From assembly GCA_965277175.1 (NCBI GenBank), contig OZ255715.1, positions 2,941,216 through 3,005,215 on the forward strand: a stretch of 64,000 bases of DNA, written 5' to 3'. Positions within the stretch are counted from its first letter, which is position 1. Each line of letters starts with the position of its first letter. Positions 1-64,000 of the stretch are shown here, in pieces. A program made the translations under genes and the position numbers. The stretch is from Edaphobacter sp. (lineage in GTDB: Bacteria > Acidobacteriota > Terriglobia > Terriglobales > Acidobacteriaceae). The notes beneath the pieces are model-generated. The model ran no database searches. It saw only the letters and a list, made by a program, of their open reading frames with translations, and was not told the origin of the DNA.

Positions 1-446
1 TGCTGCATGGCCCCGCGGACCTGCTGCCGCTGCGGAAGCGTGAGACGCTCCATGGCCTCCGTACGGTCGATCACACGGCGACGCTTCTCAGGCGGCATGT
101 TGTTCAGTTGTGTCAGACGGTCGCGCATACGCTGCTGTGTCTGTGGAGGAAGGTCCCTGAAACCAGGCTCATTCGCCAAAGCCCGCTGCTGCTCTGGAAG
201 TGAAAGACTGCTATGACGATCCATCCACTGGGCCAGATGTTCCTGATTCCGTCGCGGACCTACACCGGAACCCGGACCGGAACCTGGTCCATAACCGGGC
301 CGCTGCTGCCCGCCTATCGGCCGCAGGGCTGGACCCACGCCATGCACAAAACCAGGCCGGGGCGCACCCATCGCAAGGCCTGCCGAGAGTAGCAGGCCGA
401 CAAAGGATAGCTGGAGAACGCACCGGGATTTGACTGGAGATAACAT
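1..446 (-). CDS. DUF3106-like exported protein (runs off the window's left edge)
   Basis: Manual translation from ATG 446: signal-peptide-like N-terminus, G/P-rich linker, then helical repeats (EHLAQWMDRH...LPPQTQQRMRDRL). Lies downstream of the ECF/anti-sigma pair. Absent from the ORF track because there is no stop in the window. Confidence 0.6.
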   Translation of the reverse strand, partial: MLSPVKSRCVLQLSFVGLLLSAGLAMGAPRPGFVHGVGPALRPIGGQQRPGYGPGSGPGSGVGPRRNQEHLAQWMDRHSSLSLPEQQRALANEPGFRDLPPQTQQRMRDRLTQLNNMPPEKRRRVIDRTEAMERLTLPQRQQVRGAMQ

Positions 447-568
447 TGGTATTTCGCTTGGGGTAGACCGGTAGCGCGTTGAAGGCAGCTTGTTTCTGTT
501 TAGAGCAGCTTACTGCGTTCTGTCTCCCTTCTCACCCGATTTACAAATAATGGAAACCCTCTTGCCAG

Positions 569-1072
569 CTAGCTGGTGGGGGAAGAGGCCGTGTCATTGC
601 CCGAGTTGTCATCTTGCAAAAGCTGATCCATCGTCTGGATCGCCTGGTCGTTCTTGTCAAGAATCTGCAAATCCTGAACCGTGGCCGACACCTGCGGGTG
701 AGGATGGGTGACATTCGACAGATCGACGAACGCTCCGCCGCCAACCAGAAGAAGCAGGGCTAAACCTCCGGCAAGAGCGGGCCGCAGTTGCCGTCCGGTA
801 TTAAACAGCAGGCGCGACTTGATGCGCTCAAACCAGCCAGCCGGCGCAAGGGCCTGTTCTTCCCGAAGCCGCACCGCCAGCCTTTGGTCGAAATAAGCGG
901 ATGGCTCGGGGGCCTGCCAGGCGTCGAGCAGGGCGAACGTAGACTTCATGGATTCGTACTCTCGACTGCAATCGACGCAGGAGTCGACATGGGCGCGCAC
1001 CGCAGCACGGCCCGGATCGGCAGGATCAAGCAGAAGATCGAGAATAGCGGATTGGCAATCTTTGCAACTCAT
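569..1072 (-). CDS. Anti-sigma factor, zf-HC2 (ZAS) type with one TM helix
   Basis: HVDSCVDC (H-x3-C-x2-C) motif, TM segment LAGGLALLLLVGGG, directly downstream of the ECF sigma; start chosen at MSCKDC after an RBS-like sequence. Confidence 0.8.
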   Translation of the reverse strand: MSCKDCQSAILDLLLDPADPGRAAVRAHVDSCVDCSREYESMKSTFALLDAWQAPEPSAYFDQRLAVRLREEQALAPAGWFERIKSRLLFNTGRQLRPALAGGLALLLLVGGGAFVDLSNVTHPHPQVSATVQDLQILDKNDQAIQTMDQLLQDDNSGNDTASSPTS

Positions 1073-1147
1073 TGTGACCTTTCCAACCGAAACCTTTTCA
1101 ACATCGATGCTCCTCTGTTTCAAGTACATGCAGCGCGAATTGCACTC

Positions 1148-1807
1148 TCAAACAAACGTTTTCAACTTCTCCCGCAGCGTCTGGTAGGCGCGAAAGAGTA
1201 GAGATTTTGTGGCCGACTCGCTCAGCTTAAGAACGTCGCCGATCTGCTTATAGTCCATGCCTTCGTATTTGTGCATCAGCACAGCCATCCGCTGGCGCTC
1301 GGGAAGCGCGAGAACATGCTGCCGAATGGCATTAAGGCGCTCCCGGCGAAGCAGTGTGGCTTCGATGTCCGGCGTCGTATCGGCGACATCCGGCGTGGTT
1401 CCAGTCTCGGCATCCGGCTCGTCAAGATAGACCGTGGAAGCGGTACGCTCACGCCGGTTATCGCGGGCGTGATTCACCCCAAGGTTCGTGGCAATGCGGT
1501 AGAGCCACGTACTGAAGCGGGCCTCCGCACGATACGTCTCGCGGGAGCGGTAGACCCGAAGGAAGACCTCCTGGGCAAGCTCTTCCGCTACAGCTTGGTT
1601 ATGCACCATGCGATACATAAAGTGAATGATAGGCTTGCGGTACTTCTGGATGAGATAGTCGAAACCGGCCATATTGCCGGCCCGAAGCTCCACCATGATG
1701 GCGGCATCGTCCATGTGTTGAAAATCGCCGGCTGCATGAGGAGTTTCGGCAGACTGAAGATTCTCCAGAAGTCGCGGATTGAGTGCCAGCGTAGCCATAT
1801 CTTCCAT
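1148..1807 (-). CDS. ECF RNA polymerase sigma-70 factor
   Basis: Region 2 (AEELAQEVFLRVY, FSTWLYRIATN) and region 4 (LPERQRMAVLMHKYEGMDYKQIG...KSLLFRA). Start is 1807 or 1798. Confidence 0.92.
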   Translation of the reverse strand: MEDMATLALNPRLLENLQSAETPHAAGDFQHMDDAAIMVELRAGNMAGFDYLIQKYRKPIIHFMYRMVHNQAVAEELAQEVFLRVYRSRETYRAEARFSTWLYRIATNLGVNHARDNRRERTASTVYLDEPDAETGTTPDVADTTPDIEATLLRRERLNAIRQHVLALPERQRMAVLMHKYEGMDYKQIGDVLKLSESATKSLLFRAYQTLREKLKTFV

Positions 1808-2079
1808 AACCCCGTCTTTGCGATTGGGTTGCGGTTTTGGATCAAATTCCGGGGAGATCTTATCGGAATCTGCGATTCGGCTTGGCGATTCGGGGCCAGG
1901 GCGACCGGAATGGGACGAATTATCGGACATCCTGCGTACGTCATTGTACCGCCCCCGGAAAGAACCAGACCAGCAGTAATCAGATGCTGAGACAATTGCC
2001 GGGCACATGTGGCAGATCGAAGGCATCGATGCTATTCTTTAGCACAGCCTATCCAAAGGGCCACTCGGTCCTTGTTGCG

Positions 2080-2154
2080 GGGCGCATAACTCAGCGGTAG
2101 AGTGCCACCTTCACACGGTGGAAGTCGTAGGTTCGAATCCTGCTGTGCCCACCA
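2080..2154 (+). tRNA. tRNA-Val(CAC)
   Basis: Cloverleaf: acceptor GGGCGCA/TGTGCCC, anticodon stem CCACC/GGTGG with loop TTCACAC, T-loop GGTTCGAATCC, encoded CCA end. Confidence 0.97.
2106..2120 (+). repeat. att core (attL of ICE-1)
   Basis: CACC-TTCACAC-GGTG: 4-bp inverted repeat around a 7-bp spacer equal to the anticodon loop; identical copy at 29739. Confidence 0.9.
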
Positions 2155-2157
2155 TCA

Positions 2158-2170
2158 AATCAACAACTTA
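2158..2170 (+). promoter_or_regulatory. IHF-consensus site in attL of ICE-1
   Basis: AATCAACAACTTA matches WATCAANNNNTTR, 37 bp after the core. Confidence 0.65.
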
Positions 2171-2190
2171 GCCACGACCACCAAAGTGAT

Positions 2191-2231
2191 TTGGTGCCAT
2201 TTGGTGCCATTCAATGAATTTGGCACCAAAT
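2191..2231. repeat. Integrase arm-type sites (left end of ICE-1)
   Basis: TTGGTGCCAT twice in tandem (2191-2210) plus an inverted copy TTGGCACCAAAT (2220-2231). Confidence 0.75.
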
Positions 2232-2248
2232 GCGAATGCGTCATTGCA

Positions 2249-3400
2249 CTACATGACGCGCTGCGGAGCCTTGCTGTTGGTGAGCATTGCGTAGACCGTT
2301 CCGACCATTTGCTGCACGCTCTCGGGAAGCTCCTGCATGTACTCGTTTGCTGTCGTGTCCGCGCGCGAGTGCCGCAAGTGTGCCTGGATGTCCTTCACTG
2401 ATCCCAGATTCTGTGCTCGCGTCGCCATCGTGCGGCGGAGCACCTGGAAGGTCAATTTGGGGAGCTCCAAAGCCTCGGCGAGAGGTTTGAGGACTCGGTT
2501 GCGGTAGTTCCCCGGATCGAGCAGTCCACCATCGGCGTTCGGGAACATGAACGCTTTGGGAGACGAATCGGGGCACTCCTGTTTCCATTCCCGAAGGTCT
2601 TTTGCAAGGCCATCCGGCAGATGAACCTTGCCCAAGCTCTTCATCGTCTTTCCGAACGGCCGTAGCTGCCGGCGGTAGACGGTTTCGGTTAACGACAACG
2701 TGTTCTCGTCGTCGAACGATAACCAGCGAAGCGCGAAGAGCTCGCTGGGGCGGAGGGCGTCTGTCATGTCGAGCATGAGCAGGAGCCGGTCTCTTCGAGC
2801 AGCAGTGGCGAGGATCGCCCGCAACTGATCCCAGGTCAATACTTGCTTGTCCTTTGGCCGAAGATTTCTGGGAATCTTCAACTTTCGGGTCGGGTCCTTG
2901 ACTAGGAATTCCTGCTCGATCGCCTCGTCGAAGATGGACTTGAGATAAGAGCGGGCCTGCTTGACTCTGTCCTGCGAATAGCGCCGGGCGAGATCGTTCA
3001 CATGCGTTTGCAATGCGAACTTGTCGATGCTTTCCATCGCTTCTGCTCCGAACTTCTGAATCAGATCGATTTCGATTTGCGCCGTCTTTTCTTTCGCCGT
3101 CTCAGGTCGCCAGTCCCCTTGCCGAAGCGGAAGGTAGCGATTCCGAACGAACCATTCGAAGGTTGCAGCACCGTCTTTCAGGACTCTGCCGTCTGCGATA
3201 TGGCCGGTTTGTTTGGCGATCTCCGCTCGAAGCGCTTCGCGCGCCACGAGCTTCGTCATCTGCGTTCTAAGGCCGAGCCGAAGGACTACTCGAACGACTC
3301 GGACATCATCGGTTGTAGGGTCGATCACTTCCTTGCGGTAGTAGCCATACCAGCGCTTCCCACGAAGGACGAGCGATCCCGTTTGATGCGATTTACCCAT
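2249..3400 (-). CDS. int: Tyrosine recombinase/integrase (ICE-1)
   Basis: N-terminal arm-binding region; catalytic motifs ALRPSEL, QVLRRT, HLRHS, ANEY; adjacent to the att site. Confidence 0.93.
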   Translation of the reverse strand: MGKSHQTGSLVLRGKRWYGYYRKEVIDPTTDDVRVVRVVLRLGLRTQMTKLVAREALRAEIAKQTGHIADGRVLKDGAATFEWFVRNRYLPLRQGDWRPETAKEKTAQIEIDLIQKFGAEAMESIDKFALQTHVNDLARRYSQDRVKQARSYLKSIFDEAIEQEFLVKDPTRKLKIPRNLRPKDKQVLTWDQLRAILATAARRDRLLLMLDMTDALRPSELFALRWLSFDDENTLSLTETVYRRQLRPFGKTMKSLGKVHLPDGLAKDLREWKQECPDSSPKAFMFPNADGGLLDPGNYRNRVLKPLAEALELPKLTFQVLRRTMATRAQNLGSVKDIQAHLRHSRADTTANEYMQELPESVQQMVGTVYAMLTNSKAPQRVM

Positions 3401-3444
3401 TGCAATCTCGTTTTCTGTTGGGGAAAACAGTGGGCATTCCTATT

Positions 3445-3726
3445 TTACCGCTGCCCAACGCGGAGCGATGACAGGCGTTCCCTCTCGGTGATGAAGTCTT
3501 CTATGGAACTTCGGCGATAGCGCAGCGCCCCATCGCCCATTCGGATTACCGGCAGACGCGGAAACCTCCTTGAAGAGTGATCCCAGACCCAATCCCTGCT
3601 CACGTTTAGTCTGCGCGCTACATCCTCTACGGTGAGTAGCGGGTCTCCAATCTCTTCAGCCGTGACTCGCTGCGGTGGTTTGCGGTTTTGAGGTTCGGGC
3701 TGGTTGACTTTTGATTCTGGGCCCAT
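3445..3726 (-). CDS. Excisionase-like wHTH (AlpA/HTH_17-like)
   Basis: LLTVEDVARRLNVSRDWV...LPVIRMG...LRY, directly upstream of int; paralog at 31067-31399. Start uncertain. Confidence 0.8.
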   Translation of the reverse strand: MGPESKVNQPEPQNRKPPQRVTAEEIGDPLLTVEDVARRLNVSRDWVWDHSSRRFPRLPVIRMGDGALRYRRSSIEDFITERERLSSLRVGQR

Positions 3727-3895
3727 ATTGCTGAGGGTGCGCAGACGCGCTAGAGCGGATTCTGAAGCGGACATAGGGCAACTCCAATGGGCATTCCCAG
3801 AGCGGCTACACGTACCAGCAATCAGCCAATGCGTCTCCGAGTTCTGTCTGGTCACGTAAAGCCTTGCCATACCATCGGAGGCCGGATGGGTAGTT

Positions 3896-3936
3896 GTCCA
3901 ATTCCAGATCGGAAGTTGCTTATTCCAAATCGGCAT
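3896..3936. promoter_or_regulatory. Tandem LysR-type T-N11-A boxes between xis-int and lysR
   Basis: TTCCAGATCGGAA (3902-3914) and TTCCAAATCGGCA (3923-3935), 21 bp apart; a related block lies at 28908-28948. Confidence 0.6.
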
Positions 3937-4042
3937 GAGTGCCGTTGACGACAACCGTAGATCGGGTTGATACTCCAAGCACTCGCACTGCTGCAGGTGC
4001 TCGACAGAACTTGCTTCGCAAAGTTCCTAGTGGAGTTGGGCC

Positions 4043-4990
4043 ATGAAACTTCCTGATCTTCATCTCTTGCAAGCGGCAATTATGCTGGCAGAAGTCCGCA
4101 ACTATTCGAGAGCGGCCAGGAAGTTGGGGATACAGCAACCGACTCTGACGAAGCGCATACTCGAACTCGAACAGTTCATCGGGTTCCCACTGTTCTTTCG
4201 ATCTACACAGTTCGTCGAACCCACCGAGGCGTGCCGGCAATTCCTTAAAGAAGCAAAGGAGTGCGTTTTCCATGCAGAGCGTGCGGTTTACGTGGCACGC
4301 GTTGCCGAGCAGGGAGCGCAATCGGTCCTTCATATTGGCAAGTCGCAGTATACGGACCCTTATCTCATTTCGATGTTGACCTCGGTGTCGCTGCCTCTGT
4401 TTCCGAACCTGGAAGTGTCGCTGTCAAGTATGTCGTCTGCTGAGCTGGAAGCCGAAGTCCTCTTGGGTAAGCTGGATCTCGCTGTGGCAACCGGCGAGTT
4501 TGACAATCCCAAGATTACTCAACTTGAGCTGATGCGCACTACCTTTTACATAGCCGTCCCTGAACATAGTCCGCTGGCTGAGTTTAAAGAACTCACCCTA
4601 GCTCAGCTCCATCAGAAGACCTGGGTACTCTTCGAGCGTTATGTTCATCCACCGCTCCACGACTCCATTTTGAGGGCGGTAGAGCAAGAGAAGGTGCAGC
4701 CTCGCTCAGTCCACCATGTGGTCACGGCGGAAGAGTCCGCTCAGGAACTCTATTCCGGAACGGGCGAAGTTGCCTTCCTGACTCGCGCTGGTGCTTGGAG
4801 GATCGCACGCAACGGACTCACAATGAGGCCGCTGATTCACCCGGACTTGAACATCTCTTCCAAGTTGATTGCAAGGGCCGATGATTCTTCGAGGGCAGTC
4901 AGCGAATTCGCGAAAGCTCTGAAACTCAAGCTAGACAGGCAGCGGCGGGATCAACTCGACTTGCCCCTTGGCGCGAAGAAGGCATCATGA
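4043..4990 (+). CDS. LysR-family transcriptional regulator
   Basis: N-terminal HTH (NYSRAARKLGIQQPTLTKRILELE) and substrate-binding domain; divergent from xis-int. Confidence 0.93.
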   Translation: MKLPDLHLLQAAIMLAEVRNYSRAARKLGIQQPTLTKRILELEQFIGFPLFFRSTQFVEPTEACRQFLKEAKECVFHAERAVYVARVAEQGAQSVLHIGKSQYTDPYLISMLTSVSLPLFPNLEVSLSSMSSAELEAEVLLGKLDLAVATGEFDNPKITQLELMRTTFYIAVPEHSPLAEFKELTLAQLHQKTWVLFERYVHPPLHDSILRAVEQEKVQPRSVHHVVTAEESAQELYSGTGEVAFLTRAGAWRIARNGLTMRPLIHPDLNISSKLIARADDSSRAVSEFAKALKLKLDRQRRDQLDLPLGAKKAS

Positions 4991-5179
4991 TTGGCTTTCC
5001 AGTTCGGCCCGAGACACGACCCGCACGTTGAGTGCCTCAGACGAGTGACAGTAGGGGCACTCATAGACACCACGCACCGTATCCCGAGCAGAAAATTGTT
5101 CTGGGAGAATGAGACGCCCGCAGGAAGAACACCTATGGACATGGACGAGGCGGCTCGGATCGTGTTCCTTTTGACTCAT
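4985..5179 (-). CDS. Small zinc-ribbon protein
   Basis: CSSC...CPYC pair in 64 aa, with an RBS-like GAGGAA upstream. Confidence 0.55.
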   Translation of the reverse strand: MSQKEHDPSRLVHVHRCSSCGRLILPEQFSARDTVRGVYECPYCHSSEALNVRVVSRAELESQS

Positions 5180-5226
5180 GGTTCCTCGTCACGTTGCTAT
5201 TTCTATCTGATAGCAAGCGTTATCCC

Positions 5227-5717
5227 TTAAAGGTTGAACCCGCCTGTGGCCTCGAATCGCTGGCCTGTAAGCCATCGCGCATCATCGCTGCATAGAAGGG
5301 CTACCAAGCCGCCAATGTCGTGCGTCTCAACCAGCCGTCCCATAGGCGTTTGTGCGATGCTCCACTGCTGTCCCTGCGGATTGCTTCGGATCGCCGCATT
5401 GGTAAAAGCGGTCACTATACCCCCCCCGGTGCGACCGTGTTGGCCCTGATGCCACGCGGGCCATTTTCCTTAGCCACATATCGCGAGAACATCTCGACCG
5501 GTCCCTTACAGGCTGCCGTACTCGGCATATGAGGGAACGTTATAGCGGTCTGCAGCCGCAGTAATAAAACTATGCCGTCACCGTCATTCATCATGGCCAG
5601 TGCCTTTTGAGTCAAAAAGACAACGCCTTTAAAGTGGACATTCATAAAGCTGTCAAAGTCGGCTTCGGTCAGCTTCTCGATAGGAATCGCTCTGCCGAAA
5701 CCTGCGTTGTTTATCAA
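5227..5717 (-). pseudogene. SDR oxidoreductase remnant (5'-truncated, frameshifted)
   Basis: INNAGFG, GIRANTVAPG and WLTGQRFEATGG fragments split over the ORFs 5415-5717 and 5227-5415; no Rossmann N-terminus. Confidence 0.8.
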
Positions 5718-5801
5718 GAAGCCTGCGTGCGCGCTCAGAACTGACTAACCCCCGTGCGCTTTCTGAGATGGTTGACGCGGGACTATTAGCACCGCGAACA
5801 C

Positions 5802-6230
5802 TCAATAATTGACTTGTCGTGCCATGCCGTTCCGTCGGAATGCAGAGGGCGCTCCCAGGAAGTACCAAATGGCAATGCCTATGTCGCAGATTGCGCAACC
5901 AAAAGATGAGAGAGGGACAAAGGGAAGGATCGGTCTTCCGTAAAGATGGTGCAGGATGTCCCACCCTACGTGAAGCACCCAACCTATGCCGACAAAACGA
6001 TAGTCAGTAAGGGACCGATATGCGAGCCAAAGAAAGAGTGCACCGAACGCCACTTCCCAAAATTGGAATCCTCCCCCGAAGTAGACGAATCCGGCTCCAG
6101 CGATCATGAGCGCGCTGAACTGATGCCGGGTGGGCTCTTTGAGCAGAGACGTGAGCGCGATGAAAACTCCTGACACGATGATGGGAGCGATGATGTCTAG
6201 CGGGCCGATGGGAGGGGTTGGTAGCTTCAT
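5802..6230 (-). CDS. Membrane protein, DUF6010-like
   Basis: Multi-TM hydrophobic protein (GWVLHVGWDILHH, CAICDIGIA); RBS AAGGAG upstream of ATG 6230. Confidence 0.6.
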   Translation of the reverse strand: MKLPTPPIGPLDIIAPIIVSGVFIALTSLLKEPTRHQFSALMIAGAGFVYFGGGFQFWEVAFGALFLWLAYRSLTDYRFVGIGWVLHVGWDILHHLYGRPILPFVPLSSFGCAICDIGIAIWYFLGAPSAFRRNGMARQVNY

Positions 6231-6724
6231 AGTTCTCCTTTGTGAAAGGTTCTGTTGTTGTGAAAATGTTGGCAAAGGTTTTTTTATTCTCCAGCCGCAG
6301 TTCAACCACGATGCGTTTAAGCTGGCGGATGCTCTCCTCTCTCGTCTTGCATTGTGTCGCCTGCATCATGCGCCGCTGGTGGTATGAGTGCTCCGGCGTC
6401 GCGGTGATCGCAATGAAGCTTACGACCGCCACTACCGCGTGCATAAGGACAAGCACCATCTGTGTATCTGGGGTTACACCTGCACATCGTAGAGAGCGAG
6501 TAAAGGAAAGACGCAGTGGCAGGCCCAGTGAAAATGCGAAAAAGTCGGGCTCACAAAGAAAACAGGCGGTCAGGTTCACGCAGTTCGGCGCGTATTGCTG
6601 CGTAGACAAGCGAGGCGAGAACCGTGTCAGCTTCACCGCCGCAGTCCGGATACGAAGGTCGATGATAAAACGATGATGGCAGCGGCAAGTGTAAGGTAAA
6701 TGGCCCGCATGGTTACGTTTTCTC

Positions 6725-7372
6725 CTAACGAACTCTTCCGTTTGGTTTACGGGCTGCGCGCTTCTTCACCGGTACAGTCTCATTAGCGGGCAGCGAACGT
6801 CGGACCAGATCTTCGAAAGCTCTGTCCGCCCGGGCGTTTGCGTTGGGATCGCGCAGAAATCGGGATGAGACATGATGATTGAGATAAATGCCGCACAACT
6901 CCCAGACAAACTGCTCCAAATCGAGATCGGCCCGAAGCTCGCCGGCGGCAACTGTCTCTTCTGTAGTCTTCGCAAGGAAAGCTCGCCAATGTTCTTCCAT
7001 CGCAAGCAGGCGCTGCCGAACCGGATTCTCAAGTGGAACGTCATCGAACTCGAAGAGGCCGGCAGCGACAGGGCAGCCCCCCTGAAGGCCCGCCTTCGCT
7101 GTCCAGCCAAACCAGCCGTAAACGATCTTTCGCAATCGTTTAAGACCGGGCGGCTGGCGCATAGCCGGCTCGATAAAGGTGGCGGCTCCTCGTCGAAGCA
7201 TCTCTTCTAGAAGTTCAAGTTGAACGTCTTCCTTCGAGCCGAAGTGAGCGAAGAGACCGCTTTTTGACATACCAGCGCGCTGCGCCAAGACCCCAACAGT
7301 GACGTTGGCGAATCCCGCGCAGGTCAGCAGATTTAAACCTTCGGAGAGGATGCGTTGCTTGGTGTTTTTCAT
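6725..7372 (-). CDS. TetR/AcrR-family regulator
   Basis: HTH AQRAGMSKSGLFAHFGSKE; C-terminal GCP motif. Confidence 0.92.
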   Translation of the reverse strand: MKNTKQRILSEGLNLLTCAGFANVTVGVLAQRAGMSKSGLFAHFGSKEDVQLELLEEMLRRGAATFIEPAMRQPPGLKRLRKIVYGWFGWTAKAGLQGGCPVAAGLFEFDDVPLENPVRQRLLAMEEHWRAFLAKTTEETVAAGELRADLDLEQFVWELCGIYLNHHVSSRFLRDPNANARADRAFEDLVRRSLPANETVPVKKRAARKPNGRVR

Positions 7373-7441
7373 CTGTATCAGGTACCTCTAGAGCAAAAGA
7401 TTTTTGTTGGCAACTACATCCTCGAACACCTGCGTCTTCAC

Positions 7442-7465
7442 AATAACACGATCGGTCGTGCTATT
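7442..7465. promoter_or_regulatory. Putative TetR operator
   Basis: Imperfect palindrome AATAACACGA-TCGG-TCGTGCTATT between the divergent tetR and DJ-1 genes. Confidence 0.6.
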
Positions 7466-7473
7466 CTTTGGAA

Positions 7474-8220
7474 ATGACAACATTAGACGCCTCCTCCACC
7501 CCGCCGATTCCGCCTCTGCAGATCGGCATTCTCGTCTACTCAAACATGACGCTACTCGACCTGGTTGGACCCCAAACCGCGCTGGGTTTCCATGGCAGCA
7601 CACACCTGATAGCTAAGTCGCTTGAACCGATCCGGACCGACGGCGGGATCTCCATTCTTCCGACGACAACCTACGCCGATTGCCCACAGAACCTGGACGT
7701 TCTACTGGTGCCCGGCGGTTCCGGCACTAATGATTTAATTCAAGACGAAGAGTCGCTCGCCTTCCTGGCGGAAAACGGGCGATCAGCGCGCTACATCACC
7801 TCAGTATGTTCTGGGTCCGTTGTACTTGCGGCTGCTGGCCTGCTTGATGGCTACAAAGCCACGACGCACTGGGCTCTCTATCCGCAACTGGAGGCAGCCG
7901 GCGTCGGCGAAGCTATTCGGGAGCGAGTCGTGGCGGACGGCAATCGCATGACAGGCGGAGGCGTTACGGCAGGAATCGATTTCGGACTTTCGTTGCTCGC
8001 GAAACTTCGCGGCGTGGAAGCGGCCAAAATGACACAACTGTTGATGGAATACGATCCAAAGCCCCCATTCAACGCCGGAACGCCCACGAGCGCGGGACCT
8101 GAAATGACAGCCATGGCGTTAGGCATGATGCAGGCAACTCTGAGCACAGGCGTTGAGATCGCCAAGTCATGTCTGCGCAAGCGCTCGCTCGCTGACCCTG
8201 ACCGTTTGGTCGCAGATTGA
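7474..8220 (+). CDS. DJ-1/PfpI family protein (isonitrile hydratase-like)
   Basis: LDLVGP, LLVPGG, TSVCSGS nucleophile Cys, GGGVTAGIDF, EYDPKPPF. Confidence 0.88.
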   Translation: MTTLDASSTPPIPPLQIGILVYSNMTLLDLVGPQTALGFHGSTHLIAKSLEPIRTDGGISILPTTTYADCPQNLDVLLVPGGSGTNDLIQDEESLAFLAENGRSARYITSVCSGSVVLAAAGLLDGYKATTHWALYPQLEAAGVGEAIRERVVADGNRMTGGGVTAGIDFGLSLLAKLRGVEAAKMTQLLMEYDPKPPFNAGTPTSAGPEMTAMALGMMQATLSTGVEIAKSCLRKRSLADPDRLVAD

Positions 8221-8391
8221 TTTCGACATATTGCTAAAGAAGCCTGATTGCAGCTTTCTATTACTCGTTCCACACAGGTCGCATCATGGGATAGCTGCGC
8301 GGCCCTACAGATCCCGGATTCGCATTGTGCCCGACCATTTACTGCTGAAAGCGACGAGTCAAGAAAGCGACCTCATCAAAGGAGCGGAAAG

Positions 8392-8613
8392 ATGAAGCTT
8401 ACAGGAAAGAACGCAATCGTTGTAGGTGGTAGGAGAAGCATTGGACGAGCATACTGCGAGCGGCTCGCCATCGACGGCACTAACATAGCATTGTCCCAAC
8501 AATCGCACGATCTGGCGTACATCACGAGTAAATGCAGTATTCACACACTTACGCGAGCTCTTGCTACAGTCTCTGAGGACGCGAGCTTCATCTCCGGCCA
8601 GATCTGCATGTGA
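8392..8613 (+). pseudogene. Internally deleted SDR remnant
   Basis: 73 codons joining the Rossmann start (VVGGRRSIG), YITSK (YxxxK) and the C-terminal ASFISGQ; VNGG continues in another frame. Confidence 0.7.
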
Positions 8614-8741
8614 ATGGTGGTTTGAGCAGAAGCGGCGCGTGAACCACTTGCTGACAACAGATGATCTTGCAGGATGAGTCTTACCTACTCTGTTACCCGG
8701 CGACCACGAATTGCGCTCTCATGTTCGCAAAAAGGCATAGC

Positions 8742-9767
8742 ATGAACACGACGATCTATCTGGCTACCGACTGCGGCTTAGCTGTAATCACAGACTCCAA
8801 TGGATTCTGGCGAGGGATGATCCGCCTCGCAGGTAAGCAAGTTCAGTGTGTTGTCGTCGATCGAGATCGAGAAGGGACTGTTTATTGCGGAACGTTTGGC
8901 GATGGTTTATTCCGAAGCCACGACGGCGGTACGACTTGGAAGAAATCTAGTTTGGCCACTCCCAACGTGATGGCCCTAGCCTCTTCTAACGACTGCGTTC
9001 TTCACGCAGGGACGGAGCTCAGCGCAGTCCATCGATCTGACGATCGTGGCCAAACCTGGCGTGAACTGCAGACGCTAACAACGCTGCCTTCAGCGAACGA
9101 ATGGAACTTCCCTCCTCGCCCCAAAACGCATCATGTCCAAGCGATTTTACCGAGCTTGGCCAAGCCGGATCGTCTGCACGTCGCCGTAGAGGCCGGGGCG
9201 CTACTGCTGAGCAATGATGCGGGAAGCACATGGCGCGACCGAGTTTCAAGCGGTCCGCGAGACACCCATTCTCTTGCGGTCCATCCACAAGATGCTGCAC
9301 GGCTCCACTCGGCGGCAGGTGACGGATACTTCCAAAGCATCGATGATGGCGATAGCTGGCGACGCAGCAGAGACGGCTTGGAGCATGAATACTGTTGGAG
9401 CGTCGCGGTGAGCATGGAGAATTCCTCTACTGTTCTGCTGTCTGCTTCAAACAACGCTTACGCGGCGCATTACAAGCAGACAGCCAGCTCCTACGTTTAT
9501 CGCAGTACAGGCACCGAAGCCTGGAGGCAAGTGCGGGATGGACTCCCTGAGCCGAAAGGATTACGGATCCCAGTCCTGGCGTCGAGCCGTATCGAACCCG
9601 GGGTTTTCTACATGTCCGCTGAGGGGAGAGTATATCGGTCTTCGGACAGCGGCTTGCGATGGCAAGAGCTGACAGTTCAGTGGGAAAGCAAAGAGACGGC
9701 TCGGCACGCGAGCAATATGACCATCAAAGAAGAGAGCTTTAAAAACGAACAGAGAGGTGAAGAATGA
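8742..9767 (+). CDS. BNR/Asp-box repeat beta-propeller protein
   Basis: Repeated S-x-D-x-G-x-T/S-W boxes (RSHDGGTTW, RSDDRGQTW, SNDAGSTW, SIDDGDSW, RSSDSGLRW). Confidence 0.8.
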   Translation: MNTTIYLATDCGLAVITDSNGFWRGMIRLAGKQVQCVVVDRDREGTVYCGTFGDGLFRSHDGGTTWKKSSLATPNVMALASSNDCVLHAGTELSAVHRSDDRGQTWRELQTLTTLPSANEWNFPPRPKTHHVQAILPSLAKPDRLHVAVEAGALLLSNDAGSTWRDRVSSGPRDTHSLAVHPQDAARLHSAAGDGYFQSIDDGDSWRRSRDGLEHEYCWSVAVSMENSSTVLLSASNNAYAAHYKQTASSYVYRSTGTEAWRQVRDGLPEPKGLRIPVLASSRIEPGVFYMSAEGRVYRSSDSGLRWQELTVQWESKETARHASNMTIKEESFKNEQRGEE

Positions 9768-10390
9768 AAGTCTTGGTGTTTGGCGCATTGGGAAAAACAG
9801 GTAAGGCTGTTGTGGAACGGGCCGTGATCGCCGGACATGAAGTGACGGCGTTTGTACGAATCTCTGATGGAGCTAACGCACTCAACGTGATCGTTGCAAA
9901 TGGAGACGCCACCAACCGTTCGGACGTGGACGCAGCAATGCGTGGGCAGCAAGCAGTGATCGATACGATTGGCGGTAAGACGCCATGGAAGCACACCACG
10001 TTGGAAGCCACCGCCGCCGGCACGATCGTCGCCTCCATGAAAGCAAACGGCGTCCGCCGGTTGCTGGTTACATCCATGTTAGGCGTTGGGGACAGCAAAA
10101 AGAACGCCCCGCTATTTGTGCGCCTACTGCTGCCGACCTTCCTTCGCGGCGCGGACAAAGACAAGTCAGCGATGGAGGTCGCCGTCGAGGCTAGTGGTCT
10201 AGATTGGACGATATTACGGCCTGCGATCTTAACGGACGATGTCGCGACCGGCCATGTGCGCGTGTTGCAGGAGGGAACGCTTGAGAAGGTACACAAGATT
10301 ACTCGCGAAGATGTGGCGAGCTTCCTGGTCGACCAGCTTTCAAGCAAGGTCTACAGCAACCGATTCCTGACTATCGGAAACGTAGAGTAG
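9764..10390 (+). CDS. NAD(P)H-binding protein (BVR-B/flavin reductase-like)
   Basis: GALGKTG Rossmann motif, DWTILRP, ITREDVA; ATGA overlap with the upstream gene. Confidence 0.88.
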   Translation: MKVLVFGALGKTGKAVVERAVIAGHEVTAFVRISDGANALNVIVANGDATNRSDVDAAMRGQQAVIDTIGGKTPWKHTTLEATAAGTIVASMKANGVRRLLVTSMLGVGDSKKNAPLFVRLLLPTFLRGADKDKSAMEVAVEASGLDWTILRPAILTDDVATGHVRVLQEGTLEKVHKITREDVASFLVDQLSSKVYSNRFLTIGNVE

Positions 10391-10919
10391 CGCCCAGTGT
10401 GAGCATCTCTGTCGATTGAACTTTTGGGCGCAGCGAAGGCCTGCAGAAGCGCAGCGCGGAAGATTAGAGTGCCTCTTGCGCGCGCCAGAGCCGGAGCCTC
10501 TCAGGAAGGCTTGGCTTCCTTGTAGGGCGCGTAGCGCAAGAAGATGCGTTTGGCTGTTGTGGTTTCTTATGAGGGTCAGCGTTGCGGGCAGGAACGGGCC
10601 CGTCAATCTCACGTCAGGAGTCTTTGCCATCTCCACGCGGTTTGGGCTCGGCAGCGAATGTCTCGAATGACTTCAGCGCGTATCCTGTGACGCGCTGAAC
10701 TTTCTGCCTAAGCTGCTTAACTTCTGATCCGCCCGCGATCCGCGTTTGGAAGAACGTGATCCTCAATAGTCACGTTGCTCTCCTGTAGAGGTGTTCTTGA
10801 TGGGTCTGTTGCCAGACATCGTGCGACATTCCTCCATTTGGCCAAATGGTGACGTTAGAGGGGTTCTAAGCAGTGTGGCGCTTCCCGCATCCACTCTCTT
10901 GATCTTGGCGACGTATCGC

Positions 10920-11285
10920 TCAGCGCGTGAAGGCCATCGCGAGCACGAGAATCCCAAAAACGATCACCATGAACTTGGGCTGTGGGTATTCGATGAAGAG
11001 CATTCCGATAGCAAGCCATGCCGCCGCTGCCACCACGCAGAGCAAGATCGCCGGCCATTGTCCCAGCACTTCAATCGCTTGACGTGCGATGAGAAGTCCG
11101 AGGATACCGAAGAGGATTTGCCCAAGGGCGTACGCCGTGTTCAATCCGTAATACAACGTCGTATCGGGCCCTGGAACGCGTTTGTCGCGCAAGTATTGGG
11201 CTAGGACGTCGATAACGAAGTGCATTGTGCCGGCGAAGGTTAGCCAACCAAACGCGACATACGCGGAGATCTTATGTAAGGACAT
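10920..11285 (-). CDS. Small 4-TM membrane protein, function unknown
   Basis: Hydrophobic ORF with an RBS, co-oriented behind the epimerase gene. Confidence 0.65.
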   Translation of the reverse strand: MSLHKISAYVAFGWLTFAGTMHFVIDVLAQYLRDKRVPGPDTTLYYGLNTAYALGQILFGILGLLIARQAIEVLGQWPAILLCVVAAAAWLAIGMLFIEYPQPKFMVIVFGILVLAMAFTR

Positions 11286-11344
11286 CTGCTTCCTTCCGGT
11301 TTGCGGGTGTAGCGCGACCCCGTGAACACTCAACCCAACTCAAC

Positions 11345-12364
11345 TCAAACGGCTCCGACGGCAATGGCGCTCCTAGCGGAATCTACGACTGCTATTCGTG
11401 CTGAGCGCGGCTTCCAGCCCAATACGGCTTCTGCCTTGGCAGAGGTAAATACGTGCTTCCGGCCCAGAAGCGGTACGACAAACTTCATTTGGCGATTGAA
11501 GAGCGCGACGATCCTTAGCACGAAGTCGGGCATCGCCTTTGTTGGCACCTTCTTAGCCCTATCGCCCAACTCCGAACGCAGGAAGTGTGCGACATCGGCC
11601 ATCCACACCCAATCGCTTGCGGCAATGAATCGCTGTCCTGCGGCTTCCGGAGCGGTCATGGCGCGGATGTGCAAGTCGACTACATCGCGAATGTCTACAA
11701 CGCAAAACCCGATGTGAGGAAACCTAGGCAAACCCCCGCTCAGCATCCGCAGAGCCAGGTGCGCAGAATGAAGGTTTTCCTTGTTGAGAACAGGGCCGAT
11801 CACGGCAGACGGCAGGATCGTGGTGAGAGTCGTTGATCCCGTCTGACTCGCCATGAAGTCCCAGGCGGACCGCTCGGCCAGGGTCTTGGCGAGACGGTAA
11901 GGGCCGAGATCGGGATCGTTTGTGTCGGTCCAGATGCTCTCGTCAGTCACGGAGTCTGGTGCCGTCATGGGAGGTCTGCAAGCCTCGATTGCGGAGGTCA
12001 TCACGACGCGCTCAACCTTGGCACGGCAGGCAGCGCGAAGGACGCGAAGAGCGCCATCGCGCGTAGGAACAATTAGGACATTCGGATCACGGGGAGCCTC
12101 GACGCCCACCGGAGCGGCGATGTGGAGAACATACGCGCTCCCAGCGACGGCAGCGTCCCAGCCCTCGTCGCTGGTAAGGTCGGCCGCGAAGAACGATAGT
12201 CGGTCGCCGGGCTCAACTGCGGTAGAAACCTGCCTACGAACTGCCGCCTCCTTGTCCCGGCTGCGCAATGTTGTGCGAACGATATAGCCCCGTTTGAGCA
12301 GATCAACTATGGCCCAACTCGCTATAGAACCGCTTCCACCAGTCACCAATACTGTCTTCGACAT
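11345..12364 (-). CDS. NAD-dependent epimerase/dehydratase (aldehyde reductase/DFR-like extended SDR)
   Basis: TGGSGSIA, HIAAP, YRLAK (YxxxK), VDIRDV. Confidence 0.9.
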   Translation of the reverse strand: MSKTVLVTGGSGSIASWAIVDLLKRGYIVRTTLRSRDKEAAVRRQVSTAVEPGDRLSFFAADLTSDEGWDAAVAGSAYVLHIAAPVGVEAPRDPNVLIVPTRDGALRVLRAACRAKVERVVMTSAIEACRPPMTAPDSVTDESIWTDTNDPDLGPYRLAKTLAERSAWDFMASQTGSTTLTTILPSAVIGPVLNKENLHSAHLALRMLSGGLPRFPHIGFCVVDIRDVVDLHIRAMTAPEAAGQRFIAASDWVWMADVAHFLRSELGDRAKKVPTKAMPDFVLRIVALFNRQMKFVVPLLGRKHVFTSAKAEAVLGWKPRSARIAVVDSARSAIAVGAV

Positions 12365-12431
12365 TGTGTTTGTTGTCTCCTTTTGTAACTTTGGGATTTC
12401 CGTTCGAAAAGCGACATATTCTTTTGATGTC

Positions 12432-12446
12432 TGTCCAGACAGTCAA
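12432..12446 (-). promoter_or_regulatory. Putative TetR operator shared with 13050-13064
   Basis: TTGACTGTCTGGACA upstream of the epimerase versus TTGACTGACTGGACG upstream of tetR. Confidence 0.5.
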
Positions 12447-12462
12447 TTTAAATACCAAAGGA

Positions 12463-13029
12463 TCAAGCCACCATGCGCCAAAAAGCCTCAAAGCCTTCCT
12501 TACAGTGCTTCTTGGCGTGTGCTGCATCCTGAGTCATGAAATCCATCGTCGCTTCTGCTACAGAGTTCATGATCGAAAAGACGAATCTCGTTGAGGTCTT
12601 CTGCATGGGACCGTTGGCGCGGCTGCGTTCCAGCAGTTCGGCAACATCTACCATGGTCTTGTGTCCGGTCGAGCGGGTCTCCGGTAAGATAGCGTCGGAG
12701 ACATCAAGCTGCGCGAGCACTCGCCTCTTCTCCGGATAAGCCACCGCCCATTCCATCCAGTTCCGCCAAACATAAAAGACTTGTTCCCGAAGTTCAGCAC
12801 TTGCAGGAACGTCCTTCATAGCAGCGCGCGCCATCTCCCCCTTCAACTCAAGGTAGAGCTCATTGAAGAGATCCGGTTTCGTCTCAAAATAGGTAAAGAG
12901 CGATCCATTGGCAACGCCGGCTTCCTTGGCGATCTCCGCCGTCGGCGCACTCAGGCCTTGCGCAACGATGATGCGCGTTGCCGCTTCCAAAAGTGCGCTC
13001 CTCTTTTCGTCGCTCTTCGGTCTAGGCAT
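12463..13029 (-). CDS. TetR/AcrR-family regulator
   Basis: IAKEAGVANGSLFTYFETK HTH. Confidence 0.92.
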   Translation of the reverse strand: MPRPKSDEKRSALLEAATRIIVAQGLSAPTAEIAKEAGVANGSLFTYFETKPDLFNELYLELKGEMARAAMKDVPASAELREQVFYVWRNWMEWAVAYPEKRRVLAQLDVSDAILPETRSTGHKTMVDVAELLERSRANGPMQKTSTRFVFSIMNSVAEATMDFMTQDAAHAKKHCKEGFEAFWRMVA

Positions 13030-13327
13030 AGAGAAACTCTATACATAAGCGTCCAGTCAGTCAACTATGGGAAACTTGGCAGCTTACACCAGCGTGTATC
13101 GCGTCCGAACTTCTGCCAAGTCGGCAGGCATCACGTCTCCGCCATTCGTAGCGATAAACGCGCGTAGCGGAAGTAATCCGACAAGGCTGCGGTGAGGCTC
13201 AGTGAGTGCATTCGCTTGTTCACGCAGGCCAAAATTTCGCGGCAGCAGTGGACGCGAGCAGGCTAAACGTTCAGATCGAAACCATGCGCCTCAACTAGCA
13301 ACAGTTCGGGCGCATGATGTCTAATTA

Positions 13328-14074
13328 TTACGCCTGGATGCCGCCGTCGATATTCAGTATGGTCCCGGTGACGTACGACGCATCGGGACTCGCGAGGAAT
13401 ACGACGCCTGCGGCGATTTCTTCGGGACGACCGTAGCGAGCCAAGGGAACCATTGCGATCCAAGCTGCTGACCAATCGCTGTTTGCTGGGTTCATATCGG
13501 TGTCGATAAAGCCGGCCTGAACAGTGTTGACAGTTATGTTGCGCGGTGCCAGATCGCGGGCTGCAACGCGGTTGAACGCCGCGACCGCTGCCTTTGTCGC
13601 TGAATAGTCGGCTGCACCGGGAAAACCAGTGCGGGTACCAGCGCCAGAACCGATGGTGATGATGCGGCCGTGATCGGGAAGAACCTTTGCAGCAGCTCGC
13701 GTTGTGGCGAAGGTCCCATCAATGTTCACCTTGTTCTGTCGCCGCAAAGCTTCGGCGTCAACGTCTCCGCCAACAGGGCCCATCACGAAGACCGCAGCAT
13801 TGTTCACTAGGATGTCCAGCTTTCCGAACTTCGCGACGGTTGACGCTACCACTCCCTCTGCTTCAGCGATAACGCCTTGATCAGCCTTGAAAGCGAAGCC
13901 ACGAACGCCCTTCGCTTCGATCTTCTTGACGATCTCAGCTGCCTTATCCGCTGCCGAGGTATAACTAATCACGACATCCGCACCTTCTTCTGCCAACGCA
14001 AGCGCAGTAGCTGCTCCTATGCCCCGTGATCCGCCCGTAACCAATGCCACCTTGCCTGTGAGTTTTTTCGACAT
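13328..14074 (-). CDS. SDR oxidoreductase (3-oxoacyl-ACP reductase-like)
   Basis: TGGSRGIG, NNAA, YSATK, GRPEEIA, GTILNIDGG. Confidence 0.92.
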   Translation of the reverse strand: MSKKLTGKVALVTGGSRGIGAATALALAEEGADVVISYTSAADKAAEIVKKIEAKGVRGFAFKADQGVIAEAEGVVASTVAKFGKLDILVNNAAVFVMGPVGGDVDAEALRRQNKVNIDGTFATTRAAAKVLPDHGRIITIGSGAGTRTGFPGAADYSATKAAVAAFNRVAARDLAPRNITVNTVQAGFIDTDMNPANSDWSAAWIAMVPLARYGRPEEIAAGVVFLASPDASYVTGTILNIDGGIQA

Positions 14075-14285
14075 GACGTTCTCCTTTTCGGGCAGCAATC
14101 TCGCGGCCTGTGGTGAGTAGATGCCATCTGGAATGAGGAGGACGCTAATTTTTGACAGATCGCTCAATAATACTCCTGAGCCAAACGGCTCAGTATTTAT
14201 GGTCGAAAGATGCTCGGAATCTTTTTCTACGATTAAACATCCGATGTATTGTTGAGTGACTGCTAATAAAAGGATTGACTGACTT

Positions 14286-14906
14286 GTGGTTAAGGCTAGG
14301 TTGTCAAAACCGGTAGGGCGTCCACGGTTGTTTGATGAGGCTTCTGTCGTGGATCAAGCAATCCGTGTCTTTTGGGAGCGAGGTTTCGAAGGGGCTTCTC
14401 TCAGCGAACTCACGCATGCGATGGGAATCAAGCCCGGCAGCCTATATGTAGCATTTGGCAATAAGCAAGAGCTTTTCAGGATGGCGCTGCGACGCTACCT
14501 TGCCACAGAAGTGTCGTTTATCCAAGATGCCTTGAATGAACCAACTGCCTTTGGAGTTGTGCAACGCCTTTTGCGGGAGTCTGCTCTCTTCCTTAGCCGG
14601 CCCGGATTTCCGCGTGGCTGCATGACCATTCAGGCGTCTCAAGTGATAACGGAAGAGGGCGCAGAAGTTCATAAAGAACTTCTTGAGCTGCGCGTCAGAT
14701 CCCAGAAGCAACTCCGTGATCGATTATCACGGGCCAAACGTGAAGGAGATCTCCCAGCTGATTCGCACCCGGATAGCCTTGCACGTTTCGTCGTTGCGGT
14801 CTACCAAGGAATGACGGTGCAGAGTGTGAATGGAGCGAGCCGAAAAGATCTTCTCGATCTGGCGGAAACCTCGCTGTCAGTGTGGCCAATGCTGAAAGTA
14901 GCCTGA
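14286..14906 (+). CDS. TetR/AcrR-family regulator
   Basis: GRPR start, AMGIKPGSLYVAFGNK HTH, RGCM; divergent from the SDR. Confidence 0.92.
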   Translation: MVKARLSKPVGRPRLFDEASVVDQAIRVFWERGFEGASLSELTHAMGIKPGSLYVAFGNKQELFRMALRRYLATEVSFIQDALNEPTAFGVVQRLLRESALFLSRPGFPRGCMTIQASQVITEEGAEVHKELLELRVRSQKQLRDRLSRAKREGDLPADSHPDSLARFVVAVYQGMTVQSVNGASRKDLLDLAETSLSVWPMLKVA

Positions 14907-15011
14907 AATCCCCGCAGAGAAAGGGAACTGCATCATTCCCGCGAGCCGACTTATGGGGTTGAGTAACGAATTCCATAGGCCGACCCGCTGAAGCGACCAC
15001 CTTCTCAGTCA

Positions 15012-15773
15012 CTAATCGTGCATGCCAGCGAACATGTCGAGGAACTCCTGATACTTGCCATCCTTCTCTGCAGTGCGCAGAGGTTTGACTCTGTCGACGA
15101 GAATCTCTCCCTTTTCGATGGTGTTGCTTTCCAAGATCTGCATAACCTCCTTGGTGAAATCCTCGAGAGGCATGGCACGCGGATCGCTGGCCTGCTGCGG
15201 ACCTCCGAGCTCTGTTTGTACGTAAGGCGGCGCGAGTTCTAGAACTTCAACGCTGGTCTTCCGCAGTTGCATACGAAGTGCGTCGAGCCAGTTGTGCATG
15301 AAAGCCTTGGTCGCGCTGTAAACCGGACCTGGCGGGTAGGGGACGAATGCAAGCCCTGAAGTGGTCACGATCAGCGTGGATTTTGGCTGCGCACGCAACG
15401 TGGGAAGCAGGGCAGCCGACAATTGCACCACGCCGGTGATGTTGGTCTGAATCGTGCTGTACGCGCGTGTTAGGTCGATTGAATCCGCCGTATAGTCCTC
15501 TACGCCGGCGATACCTGCGTTGTTGACCAAAACATTCAATCCACGAAACTGACTCTTCACAGATTCGGCGAACTTCGCGATGACCGCACTGTCACTGAGG
15601 TCCACGGCGATACCGACCATGCCAGAATTGCGGCCTGTGACCTCGTCAAGCAGCACCTGCCGCCGTCCAGCGATGATGACCCGATTTCCTTTGCCGTGCA
15701 GCGCTTCAGCAAGTGCGCGGCCGATGCCGCTGGTTCCTCCGGTTACTAGGATTGTGTTGCCTGAAATGTTCAT
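15012..15773 (-). CDS. SDR oxidoreductase (DltE-like)
   Basis: TGGTSGIG, NNAGI, YSATK, VEVLELAPP; RBS GGAG upstream of ATG 15773. Confidence 0.9.
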   Translation of the reverse strand: MNISGNTILVTGGTSGIGRALAEALHGKGNRVIIAGRRQVLLDEVTGRNSGMVGIAVDLSDSAVIAKFAESVKSQFRGLNVLVNNAGIAGVEDYTADSIDLTRAYSTIQTNITGVVQLSAALLPTLRAQPKSTLIVTTSGLAFVPYPPGPVYSATKAFMHNWLDALRMQLRKTSVEVLELAPPYVQTELGGPQQASDPRAMPLEDFTKEVMQILESNTIEKGEILVDRVKPLRTAEKDGKYQEFLDMFAGMHD

Positions 15774-15883
15774 TGTCACTCCCTGTCGTACTAGATGCAT
15801 CATGGTGCACATTGGACTTGCCCTTTTTGCTGAGGCGGTCAGTTCTTCTAGACCCGCTTCTCGGCAGTCTTTCAACGGTTGGA

Positions 15884-16804
15884 TTACTTCCGACAGGAAC
15901 CAATTACATGGCCGTTAGTACCGGAGGCCGCGCGAAGACGTTCTATGTCCTGCATGGGAGGAACGCCGAAGAACCGCCGATACTCCCGGCTGAACTGCGA
16001 GGCGCTTTCGTAGCCAACACGCCGGCTTGCAGTGGCGGCATCAATCGCTTCCGAAAGCAGCATACGACGGGCATCCTGAAGCCGGAGCTGCTTTTGATAC
16101 TGTAGCGGGCTCATGGAAGTTACGGCGCGGAACCAGCTATGCATGGCAGAGGGGCTCATACGCATCTCACGGGCAAGCTCTTCCATCCTGATGACGCGCG
16201 CAGCATTGCGCTTGAGCCACGCCAGACCGGTGGCGACGCGCTGGACTTTCCCGTTGTCCGCGACCATCCGGCGCAGCAGGGCTCCCTGTTCGCTCAGCAG
16301 CAGCTTGTAGAAAATCTCTCGTTTGACGAGCGGCGCGAGGACGGCGATCCGGTCAGGCTTCCTGAGTAGCGACCCGAGTCGTGTGACGGCATCCAGCAAA
16401 TCGTCATCCATCGAACCGATCACGAGGCCGGGTCGCAGAGGAGGAGCCGTTTCGTGAGGCAGGTCTGCTTGGCGCATGAGCGAAGCAATCTCATCGAAGT
16501 CGAGTACCAGGCTGAGCCCCAAGAACGGCTTGGCACGGCTGGCTTCCTCAATCTGACCCACGAGCGGCAGGTCAAGCGAAACGAGCAGATACTTATGGGG
16601 ATCGTAGAGGAATCGTTGTTCGTTCAGCAGAACGGACTTTGCCCCTTGCGCGACTACACAGAACACGGCTTGTTGCAGCGAGGTTCGCGGAACTGCGGTA
16701 GTGGAGTATCGGGTAACAAATAGGCCTTCAATCCCGGTCGCGTGAGAACCCTCTCGTGGGCAAACTTCGTCGATTAGTCCAGTCAGTGAGGTCATAGTGC
16801 GCAT
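15884..16804 (-). CDS. AraC-family regulator (AraC_N-type sensor domain)
   Basis: QGAKSV sensor region; MSPLQYQKQLRLQDAR and GYESASQFSREY. Confidence 0.92.
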   Translation of the reverse strand: MRTMTSLTGLIDEVCPREGSHATGIEGLFVTRYSTTAVPRTSLQQAVFCVVAQGAKSVLLNEQRFLYDPHKYLLVSLDLPLVGQIEEASRAKPFLGLSLVLDFDEIASLMRQADLPHETAPPLRPGLVIGSMDDDLLDAVTRLGSLLRKPDRIAVLAPLVKREIFYKLLLSEQGALLRRMVADNGKVQRVATGLAWLKRNAARVIRMEELAREMRMSPSAMHSWFRAVTSMSPLQYQKQLRLQDARRMLLSEAIDAATASRRVGYESASQFSREYRRFFGVPPMQDIERLRAASGTNGHVIGSCRK

Positions 16805-16945
16805 AGTGTTTTCTCTCTACATTGGACGCCAAAGCGAAACTCCTGATCCATCATTTTGTCGGAATAGGCAATACTTCTGTCGGATCGTTCAATTCAACAT
16901 AAGCAGCCAGGTCGTCTAACACTCAGGTTCGAAGGAGCGTCACGA

Positions 16946-17686
16946 ATGGGAAAGCTGGATGGAAAGATCGCACTGATCACGGGCGGAAGTGAAGGAATGG
17001 GCTTCGACACGGCAAAGGAGTTCCTGCGCGAGGGAGCGTTCGTGTTTGTCACAGCGCGTAGGAAGCCCGAACTTGACGAGGCTGTCAAAGAGCTTGGGGA
17101 AGGCGCGGCGGCAATCCAGGCGGACTCTGGGAAGCTGGACGATCTCGACCGAATGTATGCCGAAATCAAAGAGAAAAAGGGCAAGCTCGACGTTGTGTTT
17201 GCAAATGCCGGCATTTATGAACAGATGCCCTACGACAAGGTGAGCGAAGATTTCTACGACAGGTGCGCCGACATCAATGCAAAAGGGGTCTTCTTTACGA
17301 TTCAGAAGGCGATCCCATTGATGGACAAGAACGGTTCCATCATCTTGAATGGCTCCTTCATCGGCAGCTCGGGATTCCCCGGCATGGCTGTCTACGGAGC
17401 GACCAAGGCCTCTGTTCGCAGCTTTGCGCGGACGTTCACAGCGGAGTTAAAGGGCGTGGGTCCGCGCGTGAATGTCATCAGTCCCGGACCGATCGATACG
17501 GCTGGCAATTCGTCCACGCTCGGCAACGTCAAGGAGGTGCGCGAGTATGTGACGGGAATGGTGCCGCGTGGGCGCATCGGTGCCGGAAGCGACATTGGCA
17601 AGGCAGCCGTCTTTCTGGCGTCCGACGCATCGAGCTTTATCGCTGGAGTCGAGTTATTCGTCGACGGTGGCGTCAGCGCCATCTAA
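16946..17686 (+). CDS. SDR oxidoreductase
   Basis: TGGSEGMG, ANAG, YGATK, ELFVDGG. Confidence 0.92.
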   Translation: MGKLDGKIALITGGSEGMGFDTAKEFLREGAFVFVTARRKPELDEAVKELGEGAAAIQADSGKLDDLDRMYAEIKEKKGKLDVVFANAGIYEQMPYDKVSEDFYDRCADINAKGVFFTIQKAIPLMDKNGSIILNGSFIGSSGFPGMAVYGATKASVRSFARTFTAELKGVGPRVNVISPGPIDTAGNSSTLGNVKEVREYVTGMVPRGRIGAGSDIGKAAVFLASDASSFIAGVELFVDGGVSAI

Positions 17687-17755
17687 GCAATGGTTAGCGC
17701 TTCGAGAGCTGGGTAAGGAAGATAGTCCCGCTGAGCTAGCAGGTGTGAGGAATCC

Positions 17756-18811
17756 ATGCAACTAACAGATCGTCGTACCCTTGGTCGTTCCGGCCTTCCG
17801 GTAAGCAACCTTGCGCTCGGCACCATGACGTTCGGGAATGCAGGCTGGGGATCTCCAGATGATGTTTCAGAGGCCATTTTCAATACATATGTTGACGCCG
17901 GGGGAAATTTCGTCGATACCGCCGATGTTTATAGCAAAGGGCGTAGCGAAGAGTTGCTCGGCCGATTCATTGGCTCACGTAAGCTCCGTGACGATATCGT
18001 TCTTGCAAGCAAATACAGCTTCAACGGAGGGAATGGTCGCAAGAATTTGCGTCGCAGCATAGAGGCTTCGCTGAAACGGTTGGGTACGGAGTACCTCGAC
18101 TTGTACTGGGTGCATGTCTGGGACGCCGTCACGCCGGCCGAGGAGCTGCTGCAATCGATGGGCGATCTCATCCATGAAGGAAAGATTCGGTACTTCGGTC
18201 TTTCCGACGTGCCCGCCTGGTATGCCACTCGTGTGGGAACGCTTGCTCAGGTTCATAACGTTCCGGGCCCGATCGCATTTCAACTGCCGTACTCGCTTGT
18301 CGAGCGTGGGATTGAACAGGAACATATACCCTGTGCGCGAGAACTCGGCATGGGAGTCGTTCCTTGGAGTCCTCTGGGAGCTGGATTTCTAACCGGCAAA
18401 TACAGCTTGAACGCTGACGGTACAGTTCCGGCGGCAGGGGGACGGCTTGATTCCGACAACCAACCCTTCCGCATGTTCAAAGAGCGGAACTGGAAAATCC
18501 TTGACGAACTACGAGCGGTCAGCGCTGAAGTAAACAAACCCGTGTCTCAGGTAGCGCTCGCCTGGGTCTCATACCGTTATAGCGTTACCGCCCCAATCTT
18601 TGGAGCCTCATCGGTGGACCAACTTCAGAGCAATCTGGCCTCCGCTGAGGTCGAATTCACTTCTATCCAACTTGAACGCTTACAACAGGTGAGCTCACTT
18701 GACCCCGGATTCTATGACCTCTTTGAAGAGAAGATCAACAGGAGCATTTTCGGGGGCAAAACGGTTGTTGATGGAATGCTCGATGCCTCTGCTCTTCGGA
18801 AGAGGATGTAG
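17756..18811 (+). CDS. Aldo/keto reductase
   Basis: LGTMTFG, DTADVY, SLKRLGTEYLDLYWVH, WSPLGAG. Confidence 0.93.
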   Translation: MQLTDRRTLGRSGLPVSNLALGTMTFGNAGWGSPDDVSEAIFNTYVDAGGNFVDTADVYSKGRSEELLGRFIGSRKLRDDIVLASKYSFNGGNGRKNLRRSIEASLKRLGTEYLDLYWVHVWDAVTPAEELLQSMGDLIHEGKIRYFGLSDVPAWYATRVGTLAQVHNVPGPIAFQLPYSLVERGIEQEHIPCARELGMGVVPWSPLGAGFLTGKYSLNADGTVPAAGGRLDSDNQPFRMFKERNWKILDELRAVSAEVNKPVSQVALAWVSYRYSVTAPIFGASSVDQLQSNLASAEVEFTSIQLERLQQVSSLDPGFYDLFEEKINRSIFGGKTVVDGMLDASALRKRM

Positions 18812-18865
18812 CCGACTAAGCCACGGGAACGCGATCGATTGCAGGTGACACCGAACTCTAGGAAC

Positions 18866-19465
18866 TTAGTTCGGCTTTGGCCGCGAGCCGTCAATGAGGA
18901 TCTCGACAATCCTGCGGGCGCTCGGCTCCCAGCCTGGCAGAGCCGTTGTGTGAAAGACGCCGACGAGGGCACGCACAAAATCGTTCGGATCGGTCTCCGA
19001 ACGCAGATCGCCGCTGTCGATGGCACGTTTGACCAACGTGACAAAGGCACTGTGGATGAGCGAGCGGGAGCCTTCCACGAGCCGCAAGGAGCCGCCCGCG
19101 ACCGTATTCATTACGGGAACGATCAGCATTTTCCCGGAGATATGGTCGATGAACAAAAACATCCACGCACGGAGCGCTTCGAGCGGCGGCATGGATGATG
19201 CGAAGCGCTGTTCGGCCGCGGCAAGCTTTTCGACTTCGCTCCGGTAAACGGCTTCGATGAGGTCGTCGCGAGTTGGAAAATGGCGATAGAGCGTGCCGGA
19301 GCCGATGCCGGATCGTCGCGCGATGTCGTCGAGGCTCGCTGCCGCGCCGTCGCGCGTGAAAATTTTCTTGGCCACCTCCAGGATGCGCTCGCGATTGCGC
19401 TCCGCGTCGGCACGGGGTTTGCGGGCAGGCTGAGGCCGCGGAAGCTTCTTTTTCAGCATCTGCAA
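18866..19465 (-). CDS. TetR/AcrR-family regulator
   Basis: RADAERNRERIL, GIGSGTLYRHFPTR. Confidence 0.92.
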   Translation of the reverse strand: MQMLKKKLPRPQPARKPRADAERNRERILEVAKKIFTRDGAAASLDDIARRSGIGSGTLYRHFPTRDDLIEAVYRSEVEKLAAAEQRFASSMPPLEALRAWMFLFIDHISGKMLIVPVMNTVAGGSLRLVEGSRSLIHSAFVTLVKRAIDSGDLRSETDPNDFVRALVGVFHTTALPGWEPSARRIVEILIDGSRPKPN

Positions 19466-19488
19466 AGTTTACAGAAATGTTTTTGCAA

Positions 19489-19530
19489 CCGGGGATACTC
19501 TCCGGATATCTTATTCGGGGACAGTCTCCG
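19489..19530. promoter_or_regulatory. Two putative TetR operators
   Basis: CCGGGGATACTCTCCGG (19489-19505) and CGGGGACAGTCTCCG (19516-19530), related imperfect palindromes in a divergent intergenic region. Confidence 0.6.
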
Positions 19531-19603
19531 CTTTACTGGCGGAGACCGGGATGCCAATCGGCACCATCATCGGCGATCGCGCCATAACCACAGGAGGATG
19601 ACC

Positions 19604-20497
19604 ATGCGAGTATTTGTGACGGGATCAACGGGCTTTATCGGAACTGAACTGGTGAAGGAACTCATTGCGGCTGGGCATCAGGTGCGTGGTCTAACGCGCA
19701 GCGATGCCGGCGTGGAACAGTTGAAAGCTGTGGGCGCGGAGGTCCATCGCGGAGACTTTACCGATCTCGATTGCCTGCGCAGCGGGGCGCAAGGGATTGA
19801 TGTCGTGGTGAACCTGGCATTCAACCATGACGACATGTCGAAGTTTGCGCAGAGTGCGAAGGACGAGACCGAGGCGATTGAGGCACTTGGATCGGTGTTG
19901 GAGCCCGGCAAGCTGTTGGTGGTAACTTCGGGGATCGGGATTACGGCCGGGGCCCCGGGCCAGGTCCGCAAAGAGACCGATTCTCCAGCGGAGTCGCAGG
20001 CGATGCCGCGCAGGCCGGAACAGGCGGCGCAGGCAGTAGCAGCAAAGGGTGTGTACGTGGCGATTGTGCGCCTGCCGCAGGTGCATGACACGCGCAAACA
20101 AGGACTGGTGACGAGGGTGATCGAAATCGCGCGTGAGAAGCGTGTATCAGCGTATGTGGGCGGTGGCACGAACCGCTGGGCCGCCGCTCCGCTACAGGAT
20201 GTTGCGCACCTCTATCGTCTGGCGGTCGAGAATACAGGACCTGGCGTGACAACGTATCACGCGGTTCAGGAAGAGGGCGTTTCGCTGCGGGACATCGCGG
20301 AGGTGATTGGAAAAGGGCTCAACGTCCCACCAGTTTCGATTTCGGCTGAACAAGCCGGCGAGCATTTCGGGGTGTTCTTCGGGCACGCCGCGACGATGGA
20401 TATGCCGGGTTCGAGCGAGTGGACGCGCAAGGCACTGGGCTGGGAACCGACTGGACCCGGATTGATCGACGATCTGACAAATATGAAGTACGTCTGA
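19604..20497 (+). CDS. Atypical SDR / NAD-dependent epimerase
   Basis: TGSTGFIG, LAFNHD, IVRLPQVH; RBS AGGAGG sets the start at 19604 rather than 19280. Confidence 0.9.
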   Translation: MRVFVTGSTGFIGTELVKELIAAGHQVRGLTRSDAGVEQLKAVGAEVHRGDFTDLDCLRSGAQGIDVVVNLAFNHDDMSKFAQSAKDETEAIEALGSVLEPGKLLVVTSGIGITAGAPGQVRKETDSPAESQAMPRRPEQAAQAVAAKGVYVAIVRLPQVHDTRKQGLVTRVIEIAREKRVSAYVGGGTNRWAAAPLQDVAHLYRLAVENTGPGVTTYHAVQEEGVSLRDIAEVIGKGLNVPPVSISAEQAGEHFGVFFGHAATMDMPGSSEWTRKALGWEPTGPGLIDDLTNMKYV

Positions 20498-20533
20498 CCA
20501 AGCTGCTCTTAGCACCCTTCGTCCTCTTCGGTC

Positions 20534-21148
20534 TCACCTTGACCCGCAATGATTCCGCGTTCCGGTGATGAGGTTCCTTACGATCGCTTCGGCGGACTCA
20601 TCTCGTTTCTCACCGGCGACTCTGGCGATAGCCCCGTCGGCGGTGAGCGTCGCAAAGCCGTGAGCCATCGTCCAGATCGCAAGCGCAAGCTCTTGCGCGG
20701 CGTCCGGCGATGGCTCAATCTCAGCGGTCAAATCTCCGGCCACTGCAAACGCTCTTCGAGCCGACAAGTGAACCTCGGGGTAGGGACTCTTATCAATTCC
20801 TGACTGAAACATGACTGAAAAGAGATCGGGGTGGAGCGTCGCAAATTCGATGTAGGCAAGAAAAACTGCAACAAGTCGCTCAACTGGTGTGTCTTTCGTC
20901 TCTGCTGCCATGCGCAATTCCGTTTCCAGAGTGCGGTTGCCAAGCAGAACGATCTCGATCAGTAATGCACCTTTGTCCTTGAAGTGATTGTAGGGCGCGC
21001 TCACACTCACTCCCGCGGTTCGCGAGGCTTCGTTCAGGGTGAACCCACGCGGACCTTTTTTCCGCACCAGACCAAGCGCCGCCTGAATCATTGATGCCTT
21101 CAAATCACCGTGGTGATATGCCCTCGATTTCTTCTTCAAGGCGTACAT
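20534..21148 (-). CDS. TetR-family regulator (WHG-type C-terminus)
   Basis: YHHGDLK, AGVSVSAPYNHF, WTMAHG. Confidence 0.9.
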   Translation of the reverse strand: MYALKKKSRAYHHGDLKASMIQAALGLVRKKGPRGFTLNEASRTAGVSVSAPYNHFKDKGALLIEIVLLGNRTLETELRMAAETKDTPVERLVAVFLAYIEFATLHPDLFSVMFQSGIDKSPYPEVHLSARRAFAVAGDLTAEIEPSPDAAQELALAIWTMAHGFATLTADGAIARVAGEKRDESAEAIVRNLITGTRNHCGSR

Positions 21149-21177
21149 CCTTCCAAGCTCAATGGCGTCTTATTGTT

Positions 21178-21198
21178 AATATGAACGATGTTCATATT
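21178..21198. promoter_or_regulatory. Putative TetR operator
   Basis: Perfect 9-bp inverted repeat AATATGAAC-GAT-GTTCATATT between divergent genes. Confidence 0.7.
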
Positions 21199-21208
21199 GG
21201 AGCGCAAA

Positions 21209-21565
21209 GTGATTAAGATGACCATCCTTCTTCGTCGTAAGCCAGAGATGAGCCTCGACGACTTCGTCTCATACCATCGTAACAATCACGCTCCGCTATT
21301 CAGTTCGCTGGCGGAAGTGAAGCAGTATGTCCGGCGCTACGTTCAATGTCATGCGAGCGGCGAACAGCTTCCAGGGCTCCCAGACAACCACATCGATGGA
21401 TCGACCGAGCTGTGGTTCGACGATCTGGCAGGCTTGGCGGGTGTCTTCCAGTCTCCCAATTACATGACGACGATCCGCCCCGATGAAGAGAAGTTCCTTG
21501 ACCTTCACGCCTGCGAGTTTCTTGTAGGTACTGAGCATGAAGTCATTCCCCTGGTTCGTACATAA
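21209..21565 (+). CDS. EthD-domain protein
   Basis: LLRRKPEMSLDDF..YHR..HAP, DGSTELWF, IRPDEEKFLD; GTG start after GGAG. Confidence 0.85.
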   Translation: MIKMTILLRRKPEMSLDDFVSYHRNNHAPLFSSLAEVKQYVRRYVQCHASGEQLPGLPDNHIDGSTELWFDDLAGLAGVFQSPNYMTTIRPDEEKFLDLHACEFLVGTEHEVIPLVRT

Positions 21566-21589
21566 GCGAGCAGCGGAAAAGAGGAAACC

Positions 21590-22095
21590 ATGATCTTCAC
21601 TCATGAGGCACCAATCCCGCTTCCGGTTGGCGCCGTACATCTCGACGAATGGCTATACAGCCTCTCTGAAGCTGACTATAAGGCCTGCGCTCGCGGACAT
21701 CGTGCTGTTGGGACCAATGGAGGCGCTCAATTCGACGGCATGGTGAATGTGGAATCGATGGCTGGCGCGCTGCTGATTCAGCACTACCGAACCGAGCTGC
21801 TACAACCCGACCACGTACGGCTCTTTTCTGCTGCAAGTCGCGGCTACTTGATGCACCTTGTTCCCTTCATCTAAGTGTCACTTGGGAGATGCAAGTCTTC
21901 AGCGTCACGCCAGACGCGTCAACGCTTCGCTGCACAATCGATGTCCGGAATCCATCTTGGGTGCTCTTCGTCGGCCTTTTCAATGCAAGCAACTACTGGA
22001 TACGTCGGCATCTCATTGAAGAGACGCACGGATTTGCCAGGAACTTGGCAACAAAAGGACAGACTGTCGCCGCGACTCTTGTCGCGAAGGCATAG
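21590..22095 (+). pseudogene. Hypothetical protein, frameshifted
   Basis: ORFs 21590-21874 and 21889-22095 join if one base is restored at ccc-ttc-atc-taa (giving PFHLSVTWEMQV). Confidence 0.6.
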
Positions 22096-22178
22096 CCTTC
22101 GTCGAAAAGACCGCTCGACACCGATTGCAAAGGTATAAATGCGAATCAGGCTTTTCCAGTCTAAGCAAATCAAGGTAT

Positions 22179-24881
22179 TCACAATGACAGAGAATCGTAA
22201 TTTCGGCAGTTTTGGGCGTTACGTAGAAAACGCCGGTCGATCAGATGTGTCCCGAGATGCGCGATGCTTACGAATTCACGATGAAGTTGCGTGGGCAGGT
22301 AGGCGAATCGGGTGTTGATGAGTTCTGGGTGCGCTGTGGTGTCCATGTTGACGAGGACACGATCCGTGGTGAGTCCTTGGGAGCTGTGCGACGTGACTGC
22401 GTAGCCATGGTCAAAGTGCCGCATCTGCGATGTATCGAACGTCAGAGTTCGGTCCTTCTCGCCATCCATGCGAACGATCATAGCTGGGCCGTCGATCCGC
22501 TCGATGGTTCCCAAATCCCGGTTCTTCACGTCCATATCCGGCTTGCTCACCGTGAACTGAATCCGGTCTCCCTCCGAGAAATCGTGGACGATTTCGCGGT
22601 AGGCTGCGATGCCGTGTAGCCTTTCGGGGTTATAGGTGACGTGCTGGCCGTCTCGCCGCTCGACCGTAAGCTGGTTGTCCTTGGGGTTGATGGAAACGAC
22701 GGTGGCGTAGGTGCCGCGCTCGATTCCGAGTTCCTTGCTACCTCGGGTGTAGTAGAGAACGTCCGCTGGCTGGTACAGAGCAGCCCAATTCCGGTCGGCA
22801 CTGGTCAGTTCGGATCGCTGCGTGAGAACGGTGATCGGATGGTTCTCTTTCGGCAGAGCACCGCTGTTCTGCAACTCCGCGCGGACTGCATCGTTAATGT
22901 CGCGGCGGCTGGCATTGTCGGGCGAAACGACGAGCGTATTTTCAGGCCGTGCAACGTAGTCTTTCGCGATAGCCTCGATCCGCTGCTGGCGGTCGGGGAT
23001 CTCACTGATGCGGCCCTGCTGCTGGAGAAGCTGAATGCCGGTGCTCGTCTCGTTGCGCGAAAGGTGTTCGACGGCGCGGAGAAGTTCCGGGTCCTTTTGG
23101 CGAACGATCTGGTCAAGCTGGGATGTCCGCATACCGGCTTCCTGCATCTGCTCGAAGGGCTTTCCGGCGTCTACGCCTTGGTGTTGCCGGGTATCGCCGA
23201 TGAGCAGTACCCGGTCTTGCGGGCCGATCTTTTCGAGGAAGGCTTGCATCTGGCGGGTGCTGGCGAGACTGGACTCGTCGAGCATGTAGAGATGCCGTGC
23301 GTTCGGGTCTCCCGCGTTCCGCTCGACGCCTCCACGCGCAAGGAAACCTTGCAAGGTGTCGGTTGGAATGCCAGCGTCACGGAGCTGGCCGACGGCGCGA
23401 CTGGTGGGCGCAAAACCCTCTACGGCGTAGCCGTTTTTCTCCGCACCCTCGCGAATACTGGATAGAGCTGAGGTCTTGCCTGAGCCGGCCAAGCCCTGCA
23501 GCCCATGTATCCGGTCTTGCGAGGTAAGCACCTCCTCGATGGCTCTTTGCTGCGCCGGATTTAGGAAGTCGCGGGAGCGGGCATGGGCGGCGGCTTCCTC
23601 CTGACGCATGATCGGTTCGGAGGTCTGTCGCCCCTGTTGCATCTGCTGGATCGTCGAAAGCTCCTCGGCAATCGCCTCACGGGTCGTGAACTGGCGACCA
23701 GTTTCATGCTTCTGTCCGGGTGTGATCTGGAACTCGCCGGAGGTCACTCGCTGCTCGAAGTGGCCGCGCACCTGGCTGTACGTCAGGTCGCCCATGCCAC
23801 GCCGGAGGGCATCGCGCATGATGTCTCGTTCATCGGTGACGGCTTCGCGCTCGAAGTTGCGGCTCTTGGCGAAAGTAACCGCTTCCTGAACCCGCTCCGG
23901 TGTCGCTGCAAGTGGGTTCCGTTCCATGTTGTGCGCGCGATCTCTTGCCTCCTGGACGACTCGATCTGCCTGATTGCCGAACTCGGCGGCAACCTGCCTA
24001 TGAGCGGCCAGCACCTCGGACGGAGTATGGATTTCTTTTTTGTCGCGGGTGGTATGGGCGGCGATCTGTGCGGCCTCCGGCCCAGCAAAACCACTCTTTT
24101 CGAGGTATTCCCGAATCTGCTGGCTGCGGGGGCTGGAGGCGTCAAGATACTCCTGCGTGTAGCCCTTGATCTCGGGCGCGCCGCTCCGTCCCGGCGCAAT
24201 CTCATAGCCCAACTGAGAGAGCCGGTACATCAGCTCCGATTGGTAGACAGCGGTCGCAAACTGCTGACTGTCGAAGTAACTTTGGGGCTGGACGGCGCGA
24301 GTGGAGCCGTCCGCGCGTTCCGTCATATTGAAGATGACGGCGTGGGTGTGGAGTTGCGGCGCGGCATAGCCATCGACGGGGCGGGCGGTGTCATGCTCGA
24401 ACTTGGCGGCAACAAACTTCCCGGTTGTTTCGGCGGCGTGGTTCCCGCCGATTCGAGCCTGAGTGTATCGCTCCAATTCGGTGAGAGCGGTTGTGACGGC
24501 TTCCCGGTGCGCCTCGCGCACCCGGTCGTCTCCACCGACAAGGGCGGTCAGCGACACGGACTTTGGGGCTGAGAACGTGGCATCCCAACCTGCCCGATGC
24601 TCGACGGGTTTAACGGTGGTTCCGTCTGCGGTGATGTACTCCTGGCCGTTGCGGTGCCGAACCAACTGCTCGCCGGTGAGGGGATTCTGCCCTTCACTGA
24701 GGCGAGCGAAGTGCTGCGCGTCGATGCCTCCGGCAAGACCATACTGCTCGGCCATCCGTCCTTGCCATTCTCCAAGGATCGCGTCGCCCTGCTTCCAATA
24801 GTTCTGTTCGGCAGACGTGAACTCCTTGGCGTGATACGTCTGCGCCTGACCGGAGCTGAGCGGTTTGGAGATTGTGAGCAT
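22179..24881 (-). CDS. MOBF (TrwC/TraI-like) relaxase-helicase, 3'-truncated at ~22300
   Basis: N-terminal Tyr region, DATFSAPKSVS, HDTAR, PQLHTH (HUH), helicase GLAGSGKT and DESS, HGYAVTSHSSQG; homology stops at RFAY. Confidence 0.92.
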   Translation of the reverse strand: MLTISKPLSSGQAQTYHAKEFTSAEQNYWKQGDAILGEWQGRMAEQYGLAGGIDAQHFARLSEGQNPLTGEQLVRHRNGQEYITADGTTVKPVEHRAGWDATFSAPKSVSLTALVGGDDRVREAHREAVTTALTELERYTQARIGGNHAAETTGKFVAAKFEHDTARPVDGYAAPQLHTHAVIFNMTERADGSTRAVQPQSYFDSQQFATAVYQSELMYRLSQLGYEIAPGRSGAPEIKGYTQEYLDASSPRSQQIREYLEKSGFAGPEAAQIAAHTTRDKKEIHTPSEVLAAHRQVAAEFGNQADRVVQEARDRAHNMERNPLAATPERVQEAVTFAKSRNFEREAVTDERDIMRDALRRGMGDLTYSQVRGHFEQRVTSGEFQITPGQKHETGRQFTTREAIAEELSTIQQMQQGRQTSEPIMRQEEAAAHARSRDFLNPAQQRAIEEVLTSQDRIHGLQGLAGSGKTSALSSIREGAEKNGYAVEGFAPTSRAVGQLRDAGIPTDTLQGFLARGGVERNAGDPNARHLYMLDESSLASTRQMQAFLEKIGPQDRVLLIGDTRQHQGVDAGKPFEQMQEAGMRTSQLDQIVRQKDPELLRAVEHLSRNETSTGIQLLQQQGRISEIPDRQQRIEAIAKDYVARPENTLVVSPDNASRRDINDAVRAELQNSGALPKENHPITVLTQRSELTSADRNWAALYQPADVLYYTRGSKELGIERGTYATVVSINPKDNQLTVERRDGQHVTYNPERLHGIAAYREIVHDFSEGDRIQFTVSKPDMDVKNRDLGTIERIDGPAMIVRMDGEKDRTLTFDTSQMRHFDHGYAVTSHSSQGLTTDRVLVNMDTTAHPELINTRFAYLPTQLHREFVSIAHLGTHLIDRRFLRNAQNCRNYDSLSL
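22184..22300 (+). pseudogene. 5' stub of a cargo gene (resembles carboxymuconolactone-decarboxylase-like N-termini)
   Basis: With one extra A removed it reads MTENRNFGSFGRYVETPVDQMCPEMRDAYEFTMKLRGQV, then runs into relaxase DNA. Family call is from memory only. Confidence 0.4.
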
Positions 24882-24889
24882 GGGCGGTC

Positions 24890-26965
24890 TCAGACACGAA
24901 TCGTTTCATCGGCTGCTATCGGTACATCCTCTTCTTGATCGTCGTCTGGGGTGTCGGGATTTGCTCCACTGGACGCGATCTCCTCTTCGGCTGGCTCGTC
25001 AGGCTCCGAGTCGGCTTCGTCCTCCGTCGCGGCAATCGAGGGGGTTGGAGTGGGCGCTGGGGCGGGTGTGGCGGCCTCCAAATCGATACTCGGCGCGACA
25101 GGTGCCGACGCCTTCGGTACGAGCGTCTTCGGATCGAATGGAAGCTCGTCACCCTCCACCTTGCGCGGCACGAATCCGGGTGTGGTCTGTGCCACGTCCA
25201 TGTACTCGAAGTGGAAGCGGGCCACGTTGTTGCCCAGCTTCAGGAAGGCATGGCGGTTCTCCAAACCGGAGATTTCTGAGTCCATGACCAGCGGTTCAAC
25301 CTGACGGTCTATGGTGAAGTTCTTGCCAGAACGGGAGCCGTCGAAGTGCGTCTCCTTCATACGCTCGATCTCGATTTTGCCAATGGCGTTTGATACCCAT
25401 TCGGCTGCTTTCGGCTCCGTCGTTTTCAGGAATATCTTGGTTGCGGGCTGCGAGAGCATGACCTCGGCAAGATGTCCGTAGATGACCTCCAACTGCGCTT
25501 TTCCCTGAAATCCGAGAACGAGTGGGTTCTTGGATTTCCGGTTTTCGGTGATGGCCGTATGGAGTTGTGGGAGCCGCTGGAGGCTGGCAAGTTCGTCAAG
25601 AACAAACCAAACCGGAGTTTGGTTTTCCTGCGGCGCGGTGAGCAGACGCATAACGAGCAGGTCGATCCATAAACTATGCAGCGGTCTCAACGCCTCGCGT
25701 TCCGTAGCGCTCGACGTGATGAAGATCCAACCTTTGCGTTCGACCGCCCATTCGGTCGCACTCCACGTTTTGTTCATGGCCTGCTCCTTGGTCGGGAGCA
25801 TCCGAAGGCTGTCCGCCACCAATCCGAGTGAGGCCAGAACGCCGTTCCGCTGCTGCTGTGCGCCTTTGGCAATCATGGCCTCCATCTCTGTCCCGCGCAC
25901 TCGCTGGTCGATCTCGGCGGGATTGGAAAGCCAGTCCACAAGCTGCTGCGGATTCGGTCCGTAGGTTAGAAGATGAGCGAAGATCTTCTGAGGCGTCTCG
26001 GTGAAAAACTCACCCTTCTTATCGCTGGTCGGCTGGTAGAGCGACGCGGCGATAGCCTTGGCCTCGGCCTTACGGCGCAATTCCTCGGACGGTCCCCAGT
26101 AGGGGCACCGTTCGTCCAAAGGATTGAGAACCAGGTCGCCCCGCTTCTGGTCGTAGAACCTCTGAATGAACTCGCAAGCCGGGTCGTAGACGATGGCCGA
26201 GTGCCCCCGGCTCTGTATCTGCCGGAGCACCTGCATAATCAAAGTCGTCTTTCCGGCCCCCGTATCGCCCATGAGTTCGATGTGCTGCGCCTCGGCCTGC
26301 AATGGGATACGCATCATCTCCTTGGCTTCGGTCGTCACGAAGCCGATTCCATCGCCGTTCACGGTCTTGTTGAACTCTTTCGGAGTGAGCAGGACAGGGC
26401 CTTTGAGCCGCCGTCCGTACTTCAATTCCTTGCGACGGCGGATGTCTTTGCGGATGGCGAACGGGAGCTGCACGAGCAACGAAAGGAAGCCGAAGAGAAG
26501 CGGCGGAGCATAGATGCTGCGGAGCTGATCGCCGCCGAATACGGCAGTTCGGAGGTAGGCATGGAGCGGCGCATCGAAGAATGTCTGCTCCGGGCCGCGA
26601 TACAGAATGCGGAGACCCTGGGCGGTGGCTTGGGCCGATACGGCAAGCGGGATGTGCTTACCATTCGGGGTGGTGGTCACGCCCTCCTGCACGTCAGACT
26701 CGGTTGCGAGGCGGGCGAATTTCGCTCCATCCCCGACGTAGAGAAGCTGGTATTTGCCTTTCCTGTTGAGCGCTCCCCCTGCCGCGCTCTTGGCGTAGGT
26801 CGGTGTGTAGAACTGCTGCAAGGGAGTTTGCCCGTAGCTGAACCGGAGGTAGACAAAGATGCTCGTCAGAATCAGCGCAAAGAAGATCGCGCCGTAGCTG
26901 TATATGGGTGAGTGCGGCGGAAAGATGATGGTCTCTTTGCGGCCCCATTGTGTGTTGTTCATCAT
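24890..26965 (-). CDS. Type IV coupling protein (TrwB/TraD-like)
   Basis: Two TM helices, GDTGAGKT, YDP, LDELASL, acidic low-complexity tail. Confidence 0.9.
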   Translation of the reverse strand: MMNNTQWGRKETIIFPPHSPIYSYGAIFFALILTSIFVYLRFSYGQTPLQQFYTPTYAKSAAGGALNRKGKYQLLYVGDGAKFARLATESDVQEGVTTTPNGKHIPLAVSAQATAQGLRILYRGPEQTFFDAPLHAYLRTAVFGGDQLRSIYAPPLLFGFLSLLVQLPFAIRKDIRRRKELKYGRRLKGPVLLTPKEFNKTVNGDGIGFVTTEAKEMMRIPLQAEAQHIELMGDTGAGKTTLIMQVLRQIQSRGHSAIVYDPACEFIQRFYDQKRGDLVLNPLDERCPYWGPSEELRRKAEAKAIAASLYQPTSDKKGEFFTETPQKIFAHLLTYGPNPQQLVDWLSNPAEIDQRVRGTEMEAMIAKGAQQQRNGVLASLGLVADSLRMLPTKEQAMNKTWSATEWAVERKGWIFITSSATEREALRPLHSLWIDLLVMRLLTAPQENQTPVWFVLDELASLQRLPQLHTAITENRKSKNPLVLGFQGKAQLEVIYGHLAEVMLSQPATKIFLKTTEPKAAEWVSNAIGKIEIERMKETHFDGSRSGKNFTIDRQVEPLVMDSEISGLENRHAFLKLGNNVARFHFEYMDVAQTTPGFVPRKVEGDELPFDPKTLVPKASAPVAPSIDLEAATPAPAPTPTPSIAATEDEADSEPDEPAEEEIASSGANPDTPDDDQEEDVPIAADETIRV

Positions 26966-27309
26966 GCACGCTCCAGGTCTTGCATCGCGTCTTCGGCGAC
27001 GCTGCGTTTGCGTTTCTTGACCTCGGCAACCATGTTGTCGAAGGCTTCCGGTGTGAGCTTTTGTCCCGTGGCAAGCGGGCGAAAGAGGTTGGTGAGCATG
27101 AGCCGGATGCCCATGATTTCTGTCAGCTCCGTGCTGGCTGCCACCACACCGGCATCACGGGCAAGCTCGTCAAGGATGAGCTTGCGGATAAGCTCGCCAG
27201 GTCTCACACCCCGTCGTTTTGCCAACGCAGTGAGATTGCGAAGCTCCTGCTGATTGAGTTTCGTTCCTGCGCTCTTCAGGCGAAAGCGGGTTCGTTCCTC
27301 CGCTTTCAT
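26962..27309 (-). CDS. Putative ribbon-helix-helix relaxosome accessory protein (TrwA-like position)
   Basis: Basic strand-helix-helix N-terminus (AGTKLNQQELRNLTALAKRRGVRPGELIRKLIL), first gene of the T4CP-relaxase operon. Confidence 0.55.
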   Translation of the reverse strand: MKAEERTRFRLKSAGTKLNQQELRNLTALAKRRGVRPGELIRKLILDELARDAGVVAASTELTEIMGIRLMLTNLFRPLATGQKLTPEAFDNMVAEVKKRKRSVAEDAMQDLERA

Positions 27310-27311
27310 TG

Positions 27312-28166
27312 CTATTTCGCTATCTTCGAGAATCGCCATTGGATGAGCAGCTTGTCGAGCACCAGCGGGCGCGTCTCCGTGATGGACTCGCGCATCGTGA
27401 GAAGACGAACGTAATGATCCCCGATGCGAAGGTGGTCACGCTCCGCTTCGATGTCGGAGTTCACCACTTGGAAGTCGAGATATTGCGAAGTCTGGGGTCT
27501 GCCGACGACACGCCACGCATCGAAGTTGAGCAGACGGCGAAGGAAGTGGAACTGGTCGTCTGACGAAAGCGTTTCGATCTCCACCTGGTCGTGAAGCTGC
27601 TGCTCGAAGGCCTCTACACGCTGCTTGAGCCGAAGAAGGTCACGCTGTATCTGAGAACGAAGGAGCACTTTCATGACGTTGCTGGTGAACTGCGCCTTGA
27701 GTTCCCGTATCGCTCCGTCTGGGTCGCTTGGGAGGCGTCCCAACGCGGTCACGATGCCGGTCTTGGACCTTGCCCCTTCAAGTACCACGGCGTAATAAAT
27801 CTCGATCTCGTAGAGGTGGTCGAGCTTGGACTCGAAGAATTCGCGCCGTTGGTCGATGGCCGCGTCGATCAACGGGTCGCCGTAATGAGCGAAGGGCATC
27901 TCCGGTCGGTTGGTCTTGAAGAGGTACTGGTAGACGTGAAATCCCGGCCCGAAAGACTTGAGGGCCGCCTCCAGCCTCTTGACCGCGAACTCTTGTCCGG
28001 CCTGGTCAAGGCTCTCGAAGTCCACTCCGCAAACCCTTAGGATCATGCCAAGGTCGCCGCTCTTGGTGAGAAAGGTCGTCTCATCCCAGAAGCCGTACAG
28101 GTTGATGTTCGCGTTGAGCGAACCGGCCTCAGTCCACGGCTTGATGATCTTGGCAATTCGCAGCAT
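27312..28166 (-). pseudogene. virB4: VirB4/TrbE N-terminal fragment
   Basis: Follows virB3; FLTKSGDLGMILRVCGVDFES start; only 284 aa with no Walker A/B. Confidence 0.8.
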
Positions 28167-28462
28167 CAGCGTATCTCCACGTTCGGGACTTGTTGCTTGG
28201 CAGCGTCATAGCGCAACTTAAAGCGTTCGGACTTGCCCATGATCTTGAGAAATGCCGGGTCGGTCGTTGTGATCCAGCGACCGAAGATGTAGCCGCCGAT
28301 GAAGACTGCGGCTCCGGTGAGGAGCGAGTTGAACAGGTTGAAAGCTCCGACCGCGCCAACGCAAACGAAGTAGAAGACGGTGCGCTCGACTCCGAGATAC
28401 GTGAGGGGCTTATGCAGAGCCTTGTAGACCCGATTTCGGCGTCTTGGTGTGAGTTCTGTCAT
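28166..28462 (-). CDS. virB3: VirB3/TrbD family protein
   Basis: ALHKPLTYLGVER, two TM helices, TDPAF; sits between virB2 and virB4. Confidence 0.85.
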   Translation of the reverse strand: MTELTPRRRNRVYKALHKPLTYLGVERTVFYFVCVGAVGAFNLFNSLLTGAAVFIGGYIFGRWITTTDPAFLKIMGKSERFKLRYDAAKQQVPNVEIR

Positions 28463-28513
28463 AGAGCCCCTCGCGGGTGAATTGAGCGTGAGTGGAATGA
28501 CGAGACCAAGGGG

Positions 28514-28840
28514 CTATGAACCCCAAAGCCAAGTCAGTATGTTGGTGGCCATCACCGCGATTCCGGTACCAGCCGCAACTCCGGCGAGAGTCTTCTTCGC
28601 GCCGGGTTCTCCGTGGGCGAACGCATACCCGCCCAAAACAATCGCGATCAGGCTGCTCACCTTAGCGATCGTTCCGGTGAAGAGCGTCTGAATGGATGTG
28701 AGACCTGTGTCAAAAGGCGAACTCCCGCTTTGAGCGTGGGCTGCCAGTGGAAACAGGAGAAGGGTGAGCAGTAAAGAGCCCGAGAAGTAAGGCCGATGAT
28801 TCGGCCTCTCAACTCGGGCTGCACGATGAAGCGTCTTCAT
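28514..28840 (-). CDS. virB2: VirB2/TrbC pilin
   Basis: Signal peptide (AAHAQ), SPFDTGL, two hydrophobic helices. Confidence 0.85.
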   Translation of the reverse strand: MKTLHRAARVERPNHRPYFSGSLLLTLLLFPLAAHAQSGSSPFDTGLTSIQTLFTGTIAKVSSLIAIVLGGYAFAHGEPGAKKTLAGVAAGTGIAVMATNILTWLWGS

Positions 28841-28907
28841 GTTTGCACCTCCATCCGACTCAAGTTCGTCGGGTATGGCGCAAACGTAAGGGTGTGGGAC
28901 GGAGCTC

Positions 28908-28948
28908 GTCCAATAGCAAAATGAGAATTACTTATTCCGAAACGGAAT
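28908..28948. promoter_or_regulatory. LysR-type box upstream of virB2, homologous to 3896-3936
   Basis: TATTCCG-AAA-CGGAATA palindrome; 29 of 41 nt identical to the block at 3896-3936 by manual alignment. Confidence 0.6.
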
Positions 28949-28968
28949 AGGGGCTAGCGATTTTTGCG

Positions 28969-29256
28969 TTATTCCAAGGCTAAGCTTCGGATGATCTCGG
29001 GTTCACCGACCCCTCCGCGATAGACGCATGACTCCGACTGCACTTTGCTCGTGCAACAGAAGGAGAACGATGTTCCGTCCGCGAACTCGAAGGAAAGCTC
29101 TTGTTCCTGAAACGATGTTTGTGTGAGTTTCGCTGAAGCAATTACTTTGCCGGCCAACTCTGGAAGTTCAATATCGTCCACGGAAAGCCTCTTCTGGCGG
29201 ACCGTTGCTCTGGATATCGGTGTGTGATCCAGACTAAAGGTTCGCAGGCATTGCAA
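28969..29256 (-). CDS. Hypothetical protein
   Basis: ORF only; start uncertain. Confidence 0.4.
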   Translation of the reverse strand: MQCLRTFSLDHTPISRATVRQKRLSVDDIELPELAGKVIASAKLTQTSFQEQELSFEFADGTSFSFCCTSKVQSESCVYRGGVGEPEIIRSLALE

Positions 29257-29282
29257 GTTTCTCTATCGGTTCATCGATCCAC

Positions 29283-29304
29283 AATGTTGTTCATGCACAA
29301 CATT
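29283..29304. promoter_or_regulatory. Putative XRE operator
   Basis: AATGTTGT-TCATGC-ACAACATT perfect 8-bp inverted repeat 30 bp upstream of the XRE gene. Confidence 0.65.
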
Positions 29305-29334
29305 ACAGTCTGATCCTAACGCCACGCTTAAGTA

Positions 29335-29550
29335 GTGGCAAATGACATCTGCATCAAATTCGGGAGAAGACTACGCCATCTGCGAACTGAGAAGGGGTGG
29401 AGTCAGGCTTATCTCGCGGAGGTGTCTGGAATCGGGCGCACGCATATATCGGAACTCGAGAACGGTCGCCGCGAAGCTGGACTACGTATTCTCGAAACGC
29501 TTGCAGGGACATTTAGAATCACCCCCGCGCAGCTCCTCGACGGTGTCTGA
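29335..29550 (+). CDS. XRE/Cro-CI family HTH repressor
   Basis: FGRRLRHLRTEKGWSQAYLAEVSGIGRTHISELENG. Confidence 0.9.
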   Translation: MANDICIKFGRRLRHLRTEKGWSQAYLAEVSGIGRTHISELENGRREAGLRILETLAGTFRITPAQLLDGV

Positions 29551-29638
29551 GCAATGCGTGATTCCCGGACGTGGGCTCAAGCGATCGAAAGAAAATGGAC
29601 CGATCCCCAACGGTCGATCCATCGCCCACAGTTTAGAA

Positions 29639-29661
29639 TTGGTGCCAATTTGGTGCCAAAT
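29639..29661 (+). repeat. Integrase arm-type sites (right end of ICE-1)
   Basis: TTGGTGCCAA-TTTGGTGCCAAAT, the same motif as 2191-2231. Confidence 0.75.
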
Positions 29662-29738
29662 AGCGCCCATTGAGCCGACTTTAGACGACTGTGCCGGTTT
29701 CTAACCTTTTTAGAATGTTCAGCCGGCACCCATCGCCA

Positions 29739-29753
29739 CACCTTCACACGGTG
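29739..29753 (+). repeat. att core at the ICE-1/ICE-2 junction
   Basis: Identical to 2106-2120. Confidence 0.9.
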
Positions 29754-29789
29754 CTGATCTTCAAAACTGACCGTCTCTAACTCTTCCAA

Positions 29790-29802
29790 AATCAAATAGT
29801 TA
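29790..29802 (+). promoter_or_regulatory. IHF-consensus site at the ICE-2 left end
   Basis: AATCAAATAGTTA matches WATCAANNNNTTR, 36 bp after the core (37 bp in ICE-1). Confidence 0.65.
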
Positions 29803-31012
29803 CAGGCACCATTTCGAAGCCGTTGGCGGCGTTTTGCGGCATTTCGTTAGAAACAATTTTTTCCTCCCCTCCTTTCGTCAACATCAGGTACACCGAGCCG
29901 ACCATTTGCTGCACGCTTTCCGGCAGCTCCTGCATGTACTCGTGCGCCGTGGTATCGGGACGCGAGTGCCGCAAGTGCGCCTGGATGTCCTTCACCGACC
30001 CCATCTTTTGAGCCTGAGTCGCCATCGTCCGACGAAGGATCTGGAAGTTCAGCTTCTCAAGTCCCAAATCTTCCGCCATAGGCTTCAACACCCGATAGAG
30101 GTAGTTGTTGACATGGAGGAAGCCGCCATCCGCGTTCGGGAAGATGAACGCGTCCGGTGAGACCTCCTTGCCGTCCTCTCCTTTGCAGTCCTCTTTCCAC
30201 TGCCGGAGTTCTTCGGCAAGACCATCCGGCAGGTGGACCTTGGTGAGGCTCCCCGGCGTCTTGCCATACGAACGCAGCTTGGCTCGATAGATGGTCTCCG
30301 TAAGAACGAGAGTGTTCTCGTCATCGAAGGAACGCCAACGGAGAGCGAACAGCTCGCTCGGCCGTAGCGCTTCCGTCATATCGAGGGCCAGCAAGAGACG
30401 GTCTCTCCGGTTGGCCATGGCTAGCACCGACCACAGCTGCTCCCAGGTCAACACCCGCTTATCCTTGGGCCGAAGATTCTTGGGGATCTTCAGCTTCCGG
30501 GTCGGGTCCTTGACCAGAAACTCCTGCTCGAGAGCTTCGTCGAAGATGGACTTCAGGTAAGAGCGCGCCTGCTTGACCCGATCCTGCGAGTACCGCTCCG
30601 CGAGATGGTTCACATGCGTCTGCAGCATGAACCGATCAAACGAATCGAGCGGTTGCCCGCCGAACTTGTCTATCAAGTCGAACTCGATCTGCGCCATCTT
30701 CGTGACCGCCGTGTCCGGCCGCCAATCCCCCTTCCGAAGTGGGAAGTAACGGTTCCGGACAAACCACTCGAAGGTGACGGAGCTGTCTTTCAGCACCCGG
30801 CCTCCGAGGTTTTGACCAGTTCGCTTCGTGATCTCGGTGCGCAATGCATCGCGCGCCTCGAACTTGGTCATCTGGGACTTAAGGCCGAGCTTGATACCGA
30901 TCTTTCTGACTCGTTGTGTATCGGCCTCAGGATCAAGTACGGCTTGTCGGAAGTAGCCGTACCATTGCTTTCCGCGCAGGGATACCCACCCTGCCTGGTG
31001 TGACTTGCCCAT
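29792..31012 (-). CDS. int: Tyrosine recombinase/integrase (ICE-2)
   Basis: Full-length paralog of 2249-3400 (MGKSHQ start, ALRPSEL, QILRRT, HLRHS, AHEY). Confidence 0.93.
   Translation of the reverse strand: MGKSHQAGWVSLRGKQWYGYFRQAVLDPEADTQRVRKIGIKLGLKSQMTKFEARDALRTEITKRTGQNLGGRVLKDSSVTFEWFVRNRYFPLRKGDWRPDTAVTKMAQIEFDLIDKFGGQPLDSFDRFMLQTHVNHLAERYSQDRVKQARSYLKSIFDEALEQEFLVKDPTRKLKIPKNLRPKDKRVLTWEQLWSVLAMANRRDRLLLALDMTEALRPSELFALRWRSFDDENTLVLTETIYRAKLRSYGKTPGSLTKVHLPDGLAEELRQWKEDCKGEDGKEVSPDAFIFPNADGGFLHVNNYLYRVLKPMAEDLGLEKLNFQILRRTMATQAQKMGSVKDIQAHLRHSRPDTTAHEYMQELPESVQQMVGSVYLMLTKGGEEKIVSNEMPQNAANGFEMVPVTI
29823..29842 (+). repeat. Candidate arm-type sites of ICE-2
   Basis: TTGGCGGCGT/TTTGCGGCAT 10-bp tandem at the same 20-bp distance from the IHF site as the ICE-1 arm tandem. 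Confidence 0.45.
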
Positions 31013-31066
31013 CTGTTCCTCAGTTCCTGTGGTGGAAGAACCGCGGGCTTCCACCATTTTATGGGT

Positions 31067-31399
31067 TTATCTCCGCCGTCGCCGCGCTGCGGTCAACTGC
31101 TCCTGATCGCTGATGAAGCCTTCGATCCCACTGAACCGATAGCGAAGGGTTCCGTCTCCCATCCGGATCACAGGGAGGTGCGGCAACTTGCGCGAGGAAT
31201 GATCCCAGACCCAGTCCCTGCTTACATTTAGCCGCCGCGCGACATCGTCCACGGTAAGGAGAGGATCGAGATCGCTTTGAGCCCCCTGGGTCTGTCCCGG
31301 AGCTACGCTGCGCGGTGGCATCGGCCTGCTGGGGTCCTCCGAAGGGACTGTTCGAGGTTCGATCACGCGGAGAGTTGAGTTTGGTTGTGGAAATGGCAT
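31067..31399 (-). CDS. Excisionase-like wHTH
   Basis: LLTVDDVARRLNVSRDWVWDH, paralog of 3445-3726; RBS AGGAGG. Confidence 0.82.
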   Translation of the reverse strand: MPFPQPNSTLRVIEPRTVPSEDPSRPMPPRSVAPGQTQGAQSDLDPLLTVDDVARRLNVSRDWVWDHSSRKLPHLPVIRMGDGTLRYRFSGIEGFISDQEQLTAARRRRR

Positions 31400-31454
31400 T
31401 TGTCCTCCTGCTGTTTTTCGAGACAGTCGAGCAAATGCTTTGTATGACGAACCT

Positions 31455-31470
31455 AAAATTCGGTCAAAAA
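31455..31470 (-). promoter_or_regulatory. ICE-2 operon-head motif facing xis-int
   Basis: TTTTTGACCGAATTTT; TTGACC-17 bp-TACAAA. Confidence 0.6.
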
Positions 31471-31498
31471 CGCTGTTGTTTTGATTGGGACCGCTCGG

Positions 31499-31514
31499 AA
31501 TTTGACCGAGTTTT
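31499..31514 (+). promoter_or_regulatory. ICE-2 operon-head motif facing transfer operon 1
   Basis: AATTTGACCGAGTTTT. Confidence 0.65.
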
Positions 31515-31525
31515 GGAAGAGCTTC

Positions 31526-31837
31526 ATGCTGACACCGCGTTTGAAGGAGGTGTCTGTGGGAGAACGAACGAAGTACCTCGCGACTGCGGTGTCCGTGACT
31601 GTGCTCGATGCGACCGTGGCCACGTATTACGGCGGCGTGGTCTGGAAAGCATACGCAGTAGTCATCTGGAGCAAGTTGCTGTTGCTCCTATTGGCTGCCG
31701 TATGGACCACGTCACTTCTGCACATCTGGGTTCACGCGTGTTCCCGTCTGCGGCGGGAGAACCAGGAACATCGGGTCGTGGTGTCGATCCCTGTAAACGG
31801 GCTTTCGGCTGAGCTGGCGGAGGAGATCGATGTTTGA
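31526..31837 (+). CDS. Small 2-TM membrane protein
   Basis: VTVLDA...LLHIW; similar to 55455-55712. Confidence 0.6.
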   Translation: MLTPRLKEVSVGERTKYLATAVSVTVLDATVATYYGGVVWKAYAVVIWSKLLLLLLAAVWTTSLLHIWVHACSRLRRENQEHRVVVSIPVNGLSAELAEEIDV

Positions 31838-32750
31838 TTCGTTGTCTGACCTTTCGAGCAAGCTATCGGCAACGGGCTACTTCATCGATCCGGTGATGGT
31901 CCAGGTGGTCTTTCTGGCTGCAAAGCTCAAGAAACCGTTACTGCTCGAAGGACCTGCGGGGTCGGGCAAGACGCAACTTGCCTTGTCCGTCGCCGCAGCC
32001 GCAGACACGCATGTGGAGCGCCTTCAGTGTTATCGCGGTGTCAGTGAGGACAAGGCCATCGGACGCTTCGATGAAGGTTTGCAACGCCTTTATATGGAGT
32101 TCTCGAAGAGTCAACACGAGAACTGGCAGACCGTACAGGCGAGTCTGAAGGGGCGTGACTTCTTCCGCCCAGGTCCACTCATGCGAGCGCTCGAGTGCGA
32201 ACGGCCTTGCGTGCTTCTCATTGATGAGTTGGACAAAGTAGACGATGGATTTGAGGCAATGTTGCTTGAAATACTTTCCGCCTGGCAGTTGTCGATACCA
32301 GAGTTTGGAACAGTGGAAGCCCGCACCATTCCATTCGTTGTGCTGACCAGCAACGAAGAGAGACGCCTCGGCGATCCGATCCGCAGGCGCAGTCTTTACG
32401 TCCGCGTCGAGCACCCAACACCGCAGCGCGAATCGGAGATCATCGCGAGTCGCACTCCTAACGCCGACGCAGAGTTTCACCGTGAGATGGCTGGCATCGC
32501 GCTCTCCTTTCGCAATTACTCGCTCGAAAAGCCGCCTTCCGTCTCCGAGATGATTGATTTCGCCAACGCTCTCCAATTACTTGGCACCGATCATGTGACG
32601 GAAGAGCACCGCGACGTCCTGTTGCCGTTCCTGGCTAAGACCGAGAAAGACCGTCGCCACCTGCTTCTCCGCGAGGGCTTCAAGAGCCTCCTCGATGACG
32701 GTGCTCGTTTCGCCAAGAAGATGGCGCTCGAAGGAGGGCAAGAGTCATGA
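31830..32750 (+). CDS. MoxR-family AAA+ ATPase
   Basis: LLLEGPAGSGKT, RLQCY, LLIDELDK, LTSN, RRR. Confidence 0.88.
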   Translation: MFDSLSDLSSKLSATGYFIDPVMVQVVFLAAKLKKPLLLEGPAGSGKTQLALSVAAAADTHVERLQCYRGVSEDKAIGRFDEGLQRLYMEFSKSQHENWQTVQASLKGRDFFRPGPLMRALECERPCVLLIDELDKVDDGFEAMLLEILSAWQLSIPEFGTVEARTIPFVVLTSNEERRLGDPIRRRSLYVRVEHPTPQRESEIIASRTPNADAEFHREMAGIALSFRNYSLEKPPSVSEMIDFANALQLLGTDHVTEEHRDVLLPFLAKTEKDRRHLLLREGFKSLLDDGARFAKKMALEGGQES

Positions 32751-33244
32751 AACGGTTCCTTCTTTTACTGCTCCTCTTACTGCCTTCCCATTGCAAAGCA
32801 GAGGTCCCGTCCACTTTGGCCGAACGATGTGTCCAGCATTATGCCGCCCAATACAGAGTGCCACCCGAATTGATTGCAGCATTCATCGATGTGGAGTCCG
32901 GATGGAATCCTAACGCTCTATCGAAAAAGAGCGTAGCCGGCGAGCACGCAATGGGGTTGATGCAACTCATGCCCTCAACAGCGCGGCGTTTCGGCGCAGC
33001 GCAGCCGTTCGATGTCGAACAAAACATAGCCGCGGGAACCCGCTATGTGACGACGTTAATGTGGGAGTTTCACGGTGACTTGCGACTCGTTGCTGCAGCT
33101 TACAACGCCGGTGACCGCTGGGTTGGACAAAAACAACTTAACTATCACAATCCCGATGTCATTGCCTATGTGGAGGCGGTTCGTCGGCGATATGTGATGC
33201 GAAAACAAGCGGCCGCAAGGCCATCAAGGAGAGAAACAAGATGA
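32747..33244 (+). CDS. Lytic transglycosylase (VirB1-like)
   Basis: Signal peptide, ESGWNP, GLMQLMP, AYNAG. Confidence 0.92.
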   Translation: MKRFLLLLLLLLPSHCKAEVPSTLAERCVQHYAAQYRVPPELIAAFIDVESGWNPNALSKKSVAGEHAMGLMQLMPSTARRFGAAQPFDVEQNIAAGTRYVTTLMWEFHGDLRLVAAAYNAGDRWVGQKQLNYHNPDVIAYVEAVRRRYVMRKQAAARPSRRETR

Positions 33245-34191
33245 AACTACGTTGGCTCATTCCCATTGCGGTGTTGCTGCCGCTCCGACTCGGAGCTACC
33301 GGGCCTGCCGTAACCGCTCGCGTTCCGACGATCACGATCAATCCGAACCAAGTGACGGCACTTCATCTCCGACCTGAGTTTGAGTCGACGATTCGCATGC
33401 CCGAGGAGATAACTTCTGTCATCCTCGGAAGCCCGAGTTCCTTCAAAGCCGAACACAACGAGGGCGAGCCGCGATATGTCTACGTCAAACCCATCACCAA
33501 AGATCCTGTGCAATCCAACCTTCTGATCGCCACGAAGTCCGGTCAGCATGTGACGTTGGAGCTTATCAGCGACGGAGCCAGTGCTAACAACGCCAATCAA
33601 CCAGTGGACTTTCTGATTGAGTACCGTGTCTCTCGAAGCTTTCTGATCGTCTCTGATGCGGCCGTCCCGGCAATGCCGAAACCCAATGAGAAGGCCGGTC
33701 CCCCTGGTCTGTCCCCGACCCACTCCCCGTCTGCGGTTCCTTCAGCCATCGATCAAGAGTTCGAACAACAGACCAAACTCAATGCTCCCAAGTGGACTAA
33801 ATGGGATGGGAAACAGATCGAGACCTCCATCGGCGATATACGCCAATGGAGCAACGAGACGGTCGTCTCGTATTCGGTCTACAACAGCTCGGATCAGCCA
33901 GTTGAGATCGTCGCTCCACAAATCCAAATCACCGGGCGCAAGACGGAAAAGAAAAAAAAGAAGGAAGGCAAGGGCGTCCTGTCCGATCAACTTGAAATCC
34001 GCGATTACAAGCTCAGCGTGACAAGGCTTGAGGCTGGCGGTCGCGCAGACGGCGTGGTTGTGTTCGACCGCCCGAACTTCAAGCAATCGACCGAGAAGTT
34101 GTTCCTGCAACTCGCCCAGGCGGATCAGGTCGATCGCCCGATCTTGATCCGCCTTCCATTCACCCCACCCATCGCGGCAGAACGCCAATAG
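33241..34191 (+). CDS. VirB9/TraK-like outer-core T4SS protein
   Basis: Signal peptide and beta-rich N-domain (STIRMPEEITSVILG, YVYVKP, SNLLIAT); located between the LT and VirB10. Confidence 0.6.
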   Translation: MKLRWLIPIAVLLPLRLGATGPAVTARVPTITINPNQVTALHLRPEFESTIRMPEEITSVILGSPSSFKAEHNEGEPRYVYVKPITKDPVQSNLLIATKSGQHVTLELISDGASANNANQPVDFLIEYRVSRSFLIVSDAAVPAMPKPNEKAGPPGLSPTHSPSAVPSAIDQEFEQQTKLNAPKWTKWDGKQIETSIGDIRQWSNETVVSYSVYNSSDQPVEIVAPQIQITGRKTEKKKKKEGKGVLSDQLEIRDYKLSVTRLEAGGRADGVVVFDRPNFKQSTEKLFLQLAQADQVDRPILIRLPFTPPIAAERQ

Positions 34192-34199
34192 AGAGGATC

Positions 34200-35519
34200 G
34201 TGCAGAGTATGAGTGTCCATGACAACAACACCAACGGCAGTCGGAGCATCCCCTTTCAGATTGACGAGTCTCCCGACCGCATCGGCACGCAAGTTCCGCC
34301 GGCGCCAGAACCGAACGAGCGTGAGGGCACCGACGACGTCGCAACTCCGCGACCTGACAGTTTAGCGACACGCGCCGGCATCACCGGGATTCCGGGTATC
34401 GGCAAGAACAAGCTCATTCTTCTTGGAGGGGGTCTCGCGGTCGCAGTGTTGTTCTTTGTCTTTACTGCGATCGTGGGAAAGTCCCCGAAGAAACAGACCA
34501 CTGCGAAACCGAATGGCACGCAAGCAAGTCTTTCGGGGTCGCAGCAGCCTAAAGGCAGCGTGACGCCCGTGATGGAAACTGTTCACACTCCAGCTCCCGA
34601 TAACTCCAGCGGGCAGCTTGGGCCGGGAGATATACGGCGAACACGCTCCTCGGACGGTAAGGTCGCTACTGCGGCAAACTCCCAGTTATCTCAGAAGCAG
34701 ACAGCGGCGAAACCGCCTGCCGCTGCATCTTTGGGAGGCGTTCCATCCTTCGCTGATACGCAACAGAGATGGGAGGAACCTCAGCCTTACGGGGAACCTG
34801 CGTTGACTCCCGCTGTCCAGACGCAACAACAAAACTCCTTGAAGGAGCCCTCTCTGATCTTTGTTCGTAGTCAAGTTCAGAGTCAGTCATCGACGGCTCC
34901 GAAGCTCAACAGTGATGACGACGATGCGCCGGTATTGGAAATGACGCCCGGCATGCGGATACAGGCGAAGCTTGAAACGCAAATCTCCAGTGCCGTCCAG
35001 GAGCCGGTCGTGGCAGTCGTGGAATATACCTACGCCATTGGAGACAGAGTCGTGGTTCCTGCCGGTGCTCGAATCTACGGCAAGCTCGTACAAGCCGATC
35101 GAAGCGGTCTCGTGAATGTGCAGTTTGAAGAGATTCGATTGCTGGATGGAAACCGCGATGAGAAGCGCGAAAAGATCGATGCGATAGGACTCGGTCTTGA
35201 CCTTGGACCCATCAAAGGAAGCGTCTCCGGGAAAAACACTGGCAAGAACTTCTTAGTACGGGCCGCATCAGGAATGGGTTCCGTGCTTGCGGAGATAGCT
35301 GGCAACAACAGTAGCGCAGCGTTTTCCGAAGACGACATGCTTCGAGAACGATTAGCTGAGAATATCGGGACGGCCGGCGATTCGGAGGTCATGAACCTCA
35401 ATGCCAATAGCCGTATCGTTGTCACCGTTCCTGCAGACACGAAGATCTACGTCGTATTTACGAAACACCAGGAGAAGAACCCTACTGAACTGCATAAGGT
35501 CCCGCCTGCAACGCCGTAG
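34200..35519 (+). CDS. virB10: VirB10/TrbI family protein
   Basis: Single TM, P/Q/S-rich linker, PGMRIQAKLETQISS, VPAGARIYG. Confidence 0.82.
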   Translation: MQSMSVHDNNTNGSRSIPFQIDESPDRIGTQVPPAPEPNEREGTDDVATPRPDSLATRAGITGIPGIGKNKLILLGGGLAVAVLFFVFTAIVGKSPKKQTTAKPNGTQASLSGSQQPKGSVTPVMETVHTPAPDNSSGQLGPGDIRRTRSSDGKVATAANSQLSQKQTAAKPPAAASLGGVPSFADTQQRWEEPQPYGEPALTPAVQTQQQNSLKEPSLIFVRSQVQSQSSTAPKLNSDDDDAPVLEMTPGMRIQAKLETQISSAVQEPVVAVVEYTYAIGDRVVVPAGARIYGKLVQADRSGLVNVQFEEIRLLDGNRDEKREKIDAIGLGLDLGPIKGSVSGKNTGKNFLVRAASGMGSVLAEIAGNNSSAAFSEDDMLRERLAENIGTAGDSEVMNLNANSRIVVTVPADTKIYVVFTKHQEKNPTELHKVPPATP

Positions 35520-35541
35520 ATGTCCCTTACAGATTGTCTCC

Positions 35542-35570
35542 AAGCCCTGGCTGCCCGCCAGGGCTTTTTT
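35542..35570 (+). terminator. Intrinsic terminator
   Basis: AAGCCCTGGC-TGCCC-GCCAGGGCTT followed by a T-run. Confidence 0.85.
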
Positions 35571-35960
35571 GCGTTATGGCGTGGCTGACTGAGATCGGTT
35601 GCGCACAGGCTGTCTGAAAAACGTATTGGCATGGGCCGAGATCGCTCCGAGTTGCCCAATCCTCGGATGAGAAAAATGCCTTGCTTTCCCCTTAGCCAAA
35701 ATGAGCAGGCAGTGGTCCGCATGACCCGGTGTGCATTAGAGCATAGTCGCTGCAAATTGCCCTTGTACAGACGGGGCAAAATCTACGATTTGATCGCTGG
35801 CGAGAAGAGGAAAGATAGACCCGGTAGCCCCAAAGTGCGCTAGGGGAGCTAACGATTCACTTACTCTTTCTTCCTTGAGTCACGAGCGATCCCAATGACT
35901 TTCTGCACGGACGGGGCAAACATCGCAGAGGCCATTCGGACGTAGCGCTTTAATTGTTCT

Positions 35961-36416
35961 TCAGGAGGGGATGAGGTTGAACCTTCCGCAACGCCGACAC
36001 ATGTAGGTATGTGCCCAGTTCCAATGAAGCTGCGGGTAGATGTCGTGGTTATATCGATAGATTCTGCGAAGGCTCCATGCCAAGCCTCCAACCGACGCGA
36101 GCCAGAAACATAGGAAGATTCCAGCGATCCCTATTTCTGTTGCCGGTATCGTGGAGCGCGCAAGCAGTGCGCTGAGGTCGAAGAAGCTCGAAATGGAAAA
36201 AAGAACTACGAAGAATCCCCAGAGCAAGAATGGCCGGACGTAACCCCGCGCACGGGGTGGCGCTGCTGCTTGTGCGGAATACGATTGGCTTGTGCCGTGA
36301 TTGAACAGGCCGGAGAACGAACGCGTTCCCTGTTGATAGAGGACTGGAACGGCAACAATCTCGGGAGTTCCGCATTGGTCGCAACGATACGAGTTCTGAA
36401 ACGGTAGGGTCGCCAT
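35961..36416 (-). CDS. Hypothetical 2-TM protein with terminal CxxC motifs
   Basis: CDQC near the N-terminus, CRRC near the C-terminus, two hydrophobic segments. Confidence 0.6.
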   Translation of the reverse strand: MATLPFQNSYRCDQCGTPEIVAVPVLYQQGTRSFSGLFNHGTSQSYSAQAAAPPRARGYVRPFLLWGFFVVLFSISSFFDLSALLARSTIPATEIGIAGIFLCFWLASVGGLAWSLRRIYRYNHDIYPQLHWNWAHTYMCRRCGRFNLIPS

Positions 36417-36600
36417 TGCCTGAGCCTTGGACCGCCAAAAGCCTTGCGGCGAGTCAACTCAATCCTCGAGAAGATTTTAGCGCTTTCGCCGGAACGGAGC
36501 CAATTCAGCGAAGCCATCAGAAAGCCCGAAATCCAAATCGTCTCGCAAAACCCACGAGCGATTGACGATATTGTCGACCTGATTTCAAGGTTCGTCCAGA

Positions 36601-36616
36601 AATTTGACTGAGTTTT
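36601..36616 (+). promoter_or_regulatory. ICE-2 operon-head motif facing the pilin-virB4 operon
   Basis: AATTTGACTGAGTTTT. Confidence 0.65.
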
Positions 36617-36682
36617 CGTTCCGACCGATTCTCTGCTTCGACACGGAGGCCCCGAGCACCCGAGTCCAAGAGAGATAGAGAC

Positions 36683-37117
36683 ATGAGAATCACACCAGCC
36701 TTCTGGCGGCGCTCCGACGCGACCGCCGCTTCACTCGCCACTGTCATCCACCGTCCCGAACAAACCAACTGGGTTCGCGCCGCTCTGATGTTTGCATTAG
36801 CTCTCGTGCTTCTTGGGAGCGTGCTGGCACCTCTGGCGGCGACTGCTCAAAACCTTGGGACCTCGCCGCAGTTCGGACAGGCTGTTCAAGGACAGCAGGC
36901 GACCACCGTCGAAGGCACCGTTCTGAATATCGTGAACTGGGCCTGCAATGTCATTGCCCCAGTGATCGCGGTGGCCTGCCTCGGTGTCGCGGGATGGCAC
37001 TTCAAATCCGGTCGCGGTTATATGGGCTGGGGCGTTACCGGCGTAGCGCTGATGGTGATCTCCGGTCTGGGACGTATGGCCGAAGGGTTCATCACGCAAG
37101 CGCAAGGAATCCAGTAA
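36683..37117 (+). CDS. VirB2/TrbC-like pilin (one repeat)
   Basis: Leader, then NWACNVIAP-TM-loop-TM-SGLGRMAEGFITQA; first gene of the virB3-virB4 operon. Confidence 0.6.
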   Translation: MRITPAFWRRSDATAASLATVIHRPEQTNWVRAALMFALALVLLGSVLAPLAATAQNLGTSPQFGQAVQGQQATTVEGTVLNIVNWACNVIAPVIAVACLGVAGWHFKSGRGYMGWGVTGVALMVISGLGRMAEGFITQAQGIQ

Positions 37118-37132
37118 CGAGGTTTCGTCGTC

Positions 37133-37795
37133 ATGCCTGTGCCGCAATTCCTTCTCGATCTTCTCCAGATGCTGCTTGATCTCGCTGTGCCCGCGGCGTT
37201 CCTCACCTTGACCGCCGCGGGAGTGAGTTTACGGCACGAAGGAGGAACCAACTTCCATGTGAATGGCAGGACGGGAAAGTGGGTGTTGTGGACGGTGGTT
37301 CTTCTAACTCTCCCACAACTGTTGTCCTGGGTTGCGGCACAAGGTATCACCGTTCCTTCGGGGAGCGGATCGGTTGGGACGAGTTGGATCGCGAGCATGG
37401 AGACGGTGTTCAAAGCATTCGTCAATCAGATCGTAGTCGCCAAACTGGTTCCTGTTCTTGCTGCTTATTTCGTTCTAAAAGCAACTCTGGATGGAGCAGC
37501 CGGCGAAAATCCACTTCCGTCGATCATCGCCGCGCTGTTCTTAATGTCACTCTCCGCCACCATGCAACTCATGCAGGGCTGGAACTCGGGAGGCCAGTAC
37601 GCAGCTACGGACATGCTCACATCACTGTGGAACTACATCGTTGGGCAGATCATGCCCGCCGCAGCAGGTTTGGCGTGTGTTGGTGCGGTGATCAACTTTG
37701 TGCGGCATAGGCCGTGGACCCGGTTGGTCTTTGCCGCAATTTCTTTCCTGAGCGTGAGTGGATTGCTCACACTCTTCCAGGCGATGGCGGCTTAG
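37133..37795 (+). CDS. Pilin-like membrane protein with three tandem hairpin repeats
   Basis: Three ~70-aa amphipathic-Pro-TM-loop-TM units. Confidence 0.55.
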   Translation: MPVPQFLLDLLQMLLDLAVPAAFLTLTAAGVSLRHEGGTNFHVNGRTGKWVLWTVVLLTLPQLLSWVAAQGITVPSGSGSVGTSWIASMETVFKAFVNQIVVAKLVPVLAAYFVLKATLDGAAGENPLPSIIAALFLMSLSATMQLMQGWNSGGQYAATDMLTSLWNYIVGQIMPAAAGLACVGAVINFVRHRPWTRLVFAAISFLSVSGLLTLFQAMAA

Positions 37796-37804
37796 GAGAA
37801 AACG

Positions 37805-38254
37805 ATGAGTTTGGATGGCGCAATTACGAACCTCGCCTCTTGGGCTGGGAACACCATCATGCCAACGATGGCGGGAATGTTTTTCGCCAGTGCTGTCTAC
37901 CGCTACAGCAAGAGCGGCCCTTTCGAGCACCTCCTCTATGGCGGTTTCGCTTCGCTGATGTGTTCCGGCATGCTTCGCGCGCTCGAAGGCTTTGTGCAAC
38001 ACGCTGGCCCTACCAGTGCCGATGGCTTCTGGATGGCGATGATGAGTCTCGTGAATTGGACTGCCAACGTAATCCTGCCCATGTTCGCGCTTACTCAGCT
38101 CGCAGCGATGGCACTTCATATGGGTGGTGTGGTCTCTGAGATCTACCCAGGCTCGACCTGGATTCGTAAGTTCATCGCGGCGGTGGCTGCGCTGATGGTC
38201 TCAGGGATCGTGCGCTTCGCCGAGTCGATGGTCACGCAGGCACACGGAATTTGA
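37805..38254 (+). CDS. Pilin-like membrane protein with two tandem repeats
   Basis: SWAGNTIMP...SGMLRALEGFVQHA and NWTANVILP...SGIVRFAESMVTQA. Confidence 0.6.
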   Translation: MSLDGAITNLASWAGNTIMPTMAGMFFASAVYRYSKSGPFEHLLYGGFASLMCSGMLRALEGFVQHAGPTSADGFWMAMMSLVNWTANVILPMFALTQLAAMALHMGGVVSEIYPGSTWIRKFIAAVAALMVSGIVRFAESMVTQAHGI

Positions 38255-38264
38255 GGAGGATGTT

Positions 38265-38606
38265 ATGAGTTTGGATTTGACGCCGGTTCACCGCAACCTC
38301 CATACGAAGGTCACGTTTCTTGGCCTCGAGTTTGAGGATCTGATCCTGGTGCTCGCATTGGCGGCTCTCATGAACCTGCTTGCCCACTTTGCCGGGAACG
38401 ATGCTCATTTCCTGGGGATGCCACTCAACATCTTCATGGAGTTTGTCGTGCCGGTGTTGGCCGTTCCGTTTTTGATCCTGTTCAAGTATGGGCGTCCCCG
38501 GGGATATCTGACCGATCTTGTGCGGTCATTCTTCTCGCCCCGCGCGTGGTGCGCACTTGAGCGAGATTCGCAACAAGCAGACCCTTACGTCGTCGAGGAG
38601 GAGTAG
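38265..38606 (+). CDS. VirB3-like protein
   Basis: VTFLGLEFEDL, two TM helices, KYGRPRGYL; upstream of virB4. Confidence 0.65.
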   Translation: MSLDLTPVHRNLHTKVTFLGLEFEDLILVLALAALMNLLAHFAGNDAHFLGMPLNIFMEFVVPVLAVPFLILFKYGRPRGYLTDLVRSFFSPRAWCALERDSQQADPYVVEEE

Positions 38607-38610
38607 CGGT

Positions 38611-38814
38611 ATGCAGGCTTCGATCAATACAGATGCGGACGGAATGGTGAATTGGCGGCTCGATCCAGAGGCAGCTCAGGCTGTATTCGCCAGCGTGGTC
38701 TTCGCCTCGCGATTCCACGAAGGGATTACACCCCTCGCCGTGATGGCGGCAGAAAGATTACATGGCGACGAGCAACCGCGTGCGACCGGAAGGAGAACAG
38801 AACTATGCCAGTGA
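38611..38814 (+). CDS. Small hypothetical protein
   Basis: Fills the gap between the virB3-like gene and virB4; overlaps the virB4 start. Confidence 0.5.
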   Translation: MQASINTDADGMVNWRLDPEAAQAVFASVVFASRFHEGITPLAVMAAERLHGDEQPRATGRRTELCQ

Positions 38815-41453
38815 CCTACCCGGAACACGAGAAGAAATTGAAGTCGCCCGCTGTGTGTGAACTCTTGCCGCTTCGGGACCTTCCAAGCGGCGACAACGTG
38901 ATGGTGCGCACCAATGGTGCCTTCGTCGCCGGCTATGAACTCAAAGGGGTGTTGTCTTACTTTGCCACGGACGATGACCGAAATGACTCCAAGCTAAAGC
39001 TCGAGGCGTTGTTTCGCGGCGTACCCGACGTCAGCATGCGCATCCAGTTTAGGTATGAAATCTCCGAGCACTTGGGGGAATTGCTCGAGAACTACCTGGA
39101 CCAGAGACGGGTGGAGCAGGTGGACGTCGAGGCCCTAGATGCACACCGCCTTCGGATGTGGCGACAAAAAGAGAAAGACGGATATTACTTTGAACCTCGA
39201 CTTCATATCTACTTTATTTGGGACCCGCGGATTCACGCGAAGCTATACCACTCTGCGCAACAGAACAGAAAGCTCGGTGGTTTCACGGTCAGCCAGAAGA
39301 AGGCGATTCAGCGCACCCGCAAAGAGCACGAGACCTATCTGGCGGAGTTTGAGTCAATTCTCAGGGGTGTCGAAGCCTCAATGGAGGTGGCGGCTCTGGG
39401 TCCCCGCCGGCTCTCAACGCAGGAGCTGTTTGAGGAGTTGAAGCATTCCCAACATCCCACCCGGCGTGACCATCGCCAATATGTTCCGGGCGAAGAGATG
39501 TTGGTCTATCGCAGTGCTCGAGAACAAGCAACGCAGTCGAGCATTCTCAATGAGACTGAAACCTACCTCAATATCGACGGTTATCTTTACTCCGTGATCA
39601 GCCTCAAGGAACTCCCGGACGCTACCTTTCCGGGAATGCTGCAAAAATTCTCTACGCTTGGTTTTCCAGTAATAGTCAGCGCACAGGTTGTCATCCCCGA
39701 TCAGGTGAAAGTTCTAAAGGGATACAAGAAGCGGTTGCAGAAGATGACCGCTGCGCAAAAGGATGCGAATGGCAACTTCAAGGTAAATCCCGAGGCCGAA
39801 GTCGCGCAGGCGCAACTTCTCCAGGTTCAGCGGGACATCATTTCAAGCTCCCTCAAAACGGCAAAACTAAGCCTGTCGGTGGTCGTCCGGACGTCGCGGC
39901 ATGCTGCTACCTTCGGGGAGCTTGAGCAGGCGGAACGCGAGTTAGCCAATCGGACACAAGAAGTGTTGAACGGCTTTACACATATGAATGGAGCCAAGGC
40001 TGTCGCCGAGACGATCGCCAAGCGTCGCATCTTCCTGGGAACCTTACCCGGAATGGGTGACCCAGATAAACGTGATCAGGACATGCTCACGTCAAACGTC
40101 GCCGATCTCGTCCCGGTAGAAATGCCCTGGACAGGGACCCGTCGCAGCCCACTCATCCTGTTCGAGACGCCTTATCGCCAGCTCATTCCGTATTCCATGT
40201 TCGATCCCAGCTTGTCGGATGCGAACGGATTGCTTATGGCTACAACCGGAGGAGGAAAGACCCTCTTGGCCCAACAACTATTGCTGATGGCGGCCCGGAG
40301 CAATGCGTTGATCTCCATTATAGAGAGCGGGGATTCCTACCGACCCTTGATCGAGCTGATGGGCAGCCAAATGATAGAAGTGTCCCTGGATAGCGATGCC
40401 ACTATCAATTCCTGGGATCTACCAAAGGGAGAACTGAGACCATCAAATGACCAGATCTCATACATAAAAAACCTGACCCGGCACATGTTGGGAGAGAACA
40501 CACCTCCAGACCTGGACATCGATCTCTTGGACAGTGTGTTGCTCGCTGCGATTACGTCGACATACAAGCGCTGCAGCTCAAAGTCTTCCAACCCCATTCC
40601 ACTTTTCGGGGACTTCGCCGCGGAACTGGCTCATTGGCAGGACCGAGATCGAAACCAGAAGATCAACGAAATGGCACGTCTGGCGGCGACGAAACTTCGG
40701 GTCTGGGTGGACGAGGGACCGTATGCGAAGCTCTTTGATCGGCCAACCACGGTCCCTCTCGACAGTCCTTGGCTCTACTTCAACATCGACAAACTAAAGA
40801 ACGACCCCAGGCTCGAAGGTGCGATGAGCCTCCAGATTGCTCACACTTCAATCCATCGAACTTCTGGCATGAGCGGTCGTCCGAGCTTGAGCATGATCGA
40901 TGAGTGCAAGGTTGTTTTCGACACACCCATTCTGGCGGCGACCGTCGAACGGGACTTTCTTACGGCGCGCAAACGATACGCAAGTGTCTGGGCAATCGGG
41001 CAGACCCCCGAGCAGATTGTTGGTACGCCAGCTAAGCCCAATCCCTATGGCATTGGTATCGCCAAGAATGCCAGCACGAAGATCATAGGCAAACAGCCTG
41101 GTGACATGACCGCTCATCGCGAGCACATGCACTTGAATGAGACGGCCATCAATCAGATCAAAGGGTTCGCGCAGCCGAGAAAAGGTCACAGCGCTGAATT
41201 CCTCATTGCCATCGGAGAAAAGGCTGAGTCTACGCATGTCATTCGGATTGCGCCCACTCCGGTGGACTACTGGATCACCACAACCTATCCAAGAGAGCGT
41301 ACCTATCGCAAGTGGTGGATGAGGAAGCATGACGATGTGCCATTGCTGTCTGCATACGAAGCCCTGGCCCGATCCTACCCGCGTGGCCTAGCAGAACTCG
41401 CTCCTCTTCCGGAAGAGCGTTCTGGTGAAGTACTGGAGGCATTGGCGCAATGA
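38805..41453 (+). CDS. virB4: VirB4-family T4SS ATPase
   Basis: 882 aa; Walker A ATTGGGKT, Walker B MIDEC, RKRYASVWAIGQ; RBS AAGGAG before ATG 38805. Confidence 0.9.
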   Translation: MPVTYPEHEKKLKSPAVCELLPLRDLPSGDNVMVRTNGAFVAGYELKGVLSYFATDDDRNDSKLKLEALFRGVPDVSMRIQFRYEISEHLGELLENYLDQRRVEQVDVEALDAHRLRMWRQKEKDGYYFEPRLHIYFIWDPRIHAKLYHSAQQNRKLGGFTVSQKKAIQRTRKEHETYLAEFESILRGVEASMEVAALGPRRLSTQELFEELKHSQHPTRRDHRQYVPGEEMLVYRSAREQATQSSILNETETYLNIDGYLYSVISLKELPDATFPGMLQKFSTLGFPVIVSAQVVIPDQVKVLKGYKKRLQKMTAAQKDANGNFKVNPEAEVAQAQLLQVQRDIISSSLKTAKLSLSVVVRTSRHAATFGELEQAERELANRTQEVLNGFTHMNGAKAVAETIAKRRIFLGTLPGMGDPDKRDQDMLTSNVADLVPVEMPWTGTRRSPLILFETPYRQLIPYSMFDPSLSDANGLLMATTGGGKTLLAQQLLLMAARSNALISIIESGDSYRPLIELMGSQMIEVSLDSDATINSWDLPKGELRPSNDQISYIKNLTRHMLGENTPPDLDIDLLDSVLLAAITSTYKRCSSKSSNPIPLFGDFAAELAHWQDRDRNQKINEMARLAATKLRVWVDEGPYAKLFDRPTTVPLDSPWLYFNIDKLKNDPRLEGAMSLQIAHTSIHRTSGMSGRPSLSMIDECKVVFDTPILAATVERDFLTARKRYASVWAIGQTPEQIVGTPAKPNPYGIGIAKNASTKIIGKQPGDMTAHREHMHLNETAINQIKGFAQPRKGHSAEFLIAIGEKAESTHVIRIAPTPVDYWITTTYPRERTYRKWWMRKHDDVPLLSAYEALARSYPRGLAELAPLPEERSGEVLEALAQ

Positions 41454-42292
41454 ATGTAGAAGTGAAATCAAACGAGCGGCTTCCGAATGACATCCCCCTT
41501 TTGGGGAGCGAACCAGCCCAAGGGCTGGCCTCTCAATCTCGACGGAAAAAGAGGTTGAGGATCGCCCTTCTGATTCTGGCGACCACCGTTGCGCTGCCAA
41601 CTTTGGGACACGCGCAGTTCCTGACTGCCTTCGACTCGATCTTCAAATCCATTCAGAGCGACATCGGTAGTTCATTGAGCTCTGTCAACCAGATCATGCA
41701 ACAGGTGACAAAGCTGTACCAGACGACGATCGCGCCTCTGGCCGCCCTCAATCAAGCTCGCGGATTTGTCGCCAATTCGATCTCTAGTTTTCGTAACTCA
41801 ATGAACCAAACATTCAACACGCCATTCACAAGTGCGGTTACGCCCGGTCCGCAACAGTTCGAGTCGATCTTGCACAGTCGGCTTTCAACCCAGATTCCGT
41901 CACTTCAGACGAGCTTCACCACGAACTACGGGGCGATACCCCAGGCCAACACCGCATCCCCGCAGGATCGCGTGATGATGGACATGGACGACGCGCTCGG
42001 TCAACAGAACCTGAAGACGACGTTAGTCGCGGATCAAGGTCAAGATCTCATTCTTCAGACTGCGAACCAGATGGAAAATCAGGTCGCGGTAAGCACTCCT
42101 GGTTCGAATCCATACCTCACCGCACAGGCACAGGTCGCAAACCTCCGGTGCCAAGCCTACATGCAAATGATGATTGCGGCAGAACTGCGCCAGGAGGCCG
42201 GCCGCATCGCTCACGACAATGTTCTCGTCAAGCGCAGGACCACCATGACCGGTGGAGTGAACAGCCTCATCACAGGGACGCTGACCAAATAA
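41450..42292 (+). CDS. VirB5/TrbJ-like secreted helical protein A
   Basis: Signal peptide (GHAQ), Q/N/T-rich helical; lies between virB4 and virB6. Confidence 0.55.
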   Translation: MNVEVKSNERLPNDIPLLGSEPAQGLASQSRRKKRLRIALLILATTVALPTLGHAQFLTAFDSIFKSIQSDIGSSLSSVNQIMQQVTKLYQTTIAPLAALNQARGFVANSISSFRNSMNQTFNTPFTSAVTPGPQQFESILHSRLSTQIPSLQTSFTTNYGAIPQANTASPQDRVMMDMDDALGQQNLKTTLVADQGQDLILQTANQMENQVAVSTPGSNPYLTAQAQVANLRCQAYMQMMIAAELRQEAGRIAHDNVLVKRRTTMTGGVNSLITGTLTK

Positions 42293-42302
42293 GGAGGACG
42301 CC

Positions 42303-43211
42303 ATGACAGATCCAACGAGAACCCCCGACAAAGTTCGCAGGCCATTCTTCTGGTGGAAGAGACAGTCTACGCCGGAAGCTATAAGACCCATTCTGGTGAG
42401 CGACACAGACACACAGTCTTTGAAGCGTCCCTGGTATCGATCGACGGCGCTCAAGATCGGAGGTGTTGCCTTTGGTGTCTTGCTCATCGTACCGAACCAC
42501 GCGCGCGGGCAGTTCGGCATCGACACCGCGGCGATTATGGCGGCCTTGTCACAAATGCAGTCGCTCATGAACACCTATATCGCGGCGCCTCTAAAGACGA
42601 TTAGCCAGTACGAGCAAAGCGCAGCGAAGTACGAGCAGCAGGTGATGTATCCGCTGACGGCGATCAATCAGGCCAAAACCTCCGTGATGCAATCTGAAAG
42701 CCAATTCACCCAGCTGAGCAATATGTTCCGTACGGTGAACGTTTCGAGCGCCACTCTGCCGCAATCGCAAAACCTCGAGTCATCGTTGCTCTCGCGTAAC
42801 GCCGCCAACGTGCCAACCGTCTCGACTCAATATCAACAAGTCTACGGCGTCGTGATGGCGCAAAACACGACGTCCCCTGCGGTTCGCACTATGACGGATA
42901 TGACCGACGCTCAGGCTCAAGACTCCATGAAAAGAGCGATAGAGATCGACGCATTGGCGACGGCGGAACTCAGCGAAGCGGACCAAATGGGGCAGCAGAT
43001 TACGCAGGCAGCGCCGGGCAGCGCTCCCATCCTGGAGGCGGAAGCGGATGTATGGGTGGTCCGCGCCAATGCCTATACTCAGGCCGCACTCGCCGAATTA
43101 ATGCGAACTCGCGGAATAGACCTTGCCAATCAGAGCAAGGTCGCGAAGCTCGCAACCACAGACAACACCAGCAACAACAACCTCATCAACGGATCGCTGA
43201 CGAACAGGTGA
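42303..43211 (+). CDS. VirB5/TrbJ-like secreted helical protein B (paralog of A)
   Basis: PLTAINQAK versus PLAALNQAR; TDMTDAQAQ versus MDMDDALGQ; APGSAP versus TPGSNP. Confidence 0.55.
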   Translation: MTDPTRTPDKVRRPFFWWKRQSTPEAIRPILVSDTDTQSLKRPWYRSTALKIGGVAFGVLLIVPNHARGQFGIDTAAIMAALSQMQSLMNTYIAAPLKTISQYEQSAAKYEQQVMYPLTAINQAKTSVMQSESQFTQLSNMFRTVNVSSATLPQSQNLESSLLSRNAANVPTVSTQYQQVYGVVMAQNTTSPAVRTMTDMTDAQAQDSMKRAIEIDALATAELSEADQMGQQITQAAPGSAPILEAEADVWVVRANAYTQAALAELMRTRGIDLANQSKVAKLATTDNTSNNNLINGSLTNR

Positions 43212-43218
43212 CACCATC

Positions 43219-44643
43219 ATGATGTTCCTTCACCCCAATGTCGCCATGCTCGCGTTCTTTCAGGGAACGCAACTAAGTCTGTTCGAACGATTTTTGACGC
43301 AGGCTGTTTCTGGGATCAGCTCGACCGGCATCACGTCTGGTATGCAGAACGCAGCTTACGTCGTGCTACTAGTTGGTTTCCTTTGGCAGATGTACCAATC
43401 TGCCTTACATGGAGGAGATGTTCGTGGTCTCGGAACGAACCTTGTGAAGTATGTCGTCACGGCGATCGTTGTGATGAATTACAGCGCCATCTTCACTGCG
43501 GTGAACACAGGCTTCGTGAATGCTGGCAATTGGGTGGGTAACGCTTCCAGCTTTGGCAACCTGCTCGACAACTGGAAGACCGATCTTCAGACCCAGTTCA
43601 ACCAAGCTGGATCTCAAAAGTTATGGGGGCTCGTAACAGGCGATATCCCTGGCCTTATAGACGCAATCTTAATTATCGTCGCCTATCTCCTTTACCCATT
43701 CGTCATCGCGATCTTCGGATTCTTTTACATCTTTTATGGCAGCGTACTTTATATCTTTGGTCCGATCGTGATTGCGCTTATGCCGCTTGGTGCCACGAAC
43801 CGAATCGCCAAAGCCTACGTCGAGAACCTCTTCATTTGGAATTCTTGGCCAATTCTCTATGGCGGTTTTGGGGCTCTACTGGGCGCGGTTCAGATGGGTC
43901 AAATCAGCCAGATGTTGAGCCAAAACAACTTTCTTGGTGGCCTCGGGAATCTTGAAGGTTCCATCCTGATTGGCATTGCGAGCATTATCTATTCCCTGGC
44001 AATTGCGGTAATCCCTTTTATCGCCAAGAGGATTATTAGCGGTGACGTCGGGTCTACGGCCGGCGCACTGATCGGTGCTGCGGTGACGGCGCTAACAGTG
44101 GGTGCAGCAGGCGTTGAGGGCGCGGTCGCGGGCGCATCCGGTGCCGGGGCAGGCGGGAGTGGAGCTGCCGGAACTGGATCTGGCGCCGGGGGGTCGGCTA
44201 CAGCCACATCTACAGGCAAAGGCGGATCGGAAGTTGCCGGGGGAGGCTCGAACCAACCGGCTCGGCCGCAGGGCAGCCCAAGGGTGGCAGCGCAGAATCT
44301 GGCCGATCAGGGGTTCGGAGGTTTCAGCGGTGGTCCGACGATCGAAGGTCACGCAGAGCAGATGCGGAGTTCCTTGAGTGACGCTCTAGGCGGAAACGAT
44401 ACGAACGGCGAGGGGGAGACCACAGCCGGGCCAACCACCCCTGGGACCAACGCAGCTTCGACAGGTACGCGCGGTAGTAGCGGCACTACCAGCGGCGGAG
44501 GCAGATCGTCGCAGCCAGCCAAGAGAGGGCCAACCGTTCATCGCTACAACATCGGCACCTGGGGAACGTATCACGCCGCGCGGCTGGTGGCGCGCACCGT
44601 GGCGAGTGCCGCAGGAACTAAGGACAGCGACGGCAAAAACTAG
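43219..44643 (+). CDS. virB6: VirB6/TrbL family protein
   Basis: Polytopic TM core, FGPIVIALMPL, long G/S/T-rich C-terminal tail. Confidence 0.8.
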   Translation: MMFLHPNVAMLAFFQGTQLSLFERFLTQAVSGISSTGITSGMQNAAYVVLLVGFLWQMYQSALHGGDVRGLGTNLVKYVVTAIVVMNYSAIFTAVNTGFVNAGNWVGNASSFGNLLDNWKTDLQTQFNQAGSQKLWGLVTGDIPGLIDAILIIVAYLLYPFVIAIFGFFYIFYGSVLYIFGPIVIALMPLGATNRIAKAYVENLFIWNSWPILYGGFGALLGAVQMGQISQMLSQNNFLGGLGNLEGSILIGIASIIYSLAIAVIPFIAKRIISGDVGSTAGALIGAAVTALTVGAAGVEGAVAGASGAGAGGSGAAGTGSGAGGSATATSTGKGGSEVAGGGSNQPARPQGSPRVAAQNLADQGFGGFSGGPTIEGHAEQMRSSLSDALGGNDTNGEGETTAGPTTPGTNAASTGTRGSSGTTSGGGRSSQPAKRGPTVHRYNIGTWGTYHAARLVARTVASAAGTKDSDGKN

Positions 44644-44651
44644 GAGGACCC

Positions 44652-45395
44652 ATGAAGAGCAATACCATTGCAACAGCAGAGCCCATCACGGTCGCACCCA
44701 AATACTATGAAGTGGACGGAGCTTTGAAAGCGAATGCCAACAAGGCGTGGCTTCTTGCGTTTCTGACCGTTCCCATCGCCCTGCTCGCCATCGGGTTTGC
44801 GATCTTCGTGCGGCTACAGCCTCCGACGGTGATTCGCATTGGCCCCAACGGTGAGGCCGTCGTCTTAGGCAGACCGGCAAAGGGTTCGTCCGTCGATCCA
44901 TCGTCCACAGGCACGGATCAATTTCTCGACCAAGCATTTGCGAAGCGGTTTCTTGCCACGTACCTGAACTACTCTCCTGCGGACGTTGATGATCACTGGG
45001 CCAACAGTCTAAACATGATGACCCGCAATCTGCGCGCATACACGATCAAGGCAATGGCTGACGACAACACGCGCGGAAAGATCGATGACGATCAGATCGA
45101 ATCGGTGTTCCATTTGCGCGAGATCGAGCCCGTCACCGGCGAGCCTCTTACTTATCTCATCTACGGGGTGAAAGACGTTCACCGACTGTCGAAAGGCACA
45201 GAATCAACGGACCACTTCGTCAACGAATACCGCCTCCGCCTAATTGCTGACCGGCGCTCGGATGTGAATCCAGATGGGCTTTGGATCGCGGAGTACAGCG
45301 AGCGCCCGATTGACGGTGAGCGCCGGGACCGCATCCTGAACGCACCGGACGCAACACCGGACAGCGGCGTTTCAGACAATAAAGGAGGCCAATGA
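44652..45395 (+). CDS. VirB8/TrbF-like protein
   Basis: Single TM, QPPTVIRIGPNG, NTF2-like region FAKRFLATYLNYSP, GLWIAEY. Confidence 0.7.
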   Translation: MKSNTIATAEPITVAPKYYEVDGALKANANKAWLLAFLTVPIALLAIGFAIFVRLQPPTVIRIGPNGEAVVLGRPAKGSSVDPSSTGTDQFLDQAFAKRFLATYLNYSPADVDDHWANSLNMMTRNLRAYTIKAMADDNTRGKIDDDQIESVFHLREIEPVTGEPLTYLIYGVKDVHRLSKGTESTDHFVNEYRLRLIADRRSDVNPDGLWIAEYSERPIDGERRDRILNAPDATPDSGVSDNKGGQ

Positions 45396-45694
45396 TGGAA
45401 ACAGCAGTTGCGAAGGGCGCGGAGTTACAGCCGGTTTCCGGTCCACCGGCCGAACCGAGACGAGCCCGGCGGCCTCGTCAGCAGACGGAGGAGATCGTTC
45501 GCTACTTTCTGGCCAAGGAGGGATCTTCCCCGGAGAAGCCGGAGCTTGGAGTGGAAGTGGCCAGCGAAGGCGAGGCCTTGATCAAGGCATTTCAGTCCAA
45601 AAATGGAGTTATTTATACCCTCCTTGCTTACAAGGCGGAGGCGGAGATACAGGGAGGATCTCCGACATTGGTAAAGCGACCCCTGCGCAAATAG
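45392..45694 (+). CDS. Hypothetical protein
   Basis: ATGA-coupled ORF with RBS GGAGG. Confidence 0.6.
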   Translation: MMETAVAKGAELQPVSGPPAEPRRARRPRQQTEEIVRYFLAKEGSSPEKPELGVEVASEGEALIKAFQSKNGVIYTLLAYKAEAEIQGGSPTLVKRPLRK

Positions 45695-45930
45695 GGCCGC
45701 TTGGTCACGGGATTCAAAGAGGAGACATACCTGAAACACGGCTAATGTCCACCTCCTTTGACGCCTTATCGCTTTTGCGATGAGGAATTCCGCTGACCCG
45801 GTTTGCACTCTCGAACCTGGCTCGGTCTACACCCACCCCTAACCCGGGCGGCCAGGTGAAGAGATAAAGAAACCGGCGATCAGCAGGTCTCTTGTCACTT
45901 CGTTGGAAGCGCCAGACAAGTGAGGAGAAA

Positions 45931-48513
45931 ATGACAGCGACTAGGACACAGAACACGGCGATCAACCATCAGCTCATTCTCGAGCTGAAGATTGATGCGT
46001 CCGGACAAGTGACTCGTAAACAAAGCAAGCTGGGCAGGAAGGATACGCTCGAGGGCAAGCTCCTTGCGCAAGTCTATCCGGGCATCCAGGTAGCGCGTGT
46101 CAGTGTGCCGTTTGAATTGGCGCCGTATGAGCAGTCAGTGGTCGAGAACACCATGATGAAGCTCTCCTATGGCGGGGTCGAGTACAGGCTCGTCGGTGCG
46201 AGTGGTTCGGCGAAGGATGGCAAGTTTTACTTCGTTGATCAAACGCACGCCGGCAAGATTGCTGAGCGCTTTCAGCATTGGCCCGAGGCAGCGATCGTGT
46301 ATTTCGCGATCCTCGTCTCCGACTGCAAGCTAATGGTAGAAGAACCTGATCTCCGTATCGCTGTTGTCGAGGACCACGTCCTTGGCACCAACGATTGCAG
46401 GGGTTGGGCGCGTGAGTCTCTCTACAAGAAGCTGAAGATCGGCACCAACCGTTTTTGCCAGTTCCGGTTAGCATTCGATGTTCGCGAACCGAAACAGGCG
46501 AAGGGTGCTCTGAAGGCGATGAGCGATCGCGTAGCCGAAAGGCTCGGGGTTGATCTTATTCTCCCGGAGAGCGCCTGCAAACCAGCGTTGAAAGGAAGCG
46601 TTCGCTTCCTTCCTCAGTTGGGAACCTCCGGCCGCATGTACACCGGACCAGCGTATCTCGGGATCAAAGAAGTTTCTCGAGTATCGGAGTTCGGGTCGAG
46701 CTACACATTGATCGAACATGCATCGGAAGACGCTCTTCAGTTTGAGATCATGCTTTGGGCTCTCAAACGGATCAGCAAGCTGAGAAAGGCTTGGGACGAA
46801 GGCGACTATCAGGCGTTGTTCGAGATCATCGGGAAATCCGAGATCGCCGCGAACGATGATGATGTCAGCTTCGATCCTGATTCACTGGAGCAGGGACAAG
46901 ATTCTGCTTCGGAAGGATGGGACCCGGCAGAAGCTGTTCTCTTGGCTGACCGCACCGGAAACGCAATTAAGTTCCCGTATGTGTTCAATCAACTGAACCG
47001 CAAGTTGGCACGTTGGGCCTTTCGTACCTGTACTGGCGGTGATCTGAAACTACCAGCGTTCGCTCTCGCGGATGATGGAGTGCTCATCGAGCATCGAGGG
47101 AAGATCATTTCGGCTTCGGATTGGATTCCCGAGGACACCTCCATTACGTCCCTGACGGCAGAAAAGGGTCTTTGCGTCCGGTACCCCATCCGGATGCAGG
47201 AGGACCTCCTTCCAGTTCGTCACCTCACTAATAACGAGTTCGTCCCGATGTTGAAACAGGCATTGGGCGCACCCGATCTTGATGAATCGGTGGTTGCTCA
47301 CATTCTTGATCGTCAGCTTCGCATGGAGGGAACCTACATCCTTCACTCGAAGACGGCCAGCAAGAACGGCGGTGACTTCGATTTCGATACCATCTGCGTG
47401 ATGCCGTCCGATCAGTTCCCAAAGTTTATCGAGGGAAGGATCGCGTACGGAGAGAAGTTTCAGCAGGAAAAGACCAAGCATAAGAAGGCGAAGTCTCCCT
47501 GGTGGAATGTTTATCTGGTTGCCATGAAGGCACGGGGAAACAAGATCGGTTCCATCACCGATCTTAAGACCTCATGTCTAGCGGCGGGACGGCCTGATTT
47601 GGCTTACAAGCTCGTCGAGCAACTCCAGAACGCACTCGATTCTTTGAAACACAAGGTCGAGATTGATGAATCCGTCATAAGCGACATCCGGAAGGAGATA
47701 GCACCGGCACCTTGGCTCCGTTACAAACGTGAGCGTAAAGTGTCGGATCTACCGGCCCATCTGAACGATGTTGCAAGCACGGACAAGGTTGGAAGGCTCT
47801 ATAACGTACTGCGCAAGGAATTCGGCTTTCTGCCCAGTCCGACTGACGGCAACTTCGAAGAAAGAATGTCGATTGAGGATTTTCGCGGACTCTTTACAGG
47901 TGAGACAGTCACCCGAGAGATGTTCGAGGAATGCCAACTCGTCAATTCAATCTACGGAGATATCGCCAGTCGAATTGTCCAACGGGAAGAAGAGATCAAG
48001 CTGCAGCTCAAGAACGCTCAGGCTCTATGGGAGGCCGTCCGCAAGAGTGAGGACAAGGAACAGCGAAAGTCTGCTGTCCTTGCTCGCAATAAAGCGCAGG
48101 CGGCCCTTTGGGAGCATGAGAAGGATGCGAAGGACCAGTTCAGTTCGCTCCATCTATTTGTGCATTATTGGGCGCAAGGCAAGGAAGAAAACCGTCGGGC
48201 ATGGGCACAGGCGATGAACACCATCGTAACTGGTGGCACAGGCTCGGGGGCGGTACTCTTTCAGGCTTTCCCTCAAGAGGTTGTCGATACCTTTGCGGAG
48301 GTCACCGGCGGCCAAAAGGTTCGTGTACGTCTTCCGAAAACCATCAATGGACACGTTCGGTTTGACCCTGAGCAGCGAGCCTGGCTCGTCGAGCGCTTGG
48401 TCAATCCCGAAGGCCCTGAAGGTGAGAAGAAGGTCTTTCTCTTTCAATACAAGGGAAAGCGGAACCTGGTCTTCGAAAACACGAGTGCTCCGGCTGTGAT
48501 GGAGAACTCTTAA
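45931..48513 (+). CDS. Putative single-subunit two-barrel RNA polymerase (RdRP/YonO-like)
   Basis: Ordered motifs YRLVGASGS, NDCRG, QFR...KG, SACK, RYP...EDL, GGDFDFD (47368-47388), IGSITD, ALDSLK; RBS GAGGAG. Confidence 0.75.
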   Translation: MTATRTQNTAINHQLILELKIDASGQVTRKQSKLGRKDTLEGKLLAQVYPGIQVARVSVPFELAPYEQSVVENTMMKLSYGGVEYRLVGASGSAKDGKFYFVDQTHAGKIAERFQHWPEAAIVYFAILVSDCKLMVEEPDLRIAVVEDHVLGTNDCRGWARESLYKKLKIGTNRFCQFRLAFDVREPKQAKGALKAMSDRVAERLGVDLILPESACKPALKGSVRFLPQLGTSGRMYTGPAYLGIKEVSRVSEFGSSYTLIEHASEDALQFEIMLWALKRISKLRKAWDEGDYQALFEIIGKSEIAANDDDVSFDPDSLEQGQDSASEGWDPAEAVLLADRTGNAIKFPYVFNQLNRKLARWAFRTCTGGDLKLPAFALADDGVLIEHRGKIISASDWIPEDTSITSLTAEKGLCVRYPIRMQEDLLPVRHLTNNEFVPMLKQALGAPDLDESVVAHILDRQLRMEGTYILHSKTASKNGGDFDFDTICVMPSDQFPKFIEGRIAYGEKFQQEKTKHKKAKSPWWNVYLVAMKARGNKIGSITDLKTSCLAAGRPDLAYKLVEQLQNALDSLKHKVEIDESVISDIRKEIAPAPWLRYKRERKVSDLPAHLNDVASTDKVGRLYNVLRKEFGFLPSPTDGNFEERMSIEDFRGLFTGETVTREMFEECQLVNSIYGDIASRIVQREEEIKLQLKNAQALWEAVRKSEDKEQRKSAVLARNKAQAALWEHEKDAKDQFSSLHLFVHYWAQGKEENRRAWAQAMNTIVTGGTGSGAVLFQAFPQEVVDTFAEVTGGQKVRVRLPKTINGHVRFDPEQRAWLVERLVNPEGPEGEKKVFLFQYKGKRNLVFENTSAPAVMENS

Positions 48514-48517
48514 CCGT

Positions 48518-48560
48518 AAGGGAGAAGCTTGGCATATTGCCGGCTTCTCCTTTGCTTTTT
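48518..48560 (+). terminator. Intrinsic terminator after the polymerase gene
   Basis: AAGGGAGAAGC...GCTTCTCCTTT stem with an inner TGGCA/TGCCG stem, followed by a T-rich tail. Confidence 0.7.
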
Positions 48561-48586
48561 ATCAGAGTGTGCCCAAGGAGGCCGCT

Positions 48587-49432
48587 ATGAAGATGCTCAT
48601 CACCATTCCGATCGCCTTGGCGATGACCGTGGCAGGGGCACAAACGACCAGCCAAAATCAGATTCGTCATGTGGAGACATCGCTGAATCATCTGACGGTC
48701 CTCGAGTTCGGCGAACCCGTGTCTACCATTGCCGTAGCTGATACCGACAGCTTTCGCGTGGAACATCACGACGACAAAGTCTTCGTCGAGCCGCTTCGCG
48801 AAGGGGTTGCGACCAATCTGTTCATCTGGACCGAATCGCGCCAGCTCACCTACGAACTTGATCCCGCCGGACAGTTAGCAACCATGGACGTCCTCATTCG
48901 GACCGAGCCTGCTCCCAAGCCTCATAGTGTCGCGAACGCTTCCGCGGAGCCAAGCGACGCTGAGATCCGTAAGATGGCATCCCTTGTTCTGACGCAGGCG
49001 ATGATGGGGGTACAGGACGTGTCCCACGATGGCTCCAAGTCCATTGCCGATCGAGTGCAGGTTGATCTCGAGCAGGTCTATCGTGCAAAAGACCAGCTCT
49101 ACATTCGCTACTCCATCACCAATCAAACGAAGGAACCATTCCGGCTCACGACTCCCGATGTGTCCGCACCGCTTCCCACCCAGTTGCCGATCTCTCTATT
49201 GAGCTTGCGCAACCACCAGCTCTCGACTCAGACGTTCGATGCCTTCAAGGCAAAACCCGGCAGCACTTTTACGGTGGTACAAGCTGAATCCTTAGGCCAC
49301 GATCTAGCTCCAGGCCAGAAGACCACCGGAGTGCTCAGCATTGGAAGCCCTCAGGGGAACCCACCCCAGCTCTTTCAACTCAATTTCGGCAGCGACCAGG
49401 GTAAGCCTCTCAAGGTTGAGGCCGTCCTCTAG
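48587..49432 (+). CDS. Second VirB9/TraK-like secreted protein
   Basis: Signal peptide; LTVLEFGEPVSTIAVA, KVFVEP, TNLFIWT resemble the N-domain of 33241-34191. Confidence 0.55.
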   Translation: MKMLITIPIALAMTVAGAQTTSQNQIRHVETSLNHLTVLEFGEPVSTIAVADTDSFRVEHHDDKVFVEPLREGVATNLFIWTESRQLTYELDPAGQLATMDVLIRTEPAPKPHSVANASAEPSDAEIRKMASLVLTQAMMGVQDVSHDGSKSIADRVQVDLEQVYRAKDQLYIRYSITNQTKEPFRLTTPDVSAPLPTQLPISLLSLRNHQLSTQTFDAFKAKPGSTFTVVQAESLGHDLAPGQKTTGVLSIGSPQGNPPQLFQLNFGSDQGKPLKVEAVL

Positions 49433-49434
49433 TC

Positions 49435-49671
49435 ATGGACGCGCAAGGCCATGTCACGCCAGAGGAGATTCGCAGAGCGCTCCTCACGATGTATCGAGGC
49501 GATACCGAATCGAATCTGCAGCGCGCGCTCCTTCGCCTCCTGGCCGACGATCTCAAACCTATTGATGAGCGAGGCCGCTGGAAGCCAAGCCCGCTTCTCA
49601 TTCTGATCGTTGTTCTTGTCTGCGCCCTGGTTGGAGTTTTCCTTTACTTCACGATTGGAGCCCGTCGATGA
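49435..49671 (+). CDS. Small membrane protein
   Basis: C-terminal TM helix; coupled to the T4CP gene. Confidence 0.6.
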   Translation: MDAQGHVTPEEIRRALLTMYRGDTESNLQRALLRLLADDLKPIDERGRWKPSPLLILIVVLVCALVGVFLYFTIGARR

Positions 49672-51464
49672 GTCCTGCATACGAACCACCTCCACGGAGG
49701 TTTCAACCGGGACCCGAAGATGTGACCGGCGTCCTTGTCCTTTTCGGATGTGCTGTGCTGGCCTTCGGCTGGTATGTCGCCGTCTCCCGATTGCACCTAC
49801 GCAATTCCCAATGCCTCGAACTCTTCATGGACTTTGCCGTGCTGTTTTTCGGTGGTGGGCTCGTGATCGCCCAACTTGCGGGCAAGAGGCGCAAACGCGA
49901 GGAGAACTGGCCCCATCCTCCTCTCTTTGTTCCGTCGCTCACAGACAGCAAAATCGCTCGTGAGACCAATCGGGATGCCGCGACGTTGCTCGGATATAAC
50001 GTCCACGAGGAGCCTTGGCTGTGGCCCGATGTCGTTCGCATGAAGCACGGTGTCATTGTCGGTGGCACCGGCGCGGGCAAATCGACGTTCCTGGAAAATA
50101 TCATTGCTCAGGACCTGATGCGTCGATTTGGGAGCCGCAAGATGCCAATGATCATCTTCGACGGCAAGGGCGAACGGGAATTCCTTGACCGCCTTCTGCC
50201 GCACATCGAGGCGGCTGGGCGTCTGCAGGACCTCCGTGTTCTCGATCCGACGCACCCCACAGAGTCGGCTCGTTACAACCCCTTCTATGCACTCGACGAC
50301 GCCTATCAGGAGCACGTTAATTTCGTCTTTCGGTCTTTCGGCTTGCGAGAGGATTTCTTCAAGGGGCACCAGGAAGCGTATTTGTCCGACCTTGTTCGCA
50401 TCCTCCAGTACACCGGCAAGCTGTTCAATGTATACGACGTGTTGGTCATGGCACTCGACGAGAACGTCCTCCAGGAGCAGATAGGGATCGCCAAAGGCCG
50501 CCTTGCCTCTCTGGCCGGCGTCTCAATGCAAAGGCGATTGAACTTTGAGATGTCGGTGCGGATGTTACAGCGGTCCCTCGCCGACCGGGAGCGCGTGGAG
50601 AAGATTCAGGGATTATTGAACGAGCTTCTGAGCTTTCTGGAGGACGAGCTTTCCATCGTAACCGGGTCATATCAGGATCTCTTGACCCTGGACGATGTAT
50701 TTGAGCAAGACCTTATTCTGTTCGTCTCGCTCAACACGAATCGCAATCAACGTGCGGTCGAGGCTCTGGGAAAGATCCTGCTGCAGAACATCCAGCTCAT
50801 GGTCGGCAAGCGTTACGCGCGCGCCACCGGCGAGAGAGACGCGAACGAACCGATGCTCTCGGTGATCCTCGATGAGTTCGCTCCGTTTGCCTATCCGGGA
50901 TTTACGCAAGTTCTTCAGACCGCACGAGGCGCCAGAGTGTCTTTCCTGTTTTCTTTCCAGAGCCTGCCCCAGTTGCAGCGGGTTAGCCAGGCATTCTCAG
51001 ACGAGGTATCCTCCGCGCCGGGCACCAAGATGATCATGAATGTGTCCGAAGAGAATACGGCGCAATGGTTCCTGAAGGCGTCAGCCAAAGTCACGACAAA
51101 ACGTCGCAGCTTATCTGTACGCAGGACCGGCCTCTTCTCGCCCAAGTACACCGAAACCGGGACCGGCAGCGAGAGTGACATCAAGGAAACGCGAGCGCGG
51201 GAAGACCACATCAAGAATCTTCCCGTGGGTCAGATGGAGATATTGATGGTGGACAGTCGAGAAGGCACGCGCTACTCCCACCTCCATGTCCGTCGTGCCC
51301 CCAGCTTCCGCATCGAGGGGCTCGCCCCGCGGCTCTATCCGAAGATGCACAGTTATCTTGACCCGGAAGTTGGTGTCAACCTCCGTTTCAAAGAGACAGA
51401 GAATCGAAAACAACGACGCAGAAGAATGGCGGGAGTATCTCTCGACACGTCCACAGGAGAGTGA
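49668..51464 (+). CDS. Type IV coupling protein (VirD4/TraG-TraD family)
   Basis: Two TM helices, GGTGAGKS, FDGKG, YNP, ILDEF, ARGARV..FSFQS. Confidence 0.9.
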   Translation: MSPAYEPPPRRFQPGPEDVTGVLVLFGCAVLAFGWYVAVSRLHLRNSQCLELFMDFAVLFFGGGLVIAQLAGKRRKREENWPHPPLFVPSLTDSKIARETNRDAATLLGYNVHEEPWLWPDVVRMKHGVIVGGTGAGKSTFLENIIAQDLMRRFGSRKMPMIIFDGKGEREFLDRLLPHIEAAGRLQDLRVLDPTHPTESARYNPFYALDDAYQEHVNFVFRSFGLREDFFKGHQEAYLSDLVRILQYTGKLFNVYDVLVMALDENVLQEQIGIAKGRLASLAGVSMQRRLNFEMSVRMLQRSLADRERVEKIQGLLNELLSFLEDELSIVTGSYQDLLTLDDVFEQDLILFVSLNTNRNQRAVEALGKILLQNIQLMVGKRYARATGERDANEPMLSVILDEFAPFAYPGFTQVLQTARGARVSFLFSFQSLPQLQRVSQAFSDEVSSAPGTKMIMNVSEENTAQWFLKASAKVTTKRRSLSVRRTGLFSPKYTETGTGSESDIKETRAREDHIKNLPVGQMEILMVDSREGTRYSHLHVRRAPSFRIEGLAPRLYPKMHSYLDPEVGVNLRFKETENRKQRRRRMAGVSLDTSTGE

Positions 51465-52219
51465 AGATGACCCGGCTTTCAATGACTCTCTGCGCGCTGA
51501 TGCTTGCTTTTGCGGCCCCCTCCTCCGGCCAAACGCTCAATCCGGCAGCGCCATCGCAACATCCCCCGCGCAAGCAGGAGGGTTTCTTTGACTTCGTGCT
51601 CGGCAAGATCAATCCCAGCGGAAACGACTATGGCGCGCGGATGCAATCCGGCCGGGATGCTGTCGTTGTAAACACGGTCGATGATTTGTATTTCTGGTCG
51701 AATGCAATGACCCTCCTTTTGCTCACCGGATCGGTGGCCGTCATCTTGTTGCAATGGAGATCGGAGGCCAAAAGAGAGGTCATCACCGCGTCCATCATTG
51801 CCGAGCTTTGGAACGGCCGGGTCAGCGATGGAATAGAACTCAATCGCCGCACAGAGCAGTTCAATCAGCTTGTCGCCACTCACAATGCAGACGTAGAGAA
51901 GGCTCTCGCGCTCAAGCAGCAACAGCAAGGGTCGGACAAAGAGACATCAGGGAATCTCACTCGGAACGTTCGCAAGCTCACAGAGAATGACTCGAGCACG
52001 GGACGGAAGGCTGTTCCTCCCGAGCCGCCAGTAGTTGAGGTGGCCAATGTTCCTGCTGCGGATGGCGGCAGTGGGAATCTACAGCAATCCAATCTGTTGC
52101 TCCAGCGAAGGATCGAGGCGATGCAAAACACAGAGCAAAACCTGAAGCAACGTCTCAGCCAAACGACCGCCCTCCTCGATCAGGAGCGCCGCCGCAATGC
52201 CACCCTCAAGGGCGCATAG
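51461..52219 (+). CDS. Hypothetical exported/membrane coiled-coil protein
   Basis: Signal peptide, one TM helix, C-terminal heptads. Confidence 0.65.
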   Translation: MKMTRLSMTLCALMLAFAAPSSGQTLNPAAPSQHPPRKQEGFFDFVLGKINPSGNDYGARMQSGRDAVVVNTVDDLYFWSNAMTLLLLTGSVAVILLQWRSEAKREVITASIIAELWNGRVSDGIELNRRTEQFNQLVATHNADVEKALALKQQQQGSDKETSGNLTRNVRKLTENDSSTGRKAVPPEPPVVEVANVPAADGGSGNLQQSNLLLQRRIEAMQNTEQNLKQRLSQTTALLDQERRRNATLKGA

Positions 52220-52229
52220 AAAGGTCGAT

Positions 52230-52904
52230 ATGCCCATCCGGAGCAGAACCGAATTTGCCAGCCAGGAAGAATGGACCGCGTACGTGCGCGATTTCGTCCC
52301 AGTCGTTGAGTGTGAGTACGTCCTCGCGTGTGGACGCACCGAACTATTCAAGAGCTTCTACGAAGTGCGGAAGCAGGAGTTTCCCGCTGAATACACAGAA
52401 GAATTGGGGCGCATTCAAACCCTCTCCGAACCTCGCCGGACCGACAGCCTTCAGCGTTTGAATGAGCGAATCTTTGCCGGCCTCACGGAATTGCTGTTCC
52501 ACCAGACACAGCTCAAACGAATCGAGGCAGCTCCACTCGCTCCCGTTTCTCTGAAGGAACAAGTCCAGGAGTTACTAAATCATCTTGCGGAGAAGAACCC
52601 GTACTTCGCCCTCTGGGTTGATTACAAGCGAGGACTTGCGGAGAACTTACAGACACAAGACTGGGATCAATATCTGCGGAAGGAACTCGGACCAGCCGAC
52701 GAGGACGCCATCGTCTTCGCCAAAGCGATGGCCGATCTGGACAAGCTCCTGCTCCATTTCCGGGATCAGAACGTGCCATTGCCGCGTTATTTCTTCGAGC
52801 GTGCCTGGTTCCTTCACTATTTGCGCAGCCCGGAACGGATGCTCCAGACACGAGCTCTCTTGAACACACTTGCCACGGAGACCGGGGAATGTACGTGCGC
52901 GTAA
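52230..52904 (+). CDS. Hypothetical protein
   Basis: In-operon ORF with RBS. Confidence 0.65.
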   Translation: MPIRSRTEFASQEEWTAYVRDFVPVVECEYVLACGRTELFKSFYEVRKQEFPAEYTEELGRIQTLSEPRRTDSLQRLNERIFAGLTELLFHQTQLKRIEAAPLAPVSLKEQVQELLNHLAEKNPYFALWVDYKRGLAENLQTQDWDQYLRKELGPADEDAIVFAKAMADLDKLLLHFRDQNVPLPRYFFERAWFLHYLRSPERMLQTRALLNTLATETGECTCA

Positions 52905-53425
52905 TCAACTTCGGAACGAACTGGTGGATGATGCACCCATCGGATAAGGACGATCCTTACTGCTTTCGCCGGCGCGCGGCCTACTTCAATGCGGCAGCTC
53001 TGAAATCGGGCAGGCGCCTTCATCACAGTGCGATCTATCCCGGACAAATCAGGTTCAACACACAAAGCGGATTCGATCCGGAGTTTCCGTCGCGCGCGAT
53101 CGGTAGGACATTTCTCTGCTCGGGGCCTAACCAGTTCGCTGGGAAAGTACATCTCCTGTTCCAACGATTGGCGAAGGACGTCGATCCAGACGGCTATTTG
53201 GTGGTTCTCAATTCGTTTGAGCATGGCCTGATTCGGTTCCGCGAACCGGGGTGGGCGTCGTCTGGTGTGAACCCGATCTCGATCAGCATGAGAGGTCAGA
53301 GGTTCGAAGCCATGCTGTTGCTTAGAGCAGGCGATTGGATTGAAAGCGATCTCGGGCGCTGGCGTGTAAGCGAAAACGGTGACGGTCTCTCACTCTTCTA
53401 CGGGCAGGACGGTAGGTTCTCATGA
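52889..53425 (+). CDS. Hypothetical protein
   Basis: Overlaps both neighbours; ATGA-coupled to the relaxase. Confidence 0.65.
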   Translation: MYVRVINFGTNWWMMHPSDKDDPYCFRRRAAYFNAAALKSGRRLHHSAIYPGQIRFNTQSGFDPEFPSRAIGRTFLCSGPNQFAGKVHLLFQRLAKDVDPDGYLVVLNSFEHGLIRFREPGWASSGVNPISISMRGQRFEAMLLLRAGDWIESDLGRWRVSENGDGLSLFYGQDGRFS

Positions 53426-54201
53426 GGTATTACAAAGGCTATATCGCTCTATCCGAAGCACGCGACGTGCCCGTCTTGCTCCATATCCGCAACGCTCGCG
53501 CCATCTGTTTCGACCAACTCTTCGAGCTAATCTCGCTCGAAATGGAGGCTCCCCTGGTGCGATCTCTCCGTTGGCGCGTCGCGCGACTGGTAAAGGCTGG
53601 CCTCCTTTCACGGCTGGAAACATACCGACATCTTGGGAAACCAGTCCTCGGAATTACGCACCAAGGTCTCGAATGCCTTGAAGCACGCGGCCATTATTTG
53701 CTCTCCCTGCCAAGCAACGCCGAACAGATTTTGCACCCATCCCAGGTGCCGCATGCGTTAGAACTCGTGAATATCCGCATCGCTCTGGCGAAGGGCGGCC
53801 TGCTTCGCTCCTGGAAATGCGAACTCGAAATCACCTCGCGGAATCTGGTTGTCGAGAGTTCAGCAACCAAAGATTACGACGCCATCGCGGAGATCGCGTT
53901 CGATGGAGACTGCAAACGGCTGGCAATTGAGTACGAGAGGAATCCGAAGGCGGCGCAGCGGTATCGCGCCATCCGTGACGTACTCGACAAGGACGAGACG
54001 GCGGATACGATTCTCTATCTGACTTCGAACGACGATATCTTGTACCTTCTCGCTGTCGAGATGCGATCTTGCCGGAGACAGATTGGCTTCGCGCTGAGTG
54101 AATCCTTCCGGCGATCCTTGCTCGAAACGCGCACCTTGACCAACACAGAAGACTCAGCAGTCGTCTCGTTGCGAGATCTCCTCGCGGCCAAAGGGCGATA
54201 G
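53422..54201 (+). CDS. MOBC-family relaxase (Replic_Relax domain)
   Basis: wHTH N-terminus, PHAL, and D-x16-E-Y-E-R-x2-K-x3-R-Y (53878-53964), the MOBC signature. Confidence 0.82.
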   Translation: MRYYKGYIALSEARDVPVLLHIRNARAICFDQLFELISLEMEAPLVRSLRWRVARLVKAGLLSRLETYRHLGKPVLGITHQGLECLEARGHYLLSLPSNAEQILHPSQVPHALELVNIRIALAKGGLLRSWKCELEITSRNLVVESSATKDYDAIAEIAFDGDCKRLAIEYERNPKAAQRYRAIRDVLDKDETADTILYLTSNDDILYLLAVEMRSCRRQIGFALSESFRRSLLETRTLTNTEDSAVVSLRDLLAAKGR

Positions 54202-54225
54202 CTAATCCTGTTTTCTTCTAAATCT

Positions 54226-54360
54226 CTTTGACTACCTATCGTGGAGCGATTGCAGTTGCAATGGCTCTCCATTGGCGACCTTTTGACTGACTTTGCATTG
54301 CTTTTGACTAGAATCGGCCCCTCCTAACTCTCTTTCCTTCTATGACTTGCTTCTTGACTA
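54226..54360. other. Candidate oriT of ICE-2
   Basis: Non-coding, directly after the relaxase; imperfect hairpin at 54243-54270 plus TTGACT repeats at 54228, 54283, 54304, 54354 (ATGACT at 54342). Confidence 0.45.
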
Positions 54361-54469
54361 TCCCCTTGTACATGGCTCCGTTTTGAGGGGTCCGTGATGA
54401 GGTGGTGCGGGACGGAAGAGCGAATAGCTAAACCCCTGGAAGTAATAGCCAACGGAAAGGAGGGCTGAT

Positions 54470-55291
54470 ATGACGCAAGGATTAGAAGAAGTGCAACGTA
54501 TTGCGCAAGAGTATGGGCGTGATCTTGCGTTCGTGGTGAACCATTCTGGGGGGAAAGACTCTACAAGAACGCTGGGATTCGTTCGCAAGAAGTTCCCGCA
54601 AATCCCGACTTACGCGGTGATGGCAGACACCGGATTCGAACATGTATCCCCAATCTCTGCCGCCGACTTTGCACGAGCACGGTGCGCAGAGTTTGGTATC
54701 GAGTTGACCGTTGTGCGCAACCCGAAGCGTACCTACCTGGAGATGGTGGAGCAACGTGGCATGTTTCCGTCGGCGCAGTACCGCCAATGTACGTCGGATC
54801 TGAAGCGCGGACCTATCGAGAAATTCATTCGGAGTCTACCGCACAAGGTGATCGTCAACTGCATGGGTATCCGGTCGGAAGAGTCCAATCCAAGGTCTCG
54901 CCTGTCACCCCTAACCCCGAATGAAGCGCTCTCGACTCGGCAGCGCATGGTTCACAACTGGCTTCCGATCTTCGATCGAACCCTCTCCGATGTTCTCGCG
55001 TGGCACTGGGTGAATGCTATCCGGCTTCATCCCGTGTACGTTCCTGAGTACCACAAGGATGGAACTTCGGGCGGATATCTCCGCCGCTTCTCCTGCCGAG
55101 TCTGCATCTTCTCGACCGATGCAGACCTTGCTGCGATTAATCTGCACGATCGCGATGCGTTCGATGCGGTCGCGTCTCTCGAACGCAAGTTGAAGTTCAC
55201 AATGCGACCCGGCGCAAGTCTGGTCCAGATCGTGGAAACCCACGCCTCAAAGCAGGCCGAGGAAGCACGACAGCAGAGCTTCTGTTTCTGA
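54470..55291 (+). CDS. PAPS-reductase (PP-loop) family protein
   Basis: SGGKDS, ADTG, CTSDLKRGP, GIRSEES, NWLPIFD, SCRVC. Confidence 0.88.
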   Translation: MTQGLEEVQRIAQEYGRDLAFVVNHSGGKDSTRTLGFVRKKFPQIPTYAVMADTGFEHVSPISAADFARARCAEFGIELTVVRNPKRTYLEMVEQRGMFPSAQYRQCTSDLKRGPIEKFIRSLPHKVIVNCMGIRSEESNPRSRLSPLTPNEALSTRQRMVHNWLPIFDRTLSDVLAWHWVNAIRLHPVYVPEYHKDGTSGGYLRRFSCRVCIFSTDADLAAINLHDRDAFDAVASLERKLKFTMRPGASLVQIVETHASKQAEEARQQSFCF

Positions 55292-55454
55292 CGGAGAATT
55301 CGTCGGCTACGGCAGAACCAACTTTTCCTACTTTGCCCAGAGCCATCCCGTCTGTCGTTCGATGGTGCGTTAGCGCGCCACAGAACATCCACCGCGCAAT
55401 CCACACCGCCCAACCCAAACTGCACGCACCGTGCCACAACGGAAAGGATTTCCC

Positions 55455-55712
55455 ATGCCCAATATTCCTCGCATTGTCTCGGCTCCGGTCGAGTACATCC
55501 CCGTCCTATCAGCCCGCTTCGCCCGGCGCGTGGCGGTGTGTGTTCTCGTGACCGTGCTCGATGTGGCCGTCACCTCCACTTGCGCTCCCCCGCTTTATCA
55601 GGTGAGTGCGGCCCATCCAGTGTGGCTTGCAGGGCTAGCGGTTCTGTTCGCCGCGATGTTCCTCACGCTCGTTCACATCTGGTTTCGTACGCTGCGCGGA
55701 CGCTCGCGCTAG
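55455..55712 (+). CDS. Small 2-TM membrane protein (paralog of 31526-31837)
   Basis: VTVLDV...LVHIW. Confidence 0.6.
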   Translation: MPNIPRIVSAPVEYIPVLSARFARRVAVCVLVTVLDVAVTSTCAPPLYQVSAAHPVWLAGLAVLFAAMFLTLVHIWFRTLRGRSR

Positions 55713-55756
55713 GAGTGAATGTCCACAAACCCAAACCGCAAGAGAGGAGATTCACC

Positions 55757-56125
55757 ATGAGACGAGCTTTAGGAAAGATGTCTGTCCACCACTTGTTCGA
55801 CTGGCGCAATCGCGTCGGCGACACCGTTCAGGAAACCATCGAAGCCTTCCTCAAAGACGGCGAGGTTGGTGAGCATGTCGCAGCGCGCTGGATCGAGACT
55901 CCCAAAGGCGTCATGATCCTGCAAATGATGAAAGACGACCCGGAATGCGGTGGTGTCTTCGTCTTCGATCGCGAATCCGCGCAATGGTACCTGCTCGATT
56001 TCGAGCGCTTCGATCGGCCGTTCACCCCGAATTTGTTTGACCGCATTTTCCGGGAATACAAGCTCTTCGCATTCCTGGATCAACCCGGGCTGTTGTCCAA
56101 AAAGCAGCAGTCGGCAACCGCTTAG
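55757..56125 (+). CDS. Hypothetical protein
   Basis: RBS AGGAGA, globular composition. Confidence 0.65.
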   Translation: MRRALGKMSVHHLFDWRNRVGDTVQETIEAFLKDGEVGEHVAARWIETPKGVMILQMMKDDPECGGVFVFDRESAQWYLLDFERFDRPFTPNLFDRIFREYKLFAFLDQPGLLSKKQQSATA

Positions 56126-56188
56126 TCCATTCCCCCCATCGCACGACCCCAAAACTAAAACCCAACTTCCATTCTAGGAGGAGTCACC

Positions 56189-56371
56189 ATGCGTCTGTCC
56201 GCAGGCCGTATTCGTTCGATCAACCGCAGCATAGCAAGAGTCAATGGCATCATCTGTGGTGCTTCTGACAGGATTCCGCGCCGTCCACTCGAATTCCCGA
56301 AAACCTCCGGGGCGTCGATTCCGCCACACACGATCAAGGTCGTAGCCGTTCCAAAATCCATCGCCGCCTAA
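56189..56371 (+). CDS. Small hypothetical protein
   Basis: Strong RBS AGGAGG; 60 aa. Confidence 0.45.
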   Translation: MRLSAGRIRSINRSIARVNGIICGASDRIPRRPLEFPKTSGASIPPHTIKVVAVPKSIAA

Positions 56372-56437
56372 CCCTGATGCTCCCGGATACGGCGGGCTGG
56401 ACGTGCCACAAGAGCACATCCGCCCGCCGATCTGGCA

Positions 56438-56453
56438 AATTTGACCGAGTTTG
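56438..56453 (+). promoter_or_regulatory. ICE-2 operon-head motif facing the primase-ssb operon
   Basis: AATTTGACCGAGTTTG; TTGACC-17 bp-TACAAC. Confidence 0.65.
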
Positions 56454-56496
56454 GGGTCCGGGGTACAACCACACAGCTGAGAAAGGAGACCCCGAT

Positions 56497-57444
56497 ATGC
56501 CGACCCACTTTTGTGTAAGCGGCCAAACCGCCGAAGACTTCATGCGACTGTTCGTAAACCGTCTCGCCTACTGCATTCAGAGAGAAAAGGCCCATCCGGA
56601 CGACAGTGCTCCCTACATCAAGCAGAAGCGACCGCTGGACCTGGGAGCGGTCAGGATGCACCTGAACGGTGACGCGACGATCAGCTTGTTTGCGATCAAC
56701 CCGAAGACCCAGAGTTGCAAGTGGGTGGCGATCGATGCCGATTTCGACGATGCCCTCGACGCTCTCTTCGAATTACGACGCGAACTCAAGCAGGACGGAA
56801 TCGAAGCGGCTCTCGAACAATCTCGCCGCGGCGGTCACCTCTGGATCTTCGGCGAGAATCCCTTACTGGCTTCCCAGTGCCGTATCTATATTTACAACCT
56901 TGCCCTCCGCCTCGGGGTCCCCGTCAAAGGCGGGGGCCTCAAGGAAGGAATCGAAGTCTTCCCGCGGCAGGATCAGATCGCCGACGGAGCATACGGAAAT
57001 GCCATCCGAGGACCGTTGGGCGTTCATCGCAAGACTAACCGGCGTTACTGGTTTTACGACGCCGATGTCACTCCGGAGGCGCAGCTCGCTTATTTGCAAG
57101 GGCTGAAGAAGCTCACGGCGGCGGAACTTGAAACCCTTACCCAGGGGATGCAACTGCCGCATGCCTATCGACCGCCCGCGCCGGTACCGTTCGTTTCACG
57201 GACGCCGATCGCAGGACAGCGGGAGTTCCGCATCCTCGACTACGTGCAGACCACGGGCAAGCAGGACAGCCGCAACTGGAAGGCGCAATGCCCGTCTTGC
57301 GCCGAAGCCGGACGAGACCGATCTCGAAACAATCTCGGAATCAAGATTTCCGATCCGCGCTTTTACATATGCCGCGCTGGATGCACTAAGGAGGAAATAC
57401 GCGCGGCACTCGGCCAACCCATCCGCAAAGTGGCAATGGCTTAG
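56497..57444 (+). CDS. AEP-superfamily primase-like protein with a C-terminal zinc finger
   Basis: IDAD (motif I), SRRGGHLW (motif II), EVFP, GNAIRGPLG; CPSC...C-x3-C. Confidence 0.78.
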   Translation: MPTHFCVSGQTAEDFMRLFVNRLAYCIQREKAHPDDSAPYIKQKRPLDLGAVRMHLNGDATISLFAINPKTQSCKWVAIDADFDDALDALFELRRELKQDGIEAALEQSRRGGHLWIFGENPLLASQCRIYIYNLALRLGVPVKGGGLKEGIEVFPRQDQIADGAYGNAIRGPLGVHRKTNRRYWFYDADVTPEAQLAYLQGLKKLTAAELETLTQGMQLPHAYRPPAPVPFVSRTPIAGQREFRILDYVQTTGKQDSRNWKAQCPSCAEAGRDRSRNNLGIKISDPRFYICRAGCTKEEIRAALGQPIRKVAMA

Positions 57445-57453
57445 GAGGCGACC

Positions 57454-58104
57454 ATGGCGAACCCGTCCGAACAACGTGCTCTTTCTTCCGGCTCCTCCTC
57501 TCAGCCATTGCATGGCCTTTCGCTCCCTTCCGCAACGCTTCAGGCGCTCCAGCGGCGAGGTATTTACTGCACACCCGGAGTCACCGTCGAACACCAGCAT
57601 CTCGCAAAGCGATATGTGTTGCGTGGTGTAGAGTCTGGTGGCGCGGTAGCAGACATGGGACGCTTCTGCGCTTACCTGTCGGCGGAGGGGTTACCTCTTC
57701 CGTGGCTCCAAACCATCGACTCGCTTGCTGTCAATGGCAGGCATGCGATCATTCTGGCCGAAAGTTTGGTTCGGATTGAGATGCTACGTATGATCCGCAC
57801 CTGCGAGCTGTCCATATCCCTGCACGCTTTGTCTCTGCAGCCTGGGAGAACACGTCCGGAGATTACATCGAAATCAATGTTTCGCGGACATGATGGCTTC
57901 CTTCCCCTGGAACTGTGGAGAGAGGAGCACAGGACGTTGCGTGGGCAACTGGTGCCCGTCTTCTACACGCGTTCCGGAGAGCCAATGCAACTGCCGCGAC
58001 GTTTTGAGGAAGCCATCCGAAAGGTAACGGCGGCAGTCTGTTGCATCGGTTGTAAGCACGTCCATGTCGGCTTTCCTCCGAAAGCGGACGAGGTGCCCTT
58101 GTGA
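57454..58104 (+). CDS. Hypothetical protein
   Basis: RBS AGGAGG; in operon. Confidence 0.7.
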   Translation: MANPSEQRALSSGSSSQPLHGLSLPSATLQALQRRGIYCTPGVTVEHQHLAKRYVLRGVESGGAVADMGRFCAYLSAEGLPLPWLQTIDSLAVNGRHAIILAESLVRIEMLRMIRTCELSISLHALSLQPGRTRPEITSKSMFRGHDGFLPLELWREEHRTLRGQLVPVFYTRSGEPMQLPRRFEEAIRKVTAAVCCIGCKHVHVGFPPKADEVPL

Positions 58105-58352
58105 TTCCTGCCGCCAATATCCCAATCAGCGCTGACGAGCCGAACTGGGAACCTTTGGAACGGGTTCTGCCGTTCCACCAGTGTTCGGACTTCATGTACA
58201 TGGGGCGTGCCGGCGAGATCGAACTCTACAAACACTACATGACGCGCCGCTATCTCAACATCGCCCGGGACTCCCAGACCTTTTATCGCTATTCGGAAGG
58301 AAAGTACGTCGAGGTGTCTCAGGCGGAAGCCCTCGATCATGTGTACCGCTGA
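58101..58352 (+). CDS. Hypothetical protein
   Basis: GTGA-coupled, 83 aa. Confidence 0.65.
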   Translation: MIPAANIPISADEPNWEPLERVLPFHQCSDFMYMGRAGEIELYKHYMTRRYLNIARDSQTFYRYSEGKYVEVSQAEALDHVYR

Positions 58353-58377
58353 CCTACAACTTGAAAGGAGTATCAAC

Positions 58378-58854
58378 GTGGCAAAAGGCGTCAATAAAGC
58401 ATTACTTCTCGGACATGTCGGAAAGGACCCCGAGATTCGATCGACGGCTGGCGGCACAATCGTCGCCAGCTTCTCTCTCGCAACCTCAGACCGGCAGAAG
58501 GACAGCCAGGGCAACTGGGCTGAAAAAGCGGAATGGCACAACCTCGTCGCATTCAATCGCACGGCAGAGATCGTTCGCGACTACGTGAAGAAAGGGACTC
58601 AAATCTTCGTCGAAGGCAAGATCCAGACTCGTTCATGGGATGACAAAGACTCGGGCCAGAAGAAGTACCGCACCGAGGTTCTTGTTAACGAACTGAGTCT
58701 GCTCGGCGGTCGCGGCGACTCCGGCGCTTCCAGCCATAGCAATGGCGGAGGCTACTCGCGGAGCAACGCGGGCGGCTATGGGCAGGCACGACCGGCCACC
58801 AGCGATGAGTATTACGCCGACCAAGGAATTACGGACGACGACATTCCTTTCTAA
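58378..58854 (+). CDS. ssb: Single-stranded DNA-binding protein
   Basis: VNKALLLGHVGKDPE, EWHNLV, VEGKIQTRSW, acidic DDDIPF tail. Confidence 0.96.
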   Translation: MAKGVNKALLLGHVGKDPEIRSTAGGTIVASFSLATSDRQKDSQGNWAEKAEWHNLVAFNRTAEIVRDYVKKGTQIFVEGKIQTRSWDDKDSGQKKYRTEVLVNELSLLGGRGDSGASSHSNGGGYSRSNAGGYGQARPATSDEYYADQGITDDDIPF

Positions 58855-58875
58855 CGGGTCGGAAGACGGACTCAC

Positions 58876-58904
58876 AGGCGCTCTTCGGAGCGCCTATTTC
58901 TTTT
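58876..58904 (+). terminator. Hairpin/terminator after ssb
   Basis: AGGCGCTC-TTCG-GAGCGCCT followed by ATTTCTTTT. Confidence 0.7.
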
Positions 58905-58916
58905 GAGGAGAAAGCT

Positions 58917-59813
58917 ATGGCAACCGAAGCAGGAACAACAAACCCGGAGCTGAACGCTCTGTTTGACAAGCTAACAGAGCCGTTTGATCCCTCTGAGATC
59001 AAGTGGCGTGTCACACACACAACCCGAGATGGGAGTCGCGGAGCCGTGATTGCGTTCGCGGACCCACGCGCCTACAGCGATCGGCTCAACCAGATCTTCA
59101 CTCCAAGCGGTTGGACCCGCACCTATGAGGTCCACACGCTCTCGTCGGTCACCCGGATGAAGAAGGACAAACTCATCCAGACGGGTAAGGTTCTTGTGAC
59201 CTGCACCGTGGCCATCGCCGGACTCGGGACTCACGCCGATAACGGAGAAGAGTGGGCTGATGAAGAGAACGCCATGACAAGCGCGCAGGCACAGGCATTC
59301 AAGCGCGCCTGTACGTGCTTCGGCCTTGGGCGTTACCTCTACAACTTCGCTGAGATGTGGGTGCCCCTCAACCAACATCGGCAACCTCTCCACTTTCCAA
59401 CGCTTCCCCAGTGGGCGCTCCCAAAGTCAGGTTCGATAGATGGAAAGTCCGGGGCGCGACCTCTCGCTGTTCAGCGGGGTCCAGTCGATCAGAAGACGAC
59501 TGCGAAGATCGAAGGTTTCCGACGCATTCTCGGAGATCCGATTTACGGCGAGATTTTGTGGCGAGTGTCGCGGGCGCGGCGCGCGAATGCAATTCCCAAT
59601 GCACAACTCCAGTCGGATGTCTCTGACGCCATGGAACGTGCAGCGCGTGGTATTCGCAAAGCGCACTCTCTCTCCGAGGAGATCGGCGACACGCAATTTG
59701 TGTCGGTGCTGGACCAGTTGCAGATTCGGTCTATGACGACCATCCGCAATCTCGAAACGCTCAAGCGACTGGTGACGGCGCTTGAGGACTTTGCGGCACG
59801 CGCCGCAGCGTAA
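58917..59813 (+). CDS. Rad52/Rad22-family single-strand annealing protein
   Basis: PFDPSEIKWR, RLNQIF..GW, AQAFKRAC..FGLGRYLY. Confidence 0.88.
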   Translation: MATEAGTTNPELNALFDKLTEPFDPSEIKWRVTHTTRDGSRGAVIAFADPRAYSDRLNQIFTPSGWTRTYEVHTLSSVTRMKKDKLIQTGKVLVTCTVAIAGLGTHADNGEEWADEENAMTSAQAQAFKRACTCFGLGRYLYNFAEMWVPLNQHRQPLHFPTLPQWALPKSGSIDGKSGARPLAVQRGPVDQKTTAKIEGFRRILGDPIYGEILWRVSRARRANAIPNAQLQSDVSDAMERAARGIRKAHSLSEEIGDTQFVSVLDQLQIRSMTTIRNLETLKRLVTALEDFAARAAA

Positions 59814-59865
59814 CCACAGCAGAGAGGGTGGCAAGGATGCCGCCCTCCGAGTTTGGGAGGTTGTT

Positions 59866-60093
59866 ATGTGCAACGTGCAGATGATTCGGAAAGAATCGGG
59901 TCTGGTCTCGATCCCACTCGACCGGGCGGTCTTCTGTGAGAACTGTAAGAAGGTCTCTAACTCTGCTTGGGGTCGATGCGGTTCGTGCGGGTCCGGCAAG
60001 CTTCTCGAACTCGCTCCTTTACTGGGCGGACCGTATGAACCGGGACCCGGATCTCCGGCCGCCCCATGCGTATTGTTGCGGCTTGCCGCGTGA
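59866..60093 (+). CDS. Small zinc-finger protein
   Basis: CENC...CGSC; RBS GGAGG. Confidence 0.6.
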   Translation: MCNVQMIRKESGLVSIPLDRAVFCENCKKVSNSAWGRCGSCGSGKLLELAPLLGGPYEPGPGSPAAPCVLLRLAA

Positions 60094-60098
60094 GTTCA

Positions 60099-60824
60099 TC
60101 AATCTCTCTCTGATGATGGGCTAACGGGCACTTGGTGAAACTCGGCCAACATTCCGTCCGCGATTGCGCGAATGTGCAATGCCGCGCAGTCAACATTCGG
60201 AAAGGCTGTGTTGGTCTCATTGAAGAGCAACGCGAGGTCAGTTCCGGCGAGAATGACGGCATCCAACCCCTCGCGTTTGCAGAGCGTGAGGGCAAGGTCC
60301 GTCAGACCCTTGTGTTGCTCTCCCGAGCTCTTGCCTTGTTGGGCGAGTTGCACGTAGGTGCTATGGATGTAGTCCACCTCATCCGGTCGGGGGTGGATGA
60401 TGTCTACACTGTCCGTCCGACCAAAGAGTGCCGATTCGATGGCGAAGCGAGTCCCGAACACCGCAGCTCTGCGTATTCCACGCGCTGCAAGTTCCTGGTT
60501 GAGCGGATCAAAGATGTCAAAGACCGGCAATGGAGAGATCGCGGCGAGCTCTCGCATGCAGTAATGCGGCGTGATTGCGGGAATGGCGGCAAGCTCGGCG
60601 CCGGCAGCTTCGAGCCGACGAATGAAGCCGTTCAGATAAGCGGCCAATCCAGCCCGATCCTCGGCCTGCACAAATTCGAAGACACGAGGGGTCTCCGCGT
60701 GCGCAATGACGATGTCGAGTCGGTGGCCTCTCGCTTCGTGCGCCTTCACTAGCTTCTCGTAGTAGTGAACGGTCGCTCCAACCCCGAGCCCGCCGATTAG
60801 ACCTAAACACCTTCCGCTTTCCAT
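60099..60824 (-). CDS. Aspartate/glutamate racemase-family protein lacking both catalytic Cys
   Basis: LGLIGGLG..AT..YY start; IPAITPH and LAGTDL at the usual CNT and GCTE positions. Confidence 0.8.
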   Translation of the reverse strand: MESGRCLGLIGGLGVGATVHYYEKLVKAHEARGHRLDIVIAHAETPRVFEFVQAEDRAGLAAYLNGFIRRLEAAGAELAAIPAITPHYCMRELAAISPLPVFDIFDPLNQELAARGIRRAAVFGTRFAIESALFGRTDSVDIIHPRPDEVDYIHSTYVQLAQQGKSSGEQHKGLTDLALTLCKREGLDAVILAGTDLALLFNETNTAFPNVDCAALHIRAIADGMLAEFHQVPVSPSSERD

Positions 60825-60956
60825 GCATCAAGTTTACGGTCTGCATGCCTCGACCTTTGGCCGGATCGGCTCTCGGTTCGCTTCCATCTTGCGGCGCCAC
60901 AGACGCGCGGCGACGCACTGGCTCGACAACAACATTGCGCACGGAGGCGCGATCCA

Positions 60957-61601
60957 ATGACCCCTGACGAGAAGTATCCGGCACTCATGGCGTATATCAG
61001 CGATCGCAGTAGCGGCGAGGAGAAGACTGCATGGAACATGCTCCGCGCCGATGAAGCTGCTGCGGTTGAAGGCAGCCATGTGGAGGTCGCCCAGGATCTC
61101 GAAAACGCTCAAGCGGACTATGCAACTGCTCAGATAGCGAAGGGCAGAAGCGGTTATCCGTACAACAGTGAGATGGGCATCTTTCTAGGATTGCCCCTTC
61201 GGAGCAATCACGAGCCGCCGCGTGGCTACTACTTTGCCAATCAGGTGATGAGACACTTCCGGTTAGGGGCAGCCAAGCGGGAAGTAGAGTTCCTTCTGGC
61301 GAACGGAGCACATCTGAAGATCGTCGCAGCCCGCGATAAAGCGACGGGCAGGCCCATCCGGTTTACGACTTTCAAGCCCCATCAGATTCAAATCGAGGGG
61401 AATGCGATTGTCTGCCGGAACGACAAGAGGAGTATCCGGCTCTCCTCGAACTGGTCGATAGAAACGGCCCTACAGAAGGTAGCCGAGGCCTTGCGGGCGG
61501 GCAAGCACTATGGCTATGACCCTGGACGGGATGACGCGGCGACTCTTACCTCTCCTGCGCCGGCTTCGCCTAGTCCACAGAGGCCCAGTCTCTTTGCATA
61601 G
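60957..61601 (+). CDS. Hypothetical protein
   Basis: RBS GGAGG; 214 aa. Confidence 0.65.
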   Translation: MTPDEKYPALMAYISDRSSGEEKTAWNMLRADEAAAVEGSHVEVAQDLENAQADYATAQIAKGRSGYPYNSEMGIFLGLPLRSNHEPPRGYYFANQVMRHFRLGAAKREVEFLLANGAHLKIVAARDKATGRPIRFTTFKPHQIQIEGNAIVCRNDKRSIRLSSNWSIETALQKVAEALRAGKHYGYDPGRDDAATLTSPAPASPSPQRPSLFA

Positions 61602-61650
61602 ACTTTTGCTCGAAATCACATCACCAAATCCAACAGTCTGAGGTGAACCG

Positions 61651-62724
61651 ATGCGCAATGTCGCACGCCTCAAAATGGGTTACTACCCATTGCCTGAGAG
61701 CGAAGGGGTAAAACTCCGTGCTCTCCTGTCATTCCCTCAACCAGCCTCGGTCATCGATCCCTGTGTCGGGCAAGGAACTGCGTTGCATCTTGTCACAGGC
61801 GATGCGGAGGTTCGGCGTTACGGTGTGGAGCTTGACGCCGAACGCGCGCGGATCGCCACTTCAAGGGGTATCGAGACGATTCAAGGCAATGCCTTTGATG
61901 CGATCGCGAGAACCGAGTCCTTCTCGCTGCTGTACCTGAATCCACCCTACGACTCGGAGATCGGGTCGGTTGCCAATAACCGCATGGAACGGCTCTTCCT
62001 CGACCACACCTACCGATGGCTAGTGCCCGAGGGCGTCCTGGTGCTGATCATTCCATTCGAGCGTCTCTATGACTGCGTTGGCGTCTTGGGCTCGCATTTT
62101 GGCAGATTGAGCGTCCTGCGGATGACCGATGAAGAGTCGGTACGATTTCGACAGATAGCGGTCCTGGGGGTGCGCCGAAACATTCGAGGCACAGCTCTCG
62201 AAGACAATAAGCGGTTCCTGCAAAGCATTAGCCCGTATGGCAGCTTCCACGCACTGCCCGAGTTGACTCCGAGTTCCTGCGCTCCCTATCCCGTTCCGCC
62301 TTCCGGCGAGGCCACGCTCAGCTACCGTGGTCTGCCATACGATCTGCTGGAGGACTTACTACCCAACTCCGGAGCCTGGAGGCAGACCATTCCTTTCCTC
62401 ATGCCCCACGAGGATGTTGCCACCGGCCGGCCTATCACTCCGTTGCACGGAGGCCATGTCGGACTGTTATGCACTGCCGGTCTGTTGAATGGGGTGTTCG
62501 GCGACGGCGACGAACGGCATATCGCCCGGTGGCGATCGGTCAAACACGTCACGACCTTCGTCGAAGAGGACGGCGATACACAGATTGTTCATCACCGGGA
62601 ACGGTGGACCAATGAACTGAGATTGGTCTATGCCGACGGAAGAACCCTGAAGCTGACGGAGACGCCAGCGAAACCAGAAGGAGAGGCCGATGCAGAACGC
62701 ACATCTGAGGCTCGGGCTGCTTGA
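61651..62724 (+). CDS. SAM-dependent DNA methyltransferase (DUF6094-like)
   Basis: YYPLP, DPCVGQG (motif I), GVELD, NPPY (N6-A/N4-C motif IV). Confidence 0.85.
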   Translation: MRNVARLKMGYYPLPESEGVKLRALLSFPQPASVIDPCVGQGTALHLVTGDAEVRRYGVELDAERARIATSRGIETIQGNAFDAIARTESFSLLYLNPPYDSEIGSVANNRMERLFLDHTYRWLVPEGVLVLIIPFERLYDCVGVLGSHFGRLSVLRMTDEESVRFRQIAVLGVRRNIRGTALEDNKRFLQSISPYGSFHALPELTPSSCAPYPVPPSGEATLSYRGLPYDLLEDLLPNSGAWRQTIPFLMPHEDVATGRPITPLHGGHVGLLCTAGLLNGVFGDGDERHIARWRSVKHVTTFVEEDGDTQIVHHRERWTNELRLVYADGRTLKLTETPAKPEGEADAERTSEARAA

Positions 62725-63370
62725 ATATCAGCGGGCCACGGAGAAGATTTCGACCCGCATCCGGGTTCGGGGCGATCGTTACGTCGGAGAAGATCGCAAG
62801 GCGCATCTGTTGAGCGTCTTCGGCAACGATTCGGACATTGGAGCGATCACGGCGGCGGTGCATGAGAAGGCGACGTTCACGTTGACCTTTCCCGACGGAA
62901 CCAACAAGGAGGTCACCCTTGGAGAGAACCCCTCCTGCTACAAGGGGTCGATCAACCTCGCGGACCGGAAGCATCCCGTGCGGCACCTGGTTGCGGCCTC
63001 ACAAGAGTTTCACGCCAACGGAGGTGTTGGCCGCACAATCCTACTGCGCTACCAAAGGGAGGAAGCTTGGGCCATCCTCGTTAGCTTTCTCGGCCTACCA
63101 GGCGAGCCGACATGGGGGGAACATGTCCTTGATGTCATTGAGACGGAGGAACGCATCAAGGACCTCGATGGCATCGGCTGTCGGCCCGTGCTCATCTCCG
63201 CTACCACCGAGGAGTTGCTTGACTGGATTGGGGAGGGGTTGCGCTCCCGAACGCTCAATTTTCCCGAGAGGAATGGCCCTATCGCATGGCCTCGATTCTC
63301 GCTCGGTGAGGTATTGCGGGCACGACCGGAGTACGAAACGCACGAATCAATCGAGAACCTGACCTCCTAG
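62690..63370 (+). CDS. Hypothetical protein
   Basis: Overlaps the MTase stop; RBS GGAGAG. Confidence 0.65.
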   Translation: MQNAHLRLGLLEYQRATEKISTRIRVRGDRYVGEDRKAHLLSVFGNDSDIGAITAAVHEKATFTLTFPDGTNKEVTLGENPSCYKGSINLADRKHPVRHLVAASQEFHANGGVGRTILLRYQREEAWAILVSFLGLPGEPTWGEHVLDVIETEERIKDLDGIGCRPVLISATTEELLDWIGEGLRSRTLNFPERNGPIAWPRFSLGEVLRARPEYETHESIENLTS

Positions 63371-63394
63371 ATCCCGACCATACAGTTTGTTTCG

Positions 63395-63421
63395 AAGGGC
63401 GCTCACCAGAGCGCCCTTTTT
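63395..63421 (+). terminator. Intrinsic terminator
   Basis: AAGGGCGCTC-ACCA-GAGCGCCCTT followed by a T-run. Confidence 0.75.
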
Positions 63422-63475
63422 GCCTTTGAGACCGTTCCATCATCCCCATCAATCCAGATTCCACGAGGTATCTCT

Positions 63476-64000
63476 ATGGAGACCACCTTCGACTACCTCA
63501 GGGCACATGCCTCAGAGTTGGGCGCGCGCATCCTTGAAACCTATCCACCGCTCCAGAGCACGAAAGACCCCATCACCCCCGAGGTGGCGACGCTACTCCG
63601 TAAGGCGCTGCCGGCCCAAGGCCTGGCCATCACCGGAACAGCCAAGTATCTGCGCCATGCGAGGGCGGCACGCATCGTTGCTGAGTGCGGCGCAGGCAAA
63701 ACCTTTATGGCCCTGGGGACGATTCATGCTCTGACAGCAGGGCGGCCGAGCACATCGCTCGTCATGTGCCCATCGCACATCACTCACAAGTGGGCACGCG
63801 AGGTGTTGCTGACCATTCCACGCGCCCGCGCCTTCCTGATCGAAGACATGCGCAATGGCGGCGATCCCAAGAAGCAGCACGGCATCTGCGAGGTGAAGCT
63901 GAGTAAAGGCAAGACCGTGTATGAGGGCAAGCAGCTGAGGCTTGCGGAGATGCGGCGCATGGGCCGCCGCGAGTGGCGCAAGCGTTTCCCCGGGCCGGTG
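63476..64000 (+). CDS. SF2 (SNF2-like) helicase, 5' part (runs off the window)
   Basis: Manual translation: IVAECGAGKT Walker A and LVMCPSHITHKWAREV motif Ia; absent from the ORF track because there is no stop. Confidence 0.8.
   Translation, partial: METTFDYLRAHASELGARILETYPPLQSTKDPITPEVATLLRKALPAQGLAITGTAKYLRHARAARIVAECGAGKTFMALGTIHALTAGRPSTSLVMCPSHITHKWAREVLLTIPRARAFLIEDMRNGGDPKKQHGICEVKLSKGKTVYEGKQLRLAEMRRMGRREWRKRFPGPV

Follow-up and report, generated by a model that had tools for sequence, protein, structure and literature searches.

A 13-base box, TTTGACYGAGTTT, heads every main operon of ICE-2, a mobile element common in soil Acidobacteria, and most likely it lets the genes for excision, the mating channel and DNA processing switch on together. 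We lean toward the reading in which the box promoters are host sigma-A promoters, the extension of the box is read by a putative trans-acting factor, and the whole constitutes one transfer regulon. Of the two alternatives posed in the preliminary description, the evidence favors a sigma-70 -35 on which a second recognition element is superimposed, with its host -35, its 17-bp spacing and an extension that is not of the host type, and disfavors a promoter of the element-encoded polymerase, given the two-block footprint and the boxes that occur without this polymerase.

Within the window, by which we mean the whole stretch of 64,000 nucleotides that was analysed, the exact matches to TTTGACYGARTTT are boxes A to D of Table 1 (four, where 0.01 would be expected from shuffles, a count of four being reached in 0 of 100); they stand at the operon heads where they had previously been placed, all are intergenic, and each is oriented toward its downstream gene, again as described. 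Nor is the motif common genome-wide, an outcome that would have told against the preliminary reading: the genome (4,726,447 bp, 4.73 Mb) holds five exact matches, none of them inside a long open reading frame, as against 0 for the reversed control, and four exact copies fall within 25 kb. With at most one mismatch, the matches outside the window are at control level (11 vs. 9 for the reversed pattern), which rules out a host regulon under the box, and no intergenic copy outside mobile elements was found in the 4.73-Mb genome. The weaker copy reported at 54280-54295 does exist, as a one-mismatch match (TTTGACTGACTTT), but does not belong to the family: it has no counterpart in any sister element and sits in a cluster of four TTGACT (54228-54360) confined to ICE-2, and it was therefore dropped. 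A second one-mismatch match, at 56036, lies within the open reading frame 55538-56125.

Table 1. Boxes, promoter hexamers and associated genes of ICE-2 (positions in the window)
Feature	Position	Strand	Remark
Integrase (29792-31057) and HTH_17 Xis-like gene (31067-31399)	29792-31399	-	headed by box A
xis ATG	31399	-	downstream of box A
Box A -10-like TACAAA	31439-31444	-	17-bp spacer
Box A TTTGACCGAATTT	31456-31468	-	heads xis-int
Box A -35 TTGACC	31462-31467	-	
Box B TTTGACCGAGTTT	31501-31513	+	heads T4SS-assembly operon
Box B -35	31502-31507	+	
Box B -10-like CATGCT	31525-31530	+	
Conserved 151-aa two-TM protein gene, CxxC pairs at both ends	35961-36416	-	divergent from box C
Box C TTTGACTGAGTTT	36603-36615	+	heads long operon 36683-54201
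Box C -35	36604-36609	+	
Box C -10-like GATTCT	36627-36632	+	
860-aa two-barrel RNA-polymerase-like gene	45931-48513	+	inside box-C operon
One-mismatch look-alike TTTGACTGACTTT	54282-54294	+	outside family
Box D TTTGACCGAGTTT	56440-56452	+	heads AEP primase operon; ATG 56497
Box D -35	56441-56446	+	
Box D -10-like TACAAC	56464-56469	+	

Boxes A and B stand back to back, 45 bp from start to start, and A-type divergent boxes are likewise found 100–150 bp to the left of box B in the sister elements L059, L061, L064 and L065. The box-B operon carries a small membrane protein, a MoxR-like AAA ATPase, SLT, a 316-aa gene and a TrbI-like gene; that of box C runs from pilin-like genes through VirB4/TraC, TrbL, the polymerase-like gene, VirB9 and T4CP to MobC; and that of box D comprises the AEP primase, a 216-aa gene, SSB and Rad52. 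The own promoter of the divergent 151-aa gene must share the intergenic region 36417-36602 with box C. Sister loci carry a box orthologous to D, as well as one orthologous to C that lies some 9.3 kb upstream of the polymerase-like gene.

The -35 is TTGACC/T in all four boxes, and exactly 17 bp separate TTGACY from the -10-like hexamer in every operon class, so that the weak hexamers noticed beforehand at this distance (TACAAA, CATGCT, GATTCT and TACAAC) are confirmed. These hexamers are class-specific and retained per operon class (CATGCT in B, nATTCT in C, TACAAC in D, TACAAA in A), and they match TATAAT at three to four of six positions, which is below the threshold of a generic promoter scan. 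The second A and the sixth T of a -10 are the two bases read by sigma-70 region 2; position 2 is A at all sites, and position 6 is T at B and C and A or C at A and D. As for the host, its tRNA promoters follow the form TTGACC/A, 17 bp, TAnAnT, and TTGACC is its own housekeeping -35. The GAGTTT extension and the A/T lead-in are absent from the host promoter candidates, 0 of 128 TTGACn-17 candidates opening the spacer with GA[AG][AT]T, which rules out GAGTTT as a general feature of host spacers. The box is asymmetric and occurs once per promoter, unlike classical dimeric operators, and TTTGACCGAGTTT differs from its own reverse complement, AAACTCGGTCAAA; an operator for a dimeric repressor of the cI, ImmR or SetR type was rejected on this lack of dyad symmetry and because no gene for a cI-like HTH or peptidase was found in the backbone.

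The preliminary description had looked to co-occurrence across homologous ICEs, and some 50 sister elements carry the box nearly letter-perfect at the same operon heads and invariably facing the gene, although it does not strictly accompany the polymerase gene. In 20 sister genomes there are 61 box matches, as against 5 for the control, laid out as co-oriented B-C-D triplets, and the box heads at least four int/xis subfamilies whose orientations differ while the box is unchanged. The flanks upstream of it are unconserved in the sister elements, and at box B the footprint over 17 elements consists of the invariant box, 11 variable bases and CATGCT, a hexamer whose best-conserved positions in these same elements are the second A and the sixth T. 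The GA at spacer positions 1 and 2 is invariant in all the boxes examined, down to a protein identity of 44%, and the exact box is retained where the backbone proteins are 44–57% identical; thus in G245, with backbone proteins merely 44–49% identical, it lies 121 nt upstream of AEP. No variant box was found in L049, a distant element with a polymerase 46% identical, whose intergenic gaps contain just heptamer tandem repeats and whose pilin operon has its head at the edge of the locus.

The box also heads small islands that are unrelated to ICE-2, namely a tRNA-Gln island in the same genome, which has nothing in common with ICE-2 except the box, and L075, L082, L088 and L093; unrelated islands preserve the entire 13-mer, beyond TTGACC alone. 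Furthermore, boxes persist in genomes without a complete ICE of the family of ICE-2, and three near-complete genomes (G141, G242 and G092) have two to three canonical boxes and no homolog of the polymerase or of VirB4. G092 was not accepted as a clean case of a box without polymerase, since its element is partial and probably mobilizable, with helper dependence possible.

According to the reading toward which we lean, the box would be the common core-promoter element of a single transfer regulon, in which the central TTGACY would serve as the -35 hexamer for the host housekeeping (sigma-A) RNA polymerase, and each operon would add, 17 bp further downstream, a -10 hexamer of its own that is deliberately weak. 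The positions flanking TTGACY, that is, the A/T lead-in and the GA(G/A)TTT of the first six spacer bases, would be dispensable for the host enzyme; we propose that they owe their retention to a diffusible factor, most probably specified by the element, which reads them and thereby gates all the box promoters jointly, and in this sense we infer that the extension is a protein-read “operator.” As the -10s are poor, this reader would be somewhat likelier an activator, or a co-factor in contact with sigma-4, than a repressor. In this way xis-int, T4SS assembly, the pilus/channel/coupling/relaxase operon and the primase-SSB-Rad52 operon would fire as a unit, and unrelated small islands with the box on their excision genes could respond to the same signal.

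Several observations weigh against this reading. It had been noted that no dedicated regulator of ICE-2 is visible in the window, and the same is true of the conserved backbone beyond: no candidate was found in either, the sole DNA-binding protein seen being the Xis-like HTH, which was discarded because it follows the integrase and not the box (the box is shared by at least four non-orthologous Xis/Int modules). A PF05280 search of the genome for an FlhC-type activator returned nothing at E ≤ 1, nor is there such a domain in the backbone open reading frames, and the element has no sigma gene, all 18 host sigma-70-family genes lying outside it. To this must be added the single asymmetric box per promoter, so unlike a dimeric operator, and a sixth -10 position that is other than T in boxes A and D. 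With respect to RNA, the public runs with the exact ICE-2 sequence are four, all of them DNA metagenomes with flat coverage, and the metatranscriptomes contain relatives of ICE-2 only, at a depth of 2–9. The end of one metatranscriptome contig, at 36621, falls 6 nt after box C and upstream of the start that sigma-70 geometry predicts some 7 nt past the -10; nevertheless, contigs of these libraries run across box D, and because of this their ends are meaningless as start sites.

The element could instead provide the enzyme itself. The 860-aa protein has no match in Pfam, PHROGs, NCBIfam, a PDB phmmer search or a PDB profile search; it has more than 1,400 homologs, and one of these is present in 27 of the 251 genomes of the family. 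A single-sequence AF2 model was unusable (pLDDT 38), and the alignment-built model used in its place (pLDDT 86, pTM 0.84) predicts a fold like that of the phage single-subunit two-barrel RNA polymerases, with Foldseek matches to 8f72 (P32 gp64 RNA polymerase, E = 3.5e-8), 8f5m (P74 gp62) and 8h2n (P23-45 gp96 RNA polymerase) at E from 3.5e-8 to 7e-5; D482, D484 and D486 (GGDFDFD; DxDxD) are invariant in the alignment. Phage enzymes of this kind rely on private motifs immediately upstream of the start (PMC10770324), and if the box were the promoter or specificity element of this polymerase, the ICE would transcribe its own transfer genes, possibly also on the DNA that enters a recipient. The absence of a transcription factor from the backbone would fit this, as would the association of two or more canonical boxes with the polymerase gene (6 of 27 genomes with it vs. 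3 of 224 without, Fisher p = 6e-5) and the RNA contig starting just after box C, for as much as an unreliable contig end in libraries whose molecules run across box D is worth. We nevertheless consider it unlikely. The box contains the exact -35 of the host, 17 bp from class-specific hexamers with conserved positions of the -11A/-7T type, and the footprint consists of two blocks, as at sigma-dependent promoters, instead of one contiguous motif reaching the start site. Canonical boxes occur on an unrelated island and in genomes without polymerase or VirB4 homologs (G141, G242, G092), and many genomes with the polymerase are devoid of the box; its presence does not track polymerase similarity, as many elements with polymerases 43–52% identical lack it while G245 (44%) has an exact one. 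Moreover, the polymerase gene lies within the very operon that box C heads, no separate promoter being predicted for it.

Nor is a reader of any kind strictly required, if the 13-mer is an ancestral promoter copied to the operon heads and kept by selection for promoter strength, for example where a strong -35 and a favorable shape of the flanking DNA offset the weak -10s. The -35 and the spacing are perfect for the host enzyme and the regulator search found none; however, spacer bases are normally unconstrained, yet here GA is fixed in elements down to 44% identity and the next 11 vary freely, host promoter candidates never use the extension, unrelated islands retain the 13-mer and not just TTGACC, and an integrated element would be burdened by expressing its excision and transfer genes constitutively, all of which makes plain host promoters improbable. 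That the extension is read by a host protein, a conserved transcription factor or a nucleoid protein, so that the elements sense the state of the host, would agree with a box that stays letter-perfect across many genera while the element proteins drift, as expected of a slowly evolving reader, and with its persistence where no complete ICE remains; but there is no host regulon, and with near-matches at control level and no intergenic copy outside mobile elements we regard it as quite improbable. Still harder to sustain is a -35 element of an alternative sigma factor (ECF or group 3), despite the long, invariant motif on the -35 side and the 18 sigma-70-family genes of the host, since the regulons of these factors share a characteristic -10, which here differs by operon class, the -35 is the housekeeping consensus, and the element encodes no sigma.

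Whichever its reader, the box defines in silico the whole transfer regulon of an element whose family occurs widely in metagenomes of soil, peat and wood. Its 13 bp can be used to search for related ICEs and for small islands dependent on them, and they provide a concrete DNA template for testing the role of the unusual two-barrel RNA polymerase. If the polymerase did read the box, these acidobacterial ICEs would be conjugative elements that transcribe themselves by means of a polymerase and a promoter private to them, and unrelated islands would have copied the box for co-induction. No description of ICE regulation in Acidobacteriota was found in the searchable literature.

P23-45 gp64/gp96 and SPbeta YonO resemble ICE-2 in that a related polymerase is encoded together with a private, highly conserved motif at operon heads. 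The motifs of the phage two-barrel polymerases are single blocks within -30 to +1 (PMC10770324), and the YonO promoter is undefined (PMC5467207). Unlike these, the conserved block of ICE-2 is a host -35 separated by 17 bp from a -10-like hexamer, and it is also present where the polymerase is absent. In the middle promoters of T4, a MotA box is combined with a sigma-70 -10 (“sigma appropriation”), the box replacing the -35 and the -10 being strong. The likeness to ICE-2 resides in an asymmetric box of about 9–13 bp in the -35 region, at a set distance of some 11–13 bp from the -10, and in the element-encoded factor that reads it together with the host polymerase, as is proposed for ICE-2; the difference is that in ICE-2 the -35 is canonical and the -10 weak, and no MotA- or AsiA-like gene was detected. 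Finally, the SetCD boxes of the SXT/R391 ICEs and the AcaCD boxes of the IncA/C plasmids mark master-activator regulons (PMC4344509, PMC4207636), with which ICE-2 has in common a single short motif that sits on or beside the -35 of xis and int, of several operons for transfer and of one for recombination, a back-to-back arrangement of boxes where promoters diverge, and copies on unrelated mobilizable islands, which in those systems thereby respond to the helper element; for both back-to-back boxes and boxes on mobilizable islands the SetCD regulon is a precedent (PMC4344509). The SetCD box, however, has 19 bp, lies upstream of or overlaps a degenerate -35, and has as its reader an FlhCD-like complex that the element encodes, whereas the ICE-2 box constitutes a perfect host -35 and continues into the spacer downstream of it, in a genome with no FlhC homolog. 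In class II activation the box makes up for a missing or degenerate -35, and here it is the -35 that is perfect and the -10 that is weak; because this architecture, with its perfect host -35, its conserved extension into the spacer and its seemingly deliberately weak -10s, differs from that of the SXT/IncC class II activator boxes, the reader of the ICE-2 box may act in a way not yet described.

The box, the 13-mer TTTGACYGARTTT with the -35 hexamer TTGACY inside it, is present in the window in four exact copies (boxes A to D), as against 0.01 in dinucleotide-preserving shuffles; all four are intergenic and oriented to the downstream gene, and the -10 hexamers named in the preliminary description (TACAAA, CATGCT, GATTCT and TACAAC) lie each exactly 17 bp past TTGACY. 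In the whole genome, a single contig of 4,726,447 bp and 59% G+C in which the window occupies C1:2941216-3005215, the box is found exactly five times and the reversed control not at all; at one mismatch or fewer the box has 11 matches beyond the window, as against 9 for the reversed pattern, the majority within long open frames; the concern that the motif might be common genome-wide is thus set aside, and the whole-genome scan gives no host regulon for it. The weaker copy proposed at 54282 falls outside the box family, and belongs to a cluster of four TTGACT repeats, in a gap of 268 bp that follows the MobC-like gene, which, as sister elements have 0-2, is particular to ICE-2, the integrated element carrying the boxes, and not a conserved oriT feature.

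Coordinates of the boxes and associated features
Feature	Coordinates	Strand	Content or setting
Box A	window 31456-31468	-	exact TTTGACYGARTTT; HTH_17 Xis-like gene, tyrosine integrase
Box B	window 31501-31513	+	exact TTTGACYGARTTT; small membrane protein, MoxR-like AAA ATPase, SLT transglycosylase, 316-aa protein, TrbI-like protein
Box C	window 36603-36615	+	exact TTTGACYGARTTT; long operon: three pilin-like genes, VirB4/TraC-like, TrbL-like, 860-aa protein; further, CagX/VirB9-like, coupling protein, MobC-family relaxase-type protein
Box D	window 56440-56452	+	exact TTTGACYGARTTT; AEP primase, 216-aa protein, SSB, Rad52-type annealing protein
Fifth box	C1:3926546		upstream of AlpA-family gene (PF05930, E=1e-19)
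tRNA-Gln island	locus L006 10000-12168 (C1:3926546-3928714)		
151-aa gene	window 35961-36416	-	divergent from box C
First pilin-like gene	window 36650-37150		
860-aa ORF	window 45931-48513		
TTGACT repeats	window 54228-54360		
Hairpin	window 56390-56429		cggcggg…cccgccg, immediately 5' of box D
SNF2-like helicase and PRTRC cassette	locus L007 2741-10477 (window-equivalent 66.7-74.5 kb); also window 63476 to L007 1776		helicase 766 aa; Prok_Ub (71 aa), Prok-E2_D, ThiF-like E1, PRTRC_E
att core CACCTTCACACGGTG	window 2106		intact tRNA-Val
att core CACCTTCACACGGTG	window 29739		ICE-1/ICE-2 junction
att core CACCTTCACACGGTG	C1:3122293 (window-equivalent about 181078)		~117 kb beyond window end, with full tRNA-Val 3' half
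Heptamer tandem repeats	locus L049 641-678, 1424-1475, 8646-8677; 5157-5190, 13803-13836		AGTGACA and AATCGSC, intergenic
VirB4-like genes with in-frame stops (1 TAG, 2 TGA)	G124:C179:149352-152123; G204:C4:154428-157193		

The promoters headed by the box combine a host-like part with a private one. Host tRNA promoters consist of TTGACC/A, 17 bp and TAnAnT (tRNA-Met, TTGACC-17-TATATT; tRNA-Asn, TTGACC-17-TATAAC; tRNA-Gly, TTGACC-17-TATACT), so that the box has at its centre the housekeeping -35 which the host prefers. Of the host's TTGACn-17-nAnnnN candidates, 128 lie outside the integrated array; none of these opens its spacer with GA(A/G)(A/T)T, their spacer composition is flat, and the extension (GAGTTT) with its A/T lead-in is thus private to these elements. 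Agreement of the -10 hexamers with TATAAT is limited to 3-4 of 6 positions, under the threshold of a generic promoter scan, and the overall pattern pairs a strong -35 to a weak -10.

The same arrangement is found in sister elements. The 860-aa protein encoded in the box-C operon has more than 1,400 homologs, all labelled hypothetical, whose named carriers are Acidobacteriaceae, such as Acidicapsa and Telmatobacter; Acidicapsa dinghuensis 4GSKX (L031) and Acidobacteria bacterium AB60 (L030) are cultured, non-pathogenic examples with a sister element. The 49 sister loci fetched around its gene contain 48 exact boxes, every one on the gene strand, at two orthologous positions, site C lying ~9.3 kb upstream of that gene and site D ~10 kb downstream, and a whole-genome scan of 20 sister genomes gave 61 motif matches against 5 for the reversed control; the typical layout is a co-oriented triplet, with ~20 kb from D to C and B ~5 kb past C. 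In the alignments the 13-mer varies hardly or not at all, the 60 bp 5' of it are unconserved save for one A immediately preceding the box, and the 11 bp after it are variable, until exactly 17 bp past TTGACC a hexamer specific to each class appears (B, CATGCT, in which the second A and sixth T are the most conserved positions; C, (c/g)ATTCT; D, TACAAC). Extraction of site C by an anchor in the downstream leader instead of the motif returned the same footprint. Loci without an exact box have near-variants at the equivalent place (…GAGTTC, …GAAATT, …GAGTCC), which makes TTTGACYGA the most constrained part. A distant sister, L049, whose polymerase is 46% identical, has no box and carries tandem heptamer repeats.

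According to Pfam and NCBIfam, the operons of boxes A to D, the first two of which stand back to back, 45 bp apart, jointly provide the element with its excision, its mating channel and its DNA processing. The hairpin beside box D probably terminates the operon before it; its stem letters differ in sister loci and complementarity is kept (ggcgagc/gctcgcc, ccggaagcggc/gccgcttccgg). The first pilin-like gene has relatives, at low depth, in wood-decay, soil, peat and permafrost metatranscriptome libraries, which suggests that the box-C operon is transcribed in nature, although the same libraries also hold non-transcript molecules. The VirB4-like genes with in-frame stops, from two sister elements, are pseudogenes or assembly errors.

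The box also accompanies other integration modules. An integrase and a small HTH_17 gene lie to the left of box B in every sister element, in at least four subfamilies and varying orientation, beside an unchanged box; Xis thus tracks its integrase and not the box, and Xis proteins are poor candidates for the reader, the putative factor acting in trans that would recognise the extension and lead-in. In three loci (L066, L068, L072) an additional box, TTTGATCGAGTTT, heads a co-oriented int-xis operon ending at box B. Contigs of the source metagenome (runs X1-X4) branch at window 31499, 31545 and 35688, and similarity between the alternative contigs and the window begins only at 31499, where box B starts, which points to co-resident variant elements with a common transfer module and different int/xis sides. 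The AlpA-family gene behind the fifth box is convergent with an integrase adjoining tRNA-Gln, in an island with no protein or nucleotide similarity to ICE-2 besides the box; this integrase matches only arm-binding and central domains, no catalytic-domain match being reported, and may be degenerate. Stand-alone box-HTH-integrase islands recur in other genomes (L075, L082, L093), and in genome G141 the order is box, integrase, 72-aa ORF, a second box with a CATGCT -10, and then unrelated genes. About half of 14 orphan copies examined are mobile-element promoters, the rest being chance matches in conserved coding sequence. As for the array itself, the att core corresponds to the tRNA-Val anticodon arm; given its third copy, ahead of which another complete tRNA-Val lies at 230-306 bp, the array may span about 179 kb.

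The preliminary description had left two explanations, a sigma70 -35 overlapped by an operator, or a promoter read by the polymerase of the element. The former is the better supported, the centre of the box being the host -35, and with slightly better than even confidence we read the box promoters as host sigma-A promoters sharing a private -35 extension. Host sigma-A would transcribe from all of them, the common extension would bring excision, mating-pair formation and DNA processing into one regulon, and the putative reader would gate it. All 18 sigma-70-family genes of the host are located outside the element (C1:2970954-3122293), the genome has no FlhC-type activator, and no recognisable regulator was found in the conserved backbone right of the window, with its SNF2-like helicase and PRTRC cassette. 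The 151-aa protein, in which two TM helices are accompanied by CxxC pairs at either end, does not resemble a DNA-binding protein; its gene is found in 46 sister loci at ~52% identity.

The most interesting alternative, which we consider unlikely, is that the 860-aa protein itself reads the box. All sequence searches with this protein were negative; a confident AlphaFold model, for which 27 diverse homologs were used (pLDDT 86, pTM 0.84), has no significant structural match other than single-subunit two-barrel RNA polymerases from Thermus phages (8f72, P32 gp64, E=3.5e-8; 8f5m, P74 gp62; 8h2n, P23-45 gp96, E=7e-5), followed weakly by DPBB domains and beta-prime chains of multisubunit polymerases. 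G481-D482-x-D484-x-D486 is invariant in the homolog alignment, and the product of the element's gene is thus polymerase-like, in the class of YonO and gp64. Its candidacy gains from the lack of any transcription factor found in the backbone, from the privacy of the box, and from the association of two or more canonical boxes with the polymerase gene in 251 family genomes (6/27 with it, 3/224 without; Fisher p=6e-5). However, related phage polymerases use a single contiguous motif within -30 to +1 (PMC10770324), whereas what the box promoters have in common falls on the host -35, and the -10-like hexamer, placed at sigma-70 spacing, differs from one operon class to the next. Furthermore, near-complete genomes (G141, G242, G092) have 2-3 canonical boxes and no polymerase or VirB4 homolog of this family, elements with polymerases 43-52% identical are mostly without a box (one of them, G245, at 44%, retains an exact box 121 nt 5' of the primase gene), and the polymerase gene is inside the box-C operon, with no promoter of its own predicted. 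A metatranscriptome contig from a 97%-identical relative begins at 36621, 6 nt past box C, as a start read by the polymerase might, but every matching RNA-library contig at site D extends 48-140 nt upstream of the box, so that read-through products or DNA are present in the libraries and the contig end at 36621 is untrustworthy. Divergent relatives resemble the window at site D only from 56437/8 to 56474/5, a stretch whose limits, about -38 and about +1, are exactly those of the core promoter.

The searchable literature gave no description of the element family, the box or the 860-aa polymerase. The closest documented system to the sigma-A regulon proposed here is that of SetCD/AcaCD (PMC4344509), from which the box promoters differ in that its -35 is degenerate, its box sits upstream of the -35, and it has an FlhCD-like activator; the placements, however, are the same, xis, int, tra and recombination operons all having boxes, some of them back to back, and mobilizable islands as well.

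Follow-up and report, generated by a model that had tools for sequence, protein, structure and literature searches.

A predicted two-barrel RNA polymerase encoded in the conjugation module of an ICE family

Genes for conjugative transfer in a mobile element of Edaphobacter sp. surround an intact open reading frame of 860 amino acids whose product resembles a polymerase, and the question raised by this locus is what such an enzyme might do there. The gene, here called POL, occupies positions 45931-48513 on the plus strand of the 64,000-nucleotide stretch of DNA that was analysed (the window), as read from its translation. The longest possible reading frame begins at a TTG at 45892, but this codon is probably not the real start; an AGGAG Shine-Dalgarno sequence at 45923-45927 precedes an ATG at 45931, which is taken as the start instead. 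A preliminary description of this DNA interpreted the product as a two-barrel RNA polymerase of a conjugative element. This interpretation is supported by the match of a predicted structure, by an invariant Asp triad and by the ICE context of the gene.

The AF2 model of POL (pLDDT 85.6, pTM 0.82) was compared with PDB structures by using Foldseek. The top matches are 8f72, 8f5m, 6vr4 and 8h2n (E 2.5e-8 to 4e-5), and all six matches at E <= 0.001 are to chains from four RNAPs of the single-subunit two-barrel type, namely Thermus phage P23-45 gp64, P74-26 gp62, crAss-like phi14:2 gp66 and P23-45 gp96. The non-virion transcriptases gp64 and gp62 stand first in this list. The matches that follow are isolated DPBB domains (7di1, probability 0.92; 7dg9, probability 0.85) and, weakly, RNAP beta'. 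The structural agreement is modest, with TM-scores of 0.34-0.54 on the target, and about 10% of residues are identical. A search of BFVD structures yields eight phage matches at E <= 0.001, one of which comes from a crAss-like phage. Thus, the double-psi barrels that had been predicted for POL find counterparts both in two-barrel RNAPs and in isolated double-psi beta-barrels. The likeness proposed to phi14:2 gp66 is likewise recovered, whereas QDE-1, which had been named beside it, falls outside the top 50 PDB matches. From the reading frame, the model and the Foldseek matches, assignment of POL to the single-chain two-barrel (double-psi beta-barrel) nucleotide polymerases, in the clade of phage single-subunit RNAPs, YonO and eukaryotic RdRPs, is strongly supported by prediction.

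Every motif string that had been listed for POL is present in the translation where it was said to be. LSYGGVEYRLVGASGSAKDGKFYF corresponds to L78-F101 (46162-46233). The beta-like barrel region (approximately residues 134-255; 46330-46695, plus strand) is predicted from a strand-rich block of the model and from invariant or nearly invariant residues. It contains VVEDH..TNDCRGW (46363-46407, with D155 at 46393-46395), QFR (Q177-F-R179, 46459-46467), AKGALK (K191 and K195) and PESACKP (46564-46584, with PESACK spanning P212-K217). The beta'-like barrel region (approximately residues 373-492; 47047-47406, plus strand), delimited by alignment, model and homologue counts, carries R417-Y-P419 (47179-47187) and the metal loop GGDFDFD (G480 to D486, 47368-47388). 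Conserved helices follow the loop at 47539-47649 on the same strand, where nearly or fully invariant columns define the patterns GN.IG.IT (N537, G540) and LQ..LD.LK (Q566, D570, K573); the string LQNALDSLK ends with K573 at 47649. The secondary structure of the model further indicates a C-terminal two-helix coiled coil (residues 662-749) and a small beta domain (residues 808-840), together at 47914-48450 on the plus strand, and family searches returned no match that would give these parts a known counterpart.

There are 26 sequences in the POL alignment (A1), which reaches down to 29% identity. No variation is seen at Q177, R179, K191, K195, P212, K217, P218, R417, P419, G481, D482, D484, D486, N537, G540, Q566 or K573, and conservation reaches at least 90% at D155, D425 and D570. 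The motifs are not chance strings. The three metal-binding Asp residues, D482, D484 and D486, are intact as proposed, and they are also present in 167 of 167 homologues that span the loop. Conservation of the complete DFDFD loop holds for this triad but not for position 4, which is F in 154 of these homologues, G in nine and Y in four. The invariant R417-Y-P419 lies 62 residues before D482, and POL fits the published filter for two-barrel polymerases, [RK]xPx{20,100}DxDxD, in which R-x-P is followed by the metal loop (PMC10770324 Supplementary Data 4). Eight invariant residues of the two-barrel superfamily have been listed, and the R-x-P residues are the equivalents of Rpb1 R446/P448 (PMC2919709). 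The basic residues R179, K191 and K195, together with D155, all lie within the first strand-rich block, and they are candidate equivalents of Rpb2 K979, K987 and D837. That the residue classes defining a two-barrel active site (DxDxD, R-x-P, and the candidate second-barrel basic residues with an Asp) are all intact is strongly supported by prediction.

Searches with the POL sequence against Pfam, NCBIfam, PADLOC and, with phmmer, the PDB produced only noise and no family. The A1 profile has no match among PDB sequences, and tblastn of POL against 50,697 phage records gives nothing under E 1. Membership in PF05183, a family that had been proposed for comparison, is not upheld, because POL itself has no Pfam match at E <= 1 and its relatives score 13.6-23.7 bits, all under the gathering score of 23.8 bits. 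Three of the 26 A1 members match this family at E <= 0.1. The highest score (23.7 bits) belongs to relatives on cyanobacterial plasmids, and relatives from the T4SS clade with a DxDGD loop reach 13.6-16 bits over the same segment, PF05183 positions 426-560, which is the metal-loop barrel. PHROG 4291, an 'RdRP' family, aligns to POL residues 471-582 with E 0.013.

The eukaryotic RdRPs of PF05183 (QDE-1, RDR) belong to the same superfamily as POL, and one possibility is that POL copies RNA templates as they do, with the resulting dsRNA or antisense RNA serving in regulation, exclusion or defence. The weak Pfam RdRP similarity among its relatives and its high expression in the resident state (see below) would suit this role. 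However, no Argonaute-, Dicer- or defence-type partner is found nearby, PADLOC returns no defence match, RNAi partners are absent, and POL has no PF05183 match of its own. In addition, the gene is strictly linked to T4SS genes, and the closest structures are those of DNA-dependent phage RNAPs. We consider an RNA-templated function very improbable.

The best Foldseek matches, P23-45 gp64 and P74-26 gp62 (8f72, 8f5m; E 2.5e-8 to 6.7e-7, probability 1.0), are Thermus phage non-virion RNAPs that transcribe the phage's own genes (Nat Commun 2024, PMC10770324). Like POL, they are encoded by mobile elements and consist of one chain with two fused double-psi barrels, R-x-P, DxDxD and, after the loop, a conserved (L/I)Q..(L/V)D..K helix. 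They differ from POL in having about 10-11% identity, 616 rather than 860 amino acids, a phage rather than an ICE as carrier, and the loop ADYDGD with Gly at position 4. POL has in addition an extra N-terminal domain, the coiled coil and the C-terminal beta domain. A bulky residue replaces this Gly both in POL (DFDFD) and in the virion RNAP phi14:2 gp66 (DFDID; 6vr4, E 1.9e-6). The gp66 paper bears out the statement in the preliminary description that this enzyme is active with DFDID, and it reports that each loop Asp is essential and that the template is single-stranded or denatured DNA. The protein enters the cell with the phage DNA. Unlike POL, gp66 is packaged in the virion and has 2180 amino acids, about 1600 of them unrelated, with no detectable sequence similarity.

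YonO of the Bacillus prophage SPbeta, which transcribes late phage genes (Forrest et al. 2017, PMC5467207), is also a single-chain RNAP of about 840 amino acids encoded by a mobile element. The motif series that POL was said to share with YonO is collinear by eye (S..S/K, D-G.G,.R...KG, S..K, R.P, D.D.D,.D..K) and is aligned from the D-loop onward, but the profile-sequence comparison (hhalign of A1) is not significant, with E 0.11 over 176 columns in which the motifs are in register. The YonO loop is DNDGD, and YonO itself has no Pfam match. The same comparison with gp64 gives E 0.075 with the D-loop and following motifs in register. It places POL GGDFDFD on gp64 GADYDGD and YonO FDNDGD, and the post-loop LQ..LD.LK helix on gp64 IQVAVDRQK and YonO FTIDFAK. 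Given these E values, neither alignment is taken as evidence of membership.

The closest relatives of POL in annotated records are YonO-like proteins of cyanobacterial plasmids, such as WP_281010132.1 of Pseudanabaena galeata pPg_05. Four of them are found by tblastn with E 1e-16 to 3e-13 and 82-85% coverage. They have all core catalytic motifs in common with POL, with 57 identical columns in a five-sequence alignment, and differ from it in showing 22-24% identity and a canonical DFDGD loop. There are no T4SS genes within 12 kb of the pPg_05 relative. 'YonO-like proteins' in cyanobacteria were noted by Ruprich-Robert and Thuriaux 2010 (PMC2919709), and the relatives described here are possibly the in-house profile 'Cyano_RUMTOR_01356' of PMC10770324. 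No description of POL was found in the literature searched, and a survey of polyvalent proteins of conjugative elements makes no mention of two-barrel polymerases. Iyer and Aravind 2012 and Iyer et al. 2003 reportedly may describe 'transposon relatives' of RdRPs.

POL lies among genes for conjugation. An integrase, a VirB4-type ATPase, a coupling protein, a relaxase-like gene and mating-pair genes are found in one block by Pfam and NCBIfam, and by this gene content the element is an ICE with a T4SS, as described earlier. The element (ICE-2) has a tyrosine integrase at 29792-31057 on the minus strand (Pfam Phage_integrase, E 1.4e-13) and a TrbI/VirB10 gene; the other features given here with coordinates are on the plus strand. 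Pfam matches and synteny define the mating-pair block upstream of POL (38652-45694), which comprises VirB4/TraC (38652-41453), o280 and o302, TrbL/VirB6 (43219-44643), o247 (44652-45395), which is called VirB8-like from a faint match of its counterpart in locus L089, and o100 (45392-45694). The downstream block (48569-54201), defined by Pfam, NCBIfam and synteny, comprises a CagX/VirB9-like gene (48569-49432), o78, a VirD4-type coupling protein (49668-51464), o252, o235 and o178, and o259, a MobC-family relaxase-like gene (53422-54201). A candidate oriT is placed at 54.2-54.5 kb. Next to ICE-2 lies another element in tandem, recognised by a tRNA gene and a second integrase.

The order of 14 genes around POL is kept in about 80 loci of Acidobacteriota, always running VirB4 ... 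VirB6, VirB8-like, POL, VirB9-like, coupling protein and relaxase-like, and in these loci the conservation of POL matches that of VirB4 and the coupling protein. The VirB4/VirB6/VirB8-like - POL - VirB9-like/coupling-protein arrangement recurs in four distant loci (L002, L003, L089 and L090), and relatives with this arrangement show 29-45% identity to POL. In another, L088, gene order is rearranged and the linkage of POL to T4SS genes is loose. There are at least 499 POL loci among GTDB species genomes, as well as distant metagenomic relatives. That POL belongs to the core of the conjugation module in this large family of ICEs, and is not cargo, is strongly supported. Its place among structural T4SS genes could also mean that POL is a non-catalytic structural or scaffold component with a leftover polymerase fold. 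This is scarcely credible, given that the catalytic residues show little or no variation among lineages that share 29-45% identity, and that the protein has no evident signal peptide or membrane segment and is modelled as a soluble enzyme.

The same element encodes an AEP-type primase (AEP-TOTE; 56377-57444, Pfam E 5.9e-24), and such a primase co-occurs with POL in the distant elements L088 and L090. This bears on whether POL might act solely as a replication primase, which would supply the excised element in the donor with short primers for its rolling-circle or lagging-strand replication and would take no part in transcription. Two-barrel enzymes such as QDE-1 and gp66 can start de novo on ssDNA, and excised ICEs of some families replicate, both of which speak for this role. 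However, because a dedicated and co-conserved AEP primase is already present, the role is downgraded, and the size of POL and its conserved post-loop helices resemble those of processive RNAPs. We therefore regard it as unlikely, although less so than RNA-templated synthesis.

POL is preceded by a conserved non-coding leader of 236 nucleotides (45695-45930), identified from alignments. Its pairs are retained far more often than in slid controls (77.8% paired versus 35-52%), 17 pairs are changed on both sides, and the MFE z-score is -2.9. One hairpin, CCUUAUCGC/GCGAUGAGG (45764-45785), shows compensatory stems and a free loop, and another, local hairpin is predicted to pair the Shine-Dalgarno sequence at 45923-45927. 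Rfam offers no known RNA family for the leader, its sole match in the window being a tRNA. Leader motifs considered as a possible POL promoter each occur only once in the window. A scan of 44.6-49.8 kb for the sigma-70 consensus finds no sites versus 2.1 expected, a result that is uninformative for an acidobacterium. Just past the POL stop codon, a consensus scan reveals a terminator-like hairpin (48529-48553), which is weak evidence when taken alone.

POL is a separate, abundant transcript in two soil metatranscriptomes from one study. Depth over 45.8-48.5 kb is 31-59 in run X29 and 8-14 in run X28, as derived from contigs in RNA runs that were selected for containing POL words; in both, the T4SS genes on either side have almost no depth, and POL is the most covered gene of ICE-2. 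The RNA contigs cover the leader from about 45730 and end at 48468-48516. Mapping bias was rejected as the cause of this enrichment in X28 and X29, because it persists at 80% likeness and coverage in DNA runs is flat across the same 19 kb. Two other RNA runs (X25 and X37) cover the whole element at a low level, and the POL-specific pattern is thus not universal.

A separate motif, AATTTGACYGAGTTT, is present in three copies in the window (31499-31516, 36601-36618 and 56438-56455), all found by motif search on the plus strand, whereas none of 100 shuffles contains three copies. It heads three other ICE operons and has no copy ahead of POL. The second copy is located about 65 nucleotides ahead of the pilin/T4SS operon. 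The third lies about 40 nucleotides ahead of an RBS and an ATG (near 56497) that begin the AEP-primase operon, and it is conserved at the corresponding position in 18 related loci. Nothing convincing of this kind is found in the distant, partial loci L002, L088 and L090. With TTGAC in its sequence, the motif may be no more than a sigma-70 -35 box of the host combined with a site for a regulator.

These observations lead us to favour, with confidence that is about evenly balanced, a model in which POL is an active, Mg-dependent, DNA-templated RNAP for the element's own DNA. The reasons are its fold, intact active site, core-gene status, separate expression, leader and the distinct motif. In this model, POL would have a transcript of its own, arising from the conserved spacer ahead of it and made earlier than those of the T4SS genes and separately from them, and the structured leader, by pairing the ribosome-binding site, would gate its translation. 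The polymerase might then start at element-specific sites, for which AATTTGACYGAGTTT at three operon heads is a candidate, and transcribe the operons for transfer and establishment independently of host RNAP specificity, in the way that gp64 and YonO serve their phages. The POL mRNA is not sufficient to turn these operons on, because it is abundant where T4SS mRNAs are absent.

The fixed place of POL between VirB8-like and VirB9-like genes, with the coupling protein nearby, fits at least equally well with a role during transfer itself. Perhaps POL is made in the donor and crosses the T4SS with the T-strand, or is made early in the recipient, and acts on ssDNA to yield primers or early transcripts. 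Such an enzyme would be to conjugation what virion RNAPs are to phages, and would parallel the primases Sog and TraC. Sog (R64) and TraC (RP4) are transfer-region primases that are exported to the recipient, where they make RNA primers on the incoming strand (cited in PMC5512222). As polymerases encoded in conjugative transfer regions they are the nearest functional precedent for POL, from which they differ in their unrelated fold (DnaG/TOPRIM type). The position of POL inside the mating-pair cluster, adjoining the coupling protein, is fixed even in very distant elements. Moreover, two of its four solved structural relatives are injected with DNA (phi14:2 gp66 and P23-45 gp96), gp66 transcribes single-stranded or denatured DNA, and POL mRNA that appears before T4SS expression fits a stockpiled protein. 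However, the best structural matches are non-virion enzymes, POL is not co-transcribed with the T4SS in the RNA data, and the element already has an AEP primase that accompanies POL in distant elements. A polymerase acting at the time of transfer is consequently a possibility that we rate clearly below transcription of the element's own operons. More tentative still is the fuller proposal that POL is an obligatory transfer protein of some conjugation systems. A leader-gated mRNA would supply a store of it in the donor, and it would pass the T4SS with ssDNA and, on arrival, prime the strand, transcribe it or do both, as a counterpart of virion RNAPs and a bacterial sister of the eukaryotic RNAi polymerases that works on ssDNA.

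We know of no account of conjugation that includes an element-encoded RNA polymerase; relaxases, T4SS parts, coupling proteins and sometimes primases are the usual components. The two-barrel RNAP described here holds its place in the transfer module as firmly as VirB4 or the coupling protein does, which points to a step of RNA synthesis in bacterial conjugation that has so far gone undescribed. The structured 236-nucleotide leader, the separate POL transcript and the distinct motif upstream of three other ICE operons are also new here. With POL, the clade that includes the eukaryotic RNAi polymerases gains a large bacterial branch linked to conjugation, which is relevant to the origin of those enzymes, and enzymology gains compact RNAPs of a single chain whose metal loops are unusual (DFDFD, DYDFD, DFDYD). 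If POL is active, these ICEs would transcribe themselves independently of host promoter specificity, which would bear on their host range, or, alternatively, an imported enzyme would make RNA on the transferred strand.

The polymerase gene POL occupies window positions 45931-48513 on the forward strand, and its translation is a single 860-amino-acid protein without interruption. It opens with an ATG at 45931 that is preceded by AGGAG (45923-45927), and the longest ORF over the gene opens at a TTG at 45892, a start used by some public gene calls (872-873 amino acids). Every peptide string read in the preliminary description is found in this translation at the coordinates it gave, including L78-F101 (46162-46233, forward strand), D155 within TNDCRGW, Q177-F-R179 (46459), P212-K217 (PESACK), R417-Y-P419 (47179), G480-D486 (GGDFDFD, 47368-47388) and K573 (47649).

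There are more than 1,400 database clusters that match POL, all labelled 'hypothetical protein' and derived from Acidicapsa, Telmatobacter and soil metagenomes, and with clustering at 50% identity an exhaustive search gives 564. Judged by sequence, POL is a member of a very large unannotated family. At least 499 POL loci are present among GTDB species genomes, and the best 80 of these are nearly all labelled Acidobacteriota (Terriglobales, Bryobacterales), with one 'uncultured bacterium'; the window's own 4.73-Mb genome carries a single copy. In A1, an alignment of 26 full-length homologues with identity down to 29%, the invariant residues are Q177, R179, K191, K195, P212, K217, P218, R417, P419, G481, D482, D484, D486, N537, G540, Q566 and K573, while D155, D425 and D570 are at least 90% conserved. 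The residues of the active site all have conserved candidates in POL, those of the second barrel with a putative 3D placement, and a purely structural role for the protein is unlikely. As proposed earlier, the three metal-loop aspartates are intact, being present in all 167 homologues that span the loop. Conservation of DFDFD as such extends to this triad and not to the fourth position of the loop, where 154 homologues have F, 9 have G and 4 have Y (loop variants DFDFD, DYDFD, DFDGD, DYDGD, DFDYD and DGDGD). The POL family thus includes the canonical glycine form, with the bulky-residue loop as its derived majority.

Interrupted or truncated copies are found in some related genomes, suggesting that POL is occasionally inactivated. 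One match to the 860-residue protein is stretched over 3.4 kb (L083:8001-11439), which suggests an insertion. Two other loci match only residues 1-564 (L071:8001-9692) or 209-860 (L058:8001-9953), and the best segment begins about 660-870 nucleotides late in three more (L064, L066 and L070).

There is no meaningful match to POL in Pfam or NCBIfam and none in PADLOC, PDB sequences return noise only, and PHROGs yields one weak match (family 4291, 'RNA-dependent RNA polymerase', E 0.013, residues 471-582). The AlphaFold2 model built from A1 is confident (mean pLDDT 85.6, pTM 0.82, 494 residues at or above 90), and Foldseek matches it to six PDB chains at E <= 0.001, all of which are single-subunit two-barrel RNA polymerases: P23-45 gp64 (8f72, two chains, E 2.5e-8 and 1.6e-7), P74-26 gp62 (8f5m, two chains, E 1.3e-7 and 6.7e-7), crAss-like phi14:2 gp66 (6vr4, E 1.9e-6) and P23-45 gp96 (8h2n, E 4e-5). 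The next matches are isolated double-psi beta-barrel domains and, weakly, beta' of bacterial RNAP and Pol IV of plants. Of the two structures anticipated in the preliminary description, gp66 was recovered and QDE-1 is absent from the PDB top 50. Eight predicted viral structures, including one from a crAss-like phage, also match at E <= 0.001. It is strongly predicted that POL folds as a two-barrel polymerase and that its catalytic set is intact. The suggested likeness to the motif series of YonO, the SPbeta RNAP, stands in part: FDNDGD and FTIDFAK of YonO align in register with GGDFDFD and LQNALDSLK, but the profile-to-sequence score is not significant (E 0.11). The same is true for gp64, where GADYDGD and IQVAVDRQK align with these two motifs (E 0.075, not significant).

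Cyanobacterial plasmid proteins match 82-85% of the POL length (tblastn E 1e-16 to 3e-13) and have the core catalytic motifs in common with it, with a DFDGD loop. One of these proteins reaches 23.7 bits against the Pfam RdRP family, whose gathering score is 23.8, and T4SS-clade members whose loop is DxDGD score 13.6-16 bits over the same part of the profile (positions 426-560). Via such relatives, sequence likeness bridges POL to the RdRP family. That POL is itself an RNA-templated enzyme is improbable. No T4SS gene is located within 12 kb of the cyanobacterial plasmid copy inspected. Phage and plasmid single-chain two-barrel RNAPs form one clade with eukaryotic RdRPs (PMC10770324), and cyanobacterial and firmicute 'YonO-like' proteins of unknown role were pointed out in 2010 (PMC2919709). 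The kind of enzyme, a single-chain two-barrel RNAP, is already known.

The element carrying POL, called ICE-2, is a conjugative ICE. It encodes an integrase (29792-31057, reverse strand), a MoxR-type AAA ATPase (31830-32750), TrbI/VirB10 (34200-35519), VirB4/TraC (38652-41453), TrbL/VirB6 (43219-44643), a CagX/VirB9-like protein (48569-49432), a VirD4-type coupling protein (49668-51464), the weakly matched MobC-family replication-relaxation (relaxase-like) protein o259 (53422-54201, NCBIfam E 1.1e-9), a PAPS-reductase-like protein (54470-55291), an AEP-TOTE primase (56377-57444), a Rad52-type annealing protein (58917-59813) and a methyltransferase (61651-62724). A tblastn search for the 14 genes around POL, covering about 80 related loci, gave one invariant gene order: VirB4, o280, o302, VirB6, o247, o100 and POL, followed by VirB9-like, o78, coupling protein, o252, o235, o178 and o259. 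POL identity in these loci is mostly about 75-86%, conservation equal to that of VirB4 and the coupling protein, and the same arrangement surrounds POL in metagenomic relatives at 45%, 35%, 34% and 33% identity. In the distant locus L088 (29%), small genes, an AEP primase and a PLD nuclease lie between POL and the VirB9-like and coupling-protein genes. These data strongly predict that POL is a fixed core gene of the transfer module. A faint VirB8 match to the counterpart of o247 (44652-45395) in L089, another distant relative, makes this ORF the probable VirB8 equivalent.

A second, unrelated element lies upstream in tandem (2080-29600) and has no POL homologue. It includes a tRNA (2080-2151) and, all on the reverse strand, an integrase (2249-3400), a TrwC relaxase-helicase (22179-24881) and a TrwB-type coupling protein (24890-26965). 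Its cargo includes epimerases as well as an aldo-keto reductase and an AraC regulator.

The AEP-TOTE primase family also accompanies POL in the distant elements L088 and L090. This co-occurrence makes it less likely that POL serves as a primase only. The main rival possibility is that POL is a transfer-time enzyme working in the recipient on single-stranded DNA, perhaps after export through the T4SS. The gene adjoins that of the coupling protein, there are virion RNAPs among its relatives, and gp66 prefers ssDNA; we regard this reading as less probable than the one favoured below.

There is a 236-bp spacer (45695-45930) in front of POL, whereas neighbouring genes abut or overlap, and L089 and L090 have similar gaps of 331-338 bp before POL. 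Alignments show that the spacer is conserved even between loci with no more than 50-86% identity in the POL protein. Its hairpin CCUUAUCGC/GCGAUGAGG (45764-45785) has a freely varying loop, and the stem is kept in divergent loci by compensatory changes (CCUCGAU/AUCGAGG, CCUUGGU/ACCAAGG, CCUUGUCAC/GUGGCGAGG and CCCUAC/GUAGGG), with G-U pairs workable on the forward strand only. Further elements of the leader are a long helix, GCUGACCCGG...CCGGCGAUCAGC, and a local hairpin in which the Shine-Dalgarno sequence is predicted to be paired. Its minimum-energy fold has a z-score of -2.9. Projected on the leader alignment, the fold pairs 77.8% of cells versus 35-52% in slid controls, a figure biased in its favour by derivation of the structure from one aligned sequence. 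There are 17 pairs changed on both sides, and the covariation score was reached by none of 500 shuffles. The Shine-Dalgarno-pairing stems show little covariation, and thus masking of the ribosome-binding site is a prediction only. The leader (45695-45930) matches no Rfam family.

Near-identical POL sequences are present in metatranscriptomes of soil, wood decay, peat and permafrost. In the soil RNA runs X29 and X28, contig depth, even with likeness relaxed to 80%, is 31-59 and 8-14, respectively, over about 45.83/45.87-48.52 kb and near zero over the flanking T4SS genes; contig depth is a poor expression measure, RNA runs were picked through POL words, and these two strong runs come from one study and are not independent. 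DNA runs of the best-matching sample give flat coverage across the same 19 kb. Elsewhere in ICE-2, only the integrase (29851-30854, reverse strand) has specific-looking coverage in X28/X29 (depth 3-13), where many contigs fit only partly and may stem from other integrases. Coverage of up to about 14 near 58.4-58.9 kb looks non-specific, since the partial contigs continue unlike the window. A terminator-like hairpin (48529-48543) follows the POL stop codon, in other runs the RNA contigs take in the leader hairpin, beginning at about 45730, and X25 and X37 show low-level coverage of the whole element. There is thus strong indication that POL is transcribed in nature, apart from its neighbours. 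In the DNA run X1, from the best-matching sample, contigs break at 45658-45825 and 46224-46308 as depth rises from about 100 to 150-286, suggesting several ICE variants that share this stretch. A low-depth X1 joint (depth 15, 22 nucleotides on the shorter side) skips 47318-49808; it could represent either a deletion variant or a chimeric contig.

There are three copies of AATTTGACYGAGTTT in the window, all on the forward strand (31499-31516, 36601-36618 and 56438-56455) and each 40-65 nucleotides upstream of the ribosome site with which the leading gene of an ICE-2 operon begins. None of 100 shuffles contained three copies, the downstream copy (56438) is conserved in 18 related loci, and no copy precedes POL in the window. 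The motif, a candidate promoter or operator specific to the element, holds TTGAC, a -35-like core. The true start of the AEP-TOTE primase is probably near 56497, where a ribosome-binding site and an ATG follow the third copy, rather than 56377.

POL would synthesize RNA on the element's DNA. We favour self-transcription of the element by POL because the best structural matches to it are phage transcriptases of the non-virion type, because it has its own putative promoter and leader, and because a distinct upstream motif is common to the other operons. This choice is tentative, held at a little under even confidence within an overall statement that, as written, we consider about evenly balanced. 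Nowhere in the literature searched did we find a two-barrel RNAP described as a conserved part of a T4SS or of the transfer module of an ICE. It is this conjugation context that makes the polymerase, whose function is putative, of high interest.
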